Shown here: piece after piece, positions 1-32,000 of the stretch | Layout of the letters: every line of letters starts with the position of its first letter | Position numbering within the stretch: position 1 is the first letter of the stretch | Origin: an uncultured Pseudomonadota bacterium | Lineage (GTDB): Bacteria > Babelota > Babeliae > Babelales > RVW-14 | Length of the DNA stretch: 32,000 nt | Direction of reading: 5' to 3' | Assembly (NCBI GenBank): GCA_964534555.1 | Contig: CAZHRK010000005.1 | Span: 1-32,000, forward strand | The notes under the pieces: generated by a model | What the model was told of the DNA's origin: nothing | Database searches by the model: none | Seen by the model: only the letters and a program-made list of their open reading frames with translations | Position numbers and translations under genes: made by a program

Positions 1-850
1 TTCGACCGCCTTTAGTCTTGAGCTTGTCGAAAGGTCAGGGCGAGCGGGGATAGAAGATATTACTTATCTAGTCAGCACGCATCTCACGGCAAGCGGGGGT
101 GGCATCAATCGGGGCGACTAGGGCCGGCGCGGGCAGGAACAGTGGGCTGCCAGGGTCGTTTTAGGCAGGAACAGGCCTAATATAAAAATGTATTTCAATA
201 TATTTATAAGCAAAACCTGTTCCTGTTTTGCAATTGCCCCCAAAGCCCTGTCTCCTGTTTAGGAATTACCCTAAATGCCCGCTCGATCAAACCCTTCGAC
301 AAGCTCAGGGCGAGCGGTAGGGGTAGTTATCTAAAAAATAATTATGGGTTACGTACTGCTTGATTGCAGCGTGTTATCCGGAGGTTCACGGAGGAGTCCT
401 CCGTGCGTTAGTGTAACTTCGCCGGTGCGATCACCTGGAGCATATATGCGAGGGTGATCGGTGGCTGGTCAAGCGAAGCCAGCGCTGGTGGTCTGGGTCC
501 AGGGTGGTGACCAAACACCATCCTGGACGTCTGCGGCCGACGCCGCACAAATAATTAATCATTATTATTAATAATTAAAATTATGATCATTACATAAAAT
601 ATGAGTTTAAAAATACGTATAGCCTAAACCTGTTCCTGTTTAGGAATTGCCCCAAAGGACCCGCTCGATCAAACCCGCAGGCACGCTCAGGGCGAGCGGG
701 GATAGAAGACATCACTTATGTAGTTGTACGCACACTCACGGCGAGCGGGGACAAGTTCATCACACTGAATAAAGAGTTATTAGGGTAGTCGCCAGACAGG
801 AACAGGTTTGGCATATCACATATAAAATTACATGCATTAATAAATTCAAA
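1..850. repeat. Intergenic mosaic-repeat block 1 (modules A, C, H, AT core; encloses S copy 1)
   Basis: A long A variant truncated by the window edge lies at 1..47, and full 39-bp A modules lie at 279..317 and 661..699. H hairpins: TTAGGCAGGAACAGGCCTAA 161..180, GCAAAACCTGTTCCTGTTTTGC 210..231, CCTAAACCTGTTCCTGTTTAGG 623..644, GCCAGACAGGAACAGGTTTGGC 791..812. Segment ~35..290 is homologous to ~7625..7880. Confidence 0.9.
323..600 (+). repeat. S element copy 1: multi-copy GC-rich structured element (candidate ncRNA or non-autonomous mobile element)
   Basis: GC-rich core 346..548 lies between AT-rich flanks. Helices readable directly: CACGGAGG 387..394 / CCTCCGTG 398..405; GATCACC 429..435 / GGTGATC 453..459; GCTGG 464..468 / CCAGC 479..483; GTCCAGGGTGGTG 497..509 / CACCATCCTGGAC 516..528; TGCGGC 532..537 / GCCGCA 542..547. 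Near-identical copies occur at 7321..7590 and 20560..20848 (minus strand). There is no ORF. Confidence 0.8.
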
Positions 851-922
851 TCTTAAAAGATCCCCATCAATACGCTACACTCTTGGCAAGAGTAAGTCTT
901 AAGATTTGTTGGGGGCATAATT

Positions 923-1237
923 ATGGATGCTAAACTACGCGAGCTTGTTGATCGATTGACTGCGGTTTACAACCCGGAGCGTATTTATTTGTTTGGCTCA
1001 CGTGCATGGGGATCGCCGCACGATGATAGTGATTATGATGTTTTGGTTGAGGTTGCAAACAGTAGCCTTGTTCCGCATCGTCGTCCGGTTGCGGGGTACA
1101 TAGAGCTGTATGGCTTTGGCGCTCCGGTTGATCTGCTTGTTTATACAACTGATGAGCTGAATGCACGTAAGGAGTATCCTGGCCGTATTGTTACAAAAGC
1201 TGTGCGAGAGGGGTTAATAATTTATGCTCGATCATGA
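923..1237 (+). CDS. Nucleotidyltransferase-domain protein (MNT-type partner of a HEPN/MNT toxin-antitoxin pair)
   Basis: 104-aa ORF. RIYLFGSRAWG (G-S motif) followed by DSDYDVLV (DxD) is the minimal pol-beta-type nucleotidyltransferase signature. It overlaps the downstream HEPN ORF by 14 nt (translational coupling). Confidence 0.85.
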   Translation: MDAKLRELVDRLTAVYNPERIYLFGSRAWGSPHDDSDYDVLVEVANSSLVPHRRPVAGYIELYGFGAPVDLLVYTTDELNARKEYPGRIVTKAVREGLIIYARS

Positions 1238-1634
1238 ATTATGGATTTCACTTGCATATGAAGATTTTTTAACGGCCAAGGCATTACGTAAAAATCGTTT
1301 TTATAATGGTGCTGCATATCATTGCCAGCAATCAGCTGAAAAAGTGCTTAAGGGATTTCTCTCGTTTAAAAATGCTTCAATTCCTAAAACACATAGCCTT
1401 ATACGATTAGTTGAGGTTTGTAGTGCATATGAAAAAGATTTTGTAAAAATTGTTTCTTATGCTGCAAGCCTTGATCCTTTTAGCACTGCAACGCGCTATC
1501 CAGATAATTTTATTGAAGTAGATAAAACCGAAGTCGGCGTTTTGATTAATGATGCTAAGAAAATTTTTGATTTTGTTATCTCAAAAATAGAGCAATCGAC
1601 TGGGCATCACCAGACTATTATTTTCCCACGATAA
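1224..1634 (+). CDS. HEPN-domain protein (putative RNase toxin of the HEPN/MNT pair)
   Basis: 136-aa ORF. The helix AAYHCQQSAEKVLKGFL and the later TATRYPD are typical of HEPN (COG2250-like) proteins. It lies immediately downstream of the MNT gene and overlaps it. Confidence 0.8.
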   Translation: MLDHELWISLAYEDFLTAKALRKNRFYNGAAYHCQQSAEKVLKGFLSFKNASIPKTHSLIRLVEVCSAYEKDFVKIVSYAASLDPFSTATRYPDNFIEVDKTEVGVLINDAKKIFDFVISKIEQSTGHHQTIIFPR

Positions 1635-1635
1635 A

Positions 1636-2030
1636 ATATTTATAGCCTAAACCTGTTCCTGTTTAGGAATTGCCCCAAAGGACCCGCTCGATCAAACCCG
1701 CAGGCACGCTCAGGGCGAGCGGTAAGGGTAATCGCAAAACAGGAACAGGTTTTGCATTATAAATATATGGAATGCATTATTAATTATATGCGGGCGCGGG
1801 AGTTGCCCGCCCGACCCCAAAGGCCTGTTCCTGCCTAAGACGACCCCAAAGGTTCGCTCGATCAAACCCGCAGGCACGCTCAGGGCGAGCGGGATATAAA
1901 CAACCGCTTTTATAGGCAGCGGGTGGCTGAGGGCGAGCGGAGATAGAAGACATCACACTAAATATCACTTTTTTAGGGTAGTCGCCAGACAGGAACAGGT
2001 CTGGCATATCAACATATACATTCATTTAAA
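1636..2030. repeat. Intergenic mosaic-repeat block 2
   Basis: A modules at 1684..1722 and 1854..1892. D module (TATAAACAACCGCTTTTATAGGCAGCGGGTGGCTGAGGGCGAGCGG) ends at 1940. H hairpins of CCTAAAC, GCAAAAC, TAGGC and GCCAGAC stem types are present, with AT core ~1755..1790. Confidence 0.9.
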
Positions 2031-2069
2031 AACTTTTTTACAAAGAATTTTTACCTTTATTGCATAAGC

Positions 2070-2150
2070 TAACCCCCACTTTTATACTTGATCTACATAA
2101 TTTAACCCCTACTTATAGCCACAATTACTAAAAACTAACCCCCACTTTTA
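2070..2150 (+). promoter_or_regulatory. Three 15-bp direct repeats at exact 33-bp spacing upstream of the AAA ATPase gene (operator/iteron-like)
   Basis: TAACCCCCACTTTTA 2070..2084, TAACCCCTACTTATA 2103..2117, TAACCCCCACTTTTA 2136..2150. The last copy ends 18 nt before the ATG at 2169. Confidence 0.5.
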
Positions 2151-2168
2151 ACCATAAAGGTAATCCTT

Positions 2169-3527
2169 ATGAAGCGGCTTATTGATTACGCCTTGCTTGA
2201 ATGGAAGCAAAACCCTTCCCGTAAGCCACTTCTCGTGCGGGGTGCTCGTCAGGTAGGTAAAACATATGCGCTCAGGGTACTGGGAAAGACTTACGAATCA
2301 TTTGTTGAGGTTAACCTTGAGGAAAACGAGTATGCCAGGCAGATTATTGAGCGTGATTATGATGTTCAGCGTATTATTTTACAGTTGTCTGAATATCTGC
2401 AGCAGGAGATTACGCCAGGCAAAACACTTCTTTTTTTTGATGAAATTCAGGCTTCGCCTCGAGCGATTACTGCGTTGCGCTATTTTTACGAGCGGCTTCC
2501 GCAGCTGCACGTTGCCGCTGCTGGCTCATTATTAGAATTTGCTTTGGAGCAGGTTGGTGTGCCGGTGGGGCGTATTGAATCACGCTTTATGTACCCGTTA
2601 TCATTTGTTGAGTTTTTAGCTGCGCAGGGTAACTCCTTCTGGCTCAAGGCGCTGATTCAAGCACGTCCAGAAGCCCCGCTTTCTGCTGAGCTGCACGTAG
2701 CGCTTATGAATCAAGTCAGTGTGTATTTAGCTGTTGGTGGTATGCCCGAGGCAGTGTCGACATGGCTTGCACAAAAAACATCACGCGCTGTCATGCGCGT
2801 GCACGCGACGCTCCTTGAGTCGTATCAACAAGATTTTGGCAAGTATGCGGCTAAGCACCAAATGAAATATTTAGATCAGATATTTCAAAAAGCGCTTAGA
2901 CAGCTTGGCACCAAATTTATATTTGCGCATGTGGGTGACTATAAAAAGAGGGAGCTTGCGCCGGCTGTTGATCTGCTTGTAAAGGCGGGTGTTTTGCATA
3001 AGGTTTTTAAAACTTCAGCTCAGGGGGTGCCGCTTGGTGCAGAGGCTGAGCTTGATGATTTCAAAATTATTTTTTTAGACTGCGCGCTTGCGCAGGCCCA
3101 GCTTGGCCTTGACCCATCTGCGTGGCTTATTGGTTCTGATAAGCAATTTGCAAATCAAGGAGCATTAATCGAGGCTTTTGTTGGGCAAGAGCTTTTGGCC
3201 TACAGTAACTGGATGCGGCGCGAGCAGCTTTTTTATTGGCGCAGAGATATCAAGGGGAGTGATGCTGAGGTTGATTATGTTGTTCAGCATAATCAAAGCA
3301 TTGTTCCTATCGAAGTTAAAGCCGGTGCTAACAGACGTATTAAAAGTATGTATCTTTTTCTTGAGAGCAGGGCTGATGCTGCTCTTGCACCCGCGGGAAT
3401 ACGAATCTGGGGCGGAGGTTTTGAAAAAGAGCAGGTGCTGAGCTCGTATCCACTTTATGCAATTATTTGTTTTATGCTTGTGGTTAATCATGAGCTCCAA
3501 GAGGTTGTTGATCAGCTTATAAAATGA
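2169..3527 (+). CDS. AAA+ ATPase, AAA_14/DUF4143 family (COG1373-like)
   Basis: 452-aa ORF. Walker A is GARQVGKT and the Walker B-like motif is LLFFDEIQ. The C-terminal part, with AEVDYVV...IVPIEVKAG, is characteristic of the DUF4143 nuclease-like module. Confidence 0.85.
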   Translation: MKRLIDYALLEWKQNPSRKPLLVRGARQVGKTYALRVLGKTYESFVEVNLEENEYARQIIERDYDVQRIILQLSEYLQQEITPGKTLLFFDEIQASPRAITALRYFYERLPQLHVAAAGSLLEFALEQVGVPVGRIESRFMYPLSFVEFLAAQGNSFWLKALIQARPEAPLSAELHVALMNQVSVYLAVGGMPEAVSTWLAQKTSRAVMRVHATLLESYQQDFGKYAAKHQMKYLDQIFQKALRQLGTKFIFAHVGDYKKRELAPAVDLLVKAGVLHKVFKTSAQGVPLGAEAELDDFKIIFLDCALAQAQLGLDPSAWLIGSDKQFANQGALIEAFVGQELLAYSNWMRREQLFYWRRDIKGSDAEVDYVVQHNQSIVPIEVKAGANRRIKSMYLFLESRADAALAPAGIRIWGGGFEKEQVLSSYPLYAIICFMLVVNHELQEVVDQLIK

Positions 3528-3985
3528 TGTTATGCCAAACCTGTTCCGGTCTGGCGACTACCCTAAAAAACTGTTTGCTGTTTTGCAACGCCCCAAAGGG
3601 CCGCTCGATCAAACCCGCAGGCATGCTCAGGGCGAGCGGGTATATAAACAAACGCTTTTATAGGCAGTGGGTGCGCTCAGGGCGAGCGGTAAGGGTAATC
3701 GCAAAACAGGAACAGGTTTTGCATTATAAATATATGGAATTCATTATCAATTATATGCGGGCGCGGGAGTTGCCCGCCCGACCCCAAAAGCCTCTTCCAG
3801 CCTAAGACGACCCTAGAGGTCCGCTCGATCAGACCCTTCGACGAACTCAGGGCGAGCGGGGATAGAAGACATCACTTATCTAGTCAGCACGCATCTTACG
3901 GTGAGCGGTAGGGGTAGTCGCCAGACCGGAACAGGTTTGGCATATCATTATCATGAAATACATTTATTTTATAAGCGGGTGCCGC
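3528..3985. repeat. Intergenic mosaic-repeat block 3
   Basis: A modules at 3601..3639 and 3821..3859. D module ~3640..3689 and C module ~3860..3908. H hairpins are present (GCCAAAC..GTCTGGC at ~3535, GCAAAAC at ~3701, GCCAGACCGGAACAGGTTTGGC at ~3920), with AT core ~3725..3760. Confidence 0.9.
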
Positions 3986-4284
3986 ATACACACACCACAA
4001 AAAAACCTTGCTCTCGTGTCGAACATCGGCTAAGGTAATTTTCAGACAATTGGTTTGCGTTTGTCACAAAAAAAGAGCACAGCATCATGCCATGGCCTTG
4101 AGCCTTGCTACGAGCATGATGATCCAGTCGCCAAAGCTGCAATCTGGACAGGCAAGAAAGGAGGCTCAAAAAGGAGAAGCAAACAATCTTGTTGACTTTT
4201 TAGTCTTGGATTCGGAATAGTAAGCATACGTAATTGTGCGTATGACGATCATAAGCCTATGTTTATTGTGTGAGGTACATACTT

Positions 4285-5826
4285 ATGAATAAATCTCTAA
4301 AGGGTTTATTAGTAGCCCTTCTCGCTGTTAGCGCTGCATCAGCAAATAACAGCACAAACAAAACATTTTTGATGCCACGTTCCCACGGTGTTAACCTTCC
4401 AATGGAAGCTACAACATTTGGTGAACTAACGCATCGTAGAGCAAAAGATGCTTTCGGTGGTAACCTGCAAGTTTCAGGTTTCTACAGCGCAAGCACAAAT
4501 GGTGAAGAGCAAGCAAAATACTTCTTGTTTGCTAATAAGAGCAAAGTTGAATTTGTAGGCAGAACCGCTGCAGCAAAAGATGGCATACTTGAGTACGCAT
4601 TACATGATACACCAGGTGTCGCTGCGGCTAACAGAGATACGCGAGTTCCTGTGGATGCTCTTGCAGGCCTTAGCCTAGATCCAGAGCAAACAGCGTATGG
4701 TGTGCGTTTTGACTATCACCAAGATTTGAGCAAGATCCTTCGTGGTCTTTACCTCAGAGCAAGCCTTCCTGTTGCTCATGTAGAGAATGATGTTCAAGTA
4801 AAAACAACATCTGCTGGGGCAGGTCTTCCTGTTGCTATGACAGGTCTTGCAGTTGTTACTCCTGCTGGTGATGTACTTAAGTCATACCTTGCAGGTACGT
4901 ACTCAAATGCTACAGCTGCTAACGCTCAAGAGAAATTAACACACGCTTTAGTTGCTGGTGCGCAATCAGAAACAGGCGTTGCTGATATTGATGTTCAGCT
5001 CGGCTATAAGGTGCTTGATAAAGCAAACTACCATATGGCGCTTGCACTCGGCTTAACGATTCCTACAGGAAACGAAGCTGATGGCAAATACCTTTTCCAA
5101 CCAATTGTTGGTAATGGTAAGCACTTTGGCCTTGGTGGTGATGTATGCGCTGGCGCACGTGTGTGGGGCGATATGGACCACAACCTCCGCCTCAGCATGC
5201 ACCTTCGTTACCGCTATCTTTTCGAGTCATCACAAAAGCGTACACTTGGCCTAAAAAATCAAGATGGTTCAGCTATTGCATTTGCACAATATGCACTTGT
5301 TCAAGTTGAAGCAGCTGGTGCTAACGCTGCACTTAGACCTTTTGCAAACGTGTTCACTGTTAATACAGATGTAACCCCAGGCAGCCAGCTTGATGGCAGC
5401 CTTGCACTTGCGTATAACAATGGTGGCTGGTCTGTTGATCTTGGCTACAACATGTTCTATCGCGAAGCTGAATCTGTTAAAATCAAAGGTACGGCTCCAG
5501 AAAAATATGCTGTGGTAAACCAGGTTTGGGATACTACTCAAGTTTTTCCTGCTGCAACAGGTGCAAACTTTGCTGTTACTGCTAATGGTAATGCTAACGC
5601 TCTTAATGCTGGTAGCCATTATCTTATTACAAAAGACAATCTCGACCCCCGTGCAGCTGCAACTGATTCAGCGTTCACAAACGCGATCTATGCTGGCGCT
5701 GGCTACACATTCAAAGAGTGGGATACACCTTTGATGCTTGGCGTAGGTGGCAAATACGAATTTGCTAACGACAACAACGCTCTCGAGCAATGGGGCGTAT
5801 GGGGTAAAGTTGGTGTTGGTTTCTAA
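4285..5826 (+). CDS. Outer-membrane beta-barrel protein (porin-like), family 1, paralogue of 28629..30518
   Basis: Signal peptide MNKSLKGLLVALLAVSAASA; GAGG lies 8 nt upstream of ATG 4285 (the track start at 4270 is a GTG). The mature part has alternating beta-strand-like segments. The C-terminus ...WGKVGVGF ends in Phe, as in the OMP beta-signal. It shares TNKTFLMPRS, ADIDxxxGYK, TIPTGN and YLFQPIVGNG-type motifs with the 28629 gene. Confidence 0.8.
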   Translation: MNKSLKGLLVALLAVSAASANNSTNKTFLMPRSHGVNLPMEATTFGELTHRRAKDAFGGNLQVSGFYSASTNGEEQAKYFLFANKSKVEFVGRTAAAKDGILEYALHDTPGVAAANRDTRVPVDALAGLSLDPEQTAYGVRFDYHQDLSKILRGLYLRASLPVAHVENDVQVKTTSAGAGLPVAMTGLAVVTPAGDVLKSYLAGTYSNATAANAQEKLTHALVAGAQSETGVADIDVQLGYKVLDKANYHMALALGLTIPTGNEADGKYLFQPIVGNGKHFGLGGDVCAGARVWGDMDHNLRLSMHLRYRYLFESSQKRTLGLKNQDGSAIAFAQYALVQVEAAGANAALRPFANVFTVNTDVTPGSQLDGSLALAYNNGGWSVDLGYNMFYREAESVKIKGTAPEKYAVVNQVWDTTQVFPAATGANFAVTANGNANALNAGSHYLITKDNLDPRAAATDSAFTNAIYAGAGYTFKEWDTPLMLGVGGKYEFANDNNALEQWGVWGKVGVGF

Positions 5827-5873
5827 TCAGACCGATTCCATCATTACTCATTGACCTAATAAGTCATGAAAAG

Positions 5874-5902
5874 AGGGTTCTGCTAGCGCAGGGCCCTTTT
5901 TT
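5874..5902 (+). terminator. Rho-independent terminator of the 4285..5826 gene
   Basis: Stem AGGGTTCTGC 5874..5883 / GCAGGGCCCT 5888..5897 (10 bp including 2 G-T), loop TAGC, then a T run to 5902. Confidence 0.75.
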
Positions 5903-5918
5903 ATTGCAAGGAGCATTT

Positions 5919-6158
5919 GTGAGCCCAACTGTTTTACGGTATAAAAATTATAGACTTTTCTTTTTCTCTCATGAGGAGCCGCGTATGCATGTGCATATTT
6001 CATCTCCTGATGGTGAGGCCAAGTTTTGGCTAGAGCCAATGGTTGCACTTGCTGATTATAGCGGGTATTCTGAGAGGCAGCTTAAAGAGCTTTCAAAATT
6101 GGTAGAAAAACATGCAAAAGAAATTGAAAAAGCCTGGAAAAAACACTTTAGGGTTTGA
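5919..6158 (+). CDS. DUF4160-domain protein
   Basis: AAGGAG 5908..5913 lies 5 nt before GTG 5919 (the track start at 5904 is a TTG). The sequence VSPTVLRYKNYRLFFFSHEEPRMHVHISSPDGEAKFWLEP fits the DUF4160 pattern (short N-terminal strand plus a histidine-rich motif). Confidence 0.75.
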   Translation: MSPTVLRYKNYRLFFFSHEEPRMHVHISSPDGEAKFWLEPMVALADYSGYSERQLKELSKLVEKHAKEIEKAWKKHFRV

Positions 6159-6381
6159 GATTTCTAATATCTCACGCCATGGAATGTGGCTTTTGATTGG
6201 CGAAAAAGAGTTCTTCATATCGTTTAAAGAGTATCCCTGGTTTTTGCAAGCAAAAATTGATCAGGTATATGCGGTTGAGTTTGCACACGGCAAATTCCTG
6301 CATTGGCCCGAGCTCGATATTGATATTGAGCTTGCTGCGCTTGAAAATCCTACGGCATATCCACTTGTTTATAAAAAGTAG
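6112..6381 (+). CDS. DUF2442-domain protein (usual partner of DUF4160)
   Basis: 89-aa ORF overlapping the end of the DUF4160 gene. WLLIGEKEFFISFKEYPWF...LHWPELDIDIEL matches the DUF2442 pattern (xxHWPxLDxDI). The start is uncertain: ATG 6112 or TTG 6124. Confidence 0.7.
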   Translation: MQKKLKKPGKNTLGFEISNISRHGMWLLIGEKEFFISFKEYPWFLQAKIDQVYAVEFAHGKFLHWPELDIDIELAALENPTAYPLVYKK

Positions 6382-6387
6382 TATTTT

Positions 6388-6423
6388 AAGAGAGGGCCCT
6401 GCGCTAGCGCAGGGCCCTCTCTT
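6388..6423 (+). terminator. Perfect 17-bp-arm palindrome after the DUF2442 gene (terminator-like hairpin)
   Basis: AAGAGAGGGCCCTGCGC-TA-GCGCAGGGCCCTCTCTT. It shares GCTAGCGCAGGGCCCT with the hairpin at 5874..5902. Only a short or interrupted T tract follows. Confidence 0.5.
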
Positions 6424-6829
6424 ATTAGAATAATTTTAAGTAATTATATTTGATAAGCCAAACCTGTATCCGGTCTGGCGACTACCCTAACAACCGATTA
6501 TTCAGTGTGATGATGCCAGCCCCCGCTCGCCCTGAGTTTATCGAAGGGTCTGATCGAGCGGCCTTTTTGAGCCGTCTTAGGCAGGAAACAGTGCGCCGCT
6601 AGGGCCGGGCGGGCAGGAACGGGCCCGCATATAATAAAGTATGAAATCCATATATTTATAAGCAAAACCTGTTCCTGTTTTGCGATTACCCTAGAAAACG
6701 AACATTTGTCTGATGATCTTGTCCCCGCTCGCCCTGACCTTTCGACAAGCTCAAGACTAAAGGCGGTCGAAGGGTTTGATCGAGCGGACCTTGTGTTAAT
6801 AAATCTATTACTCAAATTAATCATAATTT

Positions 6830-7095
6830 TATGTATTAAAAATAATGATTAATTAATAATTGTGCGGCGTCGGCCGCAACCGACCAAAGGGGTGCATCGA
6901 CCACCCCTCTGGACACAGGTCGCCAGGCTACGCCCTGGACCCAGCGCTTCAGCCACAGCAGCATCGCCTTCAGCACACACGCTGCGCGTGATGCGCTGCT
7001 CAGCTGCTGGAAGTGCCTCGGCCCGGCACTTGACTCAGCGCGTAATGACCGGCATAGCTGCGCGGCGATACTCATTAAGCACGTTGCTTCGTTAA
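6830..7095 (-). repeat. S element copy 4 (divergent homologue, minus strand)
   Basis: It shares the terminal hairpin with S1-3 (plus-strand TGCGGC 6863..6868 / GCCGCA 6873..6878), the AT-rich tail, and GCGCTGGGTCCAGGG. The equivalent long helix is CCAAAGGGGTG 6884..6894 / CACCCCTCTGG 6902..6912, with compensatory changes relative to S1. The remainder is GC-rich but diverged. Confidence 0.6.
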
Positions 7096-7240
7096 AATTA
7101 ATTATGTGAGTATCTTGCGTAGCACGCAGTTTTGAGCGCTGCGCGCCTGACGACCAAAAACGCTACGGTCTCAAAGCGCGCTACGCGCTGGCTTGTTCGA
7201 CACGGCTGTTTTGGCTCAACGGAAAATAATGATATAAGCA
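7095..7240 (+). repeat. Short GC-rich structured segment lying back-to-back with S copy 4
   Basis: It starts with AATTATGTGAGTATCTTGCGTAGC, which resembles the 5' end of the S elements (AATTATGGGTTACGTAC). GCGTAGC.CGC pairs with GCGCGCTACGC further on. It is seen once only in this window. Confidence 0.35.
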
Positions 7241-7320
7241 AAACCTGTTCCTGTTTAGGTATTGCCCCAAAGGTCCGCTCATGCAAACCCTTCGACGCGC
7301 TCAGGGCGAGCGGGGACAAA

Positions 7321-7590
7321 GTAGTTATCTAAAAAATAATTATGGTTTACGTACAGCTTGATCGCAGCGTGTTATGCGGAGGTTCACGGAGGTGTCCTCC
7401 GTGCGTTAGTGTAACTTCGCCGGTGCGATCACCTGGAGCATGTATGCGAGGGTGATCGGTGGCTGGTCCAGCGATGCCAGCGCTGGTGGTCTGGGTCCAG
7501 GGTGGTGACCAAACACCATCCTGGTCGTCTGCGGCCGACGCCGCACAAATAAATAATCATTATTATTAATAATTAAAATTTAATGTAAGA
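7321..7590 (+). repeat. S element copy 2
   Basis: Aligns base-for-base with 323..600, with a few substitutions (e.g. the loop of the CACGGAGG hairpin, and GGTCCAGCGATGCC versus GGTCAAGCGAAGCC). It is preceded by A 7275..7313 and followed by A 7598..7636, both in the same orientation. Confidence 0.8.
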
Positions 7591-8018
7591 AAGAGGATCG
7601 CTCGATCAAACCCTTCGACAGGCTCAGGGCGAGCGGGGATATAAGACATCACTTATCTAATCAGCATTCACCTCAGGGCGAGCGGGGGTTGATACATCTG
7701 GGCGCTTATTAGGGCCGGCGCGGGGGTGGCATCAATCGGGGCAGTTGGGGCCGGGCGGACAGGAACAGTGGTCTGCCAGGGTCGTCTTAGGCAGGAACAG
7801 GCCTAATATAAAAATGTATTTCACTATATTTATAGCCTAAACCTGTTCCTGTTTTGCAATTTCCCCAAAGGTCCGCTCGATCAAACCATTCGACAAGCTC
7901 AGGGCGAGCGGTAGGGGTGATACATCTGGACCGCCAGGGTCGTCTTAGGCAGGAACGGGCCTAATTAAATAAAATATGAATTCCATATATCTTCAGCATC
8001 ACCAGGCAACGCAGAGTC

Positions 8019-8047
8019 TTGCAAAAAAACACATTTACTTTTAGGGT
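8019..8047 (+). promoter_or_regulatory. Sigma70-like promoter candidate of the 8173 gene
   Basis: TTGCAA 8019..8024, a 17-nt spacer, then TAGGGT 8042..8047. The surrounding GCAGAGTCTTGCAAAA is conserved upstream of the paralogue at 12305..12320. Confidence 0.45.
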
Positions 8048-8172
8048 AATTCTATTCATTTATTTTTGAGTGAGAGAGCTTTATGCAAAGTTTGTTTGCA
8101 GTCAAAAAGCCTTGTGGACGAGAAAATCGCTCCAGATCAAAAAAGAATAAGATCTTATTAAGGAGAGTGTGT

Positions 8173-11100
8173 ATGAATAAATCGATTAAAAAGGTGCAGG
8201 GCGCCACGCGCGTTGGTGCAGCACTGATTATCCTCAGTCTCTGCTTCGTGCAGAATGCTGATGCCGCGCGTGTAACTGCTGGACTTGCTCAACCTGCGAC
8301 TAAGACAGCATTTGGTGGTGGTAAGTTTTTCACCGGTGCTGGTGCAGTTGGTGCTAATGAAAATTCAGTTGCTCGCTATCAAATTAATGCTGCTGGTAAT
8401 CTTGACCAAGTTGGTCTCGCGCCAGATGTTGGTGTTAAAGTAAACGGTGGTGCTGTTGCAGGCCCGCTTCATAATAAGGCTATTTCCGCCCTTGCTGCAA
8501 CGTCTGACGGCTCTGCAGTCGCAGCGGTCGATGCTGCTGCGCCAGCAAAAATCCATCTTATTACAAATACTAATGATGGGAAAACTGTTGTTAATACTCC
8601 AGTAGAAATCAAAGATGCCGCAGCAGTAGCTGCGAACGCCCTTGCTGTTCCTGCTCTGGCAGTCACAAGCTCAGAAATTCATATATCTGGTGGAGCGGGT
8701 GCTGAAGTTAAGAAAAAGCTTATTTTTTCAGTGGCGTCTCCTGCCGCATCTGTTCATTCTAAGAATGCGGGGATTCATGTTTTGTCAGTTGAAGCAGATA
8801 GTCTTCAAGCAAAACAGAATGATAATCTTACAGTTAATGCTGCTAATAAACCCTTAAAAATTTCAGAAGCTGTTTTTGATATCGCTAACGCTGATACAAG
8901 TCTGGAAAATCCTACAAATATCTGTTTTCATTGGAATAATTATTTAGAGCGACTTTATTTGGGCCTTGATAATGTTAAGGTCGCAAATGTTAATAATTCG
9001 GGTGCGCTTTCTTTGGGTATGCTTAGCGTTGACCCTACAGCAGGTGGTGATACTGGCGCAATAAATTTCGTGCCTGTTGCTGTTGCAGCTGGTTTGACAC
9101 GAGCAGATGATCATCTTGGGATCGGGTTTTTGCAGAATGCTGCTCCACCTGTAGCAGTAGTTGCTCCAAAAATTTATAATATTGTTTCTACAAGGACATC
9201 AACAAATAAAGATCTTATTATATTTAATGGTTCTGGGCGAGCAGGTAATGATTCACAAACTCCAGTTTATGCATTACCCCTTGTATCAACCGATGGACCA
9301 GACAAAGGTAAAATTGGTTACTTAGATGGAGCTAATCCTTACCAAGCTCTTCAAGCAGGGCATGAATTAACAAATCTAGGGCTTAGTCCCTCAGCGTTTG
9401 TGGGTAGTAATCCACTTCTTTTGTCTTCAGATTCTAAGGCAGCAATATCTCATTTAGCTGCGTATGGCGATAGTGTTTACGTCTCCATGGCTGGTGATAG
9501 AGTGATTGGTGGTGCTGGTGGGCTCCCTGTTCATACAGAAGAGGCTGGTATTTTTAAATCAACAGCGCTGTTTGATGAACATGGAAACGTTCGCAGCTGG
9601 ACGCCTTGGACGCGCGCAGTACCACCAGTTCATAATAATAATGGTGTATTAAATGCTTATAAAGCATATGGCTTTGGCGTTGATGAAGCGCAGGGCGCGC
9701 TCTGGTTTGTTACTGATGACGCCGCACATGCACAAAAGCGTGTTGCACTCTCTGAGTGGACAGATAGCGCAGCAACTGCACACGCAGATGATCCAATGAA
9801 AGGCTTATCACCTGTTCTGGCTGGACTTGGTGCAACAAGCATAAGCACTGTTGCACACTTTGATGAGTCAACAATTGGGTTTAAACGTGTAGGTGCTGGT
9901 GCTGCAGCAGATAAAAATTACCAATTTATTGCGCTCACTGCTCTTGCCGACAATACAAATCAAAAGCTTGTGCTTGCACAAACAGGTGCACGTAGCGCAG
10001 CAGAAGCTGGTGATGCTAACGCCTTTGGTCCGGTGCAGGACTTTACACCAGCAAACAGAGTAGTTAACCTAAGCGATGCTAAATATTATGCAAATGGGGC
10101 AAGCGGCTCTGTTGTTGCTGCTCTTGGCTCTATCGACGCAATTGAGCTTGCGCGTAGTACAGTAGCAGACAAAGGCTGGCTGTTTGTCGGTGGTGAAAAA
10201 GGCATCGCGGTCATGAGAAAATCTGATGGCGGTGAAAAAGGCAAAGGATTTAACTCATTTGTAGGGCTTGAAAATCTTAATCCTGCTGCAGGTGAATTCC
10301 CTGGCGATGGTGGCGCAAATGAATTTAAATTTGCGCAAATTGTGTCGTACCTTACTAATGCAGGTGAAGTTTCTGTTACGGACGAACTGAAAAATGTGCG
10401 TAAAGTTGTTTCTGACGGAACATATATTTATGCATTAACACCATCAAAACTTATTCGTATTGCGATGGGTATAGAAAGCTTTAAAGAGGGTAAGATTCAG
10501 AAGGTTGCTGGAGCAGCCGGCGGTACTGTGGGGCATGAGTATTATCAAGTCCTTGCTGATTTGAATGATATTGCACCTAAAAAAGCTGATTTAGTTGCTG
10601 GAGGTTTTGGAGCTCCTATCAACGATATCTCTGCAGCGTCAGATGAGTTCTTTGACCTCTTGCTTCTTGATAAAACAGCACTAGGAGCGGCTGATGCTGA
10701 TGCAGGTCCTGCTGGTGCAGCTAAGAAGATAGCGCTTGCGACAACGCGCGGTTTATTTGTAAACGAAGCAGATATGCGTGGTGAAGGGGTTGCAGCAGCT
10801 AATGGTAAACAATGGAAGCTTGTTACAGATGCATTCTCTACCGTCCTTAAGATGGATTTTGTGAGCTCTGTGCGCGGTGGCAGATTTGCTGCTGGTGGCG
10901 TCAAAGATGGTAACTTGTATGTTACAGCGCTTGACGCAAACAAAGAGAGCGTCTGTGTGTATCGCCTTGACGTGCAGGGTGGAGCGGCGCCTAAGCTTGT
11001 TGATAACACAGCTGCAACAGGTTCTTCGTATTTGTACAAGCTTGGAACAATTGATGAAGCGCTTCGCGGCGACTTGAGCTTTGATATGCCTGCTGACTTG

Positions 11101-11331
11101 GTCGGTAGAAATGATATCTACAACCCAGGCGGCCAGCTGCTTGAGTCTGTTCAGCTTGAGCCAACATCTGCGCAGTATGCAGAGGCAATAGATAAAAAAG
11201 GTGCACAACCAGTTGATTTCAAAAACGTATTTTACACCAATCCGCTTCCGATCAGCGGTGTGCCGGTGCAAGATAGTGCATCAGGTGCTGTGTATATTCC
11301 AGGAGAGTTTGGACTCTTGGTAAGAGAGTAA
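8173..11331 (+). CDS. Large secreted Ala/Gly-rich protein, paralogue 1 (function unknown; possibly a repeat/propeller-like surface protein)
   Basis: AGGAG lies 7 nt upstream of ATG 8173. Signal peptide MNKSIKKVQGATRVGAALIILSLCFVQNADA. The 1052-aa protein shares HWNNYLERLYLGL, GDSVYVSMAG, GIFKSTALFDEHGNVRSWTPW, GWLFVGGEKGIAVM and the C-terminal PGEFGLLVRE with the 12374 gene. Confidence 0.85.
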   Translation: MNKSIKKVQGATRVGAALIILSLCFVQNADAARVTAGLAQPATKTAFGGGKFFTGAGAVGANENSVARYQINAAGNLDQVGLAPDVGVKVNGGAVAGPLHNKAISALAATSDGSAVAAVDAAAPAKIHLITNTNDGKTVVNTPVEIKDAAAVAANALAVPALAVTSSEIHISGGAGAEVKKKLIFSVASPAASVHSKNAGIHVLSVEADSLQAKQNDNLTVNAANKPLKISEAVFDIANADTSLENPTNICFHWNNYLERLYLGLDNVKVANVNNSGALSLGMLSVDPTAGGDTGAINFVPVAVAAGLTRADDHLGIGFLQNAAPPVAVVAPKIYNIVSTRTSTNKDLIIFNGSGRAGNDSQTPVYALPLVSTDGPDKGKIGYLDGANPYQALQAGHELTNLGLSPSAFVGSNPLLLSSDSKAAISHLAAYGDSVYVSMAGDRVIGGAGGLPVHTEEAGIFKSTALFDEHGNVRSWTPWTRAVPPVHNNNGVLNAYKAYGFGVDEAQGALWFVTDDAAHAQKRVALSEWTDSAATAHADDPMKGLSPVLAGLGATSISTVAHFDESTIGFKRVGAGAAADKNYQFIALTALADNTNQKLVLAQTGARSAAEAGDANAFGPVQDFTPANRVVNLSDAKYYANGASGSVVAALGSIDAIELARSTVADKGWLFVGGEKGIAVMRKSDGGEKGKGFNSFVGLENLNPAAGEFPGDGGANEFKFAQIVSYLTNAGEVSVTDELKNVRKVVSDGTYIYALTPSKLIRIAMGIESFKEGKIQKVAGAAGGTVGHEYYQVLADLNDIAPKKADLVAGGFGAPINDISAASDEFFDLLLLDKTALGAADADAGPAGAAKKIALATTRGLFVNEADMRGEGVAAANGKQWKLVTDAFSTVLKMDFVSSVRGGRFAAGGVKDGNLYVTALDANKESVCVYRLDVQGGAAPKLVDNTAATGSSYLYKLGTIDEALRGDLSFDMPADLVGRNDIYNPGGQLLESVQLEPTSAQYAEAIDKKGAQPVDFKNVFYTNPLPISGVPVQDSASGAVYIPGEFGLLVRE

Positions 11332-11344
11332 GACGTAGCTTGGT

Positions 11345-11365
11345 GAGGGGGCGTTCTGCCCCCTC
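11345..11365 (+). terminator. GC hairpin after the 8173..11331 gene (weak terminator candidate)
   Basis: GAGGGGGC 11345..11352 / GCCCCCTC 11358..11365. No T tract follows. Confidence 0.3.
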
Positions 11366-12262
11366 AAGCTCCCCCGTAGGGTAGTCGCCAGAAATGAATT
11401 TATTTTATAATCATACGCAAAACCTGTTCCTGTTTTGCAATTGCCCCTGAAAATGAATTTTTATATTTTGATATGCGGGCCTGTTCCTGCCCGCGCCGAC
11501 CCTAGAGGCCCTGTCTTCTATTCCCGCGCCGGCCCCAACAACCGATTATTCAGTGTGATGTCTTCTATCACCGCACGCGGCTGAGCGCACCCACTACCTA
11601 TAAAAGCGTTTGTTTCTATCTCCGCTCGCCCTGAGCCTGTCGAAGGGTCTGATCGAGCGGACATTATAATGAATGTATATTTTGATATGCAAAACCTGTT
11701 CCTGTTTTGCAATTGCCCTTACCGCTCGCCGCTGAGCGCACCCACTGCCTATAAAAGCGTTTGTTTATATCCCGCTCGCCCTGAGCTTGTCGAAGGGTTT
11801 GATCGAGCGGACCTTTGGGGCAATTCCTAAACAGGAACAGGGCTTTTGGGGAAATTGCAAAACAGGAACAGGTTTTGCGTTATAAATATATGGAAATTAT
11901 ATTTTATTATATGCGGGCGCGGGAGTTGCCCGCCCGACCCTATTAGGCCCGTTCCTGCCTAAGACGACCCTGGCGGCCCCGATTGATGCCACCCCCGCTC
12001 GCCCTGAGCGTGCGTACAACTACATAAGGGATGTCTTCTATCCCCGCTCGCCCGTGAGCGTGCCTGCGGGTTTGATCGAGCGATCATTATAATGAATGTA
12101 TATTTGATATGCCAAACCTGTTCCGGTCTGGCGACTACCCTTACCGCTCGCCGCTGAGCGCACCCACTGCCTATGAAAGCTTTTGTTTCTATCTCCGCTC
12201 GCCCTGAGCTTGTCGAAGGGTCTGATCGAGCGGCCCTTGTGTTAATAAATCTATTACTCATA
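11366..12262. repeat. Intergenic mosaic-repeat block 5
   Basis: Reverse A modules at 11622..11660, 11772..11810, 12044..12083 (one extra base) and 12195..12233. D modules at ~11722..11778 and ~12144..12201. There are at least 7 H hairpins and an AT core at ~11880..11910. The end module CTTGTGTTAATAAATCTATTACTCA also occurs at ~6790..6815. Confidence 0.9.
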
Positions 12263-12311
12263 GCATATGCGCGCACCATCTTTTAATCGAAGCACCATGC
12301 AATGCAGAGTC

Positions 12312-12340
12312 TTGCAAAACCCCCCATTTCTTCTTATGGT
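12312..12340 (+). promoter_or_regulatory. Sigma70-like promoter candidate of the 12374 gene
   Basis: TTGCAA 12312..12317, a 17-nt spacer, then TATGGT 12335..12340. AAGGAG 12361..12366 precedes ATG 12374. The geometry matches 8019..8047. Confidence 0.5.
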
Positions 12341-12373
12341 AATGGTATTGTTTGTGTAAAAAGGAGATTGTGT

Positions 12374-15300
12374 ATGAACCAACATAAACACGTTCGTGTG
12401 GTGGCATCACCACAACGCAAAACACGCTTAGTTGCGCTCTTAGCATTAAGCTGCTGTTTTGTGCAGTCAGTGAGTGCGACGCTTGCAAGTGCCGCTCATA
12501 AAACGCCATTATCAAATGTTCGATTCGTTCCATCGCGTGAAACATCAGTCCTGTACGCAGGTGCCGCTGTAGCTCCTGCTGCAAATAAATCAGAAATGAT
12601 TGTGCGCGCGCAGCTTGGCACTGACGCAACCGGTGAGCCAGAAATTGAGCTGAATGAAATCGGTGCAAACATCGCTGGTGGACTTAAGGAAGTTACTCAC
12701 CTTGCGGTTTCACCAAACGGCACAGTGCTCAGCTTTGTAACGCCAACAGCTGCTGGTGATGAAGTTAAAAAAGTGCAGCAGCTGTACAGCCCTGCAGCGT
12801 CAGAAAAGCCAGCGGCAGAGATTTCAGCAGTGCTTAATGATGCTAATGGAAACGCTACAGAAGGTATTGTTGCGCTTGCGTCAAATGATACATATGCATT
12901 TGCAGCAGTGAGGGAGGCTGGTCAAGCATGGACTGCTGGTGATGAACGCGGTATTGCCGTTGTTAAGCATGGTGCAGCAGGTACAGCGCCAGATCAGAAG
13001 CAAGCTGGTGACCTTACCACAGCAGCAGCTGGCGCTCCTGATGATTCGCTCAAACTCTCTGTTAATTCCGCAGACAACCTTGTTGCATTTAAAGATCCTG
13101 CAGCTGCTGCAGTACTTGATTTTGATGCACAACTAACATCAAATAATGTTGCGATGCACTGGAACCCGTACAACGATCGTTTGTACGTTGGGCTTGGTGG
13201 CATTCGTCGTCCTGCTGGTCAAGAGGGTGGTGTGCTCGGCGTGACGGTTGGTCGTGTTGAGGCCGATGCGTTCAAATTAGCTGCTTTTGCACAAGCTAAT
13301 CCTGGCGTTATCCCAACTAAAGCTTTATTTTATGATGCTGCAGGGCAAAATAATGCGCTTGGTATTATCGGTTCATACCGTGATGCTGGATTTGGCGGTG
13401 GTACCGTAAGCGTTAATAAAATCGCATCACTCCACACAAGCACCGGAAAAGATTACCTCGTGGTTGCAAGCGAAGTTGCTGGTAGCGGTCCGCTCCAACC
13501 AACACAAAGTGGTGTGTATGCACTTCTGCTTAATAGTGACACTGCAGCTGCAGAAAAAACTGGATCAGTTGCTAAAGTTGCAAACTGGAAAACTCAACCA
13601 GCTGCCTATGGTGAGATGCCTCATGCAGCAGATGCAGCTGCGCGCATTCCACTCAGCCTTACGCAAGCGCAAATCGCTGATATTTTCTGCGAGGGCGACA
13701 GTGTGTATGTAGCTGCAAATGGCGCTAACCAAGCAGTTGCAGGGCTCTTTCAGTCACGCGCGCTGTTTGATGAAAACGGCTATATCTCAAGCTGGACATT
13801 GCCACAGCAAGTGCTTGCCGGACACGGTAAAGTTGTTGGTGCTGGTGTAGACGCCGCGACAGACACAATTATTGCAGTCGCGTCAGAAGGCCGTGATAGT
13901 GCAAAGAATGCAAACACTGTGTACGCAACACAATGGACAGCGGGTAAAGATAGTGCTCCTGGAGACTCTAACCTTCGCACAGTATTAGCTGAAAAATTCC
14001 CAGCAGAAGAGGGCGGCGTGCAGCAGCTGTTTATGTTTAGCGAAGCGACACCAGGATTTGCCGCTAATCGCTTAACGCTTGGTGTTGCGATTTCTGGCAG
14101 CAAGGTTGGACTTATTCAAGTTGCGCAGCGCGAAATCGGTGTTGGTGTAAACGCAGGCGTTGCACCAACGGTTGATTATGCTGTAGCAAAAGTATTTGTG
14201 TACGAAGATAACGAAGTTCTTAAGTCTATTGCGCCGCTTACTTCAGCATGCGTTGTTGACGGTACAAACGGCGGTTGGCTGTTTGTTGGTGGTGTGAACG
14301 GTGTTGCTGTGCTCAGCGGTAACGGCGGTGGTTTAGTTGCGAATACTAATGAGATTCCTGCTGGATCAGGCTGGAAGCTTTCGCTCGGTGCAAACGGCGG
14401 GCTTGCTGGCCTTGCTAACACTGCATCAGCTGCTCCAAATACAAAAGCTGGCTACCCTGGCCCACTCGATGCAACTGATGTTGCTGCAGCTGCAGCTGAT
14501 AACGCTGGCTACACCTGGAAGCAGCTTATTCCAGAAGCTGCTAATCTTTCTAACTTTGACAATGTACAAAAACTCATCGGCACAAACGGCCACAATGGTG
14601 ATGGTCAGCTCTTTATCTTGACTGATAAAGGTTTTTACCGCGTTGTGCCAACAGTTCCAACAATGGTCCTAAATACACCAAACCTTCATGAGGTTGATCT
14701 GCTCAGATTGCCTGCGTATGAAGTTGCGTATGGTCCTGCAAACCAAGTAACAGCTGCTGGATTTGCTGCTGGTGCTGCTGTTACCGCTCTTCAAGCACGC
14801 CTTGAAGACGCTGTACTGCTTGATGCGGTTGCGCTTGACTTCAAGCCAGGAACGGCGGCACCTGCAGCTGCTGCTCAGCAGACCTTTATCATATCATCAA
14901 CTAAAGGTATTGATCTGATTCAGATTACTGCACCACTACCTGCTGGAGCATTAACTGCCCTCCTGCCAGCTGAAAACTTTGAGACTGCTCCGCTTCTTGA
15001 TGGCAAGATTATTTTAAGCCTTGCGTACCAAAGCAGATCACGCAGCGGCGCAACACAAAAAGGTGAGCTGGTAGCCCTTGAAGCCGACTTTAGCCAAGAG
15101 CCATCAGTTGGTGTCTTGCACCGTCTCGCTGTTAATGCTGACGGTGGTTTTGCTGATATTCTTAAACTAGTTGCTGCTGCCCAGTATCCGCTTGCACAGG
15201 CGCGTGCTGCAGTGCTCCCGGTTGGTGCTGGGTATCTGCATACCCGTGGTAAGCACTTTGGTGATACAAACTATGCAGAAACACTTATGCCAAGCACACG

Positions 15301-15469
15301 TTTGAACCAAGCTCAAGATGGTAAGCTTGCTGACAGCGTTGTTGGCCAGTCGGTGGTAAGCTTGTTTGACCTTGACGCAGAAGCATCACTCGTTGGTAGA
15401 CCAGTGGTTGACCCAGCGACAGGAAACGTGATTGTTCCTGGTCAGTGGGGTGTTGTCGTTAAAGGTTAG
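12374..15469 (+). CDS. Large secreted Ala/Gly-rich protein, paralogue 2 (function unknown)
   Basis: Signal peptide MNQHKHVRVVASPQRKTRLVALLALSCCFVQSVSA. The 1031-aa protein carries HWNPYNDRLYVGL, GDSVYVAANG, GLFQSRALFDENGYISSWTLP, GWLFVGGVNGVAVL and the C-terminal PGQWGVVVKG, all collinear with the 8173 gene. Confidence 0.85.
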   Translation: MNQHKHVRVVASPQRKTRLVALLALSCCFVQSVSATLASAAHKTPLSNVRFVPSRETSVLYAGAAVAPAANKSEMIVRAQLGTDATGEPEIELNEIGANIAGGLKEVTHLAVSPNGTVLSFVTPTAAGDEVKKVQQLYSPAASEKPAAEISAVLNDANGNATEGIVALASNDTYAFAAVREAGQAWTAGDERGIAVVKHGAAGTAPDQKQAGDLTTAAAGAPDDSLKLSVNSADNLVAFKDPAAAAVLDFDAQLTSNNVAMHWNPYNDRLYVGLGGIRRPAGQEGGVLGVTVGRVEADAFKLAAFAQANPGVIPTKALFYDAAGQNNALGIIGSYRDAGFGGGTVSVNKIASLHTSTGKDYLVVASEVAGSGPLQPTQSGVYALLLNSDTAAAEKTGSVAKVANWKTQPAAYGEMPHAADAAARIPLSLTQAQIADIFCEGDSVYVAANGANQAVAGLFQSRALFDENGYISSWTLPQQVLAGHGKVVGAGVDAATDTIIAVASEGRDSAKNANTVYATQWTAGKDSAPGDSNLRTVLAEKFPAEEGGVQQLFMFSEATPGFAANRLTLGVAISGSKVGLIQVAQREIGVGVNAGVAPTVDYAVAKVFVYEDNEVLKSIAPLTSACVVDGTNGGWLFVGGVNGVAVLSGNGGGLVANTNEIPAGSGWKLSLGANGGLAGLANTASAAPNTKAGYPGPLDATDVAAAAADNAGYTWKQLIPEAANLSNFDNVQKLIGTNGHNGDGQLFILTDKGFYRVVPTVPTMVLNTPNLHEVDLLRLPAYEVAYGPANQVTAAGFAAGAAVTALQARLEDAVLLDAVALDFKPGTAAPAAAAQQTFIISSTKGIDLIQITAPLPAGALTALLPAENFETAPLLDGKIILSLAYQSRSRSGATQKGELVALEADFSQEPSVGVLHRLAVNADGGFADILKLVAAAQYPLAQARAAVLPVGAGYLHTRGKHFGDTNYAETLMPSTRLNQAQDGKLADSVVGQSVVSLFDLDAEASLVGRPVVDPATGNVIVPGQWGVVVKG

Positions 15470-15472
15470 TAA

Positions 15473-15790
15473 TTTTTGTAGGCCTGTTCCTGCCTACGAC
15501 GCCCCTGACCAAGGGGTTGGTGGTGTGGGAGCAGGGCCTTGTTAGGCAGGAACAGGCCCGCATATAATAAAATATGAATTCAAGAATATTTATAAGCAAA
15601 ACCTGTTCCTGTTTTGCGATTACCCTAGAGGCCCTGTCTTCGGTCTGGCGACTACCCTAAAAACCTCGTCCTGCCCGCGCCAGCCCCAGCGCCCCTGCTA
15701 CATACTTACCGCTCGCCCTGAGCTCGTCGAAGGGTTTGATCGAGCGGCTGACTGAACGGGGACTGTATCAGGATTAAGCGACTACCCTAA
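15473..15790. repeat. Intergenic mosaic-repeat block 6
   Basis: GTAGGCCTGTTCCTGCCTAC lies directly after the stop codon. Further hairpins are TTAGGCAGGAACAGGCCCGC (~15543) and GCAAAACCTGTTCCTGTTTTGC (~15597). Reverse A module at 15709..15747. Confidence 0.85.
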
Positions 15791-15819
15791 ACCGTGTATT
15801 TAATATGGAGTTAGTAATT

Positions 15820-17106
15820 ATGAACAAAAAATTATCATTCAAGCTTCTTGGCCTTGGTCTAACCATGGCCATAGCAACAGCAAACGCTTTTGTGCCAATA
15901 AACTTTTTTAAATCATATGATGTAAACCTTCGTCACCACGACGCACCAAAAGGCAATCCATTTCGCTTTGGCGTAAACCTTGAGTACGGCCAAGGTCACG
16001 ATGGACGCAACTGGGACAGCAAAAAAGCAAACATCCTGCAAACGTACGAAGCAACTCAAGCAGTTATTCCAATGCTCATCAACGGCAAAAACGCTGACAT
16101 CACAGCAGCATACAACCACTTGCTCGTTGGTGGCGCTGCGCTAGATGATGGTACGCGCGGACACGTTGCGCTCACAGGTAAATTAAGCGCGCTCGAGACT
16201 CAGCTGCACGCTCGCTACGAGCTCCCAATCAGCCAAATCCCTGGCAAGCTCTCTATCGGCCTTGCGCTCCCAGTGCGCCACGCAAACGTGAGTGATATTA
16301 CGTTTAAAGACAATACACAAACACTCGCACCTGCTGATGCGCCGATTCGTGATCGTTATACAACCAGCCTTGAAATGCTGAACACAAAAATTACTGAGCT
16401 TGGTGGCGCTGACCTTAAGCCATGGTCACGCACAGGACTTGGTGACCTTGTGTTTATGGTTGATTGGAATAACAACTACCCACAAGAAAAAGAAGGCCTT
16501 AAAAACGTTCAGCTGCACGCAAAAGTTGGTGTAAGCATGCCAACGGGCGTTGAGCGCGATATTAAACACGCATTCAGCATGCCGTTTGGTAATGATGGTG
16601 CATGGGGAATGCCATTTGGTCTTGGTCTTAACCTTGATTTTAATTATCATATTCGCCTTGGCGCAGAAGCACAATTTGATGTTGTGTTTGATGAAAGCAA
16701 AGAGCGCTACATGAAAACAGACACACGCCAAACAGCGTTCTTACTCCTGAACAAAGGCGAAGCAACGATGGATCATGGTCTGACCTGGCAGTTTAACCTT
16801 TTCTTACAGGGCTATCAGTTCTGGAAGGGGCTTTCACTCAAGTTTGGCTATGAGTACCTTAAGCATGATGATGATCGTCTGACACCAAAAGCAGATACTT
16901 TTAATGCATCAGTTGCAAATAGTGCTGCATGGCTTCATGAATATAATCTGCACAACTTGATTTTCCAAGGCAGCTGGGATGCTGCTGGTTGCTGCGAAGA
17001 TTGGGGCGTAAAACCACAGCTTGTTGTGTTTTATAAACTGCCTGTTGGTGGCAAAAATATCGCAGCGTTTCAGACCTTTGGTGGTCAGCTCGCGATCTGC
17101 TTCTAA
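15820..17106 (+). CDS. Outer-membrane beta-barrel protein, family 2
   Basis: GGAG lies 9 nt before ATG 15820. Signal peptide MNKKLSFKLLGLGLTMAIATANA. The body is rich in aromatic/Gly beta-strand patterns, and the C-terminus ...FGGQLAICF ends in Phe. Confidence 0.75.
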   Translation: MNKKLSFKLLGLGLTMAIATANAFVPINFFKSYDVNLRHHDAPKGNPFRFGVNLEYGQGHDGRNWDSKKANILQTYEATQAVIPMLINGKNADITAAYNHLLVGGAALDDGTRGHVALTGKLSALETQLHARYELPISQIPGKLSIGLALPVRHANVSDITFKDNTQTLAPADAPIRDRYTTSLEMLNTKITELGGADLKPWSRTGLGDLVFMVDWNNNYPQEKEGLKNVQLHAKVGVSMPTGVERDIKHAFSMPFGNDGAWGMPFGLGLNLDFNYHIRLGAEAQFDVVFDESKERYMKTDTRQTAFLLLNKGEATMDHGLTWQFNLFLQGYQFWKGLSLKFGYEYLKHDDDRLTPKADTFNASVANSAAWLHEYNLHNLIFQGSWDAAGCCEDWGVKPQLVVFYKLPVGGKNIAAFQTFGGQLAICF

Positions 17107-17133
17107 TCGCATACTCAATCACTTTTATACAAA

Positions 17134-17170
17134 GAGCCTGGACGGGGAACCGTTCGGGCTCTTTTTTATT
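17134..17170 (+). terminator. Rho-independent terminator of the 15820..17106 gene
   Basis: 12-bp stem GAGCCTGGACGG 17134..17145 / CCGTTCGGGCTC 17150..17161 (2 G-T pairs), loop GGAA, T6 at 17162..17167. Confidence 0.8.
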
Positions 17171-17420
17171 AGAATAATTTTAAGTAGTTATATTTTGATA
17201 AGCCAAACCTGTTCCGGTCTGGCGACTGCCCTAAGGGGTAATACCTAAACAGGAGACAGGGCTTTTGGGGCAATTGCAAAACAGGATACAGGTTTTGCTT
17301 ATCACTATGTTGAAATACATTTTTATAAGCGGGCCTGTTCCTGCCCGCCCGGCCCCAACTGCCCAGATTGATGCCCCTCACCGCTCGCCCTGAGCCTGTC
17401 GAAGGGTTTGATCGAGCGGA
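17166..17420. repeat. Intergenic mosaic-repeat block 7a
   Basis: TTATTAGAATAATTTTAAGTAGTTATATTTTGATAAGCCAAACCTGTTCCGGTCTGGCGACT is repeated at 6422..6485. H hairpins lie at ~17243, ~17275 and ~17330. Reverse A module at 17381..17419. Confidence 0.85.
17381..17419 (-). repeat. Module A (reverse orientation), 4 nt from the stop codon of the GIY-YIG gene
   Basis: CCGCTCGCCCTGAGCCTGTCGAAGGGTTTGATCGAGCGG, the inverted partner of 17738..17776. Confidence 0.95.
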
Positions 17421-17423
17421 CCT

Positions 17424-17711
17424 TTATATCTGATTGCTTAATTTGACAAGAGCGTCCCAATCGCCAGCGATAAGAGCTTCTTTTTTATTGCGGGACCATT
17501 TTTTTAAACGACGTTCAATTTTAAAAGCATCATCACGCGTTGCAAATGTTTGCATCCAAACGAGTTTAACAGGTAAGCGATTTGCAGTGAAACAGTGTGG
17601 CCAGTAAGCAGCATCGTGTTGTGCTAAGCGTGATCTAATATCATCGGTATGACCGATATAAAATGAATCATCAGCACATTTGAGAATGTATACAACAAAA
17701 TTTATCATCAA
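17424..17711 (-). CDS. Small GIY-YIG nuclease-domain protein (COG2827/URI-type)
   Basis: 95-aa ORF. FVVYILKCADDSFYIGHTDDIRSRLAQH contains the two GIY-YIG signature triplets (VYI ... YIG) and the conserved Arg. Its size and layout match stand-alone GIY-YIG proteins. Confidence 0.85.
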   Translation of the reverse strand: MMINFVVYILKCADDSFYIGHTDDIRSRLAQHDAAYWPHCFTANRLPVKLVWMQTFATRDDAFKIERRLKKWSRNKKEALIAGDWDALVKLSNQI

Positions 17712-17737
17712 AGTATTGAGTGAATTTTATGTATGGA

Positions 17738-17776
17738 CCGCTCGATCAGACCCTTCGACAAGCTCAGGGCGAGCGG
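17738..17776 (+). repeat. Module A (forward orientation), 26 nt upstream of the GIY-YIG start codon
   Basis: CCGCTCGATCAGACCCTTCGACAAGCTCAGGGCGAGCGG. It is the only forward-oriented A copy located to the right of position 8000. Confidence 0.95.
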
Positions 17777-18245
17777 GACTAAATATACTGTTTTTAGTTT
17801 CCATAAAAGTTATTATTTGAATCGTGCTGATTATAACAAGATACTATAGCTTTGATAATTTTCCAGCTGGGTAGATACATCATTTCTATTTTGCGAATAG
17901 CCTAACAAAGCGATTATTGAGTGTGATGATCTTGTCACCGCTCGCCCTGAGCTTGTCGAAGGGTTTGATCGAGCGGTCATTATAATGAATGTATATTTTT
18001 ATATGCGGGCCTGTTCCTGCCCGCGCCGGCCCTAACAACCGATTATTCAGTGTGATGTCTTCTATCCCCGCTTGCCCTGAGCGTGCCTGCGGGTCTGATC
18101 GAGCGGTCCTCTGGGGTAATACCTAAACAGGAACAGGTTTAGGGTATAAATATATGGAATTCATATTTTATTTAATTAGGCCTGTTCCTGCCTAAGACGA
18201 CCCTAGAGGCCACTATCCCTCCCTGCGGGTCTGATCGAGCGGTCA
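17777..18245. repeat. Intergenic mosaic-repeat block 7b (after a ~160-bp unique AT-rich stretch)
   Basis: Reverse A modules at 17938..17976 and 18068..18106 (degenerate), and a half A at ~18221..18242. H hairpins are GCGGGCCTGTTCCTGCCCGC (~18005), CCTAAACAGGAACAGGTTTAGG (~18120) and TAGGCCTGTTCCTGCCTAAG (~18178). AT core ~18145..18175. Confidence 0.85.
17830..17858 (-). promoter_or_regulatory. Sigma70-like promoter candidate reading toward module A and the GIY-YIG gene
   Basis: On the minus strand: TTATCA (17858..17853), a 17-nt spacer, then TATAAT (17835..17830). Confidence 0.4.
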
Positions 18246-18463
18246 TCAAGGTCAATCGCTATCCAGCAAGATTTTTTAGAGCAGGTGCAGGCCAAAACAT
18301 CTTTAGCATAAGAGTATTGAAATAGAGCGTTGTATTTGTGCCGGCGCAGCGCTTTATTGCAACAAACGCATAGCGTAATCTAAAAGATAGTTGTACAATT
18401 TCACTACATTCATTCTCTATCCAGATGTATTGATTATTACAGCCTACAAAAGGAGCTTTTTTG

Positions 18464-20161
18464 ATGATTCTACTGAGCATAATACAGCGCGTGCTCTTTT
18501 GTTTTTTTATGCTTGTTGTTGCACCGTGGCAGGTCGTGTCTGCAGGTGCTGTAGCCGGATCACCACAGTCGTTTGAAGCGACACGCTACAGTCGTAAAGT
18601 ACTTGTAGATGAGCTTCGGCAGAAGCTGGTGACAGCGATTTATTCAAAAAATGATTCAGACATTAATGCAGTGCTTAATACCGTGCAGGATAAGTATCTT
18701 GACGGCGCTCTTTCTGAAATCGATAAGCTATCGCTCATTAATGATCCGTTAGGAGAGCACTCTCCATCAGCGTTGATTATGATCTTGCGCAATAAGTTGC
18801 CAATAACAGCAGGATTGTTTGATGGTGAGGTTGATGAATACATCAAAACACCGTTAGCAACTGTTATTGGCATGGGTGTAGACCTGTGGAATTGTCAGGG
18901 CCGCACGGCGTTTCAGGTTGCGTTAGATATGGGTAATATTTCTGGCGCATATTGTGTTTTGGTTGTTATGAGCCTGCAAGACCCAGAGCGCGTACGCACA
19001 TACACTGATGCTCAGGGGAGAAACTTTTTGCACTATGTTGCATCGATTAATCAGACGCTGCCAGAAAACCTTCCAGCGCGCTATAAAATACTGCAAAAAG
19101 CATTTCTAAGTTTTGTTTTTCTCCTTGTTACAACCGTAGGCATTGATCCAAACGCAGCTGACTCAGCAGGCAAGACGCCTTTTTACTACGCTCTTGCTAA
19201 GCGTGTTGTGGCTCGAGTACTGCTTGAAAATTGTGATATCGCAGACGCTTTTTGTCCTGACTTTGGCATGACGCTGTACGAGCGCTATGTGTATCTTAAT
19301 AAAGATACGCCGCATGCGCATGATGACATGGCTTTTGCGGCTCAGTCTTTTTTGGCGAGTGCGCTTAATCAAAAAAATATCAAGAGCCTGGCGCCGTTTT
19401 TTTCTGGCGCATCGCATCACTTTAAAATGAATGATGCACAAACATGTTTGTTTGATGAGCTGTGTAAAAAGTTTGCAGAAGCATGGCAAGCAGCTGATTC
19501 AGACGTTGTAGCATTAATCCTTGGCCTTGATAACCTTACCGTGCGTAAGCTCCTTGAGTTTCTTATTGCCAAGGGTGTTTTGAAACATCATGTGCTGCAT
19601 GATGCGCTCTTGTGGGCAGATGAAAAAACGATTGAGCTCCTGCTTGTTCACCTCAAGCAGTATGCGCCTGATTCGAATATTCCTGATCAGCTAAATTTTT
19701 CATATAAGATGTACACGCTTCCGGTTGCGTTTGCACTCAGAAGCAACGAGCCAAAGCTCCTTGATCTGCTCGCGCGACATGTTCCTCCAAAATTTAATAC
19801 GGTACTTGCTATGTCACTCAAGCTGTATCTAGCAACTGCAGACTTTAATGAAAAAACGCTGAGGCAGATTGATCAGCTTATTACGTACTTCAGGCCGACG
19901 CTTGAGTATACAGATGAATCTGGCAAGACGATTCTTGATTATTTGTATGAAAAAAATCTGCACAACTTTGCGCACAAAGCGCTTGCAAGTAGGGTGCTTG
20001 ATGCTGCAGACATTCGTTATGATGCAGACAGTGCAACAACGATATCTGATTTGTCACCACGATTATTAAACCCTCTTGAGCAGGCGAGTGTGTTTGTGTT
20101 GAGTCAAGATGTTGGAGTCAAGCCTGCACCGCAAGCCCCACGACCAGTGATAATTGCATAA
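18464..20161 (+). CDS. Sec-signal ankyrin-repeat protein (family member 1)
   Basis: AAAGGAG lies 8 nt before ATG 18464. The hydrophobic N-terminus MILLSIIQRVLFCFFMLVVAPWQVVSA is signal-like. ANK-like units include QGRNFLHYVASIN, AGKTPFYYALAKRVVARVLLENCDI and SGKTILDYLYEKN. The N-terminal half is collinear with the two genes at 22898..28071. Confidence 0.7.
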   Translation: MILLSIIQRVLFCFFMLVVAPWQVVSAGAVAGSPQSFEATRYSRKVLVDELRQKLVTAIYSKNDSDINAVLNTVQDKYLDGALSEIDKLSLINDPLGEHSPSALIMILRNKLPITAGLFDGEVDEYIKTPLATVIGMGVDLWNCQGRTAFQVALDMGNISGAYCVLVVMSLQDPERVRTYTDAQGRNFLHYVASINQTLPENLPARYKILQKAFLSFVFLLVTTVGIDPNAADSAGKTPFYYALAKRVVARVLLENCDIADAFCPDFGMTLYERYVYLNKDTPHAHDDMAFAAQSFLASALNQKNIKSLAPFFSGASHHFKMNDAQTCLFDELCKKFAEAWQAADSDVVALILGLDNLTVRKLLEFLIAKGVLKHHVLHDALLWADEKTIELLLVHLKQYAPDSNIPDQLNFSYKMYTLPVAFALRSNEPKLLDLLARHVPPKFNTVLAMSLKLYLATADFNEKTLRQIDQLITYFRPTLEYTDESGKTILDYLYEKNLHNFAHKALASRVLDAADIRYDADSATTISDLSPRLLNPLEQASVFVLSQDVGVKPAPQAPRPVIIA

Positions 20162-20164
20162 CGG

Positions 20165-20965
20165 CTACCGATGGTTGCACATAAAGTGTGCGTGCTGACT
20201 AGATAAGTGGTGTGTTTTATCACCGCGCGACCTGAGCGTGCCCACTGTTTATAAAAGCGTTTTTTTATATCCCCGCTCGCCCTGACCTTTCGACAAGCTC
20301 AAGACTAAAGGCGGTCGAAGGGTCTGATCGAGCGGACCTTTGGGGCAATACCTAAACAGGAGACAGGTTTTTAGGGTAGTTGCCAGACCGGAACAGGTCC
20401 TCTAGGGCAATTGCAAAACAGGAACAGGTTTTGCTTATAAATATATTGAAATACATTTTTATATTAGGCCTGTTCCTGCCTAAGACGACCCTAAGCGCCC
20501 AGATGTATCAACCCCCGCTCGCCCTGAGCATGCCTGCGGGTCTGATCGAGCGGTCATCTTTCTTACATTAAATTTTATGTAATGATCTAATTTTAATTAT
20601 TAAAAATAATGATTAATTAATTGTGCGGCGTCGGCCGCAGACGACCAGGATGGTGTTTGGTCACCACCCTGGACCCAGACCACCAGCGCTGGCATCGCTG
20701 GACCAGCCACCGATCACCCTCGCATATATGCTCCAGGTGATCGCACCGGCGAAGTTACACTAACGCACGGAGGGCACCTCCGTGAACCTCCGCATAACAC
20801 GCTGCGATTCAGCTGTAGCTAAATAATAATTATTTTTTAGATAACTACCCCTACCGCTCGCCCTGAGCATGCCTGCGGGTCTGATCGAGCGGACCTTTGG
20901 GGCAATACCTAAACAGGAACAGGTTTAGGGTATAAATATAGTGAATTCATATTTTATATTAGGCG
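20165..20965. repeat. Intergenic mosaic-repeat block 8 (encloses S copy 3)
   Basis: Reverse A modules at 20273..20335 (63-bp long variant), 20515..20553 and 20854..20892. The H/AT composite at 20336..20495 is homologous to 28333..28495. Confidence 0.9.
20560..20848 (-). repeat. S element copy 3 (minus strand)
   Basis: Its reverse complement aligns along the full length with 323..600 and 7321..7590. It is flanked on both sides by A modules in the same relative orientation as for copies 1 and 2. Confidence 0.8.
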
Positions 20966-20983
20966 CAAGACTCCTCTAGGAAT

Positions 20984-21394
20984 TCAAATCGCTCCTAGTT
21001 TTGTTTTACGTGCAGATTTTTTTAATGTTTCTGCAAGTTCCGCTTTTGAAACTATTCCCTCTGCAACATTTGTTACGAGTTGGAAAGCACTTTTATTTGA
21101 AGCTTTAAATACGTAATTATTATTTTCAAGAAAAACAAGGGCAACAGTAAATCCTGTGCGCTTGTTGCCATCAATAAAGGGATGATTTTTAATAATATGA
21201 AACATGTACGCTGCTGCTTGATCAAAAATAGTCTTATGCAGGAGCTGTCCAAACATTCGAGCTTCTGCTTGATGAAGAGCAGAGCGAAGCAACCCTTCAT
21301 CTCTTATGCCATGAATACCACCAAAAGCTGCAATCATGTGCTCATGAATCATGAGCACACTTTCATAATCGAGAAAAATCGGAGTTTGCTTCAT
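20984..21394 (-). CDS. doc: Fic/Doc family toxin (death-on-curing type)
   Basis: 136-aa ORF. The motif HPFIDGNKRTG matches the Doc signature HxFx(D/N)(A/G)NKR. The N-terminus GIRDEGLLRSAL is typical of the family. It overlaps the upstream antitoxin ORF by 4 nt. Confidence 0.9.
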   Translation of the reverse strand: MKQTPIFLDYESVLMIHEHMIAAFGGIHGIRDEGLLRSALHQAEARMFGQLLHKTIFDQAAAYMFHIIKNHPFIDGNKRTGFTVALVFLENNNYVFKASNKSAFQLVTNVAEGIVSKAELAETLKKSARKTKLGAI

Positions 21395-21618
21395 TGAGCG
21401 AGTTTTTTAAGCGTTGAGGCATATCGTTTTGACACAGATGCCAAGCTTTTTTTTACAGCAGCTTTGCTGATTGTTTGTTTTTCTTGAACAACCTCAGCAG
21501 AAAAAATTCCTTTTGATAATGAAATTTTAAAATCTGAAGAGGGGTCAACATTCATTTTCTTTAGGTCTGCTTGCTCAAGAACAAAGCAAAAACTTTTTCC
21601 AACTTTTACAAGTTTCAT
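21391..21618 (-). CDS. AbrB/SpoVT-like antitoxin of the Doc toxin
   Basis: 75-aa ORF with an ATGA overlap with doc. The N-terminus MKLVKVGKSFCFVLEQADLKKMNV resembles swapped-hairpin (AbrB/MazE) DNA-binding domains. The assignment rests mainly on position and size. Confidence 0.65.
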   Translation of the reverse strand: MKLVKVGKSFCFVLEQADLKKMNVDPSSDFKISLSKGIFSAEVVQEKQTISKAAVKKSLASVSKRYASTLKKLAQ

Positions 21619-21740
21619 ACGGAAGTTCTTTCATGAAAAAATGAACGCTTAAACATTGTATAATCGTAACATGTTTTTTTTCGCAAAATACATTTTTTGC
21701 AATTTCCCCAAAAGCCCGGTTCCTGTTTAGGAATTTCCCC

Positions 21741-21794
21741 AGCTGAATATAAATTTTTTGATGCTATTTCAAGCCAGTGTTTATGATTTTGCAT
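21741..21794 (-). pseudogene. Remnant (first ~18 codons) of a HEPN gene, truncated by a repeat unit
   Basis: The minus-strand ATG at 21794 overlaps the MNT stop by 14 nt, the same geometry as 1224 versus 1237. The remnant MQNHKHWLEIASKNLYSA aligns with MLDHELWISLAYEDFLTA. From ~21740 the sequence becomes the repeat GGGGAAATTCCTAAACAGGAACCGGGCTTTTGGGGAAATTGCAAAA. Confidence 0.6.
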
Positions 21795-22095
21795 AAATCA
21801 CCTTGCCGCTCTTAATTATCTTGGCAATAAGTGATGATGGCTCTTCTGCTCTAGTCTGGAGCTCATCTGTTGTATACACCAAAAGATCTACAGGTTCACC
21901 AAAGCCTATCAATGAACGATAGCCTTTTTTTGATCTAACAAGAATACGTTCTGTCGAGGCATCAAGTTCAACTAAAATATCATAATCACTTGAGTGTGAA
22001 ATATCTCCCCATACGCGTGAACCAAAAAGATAAATACGCTCGGGATTATATGCCTCAGTCAATCGATCAATAAGATCACGTAGTTTAGCATCCAT
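21781..22095 (-). CDS. Nucleotidyltransferase-domain protein (MNT type), paralogue of 923..1237, now without an intact HEPN partner
   Basis: 104-aa ORF. MDAKLRDLIDRLTEAYNPERIYLFGSRVWG...SSDYDILVEL is collinear with and highly similar to the 923 gene. Confidence 0.85.
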   Translation of the reverse strand: MDAKLRDLIDRLTEAYNPERIYLFGSRVWGDISHSSDYDILVELDASTERILVRSKKGYRSLIGFGEPVDLLVYTTDELQTRAEEPSSLIAKIIKSGKVIYAKS

Positions 22096-22164
22096 ACATG
22101 CTCCAACAGCTTTTGAGATTTACTATCACAACCAGTGTAGCCTATCAGAAGAGATCTTTTAATA

Positions 22165-22800
22165 GATGGGTTGTCGCCAGAGCGGCCCGCTCGCCGTGAG
22201 CGTGCCTGCGGGCCTGATCGAGCGGACCGCCAGGGTCGTCTTAGGCAGGAAACAGTGCGCCGCCAGGGCCGGGCGGGCAACTCCCGCGCCCGCATATAAA
22301 AATGTATTTCAACATAGTGATAAACAAAACCTGTTCCTGTTTTGCAATTGCCCCTGAAAATGAATTTTTATATTTTGATAAGCCAAACCTGTTCCGGTCT
22401 GGCGACTACCCCTACCACTCACCCTGAGCGCACTCGCTAGCTATAAATGCATTTGTTTCTATCACCGCTCGCCCTGAGCCTGCCTGCGGGTCTGATCGAG
22501 CGGACCTTTGGGGCAATACCTAAACAGGAACAGGTTTAGGGTATAAATATAGTGAAATATATTATTAATAAATTATATGCGGGCCTGTTCCTGCCCGCGC
22601 CGGCCCTAAGCGCCCAGATGTATCAACCCCCGCTCGCCCTGAGCGTGCCTATGGGTCTGATCGAGCGGACCGCTAGGGTCGTCTTAGGCAGGAACGGGCC
22701 TAATTAAATAAAATATGAATTCAATATAGTTATAAGCAAAACCTGTTCCTGTTTTGCGATTACCCTGGCAGCCCACCGCCCCTGTCTTCCTGCCCGCGCA
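22165..22800. repeat. Intergenic mosaic-repeat block 9
   Basis: Reverse A modules at 22187..22225, 22465..22503 and 22630..22668. There are at least 7 H hairpins, with AT cores at ~22290..22325, ~22545..22575 and ~22700..22735. Confidence 0.9.
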
Positions 22801-22829
22801 GGTCCTGGCTGTCCTGCTTGATGCTGCGT

Positions 22830-22860
22830 AAAAAAAGCGGGGGCATGATCGCCCCCGCTT
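22830..22860 (-). terminator. Rho-independent terminator of the 22898..25627 gene
   Basis: On the minus strand: AGCGGGGGC-GATCAT-GCCCCCGCT (9-bp stem, plus-strand 22836..22859) followed by T7. Confidence 0.8.
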
Positions 22861-22897
22861 CTCAGGTACTGTGTAGCTTGTAAAATTTCTTGCTCAG

Positions 22898-25627
22898 TTA
22901 ATCAATAAGTTCACTTACAAATTGCTCAATCTTTTCGTATTCAGCAGCGTCGCAAAAATCAGGTACAGACCCATCTACTCTGGTTGGAATACAGTTAAGC
23001 GGTGTTTTGCCACGTTTGTCAGTGACATACAGCCCTGTTGTATTGATACCATGTAATAATCGAACTGATGATCCAAGGCCGCGTCTGCATGCATAATGAA
23101 GCGGTGTTCTGCAGTCTCTATTTTTCAATACGACAAGCTCTGGCTGTGCAATAAGTTGGTCTTTTACCAGGCCGACCATTCCATGCGCAGTGAGCAAACT
23201 AATAAGTGGAACGCCTTCATGATCAGCTACTGTCAGTCTTGGTTTGTATTCAAGCAAGAAATTAACAACATCCAAGCTAGGTGTTTTTTTATTTTCTCTC
23301 AAAATGTAGCAGAGCGTGCGCGCTGCCCACTTTGATTGACGATCTCCTCCTGCTTCAAGCAGCGCAGCAGCTGCAGGCCTGTTGCCAAATTTAATCATAG
23401 CATTGAGCGCGCGTGCGTACGTTACATCATCATGCTCATACAGCACGCTTGTTTGTGTTGTTGTTTCAAGCATGCGCACAAGGTGCCTAACAAGCTCCGG
23501 AGAAACCCACGATGCGCACTGGACAATAAGCGGCACATGATCCATTAGAATTGTCATGGAATCAAAAGCTTCTTGAGTTGCTTCCCAGCTGTATCGTGTA
23601 AGCTGAGCTATCAATCCATCTGAAGATTTTGTTTGCCAGAAATAGCTTAGGCGCATTACTAAGTTCCCGTCATCACATAGAGCTTTAAGCCCTTTCCAGA
23701 AAATAACTGAATGTGCATGCGCTTCTTCATCAGATAGTGAGGCATCACGGCGGGAGAGATGTTTGCGCGCGGCAGCAGGAAGGCCCTCAAGCCTTTCAGC
23801 AAATATGTCTAAGCATGAGGCTTTGATTTCAATGCTGTCATGTGCGAGCATGAGTGTGATCGGCGTATGACCTTCGCTATCAAGTACATGAGTAACTGCA
23901 GGGCAGGTTTTTAGGAGGTGCTGAATTGATTTTCTAAAACCTTTTTTTGCGCAGAGGTGTGCGAGTGTTGAACGCTCTGGTCCGACTTGATGACAGTGCG
24001 TTATCTGGCATGAAGTTATGATCTCATACATCGTCTCATCTGTTACTCGTGAGTGCGGTTTGTGTAAGTACTCTTGCATCAGGCGAGACGGATCTGTGCC
24101 GAGTCTCTCTTTCATCGCTTCCATGTACCTATTAGAGCGTATGATATATTCAGCGTAAGTTTCTGGTTCTTGCAGCCCTTGGCCACCAAGCGAATAACGC
24201 TTCAAAGAAGTCAGTCTGGATAAAAAATTATGTGCTTGTATAAATGTTACTTTTGCAACTGTTTCGTCTTTCTCATCCCAGTCTGCAATATCAATAAGCA
24301 GCGGCGTTGTGCTTGGACTATCCTGAAAGGCATACCCAATAAAGCGGTGAAGCTTTTCTATGGCAAAAACTTTATTGAGATAGCGTAGGTTTTTTTCAGC
24401 CATGGCTTTATAAACAAGTTCATACACAACATCCTGAACAAGCTGTATTGTCCAGCCATCAAGGAAAAGCGCATCGATTAAGGCTTTGTTGCCTTCAAGT
24501 ATCCCCATTAAAACACATTTGTGCATATTTTTTTTAAGCGTTTTGATCAGCAGCTCTTCTGGGAGTGTTGGGGTTGGGTGGAGGCAAATAATATTTTTAA
24601 TTGCTTGGCCTGCAGACATATTATTGTATTTAGTAGGCGCTTGTGGTGACCCAACAAAAGCAGCTCCTGAGGCTGATGGTTGGTATATTGGCCCATAAAC
24701 GATGCGTGTGAGCGTTGATGATGATGCTTCGATTGCTTTCATAATAAAATCATCACGCAGCACGTTGATCCGAGACGGCTCTGCTGGCTCAGCTGACAGT
24801 GATGCAGCACCAGCACCGTCTGTTCCAGCTCCACCTGCCGCAGCTACCGAGCGTGGTACGCTATGCGTTGCTGGATGTGTTAACAAATAGGTTTGAAGAG
24901 GGTGCACGTCGCGAGTTGCGTCTACTTTGTCGCACCAATCAATAACTGCTCCGTGTTCAAGTAAGATTCGTGCTAAAAGTGCGTTGTTGAAACAGAGTTG
25001 CAGCGCAGTGTCGTCAGCCTTGTTTCTTGCATGCACATCTGCACCACATTCCTCAATAAGTGTGCTTACAAGGACATTGTAGGCAGCATCCATGTTATCA
25101 CGCTTATCGTGTTGATAGATCGGGATAACAAGATTAACTGCGGCTAATGTGTGCAGCAGGGTGTTTTGTTTATCATCGCGCAGTGTGCCGAGTGTTGCAA
25201 AAAACTCTGGATACACACCTTGTATTGTGCGCATGACGATAATTGCAGCCGGAAAATTTCCGTAAAAAATCGTCAGCTTAAGAAGCTCAAGCATAGTATT
25301 TGGGTCATACACATCTTCTTTTTTACTAAATGCTTCACCCAAAGAAGATGCTGCATAACGACCAGCATTAATAAGTCCGCCGGCTACTCCGTAATCCCAA
25401 AATGATTCTTTAAAAAGTAGATTATCGCTGACGCGTGTCCCTCTTTCGTAGCTGTAAGGGAGCATTTCTCTGGCTACATCGACCATGTTTTTAGGTCTAT
25501 GTGCTCCTTCTGTGCTGCTTGTTGCTGAGGCGGCACCAGCTCCAGCAGATGCTGTTCCTAGCATTCCGCCTGCGCTGACTACTGATGTCCAGAGCATTAC
25601 ACCTACGATTGCGAGAAAAAAAGACAT
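22898..25627 (-). CDS. Sec-signal ankyrin-repeat protein (family member 2)
   Basis: 909-aa ORF. Signal-like N-terminus MSFFLAIVGVMLWTSVVSA. Clear ANK units include RTPLHYACRRGLGSSVRLL, STLAHLCAKKGFRKSIQHLL...EGHTPITL and NTLLHTLAAVN. It is collinear with 25696..28071. Confidence 0.85.
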   Translation of the reverse strand: MSFFLAIVGVMLWTSVVSAGGMLGTASAGAGAASATSSTEGAHRPKNMVDVAREMLPYSYERGTRVSDNLLFKESFWDYGVAGGLINAGRYAASSLGEAFSKKEDVYDPNTMLELLKLTIFYGNFPAAIIVMRTIQGVYPEFFATLGTLRDDKQNTLLHTLAAVNLVIPIYQHDKRDNMDAAYNVLVSTLIEECGADVHARNKADDTALQLCFNNALLARILLEHGAVIDWCDKVDATRDVHPLQTYLLTHPATHSVPRSVAAAGGAGTDGAGAASLSAEPAEPSRINVLRDDFIMKAIEASSSTLTRIVYGPIYQPSASGAAFVGSPQAPTKYNNMSAGQAIKNIICLHPTPTLPEELLIKTLKKNMHKCVLMGILEGNKALIDALFLDGWTIQLVQDVVYELVYKAMAEKNLRYLNKVFAIEKLHRFIGYAFQDSPSTTPLLIDIADWDEKDETVAKVTFIQAHNFLSRLTSLKRYSLGGQGLQEPETYAEYIIRSNRYMEAMKERLGTDPSRLMQEYLHKPHSRVTDETMYEIITSCQITHCHQVGPERSTLAHLCAKKGFRKSIQHLLKTCPAVTHVLDSEGHTPITLMLAHDSIEIKASCLDIFAERLEGLPAAARKHLSRRDASLSDEEAHAHSVIFWKGLKALCDDGNLVMRLSYFWQTKSSDGLIAQLTRYSWEATQEAFDSMTILMDHVPLIVQCASWVSPELVRHLVRMLETTTQTSVLYEHDDVTYARALNAMIKFGNRPAAAALLEAGGDRQSKWAARTLCYILRENKKTPSLDVVNFLLEYKPRLTVADHEGVPLISLLTAHGMVGLVKDQLIAQPELVVLKNRDCRTPLHYACRRGLGSSVRLLHGINTTGLYVTDKRGKTPLNCIPTRVDGSVPDFCDAAEYEKIEQFVSELID

Positions 25628-25695
25628 GCGCGATATTCCTTGTTTAGCCTGCGTTTTTTAGAAAGTCTGTACGAGTGGGACGGACAGGATACACG

Positions 25696-28071
25696 TTATG
25701 GGCCGGCTTGTAAATCACGCGCCTCCAGCAGGCGAGCTAATGGGATTCCATCTTCATTTGTCATACTGAGTGTTGGCTCATGCTCGCAGAGAAAACGTAC
25801 AACCTCGCGGGATGGCTTTTTTGTATGTTTCCTGAGCATAAGGCAGAGAGTCAGCGCTGCCCTGTCATGCATTTTTTCTGCTGGTGTGCAGAGCAATACA
25901 TCTGCAGTTGTGGTATTTCGTTTTTTGAGTGCGGCTTTGATAGCTCGGGCATAGATTTTTTCATCATGCTCATACAGCGCGTCTGTCTTTGTGCTGTGTT
26001 CAAGAAGTTTGATAACGCGTGACACCAGATCAGGAGTCCCCCACGCAGCACATTGGACAAGGATTGGTGCTGCTGTATCTGGCTGCGTCATGCTATCAAA
26101 CGCTGCTTGTGTTTCTGCAGTATCATCAAGCAGGCTGCAGAGGCTGGAGTTGTTTTTATGCTCCCAAAAATAATTCAGCTGGCGAGCTTTGCTTGCGTCA
26201 CCGCTGAAAAGATCAAGCCCTCGTATGAGCATGTCGGTAACGGCTTCTACACCAGCTGCTACGCCTGCAGCTGCAGTGCTTGGTAGGTGCCTTCGTGCTT
26301 CTGCAGGGTTGCTATCAAGCGCCGAAGCAATCATGTCCATGCAGTGGGTGATGGTGTCTTGATCTCTTCGTGATATAATGATTGCAAGGGGCGTTTGGTG
26401 GGCAGTGTTTTCTTGATAAAGGACTTCGGGGTGAGTTTTTGCAAGCTCGCGGAGTGATTTTTTGTACCCTTTCTCTGCGCAAAAGTGTGCAAGCGTGTTG
26501 CCAGCTTCTGTTGTCACAGTGCAGCGTGTTATGTTGCAGGATGTGATTATCCTGAGCAGTACATCATCGGTCACGCGGCTTTTAGGTTTTTGTACGTCCA
26601 GCTGCATAAGCTCACCAGCCTTTGGCCCGAGATATGCTCTCATAAGATCTTTATACACTCCTGAAAGTGCTATGCAGCGCGCATACACCTCGGGTGATCG
26701 CTCAGCTAGAGCGCCGAGTCTTGTGCGGTCGTCTGGTGTGAGTGTTGCTAAAAAATTATCTGCAATAATAAAACATGGCTCGTCGCACCACGATGCGATT
26801 CTGATAAGCAATGAATCTCTGCTTTCGATTGATCCTATGGTGCGTGTAAGCGAAGGGTGCAGCAGCGGCGAGCCTAAAAGTATTTTTAATAGCGGGAGGT
26901 CTTTGCTTGAGATTGCTGTGCAAAAAAGCTCATACACAGCATCGTCAAGAAGTTGTGTCGACCACGCTTCATGTCTTAAAAGATTTATCAGAGCATGGTT
27001 GCCCGCAATAATAGCTTTTTTTACACCATCGTACATTGCGTTTTGTACAAGTGCTGTCACATGAGTTTCTGAAAGTTTTGTGACCAGGTCGTTACACAAA
27101 AACTCTTTAATTGCTTGGCCTGCGCTTAAAGCTTTGTTTTCGTGTTTAGTGCTATGCACAGCTCGTCCGTCTCTGCGTATTTTTATTGGCTCGCCGTAGC
27201 ATGGTGCAGAGATTATCTGTGTAAGCGTCTCTCCTGATGCTTTAATTGCAGCGATAATAAAATTATCGCGCTCAGTATTAATCACCCGCGCATCCTCAAG
27301 CATTGCAGGATGAATATCATCATCAGTTAGTCCCACCCCGGGATGCGTTTCAAGATAGATGTAGAGCGGATGTCCACCGCTGCTGTGCCAGTTTATGACT
27401 GCTCCATGCTCCATAAGCGTGCGTGCAAAAAGCTCATTACTAAATCCTAGCTCTAGTGCTGTTTTACCTACTGTATTTTTTTTATTAACGTCAGCGCTGC
27501 ACTGTGTAACAAGTATTCTGACAAGTGTTTGGACTGCTGCTTTTATTGGCTCAAATCGGCTTCTTTGATAATACCCAAACGTTGGGTGCGCTGAGGTGAG
27601 TGCGTGAAGTATTGTATTACCCGATGCATCAACGATCGTACCCAGCCTTGCAAAAAAATCAGGATACACACGCTGGATAATTCTTAAAACGATTATTGAT
27701 GCAGGATAATTTGCGTAGTGCAAGGTTGTTTTTAAAAGTTCAAACATGACTTCTTGCGGATAGACAGACGCTTTGGTGCGAAATATTTCAGCAAGTGCTG
27801 ATGAAGCGTATCCTCCTGCGTTTGTTAACTCTCCGCTTGATTGATATGTCCAAAATGAGTCTTTAAAAAGAATGTTTTCTGCAGGTGGCGTCTCTTTGGG
27901 GATTGTGTAATTAAGCATGGTTCTGCTTATGTCTGTAAGGTTATACCTTCCGTCTTTTCTTCTGATCTCTGCAGTTGATCTTGATACTCGCGTCCTGAAA
28001 GTAGCTTCTGCCGCAGGATTAAGCCCTTGCATGCAGAAAAAAATACTTGCGACTAATACAAACAAAGACAT
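25696..28071 (-). CDS. Sec-signal ankyrin-repeat protein (family member 3, tandem paralogue)
   Basis: 791-aa ORF. Signal-like N-terminus MSLFVLVASIFFCMQGLNPAAEA. ANK units include GNTLAHFCAEKGYKKSLRELAK...HQTPLAII and SGNTILHALTS. Blocks shared with 22898..25627 include MFELLKTTLHYANYPASIIVLRIIQRVYPDFFARLGT and KPKSRVTDDVLLRIITSCNITRC. The RBS region AAGGAATATC..ATGTCT is conserved between the two. Confidence 0.85.
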   Translation of the reverse strand: MSLFVLVASIFFCMQGLNPAAEATFRTRVSRSTAEIRRKDGRYNLTDISRTMLNYTIPKETPPAENILFKDSFWTYQSSGELTNAGGYASSALAEIFRTKASVYPQEVMFELLKTTLHYANYPASIIVLRIIQRVYPDFFARLGTIVDASGNTILHALTSAHPTFGYYQRSRFEPIKAAVQTLVRILVTQCSADVNKKNTVGKTALELGFSNELFARTLMEHGAVINWHSSGGHPLYIYLETHPGVGLTDDDIHPAMLEDARVINTERDNFIIAAIKASGETLTQIISAPCYGEPIKIRRDGRAVHSTKHENKALSAGQAIKEFLCNDLVTKLSETHVTALVQNAMYDGVKKAIIAGNHALINLLRHEAWSTQLLDDAVYELFCTAISSKDLPLLKILLGSPLLHPSLTRTIGSIESRDSLLIRIASWCDEPCFIIADNFLATLTPDDRTRLGALAERSPEVYARCIALSGVYKDLMRAYLGPKAGELMQLDVQKPKSRVTDDVLLRIITSCNITRCTVTTEAGNTLAHFCAEKGYKKSLRELAKTHPEVLYQENTAHQTPLAIIISRRDQDTITHCMDMIASALDSNPAEARRHLPSTAAAGVAAGVEAVTDMLIRGLDLFSGDASKARQLNYFWEHKNNSSLCSLLDDTAETQAAFDSMTQPDTAAPILVQCAAWGTPDLVSRVIKLLEHSTKTDALYEHDEKIYARAIKAALKKRNTTTADVLLCTPAEKMHDRAALTLCLMLRKHTKKPSREVVRFLCEHEPTLSMTNEDGIPLARLLEARDLQAGP

Positions 28072-28329
28072 GAAGATATTCCTTTTTGCCTACGTGTTAA
28101 TAGTGCCTGCGTTATGTGTTGATGACATGGTACACACTGCACGCCACTTCATGAATAAAAAGTTTACATCTTGTATGCAACATTTGTGTTAAATCATTGT
28201 AAAAAAAGATTTCATTTGCATACGATTGGTGCTGAATTTAAGCGGTTAATTTTGGTAAGACTAAGACTCTATTTGGGTTAGTAAAAAATTGATCCTTTTG
28301 CGCATCGTGCTAAGAATGTTTGATACAGC

Positions 28330-28510
28330 GCCTCTGGGGTAATCGCAAAACAGGAGACAGGTTTTTAGGGTAGTTGCCAGACCGGAACAGGTCCTCTAGG
28401 GAAATTCCTAAACAGGAACAGGTTTAGGTTATAAATATATGGAAATACATTTTTACATTAGGCCTGTTCCTGCCTAAGACGACCCTGGCGGCCTCGATGT
28501 TCGTGCCTAA
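28330..28510. repeat. Intergenic mosaic-repeat block 10 (H units and AT core only)
   Basis: Homologous to 20336..20495. Hairpin CCTAAACAGGAACAGGTTTAGG lies at 28407..28428, and TAGGCCTGTTCCTGCCTAAG at ~28462. Confidence 0.85.
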
Positions 28511-28628
28511 GACGACCGCAGCGCAGCAGTTTCTGTTTATCACTTACCAAAATTGATACTTTGTTCTGAGCAGCACAGCGCGTTTTGTGGCTCGTGACTT
28601 TGGTTTATACACGTTATTGGTGCATACA

Positions 28629-30518
28629 ATGATCAAAAAAATAACTACGTATTTTTGTCTCTTAGGCCTTATCAGCTCAGTGCTGCGGGCAACGGATAAG
28701 ATTCATACAAACAAAACGTTTCTTATGCCGCGAAGCGTTGCATTCAATTCACCAATGATGAATACAAGCTTTGAGCAGCTGTATGGGCGTGACTCTGGTC
28801 ATGCGTATCGCACATGGTCGCGTGATCACACTAAAAAACCTCAGTCAGACCAGCAGAAAAGCAGATTTGGTCTTACTACGCAGACAACAATGTTTTATCA
28901 AGAGTCTCGCGGCGAGGCGCTGCTGTCGCGATATTTTTTAGCTGATAATCAGCAAGAAATTACACTGACATCAGTTGGTGATATTGCTGGCGCTGCAGGA
29001 TCAGCCGCGCGTGATCTTGATTATGATTATATAATTCATGACGCAACGCACCAAAAAGATTTTGGTGGGGTTACTGTTGATCGTGCTCCAGGAAACGATA
29101 ATACTGCATACCTTGGGCTTGACCCTCGGCGAATTACTCAAGGTACGCGTATGGATTTGTACTGCAACCTTGATGCCTTAGTTGCAGGGCTTTATTTTCG
29201 TGCGTCAACAGCGCTTGTTGACCTTGAGCATGATACCCGCTTGCGTGTGACAAGCAGCGAAAAATATGTTGCAACAACACTTGGGGATGAGGTTCCTGTG
29301 TCATTTGCGCTTGAGGGCTATTTTGAAGGGGTATTTGAAAACACAACACCACAAAACCGACAGGTAGCTCTTACAAAAGGTTTATTTAAGGGCAAAAATC
29401 GTCAGGTTGGATTTGCAGATATTGATTGTACGTTTGGGTATAAGATTGTATCAATCAACAGATTCAGTATGCACCTGGGTGCAGGATGTACACTGCCAAC
29501 TGGTAATAAGCCGCGCGGTGAGTATCTTTTTCAAGCTGTTGTAGGAAACGGCGGGCACTTGGGCGTTGGTGTTGATACTGATTTTCAGTTTGATGTTTGG
29601 CATGATCATGAAAATGACGTGAAGCTCTATGGTTCGGCGCGGTATCGCTACCTTTTTTCTGCGCAGCAGCAACGCACGTTGGGTTTAAAAGGGCATAAAC
29701 TTGGGCAGTATAAACTTGTTGCTGATGTGCAAGCTCCAGCGGGTGCGCCGCTGATTCCTGCTGCAAACCTTACAACGCTTGCTGTTGATGTGCTACCAGG
29801 AAGTGTCTTTGATGGCTGCCTTGGTATGAAGTATGCATGGCGCGGAGTTCAGCTCGATGCTGGGTACAATTATTATTTTAAAAACAGAGAGACGCTCACG
29901 CAGCGTGGCAGTATAGAAAAAAATCGTTATGCAATCGCTGCGCGTAAGTTTGATACCAGCTATCGATTTGGTGCTTACAGCGTGCGCGCAACAGCTCAAA
30001 GTGGAATTGCTCCTGGTGACGGTGATGCTGAGATACCAGCTCATACTCAGTATGAGATCAATCAGGGACCAACGCAGATTTCACCAGTTCTAGTTCATGA
30101 AGTGTTAGATGACGGTGTAGAAAAAGAAATTACTCTCTATGGTGATAGCCTGACTGGTGTTTTTTTGACTCCTCCATTTGGAGGTGGTCGTATTGACAAT
30201 CGAGAATCAACAGATCCGCTTGCTCGGCAAAATATTGTTGCTGCGCTTAATCGACAAGCAGCTAGGCTTCCATCAACATCTATCCCCGTTGAGCATCTTG
30301 ATGGTGCTGCGCAAGCTGTTTTTATTGATCAGCTTGTTGATGTTGTTACAGCTCGGTCACCACAGGCATCGACTCATGGCCTGTATGGCAGTGTTGGGTA
30401 TGTGTTTGATTGGAACTGCCCGTTGCTTATTGCTGGTGGTGCACAGTATGAGTTTGCTCTTGTAAATAGTGATATTGAGCAGTGGGCTGTGTGGGCGAAG
30501 ATTGGATTTGGATTTTGA
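28629..30518 (+). CDS. Outer-membrane beta-barrel protein (porin-like), family 1, paralogue of 4285..5826 with extra loop insertions
   Basis: Signal peptide MIKKITTYFCLLGLISSVLRA from ATG 28629 (the track start at 28587 is a GTG). It shares TNKTFLMPRS, ADIDCTFGYK, TLPTGN and YLFQAVVGNGGH with the 4285 gene. The C-terminus ...WAKIGFGF ends in Phe. Confidence 0.8.
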   Translation: MIKKITTYFCLLGLISSVLRATDKIHTNKTFLMPRSVAFNSPMMNTSFEQLYGRDSGHAYRTWSRDHTKKPQSDQQKSRFGLTTQTTMFYQESRGEALLSRYFLADNQQEITLTSVGDIAGAAGSAARDLDYDYIIHDATHQKDFGGVTVDRAPGNDNTAYLGLDPRRITQGTRMDLYCNLDALVAGLYFRASTALVDLEHDTRLRVTSSEKYVATTLGDEVPVSFALEGYFEGVFENTTPQNRQVALTKGLFKGKNRQVGFADIDCTFGYKIVSINRFSMHLGAGCTLPTGNKPRGEYLFQAVVGNGGHLGVGVDTDFQFDVWHDHENDVKLYGSARYRYLFSAQQQRTLGLKGHKLGQYKLVADVQAPAGAPLIPAANLTTLAVDVLPGSVFDGCLGMKYAWRGVQLDAGYNYYFKNRETLTQRGSIEKNRYAIAARKFDTSYRFGAYSVRATAQSGIAPGDGDAEIPAHTQYEINQGPTQISPVLVHEVLDDGVEKEITLYGDSLTGVFLTPPFGGGRIDNRESTDPLARQNIVAALNRQAARLPSTSIPVEHLDGAAQAVFIDQLVDVVTARSPQASTHGLYGSVGYVFDWNCPLLIAGGAQYEFALVNSDIEQWAVWAKIGFGF

Positions 30519-30539
30519 GGGGTGTAGGTAAAAGGCTCT

Positions 30540-30890
30540 GATCGAAGTCATTTAGGGTAATACCTAAAACAGGAACAGGTTTAGGTATTAAATATATTGA
30601 AATACATTATTAATAAATTATATGCGGGCGCGAGAGTTGCCCGCGCCGGCCCTATCAAACCAATATATTTGTTTTATGACGATGTCTTCTATCCCCGCTC
30701 GCCCTGAGCCTGTCGAAGGGTCTGATCGAGCGGTCATTATAATGAATGTATATTTGATATGCCAAACCTGTATCCGGTCTGGCGACTACCCCTACCGCTC
30801 GCCCTGAGCACACCCACTGCCTATAAAAGCTTTTGTTTATATTCCCGCTCGCCCTGAGCGTGCCTGCGGGTTTGATCGAGCGGACCGTCT
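30540..30890. repeat. Intergenic mosaic-repeat block 11
   Basis: Reverse A modules at 30695..30733 and 30845..30883, with a D module at ~30795..30851. H hairpins lie at ~30553 and ~30765, with an AT core at ~30585..30620. Confidence 0.9.
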
Positions 30891-31201
30891 ACGCAATTAC
30901 AAATCTCTCTTGCGAGCCTGCCAAAACTTGTTTTTCAACCAATTTTAACACCTAAAATTCTGCCGTTCATCAGCGCTCTTGATGCGTGATGTGGAGTTTT
31001 ATCAGGTCTTAAAAACGCTCCCGTGGGGGCTGATTGATCTTTGTTTTAAGAATATCGCCTTATGATCGACAACATCAAAAAACGTATAAATGTGCCCCAA
31101 AACGCATATTTAATAATCTATAAATTATTAAATGAATAAAAATTAATACTTTATGAGTTATAAAATTGGGCTTTTTCTAAAGGTATTTTTATTCAAAAAA
31201 A

Positions 31202-31230
31202 TTGAAAAACAATCACTTATACATTATTAT
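31202..31230 (+). promoter_or_regulatory. Sigma70-like promoter candidate of the mobile-mystery A/B operon
   Basis: TTGAAA 31202..31207, a 17-nt spacer, then TATTAT 31225..31230 (TATAAT also present at 31228..31233). AGGTGA precedes ATG 31264. Confidence 0.45.
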
Positions 31231-31263
31231 AATTTTGTAGGGTAATAACGTATAGGTGATTAT

Positions 31264-31740
31264 ATGTCTCGTTTTTATAAAAAAATGATGCGCTCGCATA
31301 TGCAGGAAGAGCTTAATGATTTAGGCACGCTGATGCGTAAGCCAGCACCTAAAAAAGGGTGGATTCATAGTATTAGGCAAGCGCTGGGGATTTCAGGGTA
31401 CGACCTTGCAAAGCGCCTTGGGTGTGCTCAGTCAAACGTTGCCGCCATGGAAAAACGCGAGCAGGCAGGCACCATAACATTACAGAGCCTTGAAGAGGCT
31501 GCAAAAGCGATGAACTGTCGATTTGTGTATGCGTTTGTACCAGAAAAACCGCTTGATGAAATCCGAGAAGATCAAGCGCGCAAAGTTGTGCGTCGCCGAC
31601 TCAACAGAATTAAGCACACGATGGTTCTTGAGCAGCAGGGATTGAGTCATCAGCAACAAAAGCACCAAGAAGATGATCTTGTGCGTAAGCTTCTTGAAAG
31701 TGGTTCTGGAAAATTATGGAATGAAGATGATGAAGTTTGA
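31264..31740 (+). CDS. Mobile mystery protein A (XRE-type HTH protein, TIGR02612-like)
   Basis: 158-aa ORF. KKGWIHSIRQALGISGYDLAKRLGCAQSNVAAMEKREQAGTITLQSLEEAAKAMNCRFVYAFVP matches the family pattern as I recall it. It is followed by an overlapping Fic-type gene. Confidence 0.8.
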   Translation: MSRFYKKMMRSHMQEELNDLGTLMRKPAPKKGWIHSIRQALGISGYDLAKRLGCAQSNVAAMEKREQAGTITLQSLEEAAKAMNCRFVYAFVPEKPLDEIREDQARKVVRRRLNRIKHTMVLEQQGLSHQQQKHQEDDLVRKLLESGSGKLWNEDDEV

Positions 31741-32000
31741 TTTTCCTGAGGGTGCAACTCCACTTGATCATGATGAAGCAGTTGATTTAATTCCTCACCA
31801 CATTACAACACAACAGCAACTTAATGCCTGGGAAGCGCATAATATTTTGATGGGGGAGCGCTGGGCGCGCAAGCAAAAAGAGATTTTATCGATTGATTTT
31901 ATACAGGCACTTCATAAACACATGTTTAATAAAACATGGAAATGGGCGGGACATTTTCGTCACACCGATAAAAATATCGGTGTTGATTGGGCTCAGATTT
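31721..32000 (+). CDS. Mobile mystery protein B (Fic-domain protein, TIGR02613-like), 5' part; runs off the window
   Basis: My own translation of the open frame gives MKMMKFDFPEGATPLDHDEAVDLIPHHITTQQQLNAWEAHNILMGERWA...LHKHMFNKTWKWAGHFRHTDKNIGV, a typical N-terminal region of Fic proteins of this family. The start is ambiguous (ATG at 31721, 31727 or 31730), and there is no stop before 32000. Confidence 0.75.
   Translation, partial: MKMMKFDFPEGATPLDHDEAVDLIPHHITTQQQLNAWEAHNILMGERWARKQKEILSIDFIQALHKHMFNKTWKWAGHFRHTDKNIGVDWAQI

Follow-up and report, generated by a model that had tools for sequence, protein, structure and literature searches.

A dense hairpin mosaic between the genes of a Babeliales genome

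The 32,000-nt stretch of DNA analysed here (the window) is part of a Babeliales (Dependentiae) genome, for which about 37 kb of sequence was the whole available scope. Between its genes lie very dense blocks of modules (A to E), in which hairpin units of alternating orientation are set apart by spacers of two kinds and keep clear of the genes. Self-BLAST places the repeats at 6,637 bp in total, or 21% of the window, close to the ~7 kb estimated by eye in the original prediction, and ~70% of the 9,461 non-coding bases are small hairpin repeats. All twelve blocks outlined in that prediction were recovered to within a few bases (12/12), along with a thirteenth.

Block 1 (1–825) comprises a truncated long-form A (1–47), a D unit, A copies at 279 and 661, E copy 1 and B hairpins at 160–181(+), 210–231(−), 623–644(−) and 791–812(+). 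Block 2 (1636–2026) reads B2(−) A B1(+) ... B4(−) A C D′ B3(+), its B hairpins lying at 1646–1667(−), 1734–1755(+), 1818–1839(−) and 1984–2005(+). C and D units also occur in block 3 (3531–3983), with A at 3601 and 3821 and B at 3534–3555(−), 3701–3722(+) and 3920–3941(+). Block 4 (6422–7990) holds A at 6523, 6725 (long form), 7275, 7598 and 7873, E copies 4 and 2, and B at 6608–6629(+), 6662–6683(−), 7238–7259(−), 7786–7807(+), 7836–7857(−) and 7944–7965(+). Three C units are found in block 5 (11366–12260), where A starts at 11622, 11772, 12044 (an indel variant) and 12195 and B occupies 11417–11438(−), 11474–11495(−), 11689–11710(−), 11857–11878(+), 11942–11963(−) and 12111–12132(−). Block 6 (15473–15748) carries B at 15477–15498(−) and 15596–15617(−), tandem half-units (15620–15700) and A at 15709.

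Block 7 (17166–17423; B at 17202–17223(−) and 17328–17349(−)) ends with an A copy just downstream of a gene for a GIY-YIG protein. Block 8 (17924–18247) combines A at 17938 and 18068 and a truncated A (18222–18241) with B at 18004–18025(−), 18122–18143(+) and 18175–18196(−); block 9 (20165–20957) combines D and C units, a long-form A at 20273, a tandem B array (20340–20447), B at 20463–20484(−), A at 20515, E copy 3, A at 20854 and B at 20908–20929(+). The additional small block, 21695–21741(−), consists of degenerate B half-units between a Fic antitoxin gene and an orphan nucleotidyltransferase (NTase) gene (21781–22095) that has lost its HEPN partner, no remnant of which was detectable. Block 10 (22165–22800) has A at 22187, 22465 and 22630 and B at 22324–22345(−), 22382–22403(−), 22519–22540(+), 22578–22599(−), 22683–22704(+) and 22736–22757(−). 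Only B units make up block 11 (28325–28498), a tandem array of two half-units and one complete hairpin (28340–28441) followed by B at 28457–28478(−). Block 12 (30540–30887) contains B at 30564–30585(+), A at 30695, a degenerate B3(−), a C unit and A at 30845.

The repeats are real, as first described, and non-random: 25 module A copies stand against none expected, 6.6 kb of the window is self-similar and parts of the mosaic recur in independent assemblies. Two Logan contigs from other read sets match base for base: L132 covers 3918–6420, and L137 covers 1865–3560, including A-C-D′-B3 ... gene ... B3 and thus block 2 from 1865 to 2026. Misassembly is thereby excluded. Coding regions are free of modules, as predicted: none lies inside a credible gene, and the three 10-mer loop matches within ORFs each have one mismatch and lack stems. 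No support was found for the one truncated gene that the prediction had made an exception, the orphan NTase being free of any detectable HEPN remnant. The mosaic is BIME- and REPIN-like in its alternating hairpin units, extragenic sites and density, which bears out the likeness suggested earlier; the parallel drawn with pneumococcal BOX elements was a poor one, since nothing in the window resembles a boxA/B/C organisation.

Module A and the GIY-YIG gene

Module A is a 39-bp element of the form CCGCTCG-N25-CGAGCGG, for which we counted 25 matches with at most one mismatch, compared with 0.00 in 100 shuffles. All 25 fall where the original prediction had placed full-length copies; its total of 28 becomes 25 canonical copies and three variants. 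One variant, 12044–12083(−), has a GCAGGC-type centre, one inserted nucleotide and a mismatch at a terminus; the others, 6725–6787(−) and 20273–20335(−), are long forms of 63 bp that contain a further internal palindrome (CCTTTCGAC...GTCGAAGGG in the former). There are indeed two kinds of centre, which by our parse span 9 bp rather than the 10 bp first given. The TTCGAC type (n = 14) is found at 279–317(+), 3821–3859(+), 6523–6561(−), 7275–7313(+; 1 mismatch), 7598–7636(+; 1 mismatch), 7873–7911(+), 11622–11660(−), 11772–11810(−), 12195–12233(−), 15709–15747(−), 17381–17419(−), 17738–17776(+), 17938–17976(−) and 30695–30733(−). The GCAGGC type (n = 11) is found at 661–699(+), 1684–1722(+), 1854–1892(+; 1 mismatch), 3601–3639(+), 18068–18106(−; 1 mismatch), 20515–20553(−), 20854–20892(−), 22187–22225(−), 22465–22503(−), 22630–22668(−; ATAGGC) and 30845–30883(−). 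These eleven lack the conserved TCGAAGG box and are perhaps not substrates of the nuclease.

Exactly between two inverted A copies lies an intact gene for a single-domain GIY-YIG nuclease of 94–95 aa (17424–17711, minus strand; Pfam PF01541, E = 2e-16); no other protein-coding part of the system turned up in the window. The right-hand inverted repeat (17381) starts 4 nt past the stop codon, and the left-hand one (17738) ends 26 nt before the start codon. The original prediction had passed over the gene, which falls between its blocks 17166–17420 and 17738–18245. The protein is 100% identical to P0001, shares 45–63% identity with its homologues and retains every residue that is invariant in the family alignment; it is a predicted Ssn-like nuclease.

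The same architecture in other phyla

The original prediction did not recognise the module sequences, which is only half correct. For module A it does not hold: its core, TTCGACAAGCTCAGGGCGAGCGG, is a palindromic element that recurs across phyla, including 33 IMG/VR contigs of 45–71% GC. Among genome contigs we collected 80 homologous loci, spread over some eight phyla, in which inverted arms bracket the GIY-YIG gene; each arm consists of a 5′ tag (CCGyTC), a 5-bp covarying stem and a conserved loop of 11 nt (GAGCyTGTCGA). In Babeliales contig L034, for instance, CCGTTCTCCCTGAGG..TCGAAGGG stands on one side of the gene and its inverse on the other. Across the 80 loci, 58 of 79 L-form and 69 of 94 R-form 17-mer matches lay within 250 bp of the gene, with the expected polarity and at fixed offsets (−35 to −50 upstream, +13 to +48 downstream). 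Significant terminal inverted repeats, scoring above the 95th percentile of controls, flanked the gene at 51 of 76 testable loci. A generalised arm was present upstream at 42/76 and downstream at 51/76 loci, where the background rate is 0.006 per 160 nt, and gene calls ran into arm-derived peptides in 50 of 149 cluster representatives. The element also occurs as solitary inverted pairs away from the gene.

The arms fold. Stems were perfectly complementary in 159 of 182 distinct arms and fell into six types; 97 cells were doubly changed compared with 41 in shuffles, a value that none of 500 shuffles reached, and G-T wobbles occurred on one strand only. Module A folds like this arm hairpin and is the local, compacted form of the cross-phylum element. 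Its expansion is lineage-specific, since other Babeliales loci carry the gene-flanking pair only; A is amplified about tenfold in the window lineage relative to other gene-carrying genomes.

SsnA of Neisseria, a 94-aa GIY-YIG protein, cuts single-stranded DNA (ssDNA) beside its flanking NTS hairpin repeat, and the NTS-ssnA-NTS architecture has been noted as IS-like and REP/RAYT-like (PMC11893778). The same 2025 work describes Ssn/SRM, in which a small GIY-YIG site-specific ssDNA nuclease is flanked by, and acts on, dispersed hairpin repeats (PMC11893778). The window unit shares with SsnA/NTS the repeat-gene-repeat layout and the small protein. The general principle of nuclease-associated hairpin repeats is thus already published; the repeat here is a different motif. 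The SRM motif as published has no match in the window, module A included, and among the 80 homologous loci it comes within 300 bp of the gene at just two. The arm-flanked clade may therefore stand beside Ssn proper as a sister group instead of belonging to it.

Module B, module E and the spread of the repeats

A second family, module B, is REP-like and restricted to this lineage. The 42 B hairpins combine an invariant loop, AGGAACAG, with 5–6 covarying stems: 93% of positions are paired, double changes affect 6 of 7 stem pairs and the covariation score is 0.70 compared with 0.285 in shuffles. B was not found outside the window lineage and has no known counterpart in the material searched. Its units form tail-to-tail dimers, as at 143–248 (B4(+), an AT-rich spacer and B1(−), with loops ~40 nt apart and GGG heads outwards), and head-to-head composites, as at 1636–1768 (AT tail, B2(−), A, B1(+), AT tail). 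In the head-to-tail array at 20340–20447(+), two half-units stop immediately behind the loop (..ACAG, then the next 5′ flank) and a complete B1 with AT tail follows. Chimeric stems occur at 7238–7259(−), with a B2-type 5′ side (CCTAAAC) and a B1-type 3′ side (GTTTTGC), and at 7836–7857(−), with the converse (GCAAAAC, B1-type; GTTTAGG, B2-type).

The junctions coincide precisely with the 3′ end of the loop, which suggests that DNA is broken and joined at this point. The invariant loop and covarying stems argue for a sequence-and-structure-specific partner, which would be encoded outside the window. The window holds no candidate partner gene for B, and B could have been amplified by recombination at a 10-nt identity, CAGGAACAGG, and not by an enzyme.

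The explanation that we lean towards is that the intergenic DNA was colonised by small repeats that fold as single strands, A being tied to the Ssn-like GIY-YIG nuclease and B forming a separate REP-like family served by such an outside partner. Several families of this kind would pile up beside and between each other, giving BIME-like mosaics. By analogy with SsnA and NTS, the nuclease most likely binds A in its folded single-stranded state and nicks the DNA next to it. The dispersed A copies would stem from the repeat-gene-repeat unit, or this unit would be their domesticated keeper, much as RAYTs relate to REPs and REPINs. GIY-YIG nucleases are not known for strand transfer, a point against this account of how copies spread. 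The mosaic first described gains, for A, nuclease-linked relatives across phyla and, for B, a very abundant family that, like E, is still without a described counterpart in the material searched.

Module E is structured, ~270 nt long and present in four copies. Copy 1 (322–600(+)) has a GC-rich core of ~230 nt of stable hairpins and an AT-rich tail; copies 2 and 3 lie at 7320–7597(+) and 20554–20850(−), and copy 4 (6836–7095(−)) has diverged to ~60% identity, its hairpins kept through some compensatory changes.

No target-site duplications were seen. The mosaic differs between close strains: in the closely related contig L133, the flanks at the locus of block 3 are 100% identical to the window, and the modules upstream of 3984 differ in set and orientation.

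Extent and turnover of the repeat mosaic

The window has ~45% GC and a low coding density, with 22.5 kb of coding and 9.46 kb of non-coding DNA. Self-comparison recovered the twelve intergenic repeat blocks delimited in the original prediction (6,637 bp of repeated DNA), as well as a small block at 21695–21741. None of the modules lies within any credible gene, in agreement with the avoidance of coding regions that had been described for them. The frame of the 39-bp module A, CCGCTCG-N25-CGAGCGG, matched 25 times when up to one mismatch was allowed, compared with no match in 100 shuffles. These canonical copies all lie at positions where full-length A modules had been predicted. The other three of the 28 predicted copies are variants: copy 12044 carries a 1-nt insertion, and copies 6725 and 20273 are 63-bp long forms. 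Including 34 copies of a 14-mer common to modules A, C and D, none of these dispersed elements falls in a gene, and the window carries about one A copy and more than one hairpin of module B per kb. Module A is in forward orientation in the first 8 kb (except at 6523 and 6725) and reversed from 11.6 kb on (except at 17738), and neither gene orientation nor GC skew changes at this switch; the element may prefer one strand, or the contig may have been joined wrongly here.

Two Logan contigs that derive from other sequencing runs are identical to the window. L132 equals positions 3918–6420 base for base, with its end falling in a B unit, and L137 equals positions 1865–3560, comprising A-C-D′-B3, an ATPase gene and the following B3 unit. 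The repeats are thus real and not an assembler artefact, and the misassembly envisaged in the original prediction is contradicted by two independent assemblies that repeat the local module order exactly.

The mosaic turns over. In L133, a contig from another sample, the flanks of the locus encoding an OMP-like protein are 100% identical to window positions 3984–4269 and 5827–5900. Upstream of position 3984, L133 carries B1(−), B3(−) with the loop variant CTGTATCC, and an oppositely oriented A. Identical flanks next to other modules indicate that the mosaic changes faster than its surroundings. This lineage or a close relative is present in samples SRR14271331, SRR14271335 and SRR13076594. The OMP-like gene itself (4270–5826), which has homologues throughout Dependentiae/Babeliales/TM6, is present in L133 as an allele (257–2155, corresponding to window 3984–5900) whose 286-nt leader and 3′ flank are 100% identical; within the coding region, blocks of 100% identity alternate with blocks of 33–70% (40-aa windows), a pattern suggestive of hypervariable surface loops or of alleles being exchanged at a fixed locus.

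Searches for known elements covered several classes. Rfam covariance models gave no match at the gathering score across the whole window, and at E ≤ 1 three weak, chance-level matches in positions 1–8000; the window has no tRNA or tmRNA genes. Its modules have no similarity, on reading the sequence, to the enterobacterial Y/Z REPs, and Rfam returned nothing for the modules either. No target-site duplications were seen at A or B ends, and the 32 kb contain neither an IS, DDE or any other transposase gene nor a RAYT (Y1/HUH transposase) flanked by repeats. Pfam searches of ORFs overlapping the mosaic yielded nothing significant, suggesting that they do not hide a transposase. We rejected CRISPR, as the units have a fixed sequence without unique spacers, and integron attC sites, as R/L boxes and an integrase are absent. 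A literature search for repeats in Dependentiae returned nothing relevant.

Arm hairpins around a GIY-YIG gene

The repeat unit that connects the mosaic to other genomes is a single hairpin, the arm, which consists of a 5′ tag CCGyTC, a five-pair stem and a conserved 11-nt loop, GAGCyTGTCGA. Stems were typed on 182 distinct simple arms from 72 loci. Perfectly complementary stems were found in 159 of them, and six main versions occur: CCCT/AGGG (59 arms), GGCT/AGCC (31), TGGT/ACCA (23), TCCT/AGGA (16), GCCT/AGGC (16) and TGCT/AGCA (14). When 77 arms were aligned, four stem pairs covaried, with 97 doubly changed cells compared with 41 in shuffles, a value that 0 of 500 shuffles reached; the two outermost proposed pairs had no covariation support in this alignment. 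G-T wobbles (18 at one pair) fit folding of the CCGyTC strand only. Together, stem covariation and one-strand wobbles indicate that the element is under selection to fold as a single strand. Solitary elements often combine two inverted arms with different stems, so each arm must fold on itself and not with its partner. Module A is an arm hairpin with a CCCT/AGGG stem and the identical loop, enclosed by a further stem of 7 bp (CCGCTCG/CGAGCGG) that has a 6-nt bulge. Eleven A copies have a GCAGGC-type centre and lack the TCGAAGG box, and C and D units have only the first 14 nt, CCGCTCGCCCTGAG, in common with A.

The original prediction had presented the modules as unrecognised repeats only, overlooking the key gene between its blocks 17166–17420 and 17738–18245. 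This ORF (17424–17711, minus strand) encodes a GIY-YIG protein of 94–95 aa, with PF01541 (residues 5–77) as its sole Pfam domain and with every residue that is invariant across an alignment of 27 homologues. Two A copies with TTCGAC-type centres bracket the gene: on its 5′ side, the copy at 17738–17776 ends 26 nt ahead of the start codon, and on its 3′ side an inverted copy (17381–17419) begins 4 nt past the stop. A protein encoded on an NCBI contig of 37,005 bp is 100% identical to it, and the nearest solved structures are UPF0213 proteins (E = 1e-11). A tblastn search against plasmids returned ordinary homologues only, B. subtilis YazA having 36% identity, and NCBIfam gave nothing for this protein or for eight other window proteins.

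Arms bracket the nuclease gene with fixed polarity in many phyla. We analysed 80 loci that encode homologues and come from named genomes, among them Sphingomonadales, Burkholderiales, Legionella, Coxiellaceae, Lysobacterales, Dehalococcoidia, Myxococcales, Chitinophagaceae, Flavobacterium, Fibrobacterota, Sulfuricurvum, Geobacteraceae, Syntrophobacter and Babeliales. The arm 17-mer CCTGAGCTTGTCGAAGG, searched with up to 3 mismatches, lay within 250 bp of the GIY-YIG gene in 58 of 79 forward and 69 of 94 inverse matches, with forward matches upstream at −35 to −50 and inverse matches downstream at +13 to +48. When the 200 nt ahead of the gene were aligned to the reverse complement of the 200 nt downstream, the median score was 49, compared with 18 in controls, and flanking inverted repeats above the 95th percentile of control maxima were present in 51 of 76 homologous loci. 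A Myxococcales contig of 76% GC has a 54-bp near-perfect inverted repeat around the gene, Flavobacterium has an AT-rich version, and in a second Babeliales genome (L034) the GIY-YIG gene likewise lies between arms. A generalised arm pattern was found upstream in 42 and downstream in 51 of the 76 loci, at a background of 0.006 per 160 nt. The core 23-mer of A, TTCGACAAGCTCAGGGCGARCGG, also occurs in 33 IMG/VR contigs (GC 45–71%), where it forms one arm and two inverted arms lie 10–40 nt apart; no GIY-YIG gene was found in the stretches carrying these pairs.

Other Babeliales genomes have only the gene-flanking arm pair. In the flanks of the 80 loci, at more than 250 bp from the gene, the 17-mer occurs about 0.08 times per kb, compared with 0.5 times per kb in the window, and the 14-mer common to A, C and D occurs about once per kb in the window. 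These densities indicate a roughly tenfold expansion of the repeat in this lineage, which combines an extreme repeat load in a host-dependent bacterium with otherwise compact relatives and is a natural system for studying repeat multiplication and its cost or benefit to the host.

Arms also leave a trace in protein databases. Of the 149 cluster representatives most similar to the protein in a library of 1.8 billion proteins, 142 exceed the 94-aa core in length, and 50 (34%) contain arm-translated peptides (RPELVEG, LSLSKG, FDKLRANG, LRQAQxER or PSTSSGR). Overlong GIY-YIG gene calls are mostly ORFs that have run into the flanking arms, a systematic annotation artefact. Peptides of the RPELVEG, FDKLRANG and LSLSKG type are common in hypothetical ORFs, and the arm hairpin is their source in the extended gene calls. 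A literature search for the arm DNA strings or the arm-derived peptides found nothing relevant.

The window system belongs to a known kind, nuclease-associated hairpin repeats, as represented by Ssn/SRM and REP/RAYT. SsnA of N. meningitidis is a single-domain GIY-YIG protein of 94 aa (cd10448) that binds the NTS hairpin repeat in single-stranded form and cleaves the DNA immediately upstream of it, leaving dsDNA and RNA uncut (Chenal et al. 2025, PMC11893778). Across many phyla, Ssn homologues have related repeats, termed ‘SRM’, on their flanks, and the authors likened NTS-ssnA-NTS to an insertion sequence and to the REP/RAYT relationship (PMC11893778). The window shares with it a ~94-aa single-domain GIY-YIG protein, inverted hairpin repeats bracketing the gene, many intergenic copies, and a directional repeat made of a conserved 5′ tag and a hairpin. 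However, NTS consists of CGTCA, a 7–8-bp stem and a 3–5-nt loop (PMC11893778), whereas here CCGyTC is followed by a 5-bp stem and an 11-nt loop, to which this lineage adds the 7-bp closing stem. The published SRM motif, HGTCWYN(0-2)YYVSBRHN(0-5)WNVSBRGN(0-2)RNCYNB, has no match in the window (0.08 in shuffles), and only 2 of the 80 homologous loci have it at a distance of up to 300 bp from the gene. In a Coxiellaceae MAG contig, L056, whose homologue is 51% identical, both repeats are nested (3830–4420): canonical NTS-like repeats (TGTCATTCCCGCGCAGGCGGGAATC at −167 and its inverse at about +150) lie outside an inner arm-type pair. The two are thus distinct repeat types, and members of the protein clade do encounter NTS-like repeats. 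The CGTC/GTAG REP catalogue of Di Nocera et al. 2013 lacks the arm sequence (PMC3733652). Overall, the mosaic combines a new repeat class that is well supported with a second, lineage-specific family that is unexplained.

Modules B and E

All 42 B hairpins in the window have the invariant loop AGGAACAG. Each unit is ordered as a 15–16-nt 5′ flank containing GGG, a 6–7-bp stem, the loop and a ~17-nt AT-rich tail, and the stems fall into five to six types (GCAAAAC, CCTAAAC, GCCAGAC, TTAGGC, GCGGGC and GTAGGC). Pairing extends to 93% of stem cells, in a set selected for at least 4 pairs, which inflates pairing but not compensatory changes. Six of seven pairs have changes on both sides, with a covariation score of 0.70 compared with 0.285 in shuffles (0 of 500 reaching it), and G-T wobbles mark one strand, the one bearing the loop AGGAACAG. 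GTAG stands 2 nt ahead of the stem in B3, and in B4 CGTC adjoins a stem beginning TT...AA; B1, B2, B5 and module A have neither motif.

B units occur in three arrangements. Tail-to-tail units have loops ~40 nt apart; units arranged head to head nearly always have module A (with or without C, D or E) between the heads; and in head-to-tail arrays the upstream units end exactly past the loop, where the next 5′ flank begins. We counted seven such loop-end junctions, and four chimeric hairpins join the 5′ stem of one type to the 3′ stem of another. Such structures suggest that units have been broken and joined where the loop ends on its 3′ side, or have recombined through the 10-nt identity CAGGAACAGG. 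Genes and operons sit between B(+) and B(−), with the AT tails toward the genes. Promoter-like sites (24, compared with 20.0 ± 4.6 in shuffles) and terminator-like sites (17, compared with 13.6 ± 4.4) are not enriched; one B3 tail yields a near-consensus TTGGCA-N18-TATAAT at 12115–12086. At both 6424–6455 and 17166–17200, a B3(−) unit is preceded by the AT-rich tail AGAATAATTTTAAGTArTTATATTT(T)GATAAGCCAAACC, which in each case directly follows a terminator-like hairpin; the two hairpins (past 6381 and past 17106) are unrelated. This suggests a preferred entry point just past transcript ends.

Module B was found only in this lineage (the window, L132, L133 and L137) and is absent from five other Babeliales loci. 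Patterns for the B dimer and module E had only chance matches in coding DNA in IMG/VR, and a 22-mer of the B hairpin gave 6 single chance matches and no repeats in a metagenome collection, so that neither B nor E was traced beyond the lineage in these collections. The window offers no candidate partner gene for B. An AAA_14/DUF4143 ATPase gene between two B3 units with identical 5′ flanks was set aside because it is a conserved neighbour gene in a distant Babeliales genome that lacks B.

Compared with published CGTC REPs, which have 8–9-bp stems, 4–5-nt loops and a CCA tail (PMC3733652), B has 6–7-bp stems, an 8-nt invariant loop and the ~17-nt AT-rich tail. Tagged stem-loops, frequent heterodimers and occurrence in many phyla characterise the CGTC/GTAG REPs; B4 has CGTC and B3 GTAG, whereas most B subfamilies and module A have neither tag. 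With the nick sites of rolling-circle Rep (HUH) proteins, B shares an invariant loop, covarying stems and junctions at the loop end. This is an analogy only: there is no Rep gene here, B is present in dozens of chromosomal copies, and its loop is unrelated to known rolling-circle nonanucleotides.

Module E, of ~270 nt, has copies at 322–600, 7320–7597, 20554–20850 and 6836–7095, three of which are nearly identical and one ~60% identical. Its GC-rich core contains stable hairpins (z-score −4.4 on one strand and −4.6 on the other), and a few compensatory changes distinguish the copies. E had no match in Rfam, in Pfam or, by BLAST, in plasmid records; it might represent a family of small RNA genes or form the core of a further mobile element.

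Possible origins of the mosaic and neighbouring genes

By analogy with one characterised relative, the nuclease would probably recognise the folded single strand of A and nick beside A, and the repeat-gene-repeat unit would be the source or keeper of the dispersed A copies. Such nucleases are not known to have strand-transfer activity. Two linked and less probable possibilities go further. The arm may be the cognate element of a distinct clade of GIY-YIG ssDNA nucleases, with which it would form an undescribed repeat–nuclease system that has its own sequence specificity and spreads horizontally, either as a GIY-YIG counterpart of RAYT/REPIN or as a new ssDNA-based mobile element. As for B, it may be a new kind of REP whose invariant loop is the cut-and-join site of an ssDNA enzyme, in which case the whole mosaic would be built by loop-directed joining rather than classical transposition; the loop and the loop-end junctions provide a concrete lead to this putative enzyme. 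The 2025 Ssn work established that a GIY-YIG domain on its own can read a hairpin repeat and cleave ssDNA site-specifically, and suggested that many such enzyme–site pairs may exist (PMC11893778). If our reading is true, the arm and its nuclease would be a second, structurally different pair, combining a long, conserved loop with a short stem that covaries and ranging from Dependentiae to Myxococcota, and would account for a palindrome that contaminates gene calls across many genomes.

The structural analogy with BIMEs and REPINs drawn in the original prediction was apt. REP/BIME and REPIN–RAYT systems have in common with the window high-copy extragenic hairpins of 20–40 nt, inverted dimers with tags outward, mosaics of alternating orientation with defined spacers, and a nuclease or transposase gene that is present once and has its own repeats on either side; as in E. 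coli BIMEs, the set of spacers is small, here A/C/D/E modules between heads and AT-rich stretches between tails. Unlike in REPIN–RAYT, the window gene encodes a GIY-YIG nuclease and not a Y1/HUH transposase, and the invariant part of B is the 8-nt loop rather than a 5′ GTAG. Rickettsia palindromic elements (RPEs) and the Neisseria Correia and dRS3 elements are likewise small palindromes massively expanded in a host-dependent bacterium, but have no sequence similarity to the window elements. RPEs insert in frame into genes, whereas the window elements keep out of coding regions; Correia elements have TA duplications and DDE-type ends.

The hairpins, especially B, might instead be REPs moved in trans by a single-copy Y1 (HUH) transposase encoded elsewhere in the genome, with the GIY-YIG gene a mere neighbour. 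HUH enzymes cut and rejoin ssDNA, an activity that the loop-end junctions and chimeric stems of B would fit, and both the REPIN-like inverted B dimers, with tags outside, and the BIME-like mosaic count in favour, as do GTAG in B3 and CGTC in B4, which lie close to the stem on its 5′ side and are the two tags by which REP superfamilies are defined (PMC3733652). We nevertheless consider this unlikely: the window lacks a transposase of any kind, most B subfamilies have neither tag, it is the loop and not the 5′ tetranucleotide that is invariant, and the association of A with the GIY-YIG gene is too strong and too polarised across phyla for a chance neighbour; CGTC-type REPs have themselves been reported without any associated transposase (PMC3733652). 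Homing would reverse the relationship, a free-standing GIY-YIG gene having inserted between the hairpins of a pre-existing palindrome, cutting and copying itself into empty copies without creating the repeats. Arm-gene-arm and arm-short spacer-arm do relate to each other like occupied and empty homing sites, solitary palindromes occur in contig stretches without a visible gene, and GIY-YIG is a classic homing-endonuclease fold. Yet the protein is a bare 94-aa catalytic domain without the DNA-binding domain of I-TevI-type enzymes, only one gene accompanies 28 potential targets in the window, the characterised relative cuts only ssDNA and makes no double-strand breaks (PMC11893778), and the spread and cross-phylum conservation of the repeat would be left unexplained, all of which makes homing improbable.

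Similarly improbable, in our view, is a purely host-serving role, in which the hairpins are selected cis elements, acting in transcript 3′-end stabilisation or termination, gene insulation, or binding of nucleoid proteins or gyrase (as proposed for E. coli BIMEs), and their copies arise only by ordinary recombination and slippage. Blocks that start right past gene ends or terminator-like hairpins, AT tails of B that always face genes, the near-consensus promoter in the B3 tail and covarying stems, also expected of RNA elements, are consistent with such roles. However, the hairpins lack U-tracts, promoter- and terminator-like sites show no enrichment, and the polarised link to a nuclease gene has no explanation in these terms; modules that vary between near-identical strains at one locus, and related Babeliales without the mosaic, argue against an essential role. 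Classical MITEs, internally deleted insertion sequences moved by a DDE transposase, would also be small, high-copy and intergenic; A has 7-bp terminal inverted repeats, and the B dimer as a whole forms an imperfect palindrome around an AT-rich centre. The lack of target-site duplications, of an IS or DDE transposase in the window and of BLAST matches in plasmid records makes this origin very improbable, as do covarying stems and invariant loops, which indicate selection for single-strand folding that DDE ends do not need. Collapsed or chimeric repeats created by the metagenome assembler are hardly credible at all. Although short-read Logan contigs break within the mosaic (L132 ends in a B3 unit) and the flip in A orientation between 8 kb and 11.6 kb at unchanged GC skew could be a wrong join, the module order is reproduced base for base in assemblies from two other runs, A and B modules also occur in a third contig, which stems from another sample, and the copies differ by point substitutions and covarying stems, like real paralogous repeats.

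Between the repeat blocks, the window also encodes ankyrin proteins and several toxin–antitoxin-like pairs, which are unusually dense. An NTase/HEPN pair (923–1634) and a Fic gene with a small upstream ORF (20984–21618) are both bounded by B units with AT tails toward the genes; further pairs are DUF4160/DUF2442 (5904–6381) and an HTH gene with a putative Fic-like downstream ORF (31264–32000), the latter cut by the window end. A second NTase gene (21781–22095, minus strand) has no HEPN partner, unlike its paralogue at 923–1634. No HEPN remnant was detectable beside it (20984–22095), the place of the partner being occupied by degenerate B half-units (21695–21741) and by the Fic toxin with its small upstream ORF. 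Two large proteins of 1,082 aa (8083–11331) and 1,055 aa (12302–15469), in which Pfam and NCBIfam detected no domains, are paralogues with 26% identity and have similar N-termini that read as signal-peptide-like.

Follow-up and report, generated by a model that had tools for sequence, protein, structure and literature searches.

BIMEs and other REP mosaics of enterobacteria, as well as the RIMEs of rhizobia, combine a palindromic unit of ~35-40 nt with other motifs in fixed orders and orientations. In BIMEs, these extra motifs are short, on the scale of tens of bases. The Correia elements of Neisseria, the ERIC/IRU sequences of enterobacteria and the RPE of Rickettsia are likewise abundant, structured and intergenic, with lengths of 100-170 bp. 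They are co-transcribed with neighbouring genes and influence mRNA processing or stability, and each is essentially one long imperfect palindrome with equal folding on both strands. Palindrome-associated elements derived from IS200/IS605 have no inverted repeats or duplications, use a fixed short insertion site and carry strand-specific subterminal hairpins; typical IS200/IS605 right ends extend less than ~45 nt past the last hairpin. The omega (right-end) RNAs of TnpB have a structured non-coding portion and a guide derived from the flank.

In Coxiella burnetii, QMITE1 and QMITE2 are structured, non-coding intergenic repeats of 150-400 bp (Wachter et al. 2018, PMC5896051). Both end in inverted repeats of 21-28 nt and are flanked by direct repeats, and QMITE2, which exists in long and short versions, contains a GTAG REP that IS1111 is reported to target (PMC5896051). 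Some copies are transcribed as the sRNAs CbsR3, CbsR13 and CbsR16, with both QMITE1 and QMITE2 yielding sRNAs (PMC5896051).

Here, we describe S, a repeat element of ~270 nt present as three close copies and one partial copy, all intergenic and in both orientations. The window, by which we mean the whole stretch of DNA analysed, is 32 kb long with ~46% G+C, and short modular repeats pack nearly every one of its intergenic regions. We give roughly an even chance to the reading that S is a lineage-restricted, non-autonomous, non-coding structured repeat module of a BIME/QMITE-like REP mosaic. Rather than a new RNA class, it seems to be a further repeat module specific to its lineage. The closest documented analogue, by description only, is QMITE1/QMITE2: in both cases the repeats are non-coding, structured and intergenic, and both hosts encode ankyrin-repeat proteins. 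Unlike QMITE1/2, S has, by our estimate, no inverted or direct repeats above chance. The resemblance to BIMEs and RIMEs lies in the mosaic as a whole, which combines a palindromic unit (M1), a hairpin module and S, with a GTAG-like signal beside the hairpins. S itself differs from the extra motifs of BIMEs in being ~270 nt long with a ~180-nt multi-hairpin core, and the window holds no RAYT gene.

The preliminary description of this DNA had reported three near-identical copies, and this is borne out by the 94-96% pairwise identity of S1, S2 and S3 (table 1). Specifically, S1 323-582 is 96% identical to 7321-7580 (S2), S1 is 93.5% identical to 20572-20848 on the minus strand (S3), and S2 and S3 share 95.8%. 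The 18-mer TGCGGCCGACGCCGCACA at the terminal hairpin occurs four times in the window against 0.04 expected, and the motif of the AT-rich tail occurs four times against 0.01. Searching the window with an nhmmer profile and with a covariance model, both derived from S1-S3, gives exactly four places, the same four that had been listed beforehand. Under the covariance model, S4 reaches 44.5 bits and the close copies ~222.

The core of S1 (371-549) has 60% GC and is flanked by an AT-rich leader and an AT-rich tail. The 5' boundary falls directly after GTAGT, at 328, 7326 and 20843 in S1, S2 and S3, which corrects the starts at 323, 7321 and 20848 that were first proposed. The 3' limit of S1 is fuzzy, as S1 grades into the AT leader that opens the following hairpin module; conserved sequence extends ~45 nt beyond the last hairpin. 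Among S1-S3, 4.4% of core columns are variable (8/182), compared to ~29% in the leader at 340-370, according to a count made by eye. Since the leader is far more variable than the core, the core is the constrained part of S.

Table 1. Positions of the S copies, their flanking M1 units and the structural features of S1.
Feature	Position	Strand	Remarks
S1, full copy	328..600	+	leader 328-370, core 371-549, tail 550-~600
S2, full copy	7326..7590	+	19-nt tail deletion relative to S1 and S3
S3, full copy	20560..20843	-	downstream of Fic toxin-antitoxin operon, same orientation
S4, partial relative	6820..7095	-	3' ~160 nt (plus-strand ~6820-7000) homologous to S1 426-587
Upstream M1 (279-317) and linker TAGGGGTAGT before S1	279..327	+	
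Downstream co-oriented M1 after S1	661..699	+	
Upstream M1 and linker GGGGACAAAGTAGT before S2	7275..7325	+	
Downstream co-oriented M1 after S2	7598..7636	+	
Upstream M1 and linker TAGGGGTAGT before S3	20844..20892	-	
Downstream co-oriented M1 after S3	20515..20553	-	
Hairpin H2 of S1	387..405	+	CACGGAGG-N3-CCTCCGTG; 3-nt loop has 2 of the 8 sites variable among S1-S3
Long hairpin H3a of S1	428..460	+	CGATCACCT...GGGTGATCG; homologous region in S4, pairing kept in part
Helix H4 of S1	497..528	+	GTCCAGGGTGGTG-ACCAAA-CACCATCCTGGAC; no other helix shows clear compensatory change relative to S4
Terminal hairpin H5 of S1	532..547	+	TGCGGC-CGAC-GCCGCA; identical in S1-S4
Conserved AT-rich tail of S1	548..587	+	common to S4; no U-tract

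S is unannotated and without database relatives in the collections searched. The preliminary description had called for a scan of Rfam; at gathering thresholds, Rfam 15 gave no match anywhere in the window, and in E-value mode the queries S1 and S4+S2 returned noise only (E of 0.25 or higher). A search for tRNA and tmRNA genes found none. S was absent from metagenome and viral contigs when these were searched with a hairpin-plus-tail pattern that all four copies satisfy, and blastn gave no match to S in plasmid and phage collections. In genome contigs, the 18-nt terminal-hairpin pattern proved too unspecific, with 116 chance matches in GC-rich genomes, none of them S-like by blastn. Six-frame translations of S1-3 and S4 had no match among predicted proteins at E up to 10, and exact look-ups of four S-region ORFs found none on record. 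The M1 pattern matched 8 metagenome contigs, which share just the 39-mer and contain no S by nhmmer or covariance model. The source sequence itself was seen only in one NCBI contig and, among Logan assemblies, in those of SRR14271331 and SRR14271335. A literature search by run accession, repeat sequence and M1-encoded peptide motif yielded nothing relevant.

Several other readings of S were considered. A protein-coding role was rejected: S contains only ORFs of 36-46 aa, whose frame is not conserved between S1 and S4 owing to a 1-nt indel in the loop of helix H4, and S3 lacks the ATG of these small ORFs. A CsrA sponge was rejected because the GGA motifs of S1-3 are missing from S4 (by eye). 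An integron array would have attC core sites (RYYYAAC...GTTRRRY) and co-oriented cassettes beside an intI gene; on inspection by eye, the genes of the window are split between the two strands and more than one module can lie in a single spacer, and the window encodes no integrase.

The basic unit of the surrounding mosaic is M1, a 39-nt REP-like palindrome that reads CCGCTCGATCArACCC, then either TTCGACnn or GCAGGCnn, then GCTCAGGGCGAGCGG. A survey of what follows each GGGCGAGCGG gave the grammar of the arrays, namely M1 and then one of several interchangeable segments. The commonest of these is made up of the linker TAGGGGTAGT, a short hairpin and an AT-rich trailer that ends in ...ATGA before the next M1. 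The hairpin, preceded by TAGGGGTAGTC, has a conserved loop (AGGAACAG/CTGTTCCT) and covarying stems. Overall, the slot after M1 is occupied by S, by the GTAGTC-hairpin module or by at least two other segment types.

In this slot, S1-S3 take the place of the hairpin and trailer. The junction reads GCGAGCGGTAGGGGTAGT followed by TATCTAAAAAA in S1 and S3, and GCGAGCGGGGACAAAGTAGT followed by TATCT in S2. GTAGT thus precedes S1, S2 and S3 although their upstream linkers differ, a regularity seen in three related copies only. The linker found before S also precedes the ordinary hairpin module elsewhere (e.g. TAGGGGTAGTCGCCAGACCGG), and on its 3' side S connects to the next M1 as ordinary trailers do, by way of ...GAAAGATGA followed by CCGCTCGATC. 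Every copy had been described as bracketed by co-oriented modules. This holds for S1-S3, where the M1 units on both sides are co-oriented with S, but not for S4, which has an M1 on its 3' side only. As in a REP/BIME mosaic, the palindromic unit fixes the slot and orientation of S, and other modules appear in the same slot. The upstream M1 belongs to the TTCGAC sub-type for S1 and S2 and to the GCAGGC sub-type for S3; since these sub-types differ, the S copies are not simple segmental duplicates.

The junctions of S1-S3, read individually, show no flanking target-site duplication. S resembles a classical DDE-type MITE in being short, non-coding and multi-copy, but not in this respect. Imperfect AT-only inverted repeats lie around the core; they span 14 nt in S1 (79%) and 18 nt in both S2 (78%) and S3 (89%). 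By our estimate they do not exceed chance, with about one such match expected between two A/T-only stretches. The remainder of the displaced hairpin module is missing 3' of S, so the slot shows a replacement and not a clean interruption.

We infer that S propagates because its GTAGT/M1 junction is fixed, its orientation is specific, and inverted repeats and duplications are absent. It would spread as DNA together with, or into, M1 arrays. The agent may be a trans-acting enzyme, REP/RAYT-like or IS200/IS605-like, that reads hairpins on one strand beside a GTAG-type signal, and the conserved 3' hairpin module would be the likely recognition or processing end. Alternatively, recombination between M1 units could provide the route. 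Three observations count against spreading: the replaced hairpin module leaves no remainder after S, neither an empty site nor an insertion polymorphism was seen, and the 32 kb contain no mobilising gene. A search of all sizeable ORFs against Pfam and NCBIfam found no transposase, RAYT, TnpA, TnpB, DEDD transposase, RT or HNH gene in the window, in line with the earlier remark that RT, TnpB and HNH genes are absent nearby.

A more specific form of mobility would make S a miniature IS derivative targeting REP-like hairpins, which we consider quite improbable. If it were of the IS200/IS605 type, it would insert 3' of a fixed short target and be recognized through subterminal hairpins. S indeed shares with the IS200/IS605-derived palindrome-associated elements a fixed 5' pentanucleotide (GTAGT before all three close copies), insertion in one orientation relative to the REP-like units, strand-specific hairpins, a structured RNA-like part and the lack of above-chance terminal inverted repeats and target duplications. 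It differs from them in that no cognate TnpA or TnpB is encoded in the window, no IS605-related or other IS-related RNA family of Rfam matches, and the ~45-nt conserved tail beyond the last hairpin exceeds typical IS200/IS605 right ends. Moreover, this tail is conserved among copies and is not a flank-derived guide, unlike in omega RNAs. If S were instead of the IS110/IS1111 type, its non-coding end would encode a bridge RNA. Here, the report of IS1111 at the GTAG REP of Coxiella QMITE2 (PMC5896051) stands beside the absence of a DEDD transposase from the window. The bridge-RNA or guide reading was itself rejected: except for one 7-mer in S2, the core has no complementarity or identity of at least 7 nt to its own ends or flanks, a minimum length below which shorter split guides would fall. 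Both options also face the missing rest of the interrupted hairpin module.

On the sense strand, S1 folds at -100.3 kcal/mol (z -5.05), with 0/200 shuffles as stable; the antisense fold reaches -82.3 kcal/mol. For the 182-nt core of each of S1-S3, the sense fold gains ~15 kcal/mol over the antisense fold and contains 7-10 G-U pairs compared to 0-1 on the antisense. S is a row of separate hairpins and folds much better on one strand, unlike the Correia, ERIC and RPE elements. Substitutions among S1-S3 had been said to fall mostly in loops, which agrees with the core, where 7 of the 8 variable columns are unpaired. A permutation test on pairing probabilities for variable sites versus stems gave p 0.002, or 0.005 when matched for A/T versus G/C. 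Hairpin formation is constrained on one strand only, and some selection is visible. The abundance of G-U pairs in the predicted folds favours a constraint at the RNA level over one on single-stranded DNA.

The motifs quoted in the preliminary description match the sequence, with CGGAGG at 379-384 and 389-394, CCTCCG at 398-403 and CCAGCGCTGG at 479-488; the upstream CGGAGG (379-384) could compete for the H2 partner CCTCCG (398-403). The same is true of the arms of helix H4 (499-509/516-526 in S1 and 6902-6912/6884-6894 in S4) and of the substitutions described for it. H4 keeps 12 of its 12 pairs in S4 and is paired 100% in all four copies. Between S1 and S4 it carries two double substitutions (G-C to A-U and U-A to G-C) and two single ones (G-C to G-U and G-U to G-C). 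Across the four-row alignment, 7 pairs are changed on both sides, whereas shuffles give 1.7 ± 1.2 and slid controls 0-2; the consensus structure behind this count was predicted from the same four-row alignment. Given that the structure derives from the alignment being tested, only H4 counts as solid covariation. Similarly, the covariation comes from a single helix, because S1-3 and S4 effectively provide just two independent sequences. The claim of at least five helices therefore stands in part: the 12-pair helix covaries and the terminal hairpin is invariant, but the long hairpin is partly broken in S4, where the counterpart of H3a has lost 3 of 7 pairs.

These results bear on the reading of S as a functionless relic, e.g. 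a degraded GC-rich foreign gene fragment passively copied by segmental duplication or gene conversion, in which the hairpins would be incidental to G+C content. GC-rich sequence folds well anyway, and S4 folds only moderately better than its shuffles do (z -2.7); yet no shuffle of S1 is as stable as S1 itself, the variable sites avoid stems even after matching for base composition, and all four H4 substitutions preserve pairing. In the same way, the confinement of all four copies to one contig and the lack of anything related in the collections searched would suit a relic, whereas the different M1 variants upstream of the copies argue against simple segmental duplication, as does a 3' module conserved across an otherwise unrelated body against passive decay. 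On balance, we hold a relic to be quite unlikely.

That 3' module became apparent from S4, which had been taken for a divergent copy as a whole. BLAST aligns S4 to S1 solely across S1 485-587, at 76% identity (z = 26 in a shuffle test). Further upstream, S1 ~426-475 is collinear with S4 at a modest z of 3-4, obtained with permissive scoring on a sub-region picked after seeing the alignment. By contrast, S1 324-425 gave no similarity signal to the 5' part of S4 in the shuffle test, and the 5' GC-rich part of S4 (plus-strand 7000-7095) has no detectable similarity to S1. The covariance model and MAFFT also aligned the 5' half of S4 differently, and the helices predicted in this non-homologous 5' part cannot be trusted. 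The description as a divergent copy consequently applies to the 3' ~160 nt and not to the region matching S1 324-425. Since the homology of S4 is confined to its 3' part, the four sequences amount to one conserved 3' module on two different GC-rich bodies. Besides helix H4 (12-13 bp), hairpin H5 and the AT tail, the shared module includes a portion of the H3 region.

Such an arrangement brings to mind an expressed RNA of ~200-250 nt belonging to a new class, with a 3' scaffold (H4, H5 and tail), exchangeable 5' domains and a partner protein from the M1/GTAG system. The 5' domains would be those of the S1-3 type and the S4 type, and the RNA could, e.g. mobilize or regulate the repeat system. 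We regard this as very unlikely. If transcription and a protein partner made it true, the repeat mosaic would carry a modular RNA with one 3' scaffold and different 5' bodies.

A stand-alone sRNA gene would have its own promoter and an intrinsic terminator at each copy. No sigma-70-like promoter was found at S1 or S3, and the promoter-like GGGACA-16-AATAAT at S2 has its -10 within the S leader and its -35 in the private flank of S2. There is no intrinsic terminator at any S copy, although canonical hairpin-plus-T-run terminators follow genes in the window (6385-6425 and 17135-17170). S does not look like a self-contained RNA gene.

We therefore view it as unlikely that the S copies are sibling genes for trans-acting sRNAs of ~200-250 nt made from the sense strand. 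In such RNAs, the hairpins would give stability and protein binding, the 3' hairpins with their A/U-rich tail would form the 3' end, and S4 would be a paralogue in which this 3' scaffold carries another 5' targeting domain. The sense-specific, G-U-rich fold, with its substitutions outside stems and its compensated H4, is what one would expect of this, and a conserved 3' module on a different 5' body resembles modular sRNAs. The least conserved part of S, however, is the 5' leader, where the start site would be expected, and of the three close copies S2 alone offers a promoter-like site. The QMITE-derived sRNAs of Coxiella set a precedent for repeats acting as sRNA genes (PMC5896051). Even so, the fixed mosaic slot and an identity of 94-96% that includes the AT flanks look repeat-like, and S has neither an Rfam relative nor a homologue in the metagenome, viral, plasmid and phage collections. 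By analogy with the Coxiella QMITE repeats, S is probably also transcribed, by read-through. It had initially been proposed as either a non-coding RNA or a mobile element. What stands of this is a multi-copy, non-coding element with strand-asymmetric structure; an independent RNA gene fits poorly with the inconsistent promoter and terminator signals, the fixed slot, the confinement of the homology of S4 to a 3' module and the lack of further family members in the collections searched.

If S is only a repeat module, as we favour, it adds one more family to the catalogue of structured intergenic repeats. In practice, it would serve as a marker and account for breaks in assemblies of this uncultured bacterium, which is rich in effectors. 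The surrounding M1 mosaic may be a more interesting object than S.

The window encodes several toxin-antitoxin pairs (MNT/HEPN twice, DUF4160/DUF2442 and Fic), an AAA_14/DUF4143 ATPase, a small GIY-YIG nuclease and three large ankyrin-repeat proteins. Several further large ORFs have no Pfam or NCBIfam match. Unrelated AT-rich organisms also carry the 39-nt M1 palindrome, in one case in frame within a gene. Within the window, the GIY-YIG nuclease gene is flanked by M1 units in inverted orientation.

The unit M1, a 39-nt REP-like palindrome of the intergenic repeat mosaic that flanks the close copies S1-S3 of the GC-rich structured repeat S, is not confined to the window. It recurs at 92-100% identity in the AT-rich metagenome contigs Ga0172370, Ga0172371 and Ga0172375, and short matches to it are found on Sphingobium plasmids. 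At one metagenome locus (L121), M1 lies in frame within a 244-aa ORF and is translated as PLALSLSKGLIER, a placement resembling that of Rickettsia palindromic elements. Within the window, a tight inverted M1 pair encloses a gene for a GIY-YIG nuclease, which is a transposon-like layout. The same inverted pair is present at two further metagenome loci (L122 and L123), where an AT-rich spacer of just ~45-50 nt separates the two units; the M1-bearing metagenome loci yielded no GIY-YIG gene.

Coordinates of the repeat units, signals and genes discussed here
Feature	Position	Strand or orientation	Remarks
M1	279-317, 661-699		CCGCTCGATCAAACCCTTCGACAAGCTCAGGGCGAGCGG; ~40 further copies in window
M1, L121	2612-2650
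M1, L122	193-234, 282-320
M1, L123	222-260, 306-344
M1 pair around GIY-YIG gene	17381-17419; 17738-17776	minus; plus	region 17381-17776
GIY-YIG nuclease gene	17424-17711	minus	95 aa
Hairpin modules (examples)	196-239, 609-652, 1632-1675, 3520-3563, 17188-17231, 22368-22411
Hairpin modules (further examples)	18179-18200; 17325-17350
Terminator and following sequence	6385-6460, 17135-17205		after genes
GC-rich unique stretch	7098-7232	minus (sense)	directly upstream of S4
Large ORFs without family match	8083-11331, 12302-15469, 4270-5826, 15805-17106, 28587-30518		433-1082 aa
Large ankyrin-repeat proteins	18461-20161, 22898-25627, 25696-28071
MNT-type nucleotidyltransferase antitoxin genes	923-1634, 21781-22095		paralogous
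DUF4160/DUF2442 pair	5904-6381		toxin-antitoxin-like
Fic pair	20984-21618		toxin-antitoxin-like

The hairpin modules, short segments that commonly follow M1 and whose slot S can occupy, number ~45 copies in the 32-kb window. They share a conserved 8-nt loop (CTGTTCCT; AGGAACAG on the opposite strand), while their stems vary in sequence between copies and keep complementarity (GCAAAAC/GTTTTGC, GCCTAAAC/GTTTAGG, GCCAGAC/GTTTGGC, TAGGC/GCCTA and GCGGGC/GCCCGC); the third of these pairs contains a G-T wobble on just one of the two strands. Before the modules stands GGGTAGTC or GGGTAATC, a GTAG-type signal resembling that of REPs. After each of two canonical intrinsic terminators comes an identical stretch of ~40 nt, TTATTAGAATAATTTTAAGTArTTATATTT(T)GATAAGCCAAACCTGT, which runs into a hairpin module; the spacing between the end of a gene and the start of the repeat array is thus fixed.

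The GC-rich stretch adjoining S4, the partial relative of S, contains a long hairpin, GCGTAGCGCGCTTTGAG...CTCAAAACTGCGTGCTACGC. It has no second copy in the window and folds no better than its shuffles (z -1.16).

Five large ORFs gave no significant match in Pfam or NCBIfam, and the two of 433 and 518 aa, which were also compared with PDB sequences, found no match there. Database relatives were sought for the 1055-aa ORF alone, and its sole relative was the identical sequence. Three large ankyrin-repeat proteins show faint similarity to Dot/Icm Ank effectors. This gene content suggests a host-associated bacterium as the source. Toxin-antitoxin-like genes are also present: the two MNT-type paralogues share 85% DNA identity over 91 nt, arranged as an inverted repeat, and one of them is paired with a HEPN toxin.

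Follow-up and report, generated by a model that had tools for sequence, protein, structure and literature searches.

Small GIY-YIG nucleases that are associated with hairpin repeats have been described as the Ssn family, which comprises single-domain proteins of approximately 94 amino acids (CDD cd10448; Chenal et al., Nat Commun 2025, PMC11893778). The ssn genes are bracketed by inverted hairpin repeats, termed NTS in Neisseria and SRM generally, of which a genome contains hundreds of copies (PMC11893778). SsnA from Neisseria meningitidis binds its repeat only as single-stranded DNA, and only one of the two strands. It cleaves a few nucleotides 5' of the repeat and acts neither on double-stranded DNA nor on RNA, and cleavage is abolished by the exchanges Y6A, Y17A and E64A (PMC11893778). 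In meningococci, SsnA lowers transformation by NTS-containing DNA (PMC11893778). An SRM is located nearby in 71% of the Ssn homologues and on both sides in 42%, and the family is enriched in symbionts (PMC11893778). Chenal et al. also noted the IS-like layout NTS-ssnA-NTS and drew an analogy to the REP/RAYT systems (PMC11893778).

Here we describe a locus of comparable layout in a window of 32 kb, a term that refers to the whole stretch of DNA that was analysed. We consider it probable that one open reading frame (ORF) of this window encodes a small stand-alone Ssn-type GIY-YIG endonuclease for single-stranded DNA and that the neighbouring repeat, module A, is its cognate hairpin. This assignment draws on sequence comparison and on the analogy to the published family.

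The nuclease gene and its flanking A modules

The gene of the Ssn-like nuclease is located at 17424..17708 on the minus strand. There are two possible start codons, a TTG at 17711, which would give a protein of 95 amino acids (ORF 17424..17711), and an in-frame ATG at 17708, which would give one of 94 amino acids; the shorter form is present as an identical protein (P0001) in a public protein collection. The gene is intact and encodes a single domain: residues 5-77 match the Pfam GIY-YIG domain (PF01541, E=2e-16), no second domain above threshold was found in the Pfam search (a match to T5orf172 is sub-threshold), and all 23 columns that are invariant in a 37-sequence alignment of the family are present, including Y7, Y17, R27, H31 and E65. 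A second or decayed GIY-YIG sequence was not found anywhere in the window, including the region between the other convergent pair of A modules (6523/7275).

Upstream of the gene, a module A at 17738..17776 (minus strand) matches the 39-mer consensus without any mismatch and is separated from the TTG by 26 nt and from the ATG by 29 nt. Downstream, a second copy at 17381..17419 (plus strand, two mismatches to the consensus) starts 4 nt past the stop codon. The two copies form an inverted repeat of 39 nt with 95% complementarity, and the distances of 4 and 26 nt are the smallest two between any module and a gene in the window, the next ones being 49-91 nt. On its hairpin-sense strand, module A reads CCGCTCGCCCTGAGCTTGTCGAAGGGTCTGATCGAGCGG, and the upstream copy is composed of CCGCTCGCCC-TGAGCTTGTCGAA-GGGTCTGATCGAGCGG. 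This strand is the coding strand in the upstream copy and the opposite strand in the downstream copy, and the hairpin-sense 5' ends of both copies are directed outwards from the gene.

The initial annotation had placed a GIY-YIG ORF of 95 amino acids between inverted 39-nt A modules, and we could confirm its coordinates, strands and both gaps. It had also pointed out that the copy at 17738..17776 is the only module of its orientation right of 8 kb, which is correct (one of the 15 full A/A' modules there). The same is true for the reported difference in the junctions: at the nuclease gene the sequence is CGAGCGGACCTTTATATCTGA, whereas at 11769-11840 and elsewhere, in the gene-free composites, it is CGAGCGGACCTTTGGGG-hairpin. 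The idea that the gene takes the core position of a standard composite does not hold, since the A-type modules at the borders of the gene-free composites are in direct and not in inverted orientation. Examples are the modules at 11622, 11772 and 12195, which are all on the plus strand, and those at 20273-20335 and 20515, which both have this orientation as well. The intergenic region that harbours the upstream copy of the nuclease gene contains a further module A at 17938..17976 (plus strand), which shares a neighbouring composite with an A' module at 18068-18106.

The flanking copies belong to a dispersed family with 25 full modules between positions 279 and 30883, for which coordinates and orientation were listed. 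This family consists of 14 A modules with the loop TGAGCYTGTCGAA and 11 A' modules with the loop TGAGCGTGCCTGC, and all 25 are intergenic. Presumably, they serve as the targets of the nuclease in the genome. However, 11 of the 25 are A' modules with a different loop, which may or may not be recognized by the enzyme, and this counts against the assignment. The strand bias of the modules could in principle stem from a replication-strand effect, but this was rejected, since the GC skew shows no switch where the module orientation switches.

The window originates from a repeat-laden and ankyrin-rich genome, the nearest relatives of which are uncultured Dependentiae (TM6/Babeliales). The repeats also encode strings of peptides, including VRPELVEG, for which no match was found in the literature.

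With repeats at such density, flanking of a gene by chance has to be considered. If the modules are placed at random, 8% of the trials yield some gene with a module within 30 nt on each side, and 4% yield one that is flanked by inverted copies (p ~0.04). The caveat raised earlier that chance flanking is not negligible is therefore a fair one. Within the window alone, the flanking is modestly unlikely, which is suggestive but not compelling, and it is the comparative data that decide. The corresponding explanation would be that the protein is an ordinary housekeeping nuclease of the COG2827/UPF0213 type, which is flanked by A modules only because these fill most of the intergenic regions. The occupation of 11 of the 16 intergenic regions by A/A' modules, the frequency of doubly flanked genes in the random placements and the resemblance of the protein to UPF0213 proteins are all in line with this explanation, which has to be judged against the related loci.

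The hairpin in related loci

Homologues of the window protein are at most 63% identical to it and are found mostly in Sphingomonadales and in metagenomes; one of them, with 55% identity, is from a Babeliales genome. The nearest homologues belong to other phyla (60-63% identity), and Babeliales homologues reach 49-55%. An alignment of 37 homologues (A1) was used to scan a set of representative genomes, one for each species, which does not include the home genome of the window. This gave at least 587 confirmed matches, so that this GHTDD-type family is widespread, and 80 loci were kept. They are from Alpha-, Beta- and Gammaproteobacteria (including Legionella and Coxiellaceae), Myxococcales, Geobacteraceae, Syntrophobacter, Sulfuricurvum, Dehalococcoidia/Chloroflexi, Fibrobacterota, Bacteroidota and Babeliales. 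The 81 related loci that were compared encode proteins with 45-60% identity.

In nearly all of these loci, a hairpin of the form CCGYTC-nnn-TGAGCYTGTCGAA-n'n'n' is located directly upstream of the start codon, and in many of them its reverse complement follows the stop codon. A sense hairpin is present within 150 nt upstream in 54 of the 81 loci and an antisense hairpin within 150 nt downstream in 63 of the 81, with an expectation of 0.012 per site in both cases (background of the motif: 0.157 per kb). Both sides of the gene are occupied in 47 of the 81 loci, and hairpins of the opposite polarity occur upstream in 18 and downstream in 23 loci. In 57 of 82 loci, the gene lies between the arms of a significant inverted repeat. 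An identical 4-nt stem arm is shared by the two flanking copies in 20 of 40 loci, compared to an expectation of 3.1 and a maximum of 10 in 5000 shuffles. In position and polarity, both copies in the window agree with those of the related loci. Since the flanking hairpins in the 81 loci are far above the background, the protein clade is indeed paired with this hairpin in this polarity, and the pairing is old.

These data also bear on the explanation by coincidence. Most of the related 8-kb loci contain only 0-7 matches to the motif, and these are concentrated at the gene, so that genes of this protein clade are flanked by the hairpin even where the genome is not rich in repeats. In the Babeliales locus L001, inverted A-like sequences likewise enclose the gene and do not occur elsewhere in the 10 kb. 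Together with the conserved polarity and the matched stems of the flanking copies, this makes it very improbable that the A modules surround a housekeeping nuclease by accident. The initial annotation had proposed, by analogy to RAYTs and REPs, a partnership between the GIY-YIG protein and the A-type repeat. This proposal gains support from the recurrence of the pairing across phyla and also from the finding that a related small GIY-YIG family binds and cuts its flanking hairpins in vitro (PMC11893778). A metagenome scan with the exact pattern of module A hit three short contigs only, none of which carries a GIY-YIG gene, and is uninformative on co-occurrence.

The structure of the hairpin was deduced from an alignment of 100 distinct gene-proximal copies (A2). 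For the five pairs that close a 13-nt loop, 84% of the cells can pair compared to 54% after shuffling, and the 84% were not reached in any of 500 shuffles. The score for covariation is 0.73 compared to 0.21 in shuffled alignments, and controls with slid partners remain at or below 0.20. The three innermost pairs switch freely between C-G, G-C and T-A. The hairpin consists of a covarying stem of 3-5 bp that closes the almost invariant loop TGAGCYTGTCGAA, in which insertions are tolerated between CTGAG(G/T)A and TCGAAGG, either as extra stems or as a nested copy of the hairpin. Such hairpins nested in hairpin loops are found in the window at 6727-6790 and 20273-20335 and also in sphingomonads. 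In the window genome, module A possesses an additional outer stem of 7 bp (CCGCTCG/CGAGCGG), and the predicted fold of the upstream copy as single-stranded DNA has -8.8 kcal/mol. The G.T pairs are one-sided, with 19 G.T and no T.G at one position, which identifies one particular strand as the folding strand. This is the coding strand upstream and the other strand downstream of the gene, an arrangement that would fit a role at the level of the DNA rather than of the mRNA.

A function at the RNA level would require that the upstream copy acts as a regulatory or stabilizing stem-loop in the 5' UTR and the downstream copy as a terminator-like stem-loop in the 3' region, and that the dispersed copies are functionally unrelated. 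The covariation of the stem and the position of the downstream copy, 4 nt after the stop codon, could be explained in this way. Moreover, the promoter candidate that had been suggested for the gene, a sigma-70-like TTATCA-17-TATAAT with TG extension (17830..17858, minus strand), does exist with 10 of 12 consensus positions; it is a consensus match only, and if it is used, the upstream copy would be part of the 5' UTR. However, only the upstream copy has its hairpin-sense strand on the coding strand, while in the downstream copy it is the opposite one, and in a transcript of the latter the one-sided G.T pairs would turn into A.C mismatches. The downstream copy is not followed by a T-run and was not reported by the terminator scan, and no Rfam family matched the hairpin, neither in the window (E-value mode) nor in 16 related loci. 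In addition, the published SsnA does not bind RNA (PMC11893778), and 25 intergenic copies would be left unexplained. We regard an action at the RNA level as highly unlikely. A hammerhead ribozyme, to the core of which CTGAnGA...GAA bears a superficial resemblance, was likewise rejected because of the misfit of the core and the missing Rfam match.

For a single-strand-specific nuclease with module A as its target, a mechanism can be proposed by extension from the published Ssn proteins. Whenever the DNA becomes single-stranded, during replication or repair or as incoming DNA, module A would fold, aided by the outer stem CCGCTCG/CGAGCGG. The protein would then bind the folded module in a strand- and sequence-specific manner and nick the DNA a few nucleotides 5' of it, while double-stranded DNA and RNA would not serve as substrates. 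The approximately 25 copies per 32 kb might in this way become sites of single-strand cutting, by which recombination or DNA uptake would be modulated. The conserved loop and the covarying stem offer a ready substrate design for a new site-specific nuclease acting on single-stranded DNA.

Possible mobility and inheritance of the gene-repeat unit

Direct target duplications of 26-85 nt are present around the units of four unrelated loci. In L001, 85 nt from the 3' end of the upstream gene are duplicated, in L036 37 nt, and in L054 approximately 26-50 nt of the 5' end of mutS2. The duplication in L066 comprises 31 nt that correspond exactly to the overlap of the hsdM stop and the hsdS start, so that both genes remain intact. 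These duplications are a hint of mobility and, to our knowledge, the first one at the sequence level that such units insert as a block. Around the window copy, no target duplication is visible.

Three related Dependentiae loci show a syntenic order with an AAA_14 ATPase (in L205 only), two large orphan genes and an outer-membrane protein. Neither the GIY-YIG gene nor the hairpin is present in these syntenic regions of about 21 kb each. Since these relatives lack both, the gene-repeat pair appears to have been added to the Dependentiae genome of the window. The joint absence is compatible with the expectation that gene and repeats co-occur, although the comparison extends over about 21 kb per locus only. 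Within the Sphingomonadales, the gene directly follows nrdR in 13 loci from at least six named genera, a pattern that, as in domesticated RAYTs, indicates vertical inheritance over a long time. Each related locus contains one copy of the gene, as does the window. Overall, the picture resembles that of the RAYTs, which are transferred occasionally and are then kept. We infer that the enzyme may also spread the repeats.

It is conceivable, albeit rather unlikely, that the unit of hairpin, gene and hairpin is an autonomous IS-like mobile element that is mobilized by its GIY-YIG protein; this would extend and not exclude the function as a nuclease for single-stranded DNA. The gene-free A arrays would then be its non-autonomous progeny, similar to MITEs or REPINs. 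Several of our observations are in accordance with such an element, namely the inverted repeats that bracket a single small gene, the target duplications in L001, L036, L066 and L054, the lack of the gene at the syntenic site of the relatives, the higher identity to homologues from other phyla (60-63%) than to those from Babeliales (49-55%) and the nesting of hairpins within hairpin loops in the window and in sphingomonads. However, the window copy itself has no visible target duplication, and the lengths of the duplications vary between 26 and 85 nt, unlike those made by a transposase with a fixed stagger. The single copy per locus and in the window and the vertical inheritance next to nrdR in the 13 Sphingomonadales loci also speak against such an element. 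Moreover, inverted hairpins would provide one cleavable site per strand, so that a simple excision of a single strand is not obvious, and we know of no GIY-YIG enzyme with strand-transfer activity.

A more far-reaching proposal, to which we assign an equally low probability, is that the GHTDD-type genes and the hairpins with the TGAGCYTGTCGAA loop constitute a distinct family of mobile units that is separate from the NTS/SsnA pairs. Their GIY-YIG single-strand nuclease would mobilize the units, which would insert with duplications of 26-85 nt and seed arrays of hairpins. If this were true, GIY-YIG proteins would be a further enzyme class that drives repeat and IS-like mobility in bacteria, and the gene-free hairpin arrays would have been expanded into modular composites in the Dependentiae genome of the window.

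Comparison with known systems

The single-strand nuclease with a cognate hairpin, which we prefer as the explanation of the locus, can be compared to several known systems. In regard to the GIY-YIG homing endonucleases (I-TevI, Seg), the catalytic domain and its presence in a possibly selfish unit are shared. The window protein differs from the I-TevI type by its length of only 94 amino acids, by the missing C-terminal DNA-binding domain and by its location in a bacterial chromosome without intron context. The variable length of the target duplications recalls Penelope-like elements, but the window protein contains no reverse transcriptase. TnpA proteins of the IS200/IS605 type recognize subterminal hairpins in single-stranded DNA with strand specificity, which might be linked to the strand bias of the module copies. 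Their fold is a different one, however, and their elements have asymmetric ends and insert without target duplication, whereas the units described here have inverted-repeat ends and related units show long and variable duplications.

The UPF0213/YhbQ proteins have the same size and likewise consist of a single domain. By sequence, two of them are the closest solved structures in a profile search (1zg2, BH0048, E=3.3e-22; 1ywl, EF2693, E=2.6e-19). The C-terminal block KGWSRxKKEALIxGDW of the window clade is only partly shared by them, and we are not aware of any association of UPF0213 proteins with repeats.

The likeness to the REP/BIME-RAYT systems concerns the layout only, i.e. a single-copy enzyme gene between inverted copies of a dispersed short palindromic repeat, which is often clustered or part of composites within intergenic DNA. 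The long vertical inheritance in some lineages is a further parallel, since the gene is kept beside nrdR across the Sphingomonadales. The enzymes themselves differ, the RAYTs being HUH/Y1 transposases (TnpA-REP) and the window protein being a GIY-YIG nuclease without evidence for strand transfer.

As for the Ssn family itself, proteins have been assigned to it by a BLASTP hit with E<1e-10 and at least 75% coverage to CAX49033.1 or by cd10448 as the top CDD hit (PMC11893778). As a proxy for SsnA from N. meningitidis, we used NTS-type reference proteins from an NTS scan of viral contigs (IMG/VR loci), one of which (L133) is encoded in a canonical unit of NTS(+) at 7785-7809, the GIY-YIG gene and NTS(-) at 8141-8165. 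The NTS-associated proteins have the common motif YxGVTxxL...REKxxKKWxRxWK...NPxWxDL. Identity of the window protein to these proxies is 27-37% (E 2e-13 to 2e-5, best alignment over residues 5-83), and its pairwise scores are 36-50 bits with them versus 59 and 54 bits with the UPF0213 proteins BH0048 and EF2693; due to this low identity and the higher UPF0213 scores, an assignment to the cd10448 clade would be tentative. Neither the published SRM pattern, HGTCWYN(0-2)YYVSBRHN(0-5)WNVSBRGN(0-2)RNCYNB (PMC11893778), nor the NTS pattern has a match in the window, and in the 81 related loci there is one SRM match within 500 nt of the gene (L026, at -167); a match in L012, at -986, lies beyond this distance. 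Hairpins with a TCGAA loop are not found near NTS-type genes, and the pattern occurs 0.046 times per kb in 1 Mb of their loci. In sphingomonad loci, the GHTDD-type gene is accompanied by its own hairpin, and canonical SRM doublets are located at a distance of kilobases from it. In one Coxiellaceae locus, each 85-nt arm consists of an NTS-like half and an A-like hairpin. The pairing of the GHTDD-type nucleases with their hairpin appears to be a second one, parallel to the published NTS/SRM type. It is missed by the published pattern, so that current counts of Ssn genes, whether with or without cognate repeats, are probably too low.

The differences to the NTS-type systems concern both partners. 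The hairpin of the window clade is of the type CCGYTC-stem-TGAGCYTGTCGAA-stem versus CGTCATTCCCGCGMAVGCGGGAATCYRG in NTS, and the protein motif is GHTDD...KGWSRxKKEALIxGDW versus GVTxxL...KKWxRxWK...NPxWxDL. To the literature, our analysis would add this distinct, widespread and strongly covarying class of hairpins together with a distinct protein subfamily. It would also add a Dependentiae host with a massive expansion of modular repeats, and sequence hints of block insertion. An extremely abundant repeat system of an uncultured intracellular bacterium is thereby linked to a concrete enzyme with testable activity.

The locus shares several features with the Ssn systems. The window protein of 94 amino acids has a single GIY-YIG domain and no other, and its residues Y7, Y17 and E65 correspond to Y6, Y17 and E64 of SsnA. 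Inverted hairpin repeats of 20-50 nt flank the gene with the sense copy upstream, the copies in the window being 39 nt long, and the repeat is present in many intergenic copies, with 25 modules in the 32 kb of the window. Finally, the published family is enriched in symbionts, and the window belongs to a Dependentiae lineage of the intracellular type. At its core, the hypothesis of the initial annotation coincides with the Ssn system as published. Its statement that this class of nucleases is not known as a partner of repeats is outdated since the Ssn paper of March 2025, which draws the same REP/RAYT analogy (PMC11893778). Judged by these sequence features and by analogy, nuclease and hairpin in the window form a pair of the Ssn kind that runs parallel to the published ones, and thus a new example rather than a new class.

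Orientation and nesting of the A modules

There is a strong regional strand bias among the full copies of module A, the 39-nt hairpin repeat, and its loop variant A' between positions 279 and 30883 of the window. The hairpin-sense strand is the minus strand in nine of the ten modules at 279-7911, but the plus strand in 14 of the 15 modules at 11622-30883, and the sole exception on the right side is the A copy upstream of the GIY-YIG gene. The orientation switch spans the gene at 8083-11331. Despite this switch, the GC skew is positive across the whole window.

Some A modules are themselves interrupted. In those at 6727-6790 and 20273-20335, a small inverted hairpin (CCTTTCGACAAGCTCAAGACTAAAGG) follows directly after CCCTGA, and a partial copy of a nested A module is located at 3-47. 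In the sphingomonad copies, a hairpin of the same sense is nested between CTGAGTA and GTATCGAAGG. The nested modules of the window and of the sphingomonads suggest that the loops of existing copies serve as insertion sites for new ones.

Exact 39-nt A modules were also detected on three JGI metagenome contigs (L202-L204; Ga0172375/Ga0172371). Since these contigs have nothing but the A module in common with the window, module A must also exist in one or more other organisms or genomic contexts.

Second hairpin family and gene content of the window

The H hairpins form a second family with at least 17 copies in the window (repeat families D3, D4 and D17). Their loop, CCTGTTCC(T/G)G, is conserved, and the stem varies from copy to copy (for instance GCAAAA/TTTTGC, CCTAAA/TTTAGG and GCCAGAC/GTTTGGC). 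Examples are located at 196-239, 3520-3563, 11403-11446, 17188-17231 and 22368-22411. No candidate protein partner for the H hairpins is encoded within the window. A strong terminator-like stem-loop (15 pairs, then a T-run) at 17131-17164, directly 3' of the outer-membrane protein gene, is distinct from the repeat modules.

The accessory genes encode an AAA_14/DUF4143 ATPase, a Fic/DOC protein, a nucleotidyltransferase, an HTH protein and several ankyrin-repeat proteins, next to large orphan ORFs (jointly 2169-3527, 20984-21394(-), 21781-22095(-), 31264-31740, 18461-20161 and 22898-28071(-)). This gene set is typical for an intracellular lineage. In L205, a syntenic Dependentiae relative, the AAA_14 gene is likewise followed by two large orphans and then by the outer-membrane protein gene.

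Hairpin-gene-hairpin units at other loci

At four loci with related GIY-YIG proteins, a piece of host sequence, 26-85 nt long, is duplicated in direct orientation on either side of the whole hairpin-gene-hairpin unit: L001 (4685-4769/5482-5566), L036 (2424-2460/3209-3245), L066 (3870-3900/4488-4518) and L054 (about 981-1006 and 1479-1504). The duplicated piece in L066 is the overlap of the hsdM stop and the hsdS start, so that both genes stay intact.

The Coxiellaceae unit (L026, 3835-4390) has inverted arms of 85 nt that are 96% complementary and include an A-like hairpin, and an NTS-like half-sequence adjoins the outer end of each arm. Since the third codon of its GIY-YIG reading frame is an in-frame TAG, this gene may be a pseudogene.

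In Sphingomonadales, the GIY-YIG gene and its hairpin are invariably located directly 3' of nrdR (13 loci: L007, L010, L014, L017, L019, L024, L025, L029, L030, L039, L047, L055 and L065), a synteny kept in at least six named genera. The identity of nrdR was checked for L024 and confirmed by the Zn-ribbon and ATP-cone domains. Canonical hairpins resembling the SRM/NTS repeats of Ssn nucleases are arranged in inverted doublets with a spacing of about 80 nt (L024, 706-787; L027, 2394-2478; L029, 625-705; L050, 1267-1353). Since these doublets lie several kb from the GIY-YIG gene of the GHTDD type, the protein clade of the gene in the window, two hairpin systems coexist in sphingomonads.

Follow-up and report, generated by a model that had tools for sequence, protein, structure and literature searches.

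Few non-coding elements of bacteria are as abundant as REP-type repeats, and the rules of their recognition by proteins have, to our knowledge, been worked out in two systems only, that is, RAYT with the GTAG REPs and SsnA with the NTS repeats. The tagged REPs, comprising the GTAG and CGTC super-families, occur in hundreds of intergenic copies, and their known families have a constant tag and loops mostly of 2–5 nt (Di Nocera et al. 2013, PMC3733652). The NTS/SRM repeats accompany the Ssn GIY-YIG ssDNA nucleases in an NTS-ssnA-NTS layout (Chenal et al. 2025, PMC11893778). For the REPIN-RAYT system, the accepted mechanism is recognition of the hairpins as ssDNA, RAYT binding needing a 5' GTAG at the stem foot and a bulged stem (Bertels and Rainey 2011, PMC3116915; Messing et al. 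2012, PMC3479197).

The DNA analysed here (hereafter designated the window; 32,000 nt) belongs to a Dependentiae (TM6/Babeliales) bacterium and contains REP-like palindromic repeats of a previously undescribed type that is specific to the lineage. Over both strands, 39 copies of their loop sequence AGGAACAG were counted, with 0.73 expected (maximum of 3 in 100 shuffles); the matches at 8645 and 25552, located within ORFs and having no stem, are due to chance. The census comprised 45 intact hairpins (19 on the plus and 26 on the minus strand) with a stem of 6–7 bp and a loop of 8 or 9 nt of the AGGAACAG family, 5 units (hereafter designated E') that combine the class E stem GCGGGC/GCCCGC with another loop, AACTC(C/T)CGC, and 19 truncated (arm-less) units that keep the tail, 5' arm and loop and lack the 3' arm. 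The total of ~69–70 hairpin-family units agrees with the about 60 counted in a first-pass annotation of this DNA. Their location is strictly intergenic, 100% being in non-coding DNA although ~70% of the window is coding. The density is ~2 units per kb of total sequence, and the intergenic repeats amount to ~6.7 kb, or roughly 70% of the non-coding DNA of the window.

Each unit is 28–32 nt long (a ~30-base hairpin repeat) and consists of a G-rich 5' tag, GGG-YMRKY, a stem of 6–7 bp and a loop of 8 nt, (A/C)GGAAC(A/G)G, with an AT-rich tract following on the 3' side. Five stem versions preceded by GGG-N5 tails had been described at first pass, and each, with its class-specific tail, was indeed seen at least 5 times: class A (GGGGCAATT-GCAAAAC-AGGAACAG-GTTTTGC; tail GGGTAATC in the unit 1726..1755), class B (stem CCTAAAC/GTTTAGG), class C (GGGTAGTC-GCCAGAC-AGGAACAG-GTTTGGC, with a G-T wobble), class D (GGGTCGT-TTTAGGC-AGGAACAG-GCCTAA, unit 153..181) and class E (tail GGGCCGGC, 5' arm GCGGGC, then AGGAACAG, as in the truncated unit 121..142; stem GCGGGC/GCCCGC). 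The E' unit 1790..1817 reads GGGTCGG-GCGGGC-AACTCCCGC-GCCCGC. The tails of all classes can be aligned as GGG-YMRKY; GTAG is contained in the class C tail GGGTAGTC, 2 nt from the stem, and CGTC lies at the stem foot in class D (GGGTCGTC), while classes A (GTAA/GCAA), B (GCAA) and E (GCCG/CGGC) carry neither tag. The units, together with a GIY-YIG gene and the two repeats of a second type (G modules) that bracket it, are located as follows.

121..142, +, truncated class E (GGGCCGGC-GCGGGC-AGGAACAG, then TGGGCTGCCA and a class D unit)
153..181, +, intact class D (GGGTCGT-TTTAGGC-AGGAACAG-GCCTAA)
210..240, -, intact class A (GGGGCAATT-GCAAAAC-AGGAACAG-GTTTTGC), doublet with 153-181
248..271, -, truncated class B, loop AGGAGACAG
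623..653, -, intact class B (CCTAAAC/GTTTAGG)
783..812, +, intact class C (GGGTAGTC-GCCAGAC-AGGAACAG-GTTTGGC, G-T wobble), solo
1646..1676, -, intact class B
1726..1755, +, intact class A, tail GGGTAATC
1790..1817, -, E' (GGGTCGG-GCGGGC-AACTCCCGC-GCCCGC), doublet with 1726-1755
1825..1847, -, truncated class D (tail, TTAGGC and AGGAACAG, then GCCTTTG and the next unit)
1976..2005, +, intact class C, stem fully Watson-Crick (GTCTGGC)
3534..3563, -, intact class C, loop CGGAACAG, 6 nt past the stop of gene 2169..3527
3571..3594, -, truncated class A, loop AGCAAACAG
3693..3722, +, intact class A
3757..3784, -, E', loop AACTCCCGC
3792..3813, -, truncated class D, loop TGGAAGAG
3911..3941, +, intact class C, loop CGGAACAG
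6457..6487, -, intact class C, 9-nt loop CGGATACAG
6577..6591, +, truncated class D, loop AGGAAACAG
6602..6629, +, intact class E, loop AGGAACGG
6662..6691, -, intact class A, doublet with 6602-6629
7238..7268, -, chimera of class B 5' arm CCTAAAC and class A 3' arm GTTTTGC
7747..7768, +, truncated class E (GCGGAC and AGGAACAG)
7779..7807, +, intact class D
7836..7866, -, chimera of class A 5' arm and class B 3' arm, doublet with 7779-7807
7937..7965, +, intact class D, loop AGGAACGG, half doublet beside the promoter region of gene 8083
11417..11447, -, intact class A, with no counterpart at the orthologous site in L115, a close relative
11474..11502, -, intact class E; L115 also has a class E unit here
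11511..11536, -, truncated class E, loop ATAGAAGACAG
11689..11718, -, intact class A, flanking context as at 12111, 18004 and 30761
11817..11840, +, truncated class B, first in a 31-nt tandem array
11848..11878, +, intact class A
11913..11940, -, E'
11942..11970, -, intact class D, loop AGGAACGG
12111..12140, -, intact class C, loop CGGAACAG
15477..15505, -, class D variant GTAGGC/GCCTAC, single copy, private compensatory double change
15534..15562, +, chimera of class D-like 5' arm and class E 3' arm
15596..15625, -, intact class A
15634..15657, -, truncated class C, loop CGAAGACAG
15665..15687, -, truncated class E, loop AGGACGAG
17202..17231, -, intact class C, just past terminator 17131-17164
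17235..17259, +, truncated class B, loop AGGAGACAG
17267..17298, +, intact class A, 9-nt loop AGGATACAG
17328..17356, -, intact class E, outside the GIY-YIG cassette and 25 nt from its left G module
17381..17422, +, left G module of the two that form the 42-nt inverted repeat around the GIY-YIG gene
17424..17711, -, GIY-YIG nuclease gene, single-domain, 95 aa (Ssn-like)
17735..17776, -, right G module of this inverted repeat, 93% complementary to the left one at a distance of 312 nt
18004..18032, -, intact class E, flanking context shared with 11689
18113..18143, +, intact class B
18175..18203, -, intact class D, doublet with 18113-18143
20342..20366, +, truncated class B, loop AGGAGACAG, outer unit of composite 20336..20495
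20374..20396, +, truncated class C, loop CGGAACAG
20405..20434, +, intact class A (contains hairpin 20413..20434)
20435..20462, no strand, AT-rich core of the doublet, TTATAAATATATTGAAATACATTTTTATA
20463..20491, -, intact class D, right end of the doublet
20899..20929, +, intact class B
21716..21740, -, truncated class B, decayed, loop AGGAACCGG
22233..22255, +, truncated class D, loop AGGAAACAG
22266..22293, +, E'
22324..22354, -, intact class A, G-T closing pair (GTTTTGT)
22382..22412, -, intact class C, loop CGGAACAG
22510..22540, +, intact class B
22578..22606, -, intact class E, doublet with 22510-22540
22676..22704, +, intact class D, loop AGGAACGG
22736..22765, -, intact class A, doublet with 22676-22704
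22782..22797, -, truncated class E, loop AGGAAGACAG
28336..28360, +, truncated class A, loop AGGAGACAG; its homologue 20342-20366 is class B
28368..28390, +, truncated class C
28399..28428, +, intact class B (contains hairpin 28407..28428)
28457..28485, -, intact class D
30555..30585, +, class B-like, 5' arm shifted (CTAAAAC/GTTTAGG)
30624..30652, -, E', loop AACTCTCGC
30761..30792, -, intact class C, 9-nt loop CGGATACAG

In anatomy the family resembles the tagged REPs (PMC3733652) in being an intergenic, high-copy stem-loop of 20–40 bp, with ~69 units in 32 kb here, and in having sub-families with complementary stem residues and G-T pairs, HH heterodimers with conserved spacers of 20–100 bp, and units that cluster and are associated with other repeats. 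An unpaired tag at one end recalls the tagged REPs in classes C and D only. In class C the tail has GTAG plus a dinucleotide, as in the GTAG-1/2 families; in class D, CGTC lies at the stem foot and the first two stem pairs are A/T, which is also seen in the CGTC families (PMC3733652). What is unusual is that the 8-nt loop, and not the tag, is constant: unlike in the tagged REPs, an asymmetric loop is common to all classes and the tag (GGG-YMRKY) varies. Since the conserved determinants of the characterised REP and NTS repeats are the tag and the stem sequence and not a large loop, loop-specific recognition would depart from them. Moreover, the phylum Dependentiae is absent from the hosts listed for tagged REPs (PMC3733652), and the density here is extreme.

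The loop, which the first-pass annotation had called invariant, is nearly constant but not strictly so, having several variants across the classes: most class C units have CGGAACAG, four class D/E units have AGGAACGG, E' has AACTCCCGC, and there are 9-nt forms, (A/C)GGATACAG. Arm-less units have far more variable loops than intact ones, a canonical or class-typical loop being found in 41 of the 45 intact but 6 of the 19 arm-less units (Fisher p = 3e-6); the constraint on the loop is tied to intact hairpins. Within classes, identity is 94–100% for the arms and loop, 80–99% for the tails and 49–84% for the flanks, and the high identity of the hairpin could come from recent copying and conversion instead of selection.

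The stems retain pairing between the classes. Thus, 92.3% of the cells across classes were paired, in comparison with 70.8% in shuffles (none of 500 reached 92.3%), and the value fell to 48–53% in the control with the partner column slid by one. Six of the seven stem pairs change on both sides, and the six stem types are separated by at least 10 compensatory double changes; one such change, GTAGGC/GCCTAC, is private to a single copy (15477-15505). These results bear out the claim of compensatory stem changes between sub-families around a near-constant loop, and pairing is preserved by selection or homogenisation. DNA folding gave the expected hairpin for every class (-3.9 to -7.7 kcal/mol), with stems that are perfect or contain one G-T pair and have no bulge. 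The G-T wobble of GCCAGAC/GTTTGGC was found in 8 of 9 units, forming one lineage, and the strand on which the hairpin is read, at which this wobble had been taken to hint, does not follow from one inherited class. The unit that comes first after the end of a gene lies antisense to it in 6 of 9 cases, so that nothing favours the AGGAACAG sense being read as RNA. Promoter and terminator scans revealed no excess of promoter-like or terminator-like sites, and the hairpins do not serve as terminators of the genes. Several units begin right after stop codons (3534, 15477), several arrays start only past an intrinsic terminator (17131-17164, about 22835-22860), and some sit between divergent genes (28072-28586). 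No consistent pattern was seen for pairing of the tail with the base after the 3' arm or for IS200/IS605-type covariation of guide and cleavage site. In the window, Rfam gave no match at gathering thresholds and two weak, irrelevant matches at E<=1, and the tRNA scan gave none.

The two composites 20336..20495 and 28333..28495, in which both arms of the homologous hairpin had been noted to change together, show a class switch, that is, conversion, and not a compensatory mutation of a hairpin in its place. The coordinates themselves are exact, 20413..20434 reading GCAAAAC-AGGAACAG-GTTTTGC and 28407..28428 reading CCTAAAC-AGGAACAG-GTTTAGG. The composites differ at 11 of ~155 positions, 9 of these being in the tail and arms of two units: the inner unit changes from class A to B (20405..20434 and 28399..28428), and the outer one, lacking any 3' arm, changes from class B to A together with its tail (20342..20366 and 28336..28360). 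One existing cassette type has here taken the place of another, by conversion or recombination. The same flanks elsewhere hold class A, C or E cassettes (11689, 12111, 30761, 18004). The chimeric stems noted earlier are present at 7238..7268 and 7836..7866, a third was found at 15534..15562, and there are 3–4 in total, with the crossover in the loop; recombination between unit types, also proposed earlier, is thus seen both in the chimeras and in the cassette swaps within constant flanks. Furthermore, arm-less units form head-to-tail tandem arrays with a 31-nt period and no spacers, in which the junctions lie 0–4 nt past ...ACAG at short microhomologies. A CRISPR array was rejected for these 31-nt repeats on account of the missing spacers and of the absence of cas domains among the ORFs of the window.

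Fifteen inverted doublets are tail-out (HH) heterodimers around a conserved AT-rich spacer, in each of which a unit of class A or B faces one of class D, E or E'. The earlier likening of these doublets to REPINs holds for the inverted pair around an AT-rich core but not for the composition, which is always mixed, unlike in canonical REPINs. Units also occur as TT pairs with G modules between them and, in a few cases, as HT pairs, and solo units are common. When the whole doublet was folded, the two loops paired over 10–11 bp and GGG paired with CCC, giving -11.8 kcal/mol in comparison with about -9.6 kcal/mol for two local hairpins. No consistent target-site duplication was found at the 15 doublets, only a YR|GGG...CCC|YR step, and neither a clean target-site duplication nor a precise empty site was found for the units. 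As in REPIN-RAYT, two inverted hairpins with a short spacer are commonest and solo units look like remnants; unlike there, each doublet has two stem classes, GTAG occurs only in class C and 2 nt from the stem, the stems have no bulge, and a RAYT gene was not seen in the 32 kb. As in the BIMEs of E. coli and the NIMEs of Neisseria, intergenic mosaics combine at least two hairpin types in alternating orientation with few linker motifs and differ between strains, whereas the module sequences are unrelated and the 31-nt arm-less stacks and a structured element of ~340 nt, also held by the mosaic, are additional.

The mosaic is associated with a second repeat, the G module, of which the window contains ~28 copies interspersed with the AGGAACAG hairpins. 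Its small hairpin, GCTC-GCCCT-GAGC, is unlike the AGGAACAG hairpin, and 16 of the ~28 modules are fused via a linker of 6–7 nt (ACCTTTG, ACCTCTA or ACCGCCA, then the GGG) to the 5' tail of a AGGAACAG unit. Two inverted G modules (a 42-nt inverted repeat, 93% complementary) bracket the gene 17424..17711, forming a repeat-nuclease-repeat cassette inside the same mosaic. The encoded protein of 95 aa matches PF01541 (2e-16, residues 5-77) and is 55–63% identical to GIY-YIG proteins of 92–110 aa from sphingomonads and a Babeliales MAG; the PDB search returned UPF0213 structures only. The first-pass annotation had envisaged a nuclease gene flanked by the repeats, and such a gene was found, but it is flanked by G modules and not by AGGAACAG hairpins, the nearest of which (class E) lies 25 nt outside. 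Neither a Y1/HUH (Y1_Tnp) gene nor a transposase gene was found among the ORFs of the 32-kb window.

The layout of repeat, gene and repeat is that of the Ssn ssDNA nucleases, and gives a candidate enzyme class, the link of which to the AGGAACAG hairpin is hypothetical. As with NTS/Ssn (PMC11893778), a single-domain GIY-YIG gene (~94 aa there) is bracketed by inverted, scattered hairpin repeats, here the G modules, and the design of hairpin plus 5' tag and the enrichment in host-associated bacteria are shared. Unlike with NTS/Ssn, the bracketing repeats are not the AGGAACAG hairpins, and neither family fits the published SRM pattern, HGTCWYN(0-2)YYVSBRHN(0-5)WNVSBRGN(0-2)RNCYNB, which matched the NTS consensus as a control but matched nowhere in the window or in L115, L246, L247, L249, L250, L251 and L252. 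The end motif of the G modules, CGCTC-NN-CCTGAGC...TCGAAGG, brackets homologous genes in three other genomes (L246, L251, L252), where G-like modules are present and AGGAACAG hairpins absent. A conserved end motif around small GIY-YIG genes in Dependentiae, an Erythrobacter and a high-G+C genome points to a putative clade of Ssn-like nucleases with a new specificity, which may matter for the development of ssDNA tools.

Collectively, we consider it on balance probable that the units are REP-type palindromic repeats acting as ssDNA hairpins (or cruciforms) in a BIME/NIME-like mosaic together with a hairpin-specific ssDNA enzyme. The AT-rich tract beside a unit would ease local melting, and single-stranded hairpins or extruded cruciforms would then be read by a trans-acting enzyme, the loop and tag by sequence and the stem, which would need only to pair, by shape. 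Cutting nearby would seed copying, stacking and exchange of units, and frequent recombination or conversion among copies would yield shuffled cassettes and chimeras. The enzyme may be an Ssn-type GIY-YIG nuclease such as the product of 17424..17711, or a HUH tyrosine enzyme of the RAYT type whose gene lies in another part of the genome. We infer the ssDNA reading of the structure, the identity of the reading enzyme and the enzyme-driven spread. The abundance, kept pairing, loop constraint, REP-like anatomy, turnover, GIY-YIG cassette and fusion of units to G modules speak for this explanation; the flanking by G modules only, the lack of AGGAACAG hairpins around the homologous genes of L246, L251 and L252, the departure that reading of the loop would be from characterised systems, the 0 SRM matches, the tagless classes A, B and E, the absence of a Y1/HUH gene in the 32 kb, and that of a clean target-site duplication or empty site speak against it. 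A bolder form, which we hold to be unlikely, makes the 30-nt cassette (GGG tag plus hairpin) the unit of mobility or conversion, a loop-recognising nuclease nicking at ...ACAG|G with subsequent exchange of strands. Nicks at the boundary of loop and 3' arm together with strand exchange between units would explain the recurrent break in the 19 arm-less units, the 31-nt stacks, the chimeric stems and the swaps in constant flanks. If so, specificity would reside in the loop, as in HUH origins, and not in the 5' tag as in REP-RAYT and NTS-Ssn, and the same mosaic would couple the cassette with a separate Ssn-like GIY-YIG clade, whose element ends (CGCTC-NN-CCTGAGC...TCGAAGG) fall outside the published Ssn motif. 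In the HUH Rep origins of geminiviruses, circoviruses and rolling-circle plasmids, an invariant loop holds the nick site and the stems vary by compensatory changes. The likeness is restricted to the logic, since each such origin is single and sits on a small replicon, unlike dispersed chromosomal repeats, and no Rep-like gene was seen here.

A more specific version of the REP-enzyme explanation, in which the nuclease 17424..17711 itself reads both G modules and AGGAACAG hairpins and the unit is the fused G module, linker and hairpin, strikes us as rather unlikely. The 16 fusions into the GGG tail, the (A/C)GTC with which class C and D tails adjoin the stem on its 5' side and the class E unit near the cassette fit it, as does the boundary at GGG, where units join, which matches the position of the NTS cut: cleavage of Neisseria NTS is controlled by three bases upstream of the palindrome, and the cut lies a few nt further 5'. 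The bracketing by G modules only, the homologous cassettes in three genomes without AGGAACAG hairpins, the dissimilar G-module hairpin, the lack of a GTC tag in classes A, B and E and the 0 SRM matches count against it. An origin without any dedicated enzyme, by slippage, template switching at hairpins and ectopic gene conversion among hundreds of copies, with pairing kept because mismatches in transient hairpins get repaired and not for a protein, is quite improbable in our estimate. It accommodates the cassette exchange in constant flanks, the class switch of an arm-less unit, the chimeras crossing over in the loop, the 31-nt arrays with microhomologous junctions past ...ACAG, and gains that resemble replacements without target duplications, but leaves unexplained why the asymmetric 8-nt loop stayed constant while stems and tails diverged at most positions, why loops decay after loss of the 3' arm, and why the family abounds in this lineage only.

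Still less probable is that the hairpins work as RNA, the AGGA loop binding a protein (e.g. a CsrA-like GGA-loop binder) or the units protecting or processing mRNA 3' ends. The motif CAGGAAC is presumably comparable to the CsrB repeats CAGGA(U/A/C)G and is counted here in favour of this view, as are the G-T (G-U) wobble of class C in the AGGAACAG sense and the units right after stop codons (3534, 15477). It has also been argued that many REPs act as RNA (PMC3733652). Against it are the lack of an Rfam family match even at E<=1, the distribution over both strands mostly as inverted doublets, the antisense orientation of the first downstream unit in 6 of 9 cases, the arrays past intrinsic terminators or between divergent genes, and the lack of an excess of promoter-like or terminator-like sites. 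Furthermore, G-T is the most stable mismatch in DNA too. Very improbable, finally, are ordinary MITEs of a DDE-type IS, with GGG...CAGGAACAGG as a TIR bound as duplex and the palindromes incidental. The lower energy of the whole-doublet fold, with the conserved blocks as a split inverted repeat, fits such elements, and the unrelated genomes L066, L083 and Labilithrix hold MITE-like elements with ends of AGGAACAGG repeats; a duplex-binding transposase, however, gives no reason for at least 10 compensatory changes, the 15 doublets have a YR step and no target-site duplication, the window has no transposase gene, and solo units and head-to-tail stacks are common. The look-alikes, with ends of AGGAACAGGTTTC 13-mers in the alphaproteobacterial MAG (L066, L083) and of (GGAACA)n in the Labilithrix MAG, were judged not to be relatives but products of the search pattern, which demanded that 10-mer.

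Beyond the window, a scan of genome contigs with the doublet pattern CAGGAACAGG-N38-56-CCTGTTCCTG returned 113 rows, which were chance matches or unrelated repeats, and the scans of metagenomes (GGG-N8-AAACAGGAACAGGTTT) and viruses (AAACAGGAACAGGTTT) gave single chance matches only. Neither blastn of 20200-20990 against plasmids nor a literature search for the repeat sequences gave anything relevant, and the hairpin family is absent from more distant Babeliales loci. With this family, dense REP/BIME-like mosaics are seen in Dependentiae as well, a phylum whose members are obligately host-associated, and take up ~70% of the non-coding DNA here. Five stems, several tags and one loop in one small genome constitute a natural experiment, and this variety would allow direct testing of whether a hairpin-specific enzyme reads the loop. 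A close relative (L115, L250) has the same hairpin family with a different mosaic at orthologous sites, the one gain seen in a relative being the replacement of 36 nt by 59 nt; the units thus turn over rapidly between close relatives, and the mosaics differ between them beside fast-evolving surface-protein genes.

The hairpin coordinates and sequences reported in the first-pass annotation matched the window exactly on re-reading. Counting both strands, the loop sequence AGGAACAG is found 39 times, where 0.73 matches are expected and shuffled sequences never gave more than 3; two of the 39 matches lie inside ORFs, are stemless, and are due to chance. A search allowing one loop edit and requiring a stem returned 43 hairpins, and intact units number 45 (19 on the + strand and 26 on the −) once forms with a 9-nt loop are added. 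Beyond these, five units combine the class E stem with the loop AACTC(C/T)CGC (designated E'), and 19 further (arm-less) units keep the tail, 5' arm, and loop but lack the 3' arm. All units reside in non-coding DNA, though ~70% of the window is coding, and self-comparison revealed ~7.2 kb of repeated sequence, of which ~6.7 kb is intergenic, corresponding to ~70% of the non-coding DNA. Each unit has the form 5'-GGG-N5-[6-7 nt arm]-(A/C)GGAAC(A/G)G-[arm'], followed by 25-40 nt of AT-rich sequence, and the stem occurs in five classes.

Stem classes of the AGGAACAG unit (tail; 5' arm / 3' arm)
Class A: GGG(C/T)AAT(T/C); GCAAAAC / GTTTTGC
Class B: GGGCAAT(T/A); CCTAAAC / GTTTAGG
Class C: GGGTAGTC; GCCAGAC / GTTTGGC (one G-T pair; loop mostly CGGAACAG)
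Class D: GGGTCGTC; TTAGGC / GCCTAA
Class E: GGG(C/T)CGGC; GCGGGC / GCCCGC

Folding as single-stranded DNA gave the expected hairpin for every class (−3.9 to −7.7 kcal/mol). The tails of classes C and D are one base apart (GGGTAGTC versus GGGTCGTC), and thus all tails are versions of one tag. Fifteen doublets have their tails outward around a common AT-rich core of ~29-33 nt and always place A or B opposite D, E, or E'; class C units are mostly solo. Units are also stacked head to tail with a 31-nt period, the 3' arm being present only in the innermost unit; in the outer ones, similarity ends 0-4 nt past ...ACAG and is followed immediately by the 5' extension of the next unit (CCTTTG, CCTCTA, CCGCCA, or TTTTTTA, then GGG).

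The proposal that the stems remain paired while both arms change was confirmed in an ungapped alignment of 42 units, where 92.3% of the cells pair, compared with 70.8% in shuffles (none of 500 reaching the observed value). Six of the seven stem pairs change on both sides, and sliding the partner by one column lowers pairing to 48-53%. All of these counts are inflated by copying. On a minimal tree of the six stem types, at least 10 compensatory double changes and one change to wobble were counted, with no fixed uncompensated stem change; one double change (GTAGGC/GCCTAC at 15477-15505) is private to a single copy. Within classes, identity is 94-100% for the arms and loop, 80-99% for the tails, and 49-84% for the AT-rich flanks. 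Moreover, 41 of the 45 intact units have a canonical or class-typical loop, compared with just 6 of the 19 arm-less ones (p = 3e-6, the copies being not fully independent). The pairing excess and this contrast show that both pairing and loop sequence are maintained, the latter only where the hairpin is intact.

The composites at 20336 and 28333, in which the first-pass annotation saw both arms change together around an unchanged loop, do not show a compensatory change in place. They are collinear over ~155 nt with 11 differing positions, nine of which affect two units, in their tails and arms. Of these two, the intact inner one belongs to class A in the 20336 copy and to class B in the 28333 copy, whereas the outer one, lacking a 3' arm, is class B in the former and class A in the latter, with its tail switched as well. 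Since an arm-less unit cannot be selected for pairing, the differences are switches between existing cassette types, which arose via conversion or recombination and not by compensatory mutation in place. Consistent with cassette switching, common flanks (cgagcggTAA ... ATATCAAA(A)TATACATTCATTATAATG-CCGCTCGATC) hold different cassettes at four sites:

11689: class A
12111: class C
30761: class C (9-nt loop)
18004: class E

The recombination between unit types described in the first-pass annotation is likewise evident in three units with chimeric stems, which carry the tail and 5' arm of one class and the 3' arm and flank of another, indicating a crossover in the loop. These chimeras and a fourth odd unit with a shifted arm (30555-30585) agree with the same switching.

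The G-T wobble had been taken as a hint at the strand on which the hairpin is read, but it is confined to a single inherited class and would be tolerated just as well in DNA. The Rfam search gave no match to the family, and the units show no excess of promoter-like or terminator-like sites, the genes having terminators of their own. Several arrays start only past an intrinsic gene terminator, one sits between divergent genes, and the first unit 3' of a gene is antisense to it in six of nine cases. Nothing favors an RNA reading in the AGGAACAG sense. AT-rich flanks are known to affect cruciform extrusion, and the AT-rich tract beside every hairpin would accordingly fit easy melting or extrusion of the DNA.

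The outer-membrane-protein (OMP) paralogues of the window have homologues labelled Candidatus Babeliales, Candidatus Dependentiae, and candidate division TM6, and other genes (ankyrin-repeat proteins, HEPN/MNT, Fic/Doc, and orphan surface proteins) fit an intracellular lifestyle. The hairpin family is also present in a close relative (contigs L115 and L250; run SRR13076594), whose OMP locus in L250 shares ~83% nucleotide identity with the window, while its mosaic differs at orthologous sites. Downstream of the gene at 8083-11331, the window has two additional units, one of class A and one truncated unit of class C. In the relative, 36 nt are replaced by 59 nt that include a class A unit, and the arrays upstream of both compared genes also differ. 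No AGGAACAG hairpins were found in three more distant Babeliales loci (L246, L247, and L249), and the JGI metagenomes, IMG/VR, and plasmids searched gave chance matches or none. The family is young and lineage-specific, with fast turnover.

A second dispersed repeat of the mosaic, the G module, has ~28 copies of the form CCGCTCGCCCTGAGC-N8-GGGTYTGATCGAGCGG, 16 of which are joined by a linker of 6-7 nt to the GGG tail of a AGGAACAG unit. Its inner part occurs in two variants (TTGTCGAA and GTGCCTGC), a long form lies at 20274-20335 and 6726-6790, and related K and T modules have the common head CCGCTCGCC(C/G)TGAG; translation of the G module yields a spurious peptide, FDKLRASG. Examples of G modules and the gene between one inverted pair are as follows:

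17381-17422: G module
17424-17711 (−): GIY-YIG gene
18061-18106: G module
20508-20553: G module
22458-22503: G module

A search for a nuclease flanked by the hairpin units, suggested by the first-pass annotation, did find a candidate gene, but one bracketed by G modules. The inverted pair (42 nt, 93% complementary, 312 nt apart; 17381-17776) encloses a 95-aa ORF consisting of a single GIY-YIG domain (PF01541, 2e-16). Homologues in three other genomes are likewise bracketed by repeats:

L246 9930-10490: Babeliales MAG, 55% protein identity to the window protein, inverted arms
L251 2874-3389: high-G+C genome, 58% protein identity, 54-nt arms, 98% complementary
L252 2940-3340: Erythrobacter, 56% protein identity, inverted arms

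Bracketing arms in all four genomes (two Dependentiae, Erythrobacter, and the high-G+C genome) contain CGCTC-NN-CCTGAG, then TCGAAGG. The layout matches the repeat-gene-repeat arrangement (NTS-ssnA-NTS) of the Ssn family of GIY-YIG ssDNA nucleases (PMC11893778), and the mosaic thus holds an Ssn-like cassette, an IS-like or 'REPtron-like' unit. The repeat motif differs, however: the published SRM pattern has no matches in the window and related loci, whereas the NTS control does match, so that the G module is a motif of its own, which plausibly serves a separate Ssn-like clade as cognate repeat. As the homologous cassettes in the other genomes are without AGGAACAG hairpins, the GIY-YIG protein is no more than a candidate for the enzyme that would read these hairpins. 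In L246, the cassette lies between two 85-nt direct repeats, 98% identical (9685-9769 and 10482-10566), the first of which covers the 3' terminus of the preceding gene; the arrangement looks as though insertion of the cassette had produced a long duplication.

Among described systems, the hairpin family comes closest to the tagged REP repeats (Di Nocera et al., PMC3733652). These stem-loops bear an unpaired tag, GTAG or CGTC, and fall into sub-families whose stem residues vary in a complementary way; G-T pairs occur, as do heterodimers with outward tails and a conserved spacer. Tagged REPs also cluster and, as in Neisseria mosaics, are found in association with other repeats. In the window, class C has GTAG plus a dinucleotide, and in class D the stem foot carries CGTC and the first two stem pairs are A/T; neither tag occurs in classes A, B, and E. 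Unlike in tagged REPs, the constant element is a large asymmetric loop and not the tag, the density is extreme, and the host phylum is new for such repeats. RAYT, the HUH tyrosine enzyme of REPIN systems, requires a bulged stem and GTAG at the stem foot (PMC3479197), whereas the stems here are perfect, with no bulge. The units make up a genuine and strongly non-random family of hairpin repeats, which is a new form of REP/BIME-type elements. As the most likely mechanism, held with moderate confidence, a candidate trans-acting hairpin-specific nuclease or recombinase, presumably of the Ssn or RAYT kind, would recognize the single-stranded DNA hairpin through its loop and tag, and would thereby cause heavy conversion between copies.

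Several genes and other repeats of the mosaic were also observed. OMP-like paralogues (4270-5826, 28587-30518, and 15805-17106) are Dependentiae/Babeliales-specific, with no Pfam domain in 170 homologues, and each is flanked by repeat arrays. Two further paralogues (8083-11331 and 12302-15469) encode Ala/Gly-rich secreted proteins of ~1050 aa that match no Pfam family; the close relative has an orthologue (L115 361-3552) with only 55% identity, while the ~100 nt immediately 5' of the gene and the terminator immediately 3' of it are near-identical to those of the window, which suggests a fast-evolving or recombining surface antigen amid the repeats. Between the arrays there are clusters of small gene pairs of toxin-antitoxin-like or mobile-associated type (923-1634, 5904-6381, 20984-21394, 21781-22095, and 31264-32000), comprising MNT/HEPN, DUF4160/DUF2442, Fic/Doc, a second MNT, and mobile mystery protein A; a further ORF runs from 31741 to the window end. 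In the alphaproteobacterial groundwater MAG nzgw531, intergenic inverted-repeat elements of ~70-100 bp (L066 5262-5365; L083 1335-1405 and 5118-5222) end in tandem AGGAACAGGTTTC 13-mers, one copy reading CCTAAACAGGAACAGGTTTC, like class B; this likeness is probably convergent, because the search itself required that 10-mer. The ~340-nt 'X' repeat gave no Rfam match and occurs at

247-600 (+): X repeat
7233-7638 (+): X repeat
20513-20934 (−): X repeat
6800-7010 (−): diverged copy

with 87-92% identity between copies. The GC-rich core of the repeat, ~230 nt long, is highly self-complementary, and the tail is AT-rich; the consensus fold (−68 kcal/mol) has three compensated pairs, all from the diverged copy. 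The X repeat could be a structured RNA of a new type or another mobile module. A 33-nt tandem repeat of 2.8 copies (ATTACATAAACTAACCCCCACTTTTAGACACA; 2059-2150), unrelated to the hairpin family, lies upstream of an AAA_14/DUF4143 ATPase gene.
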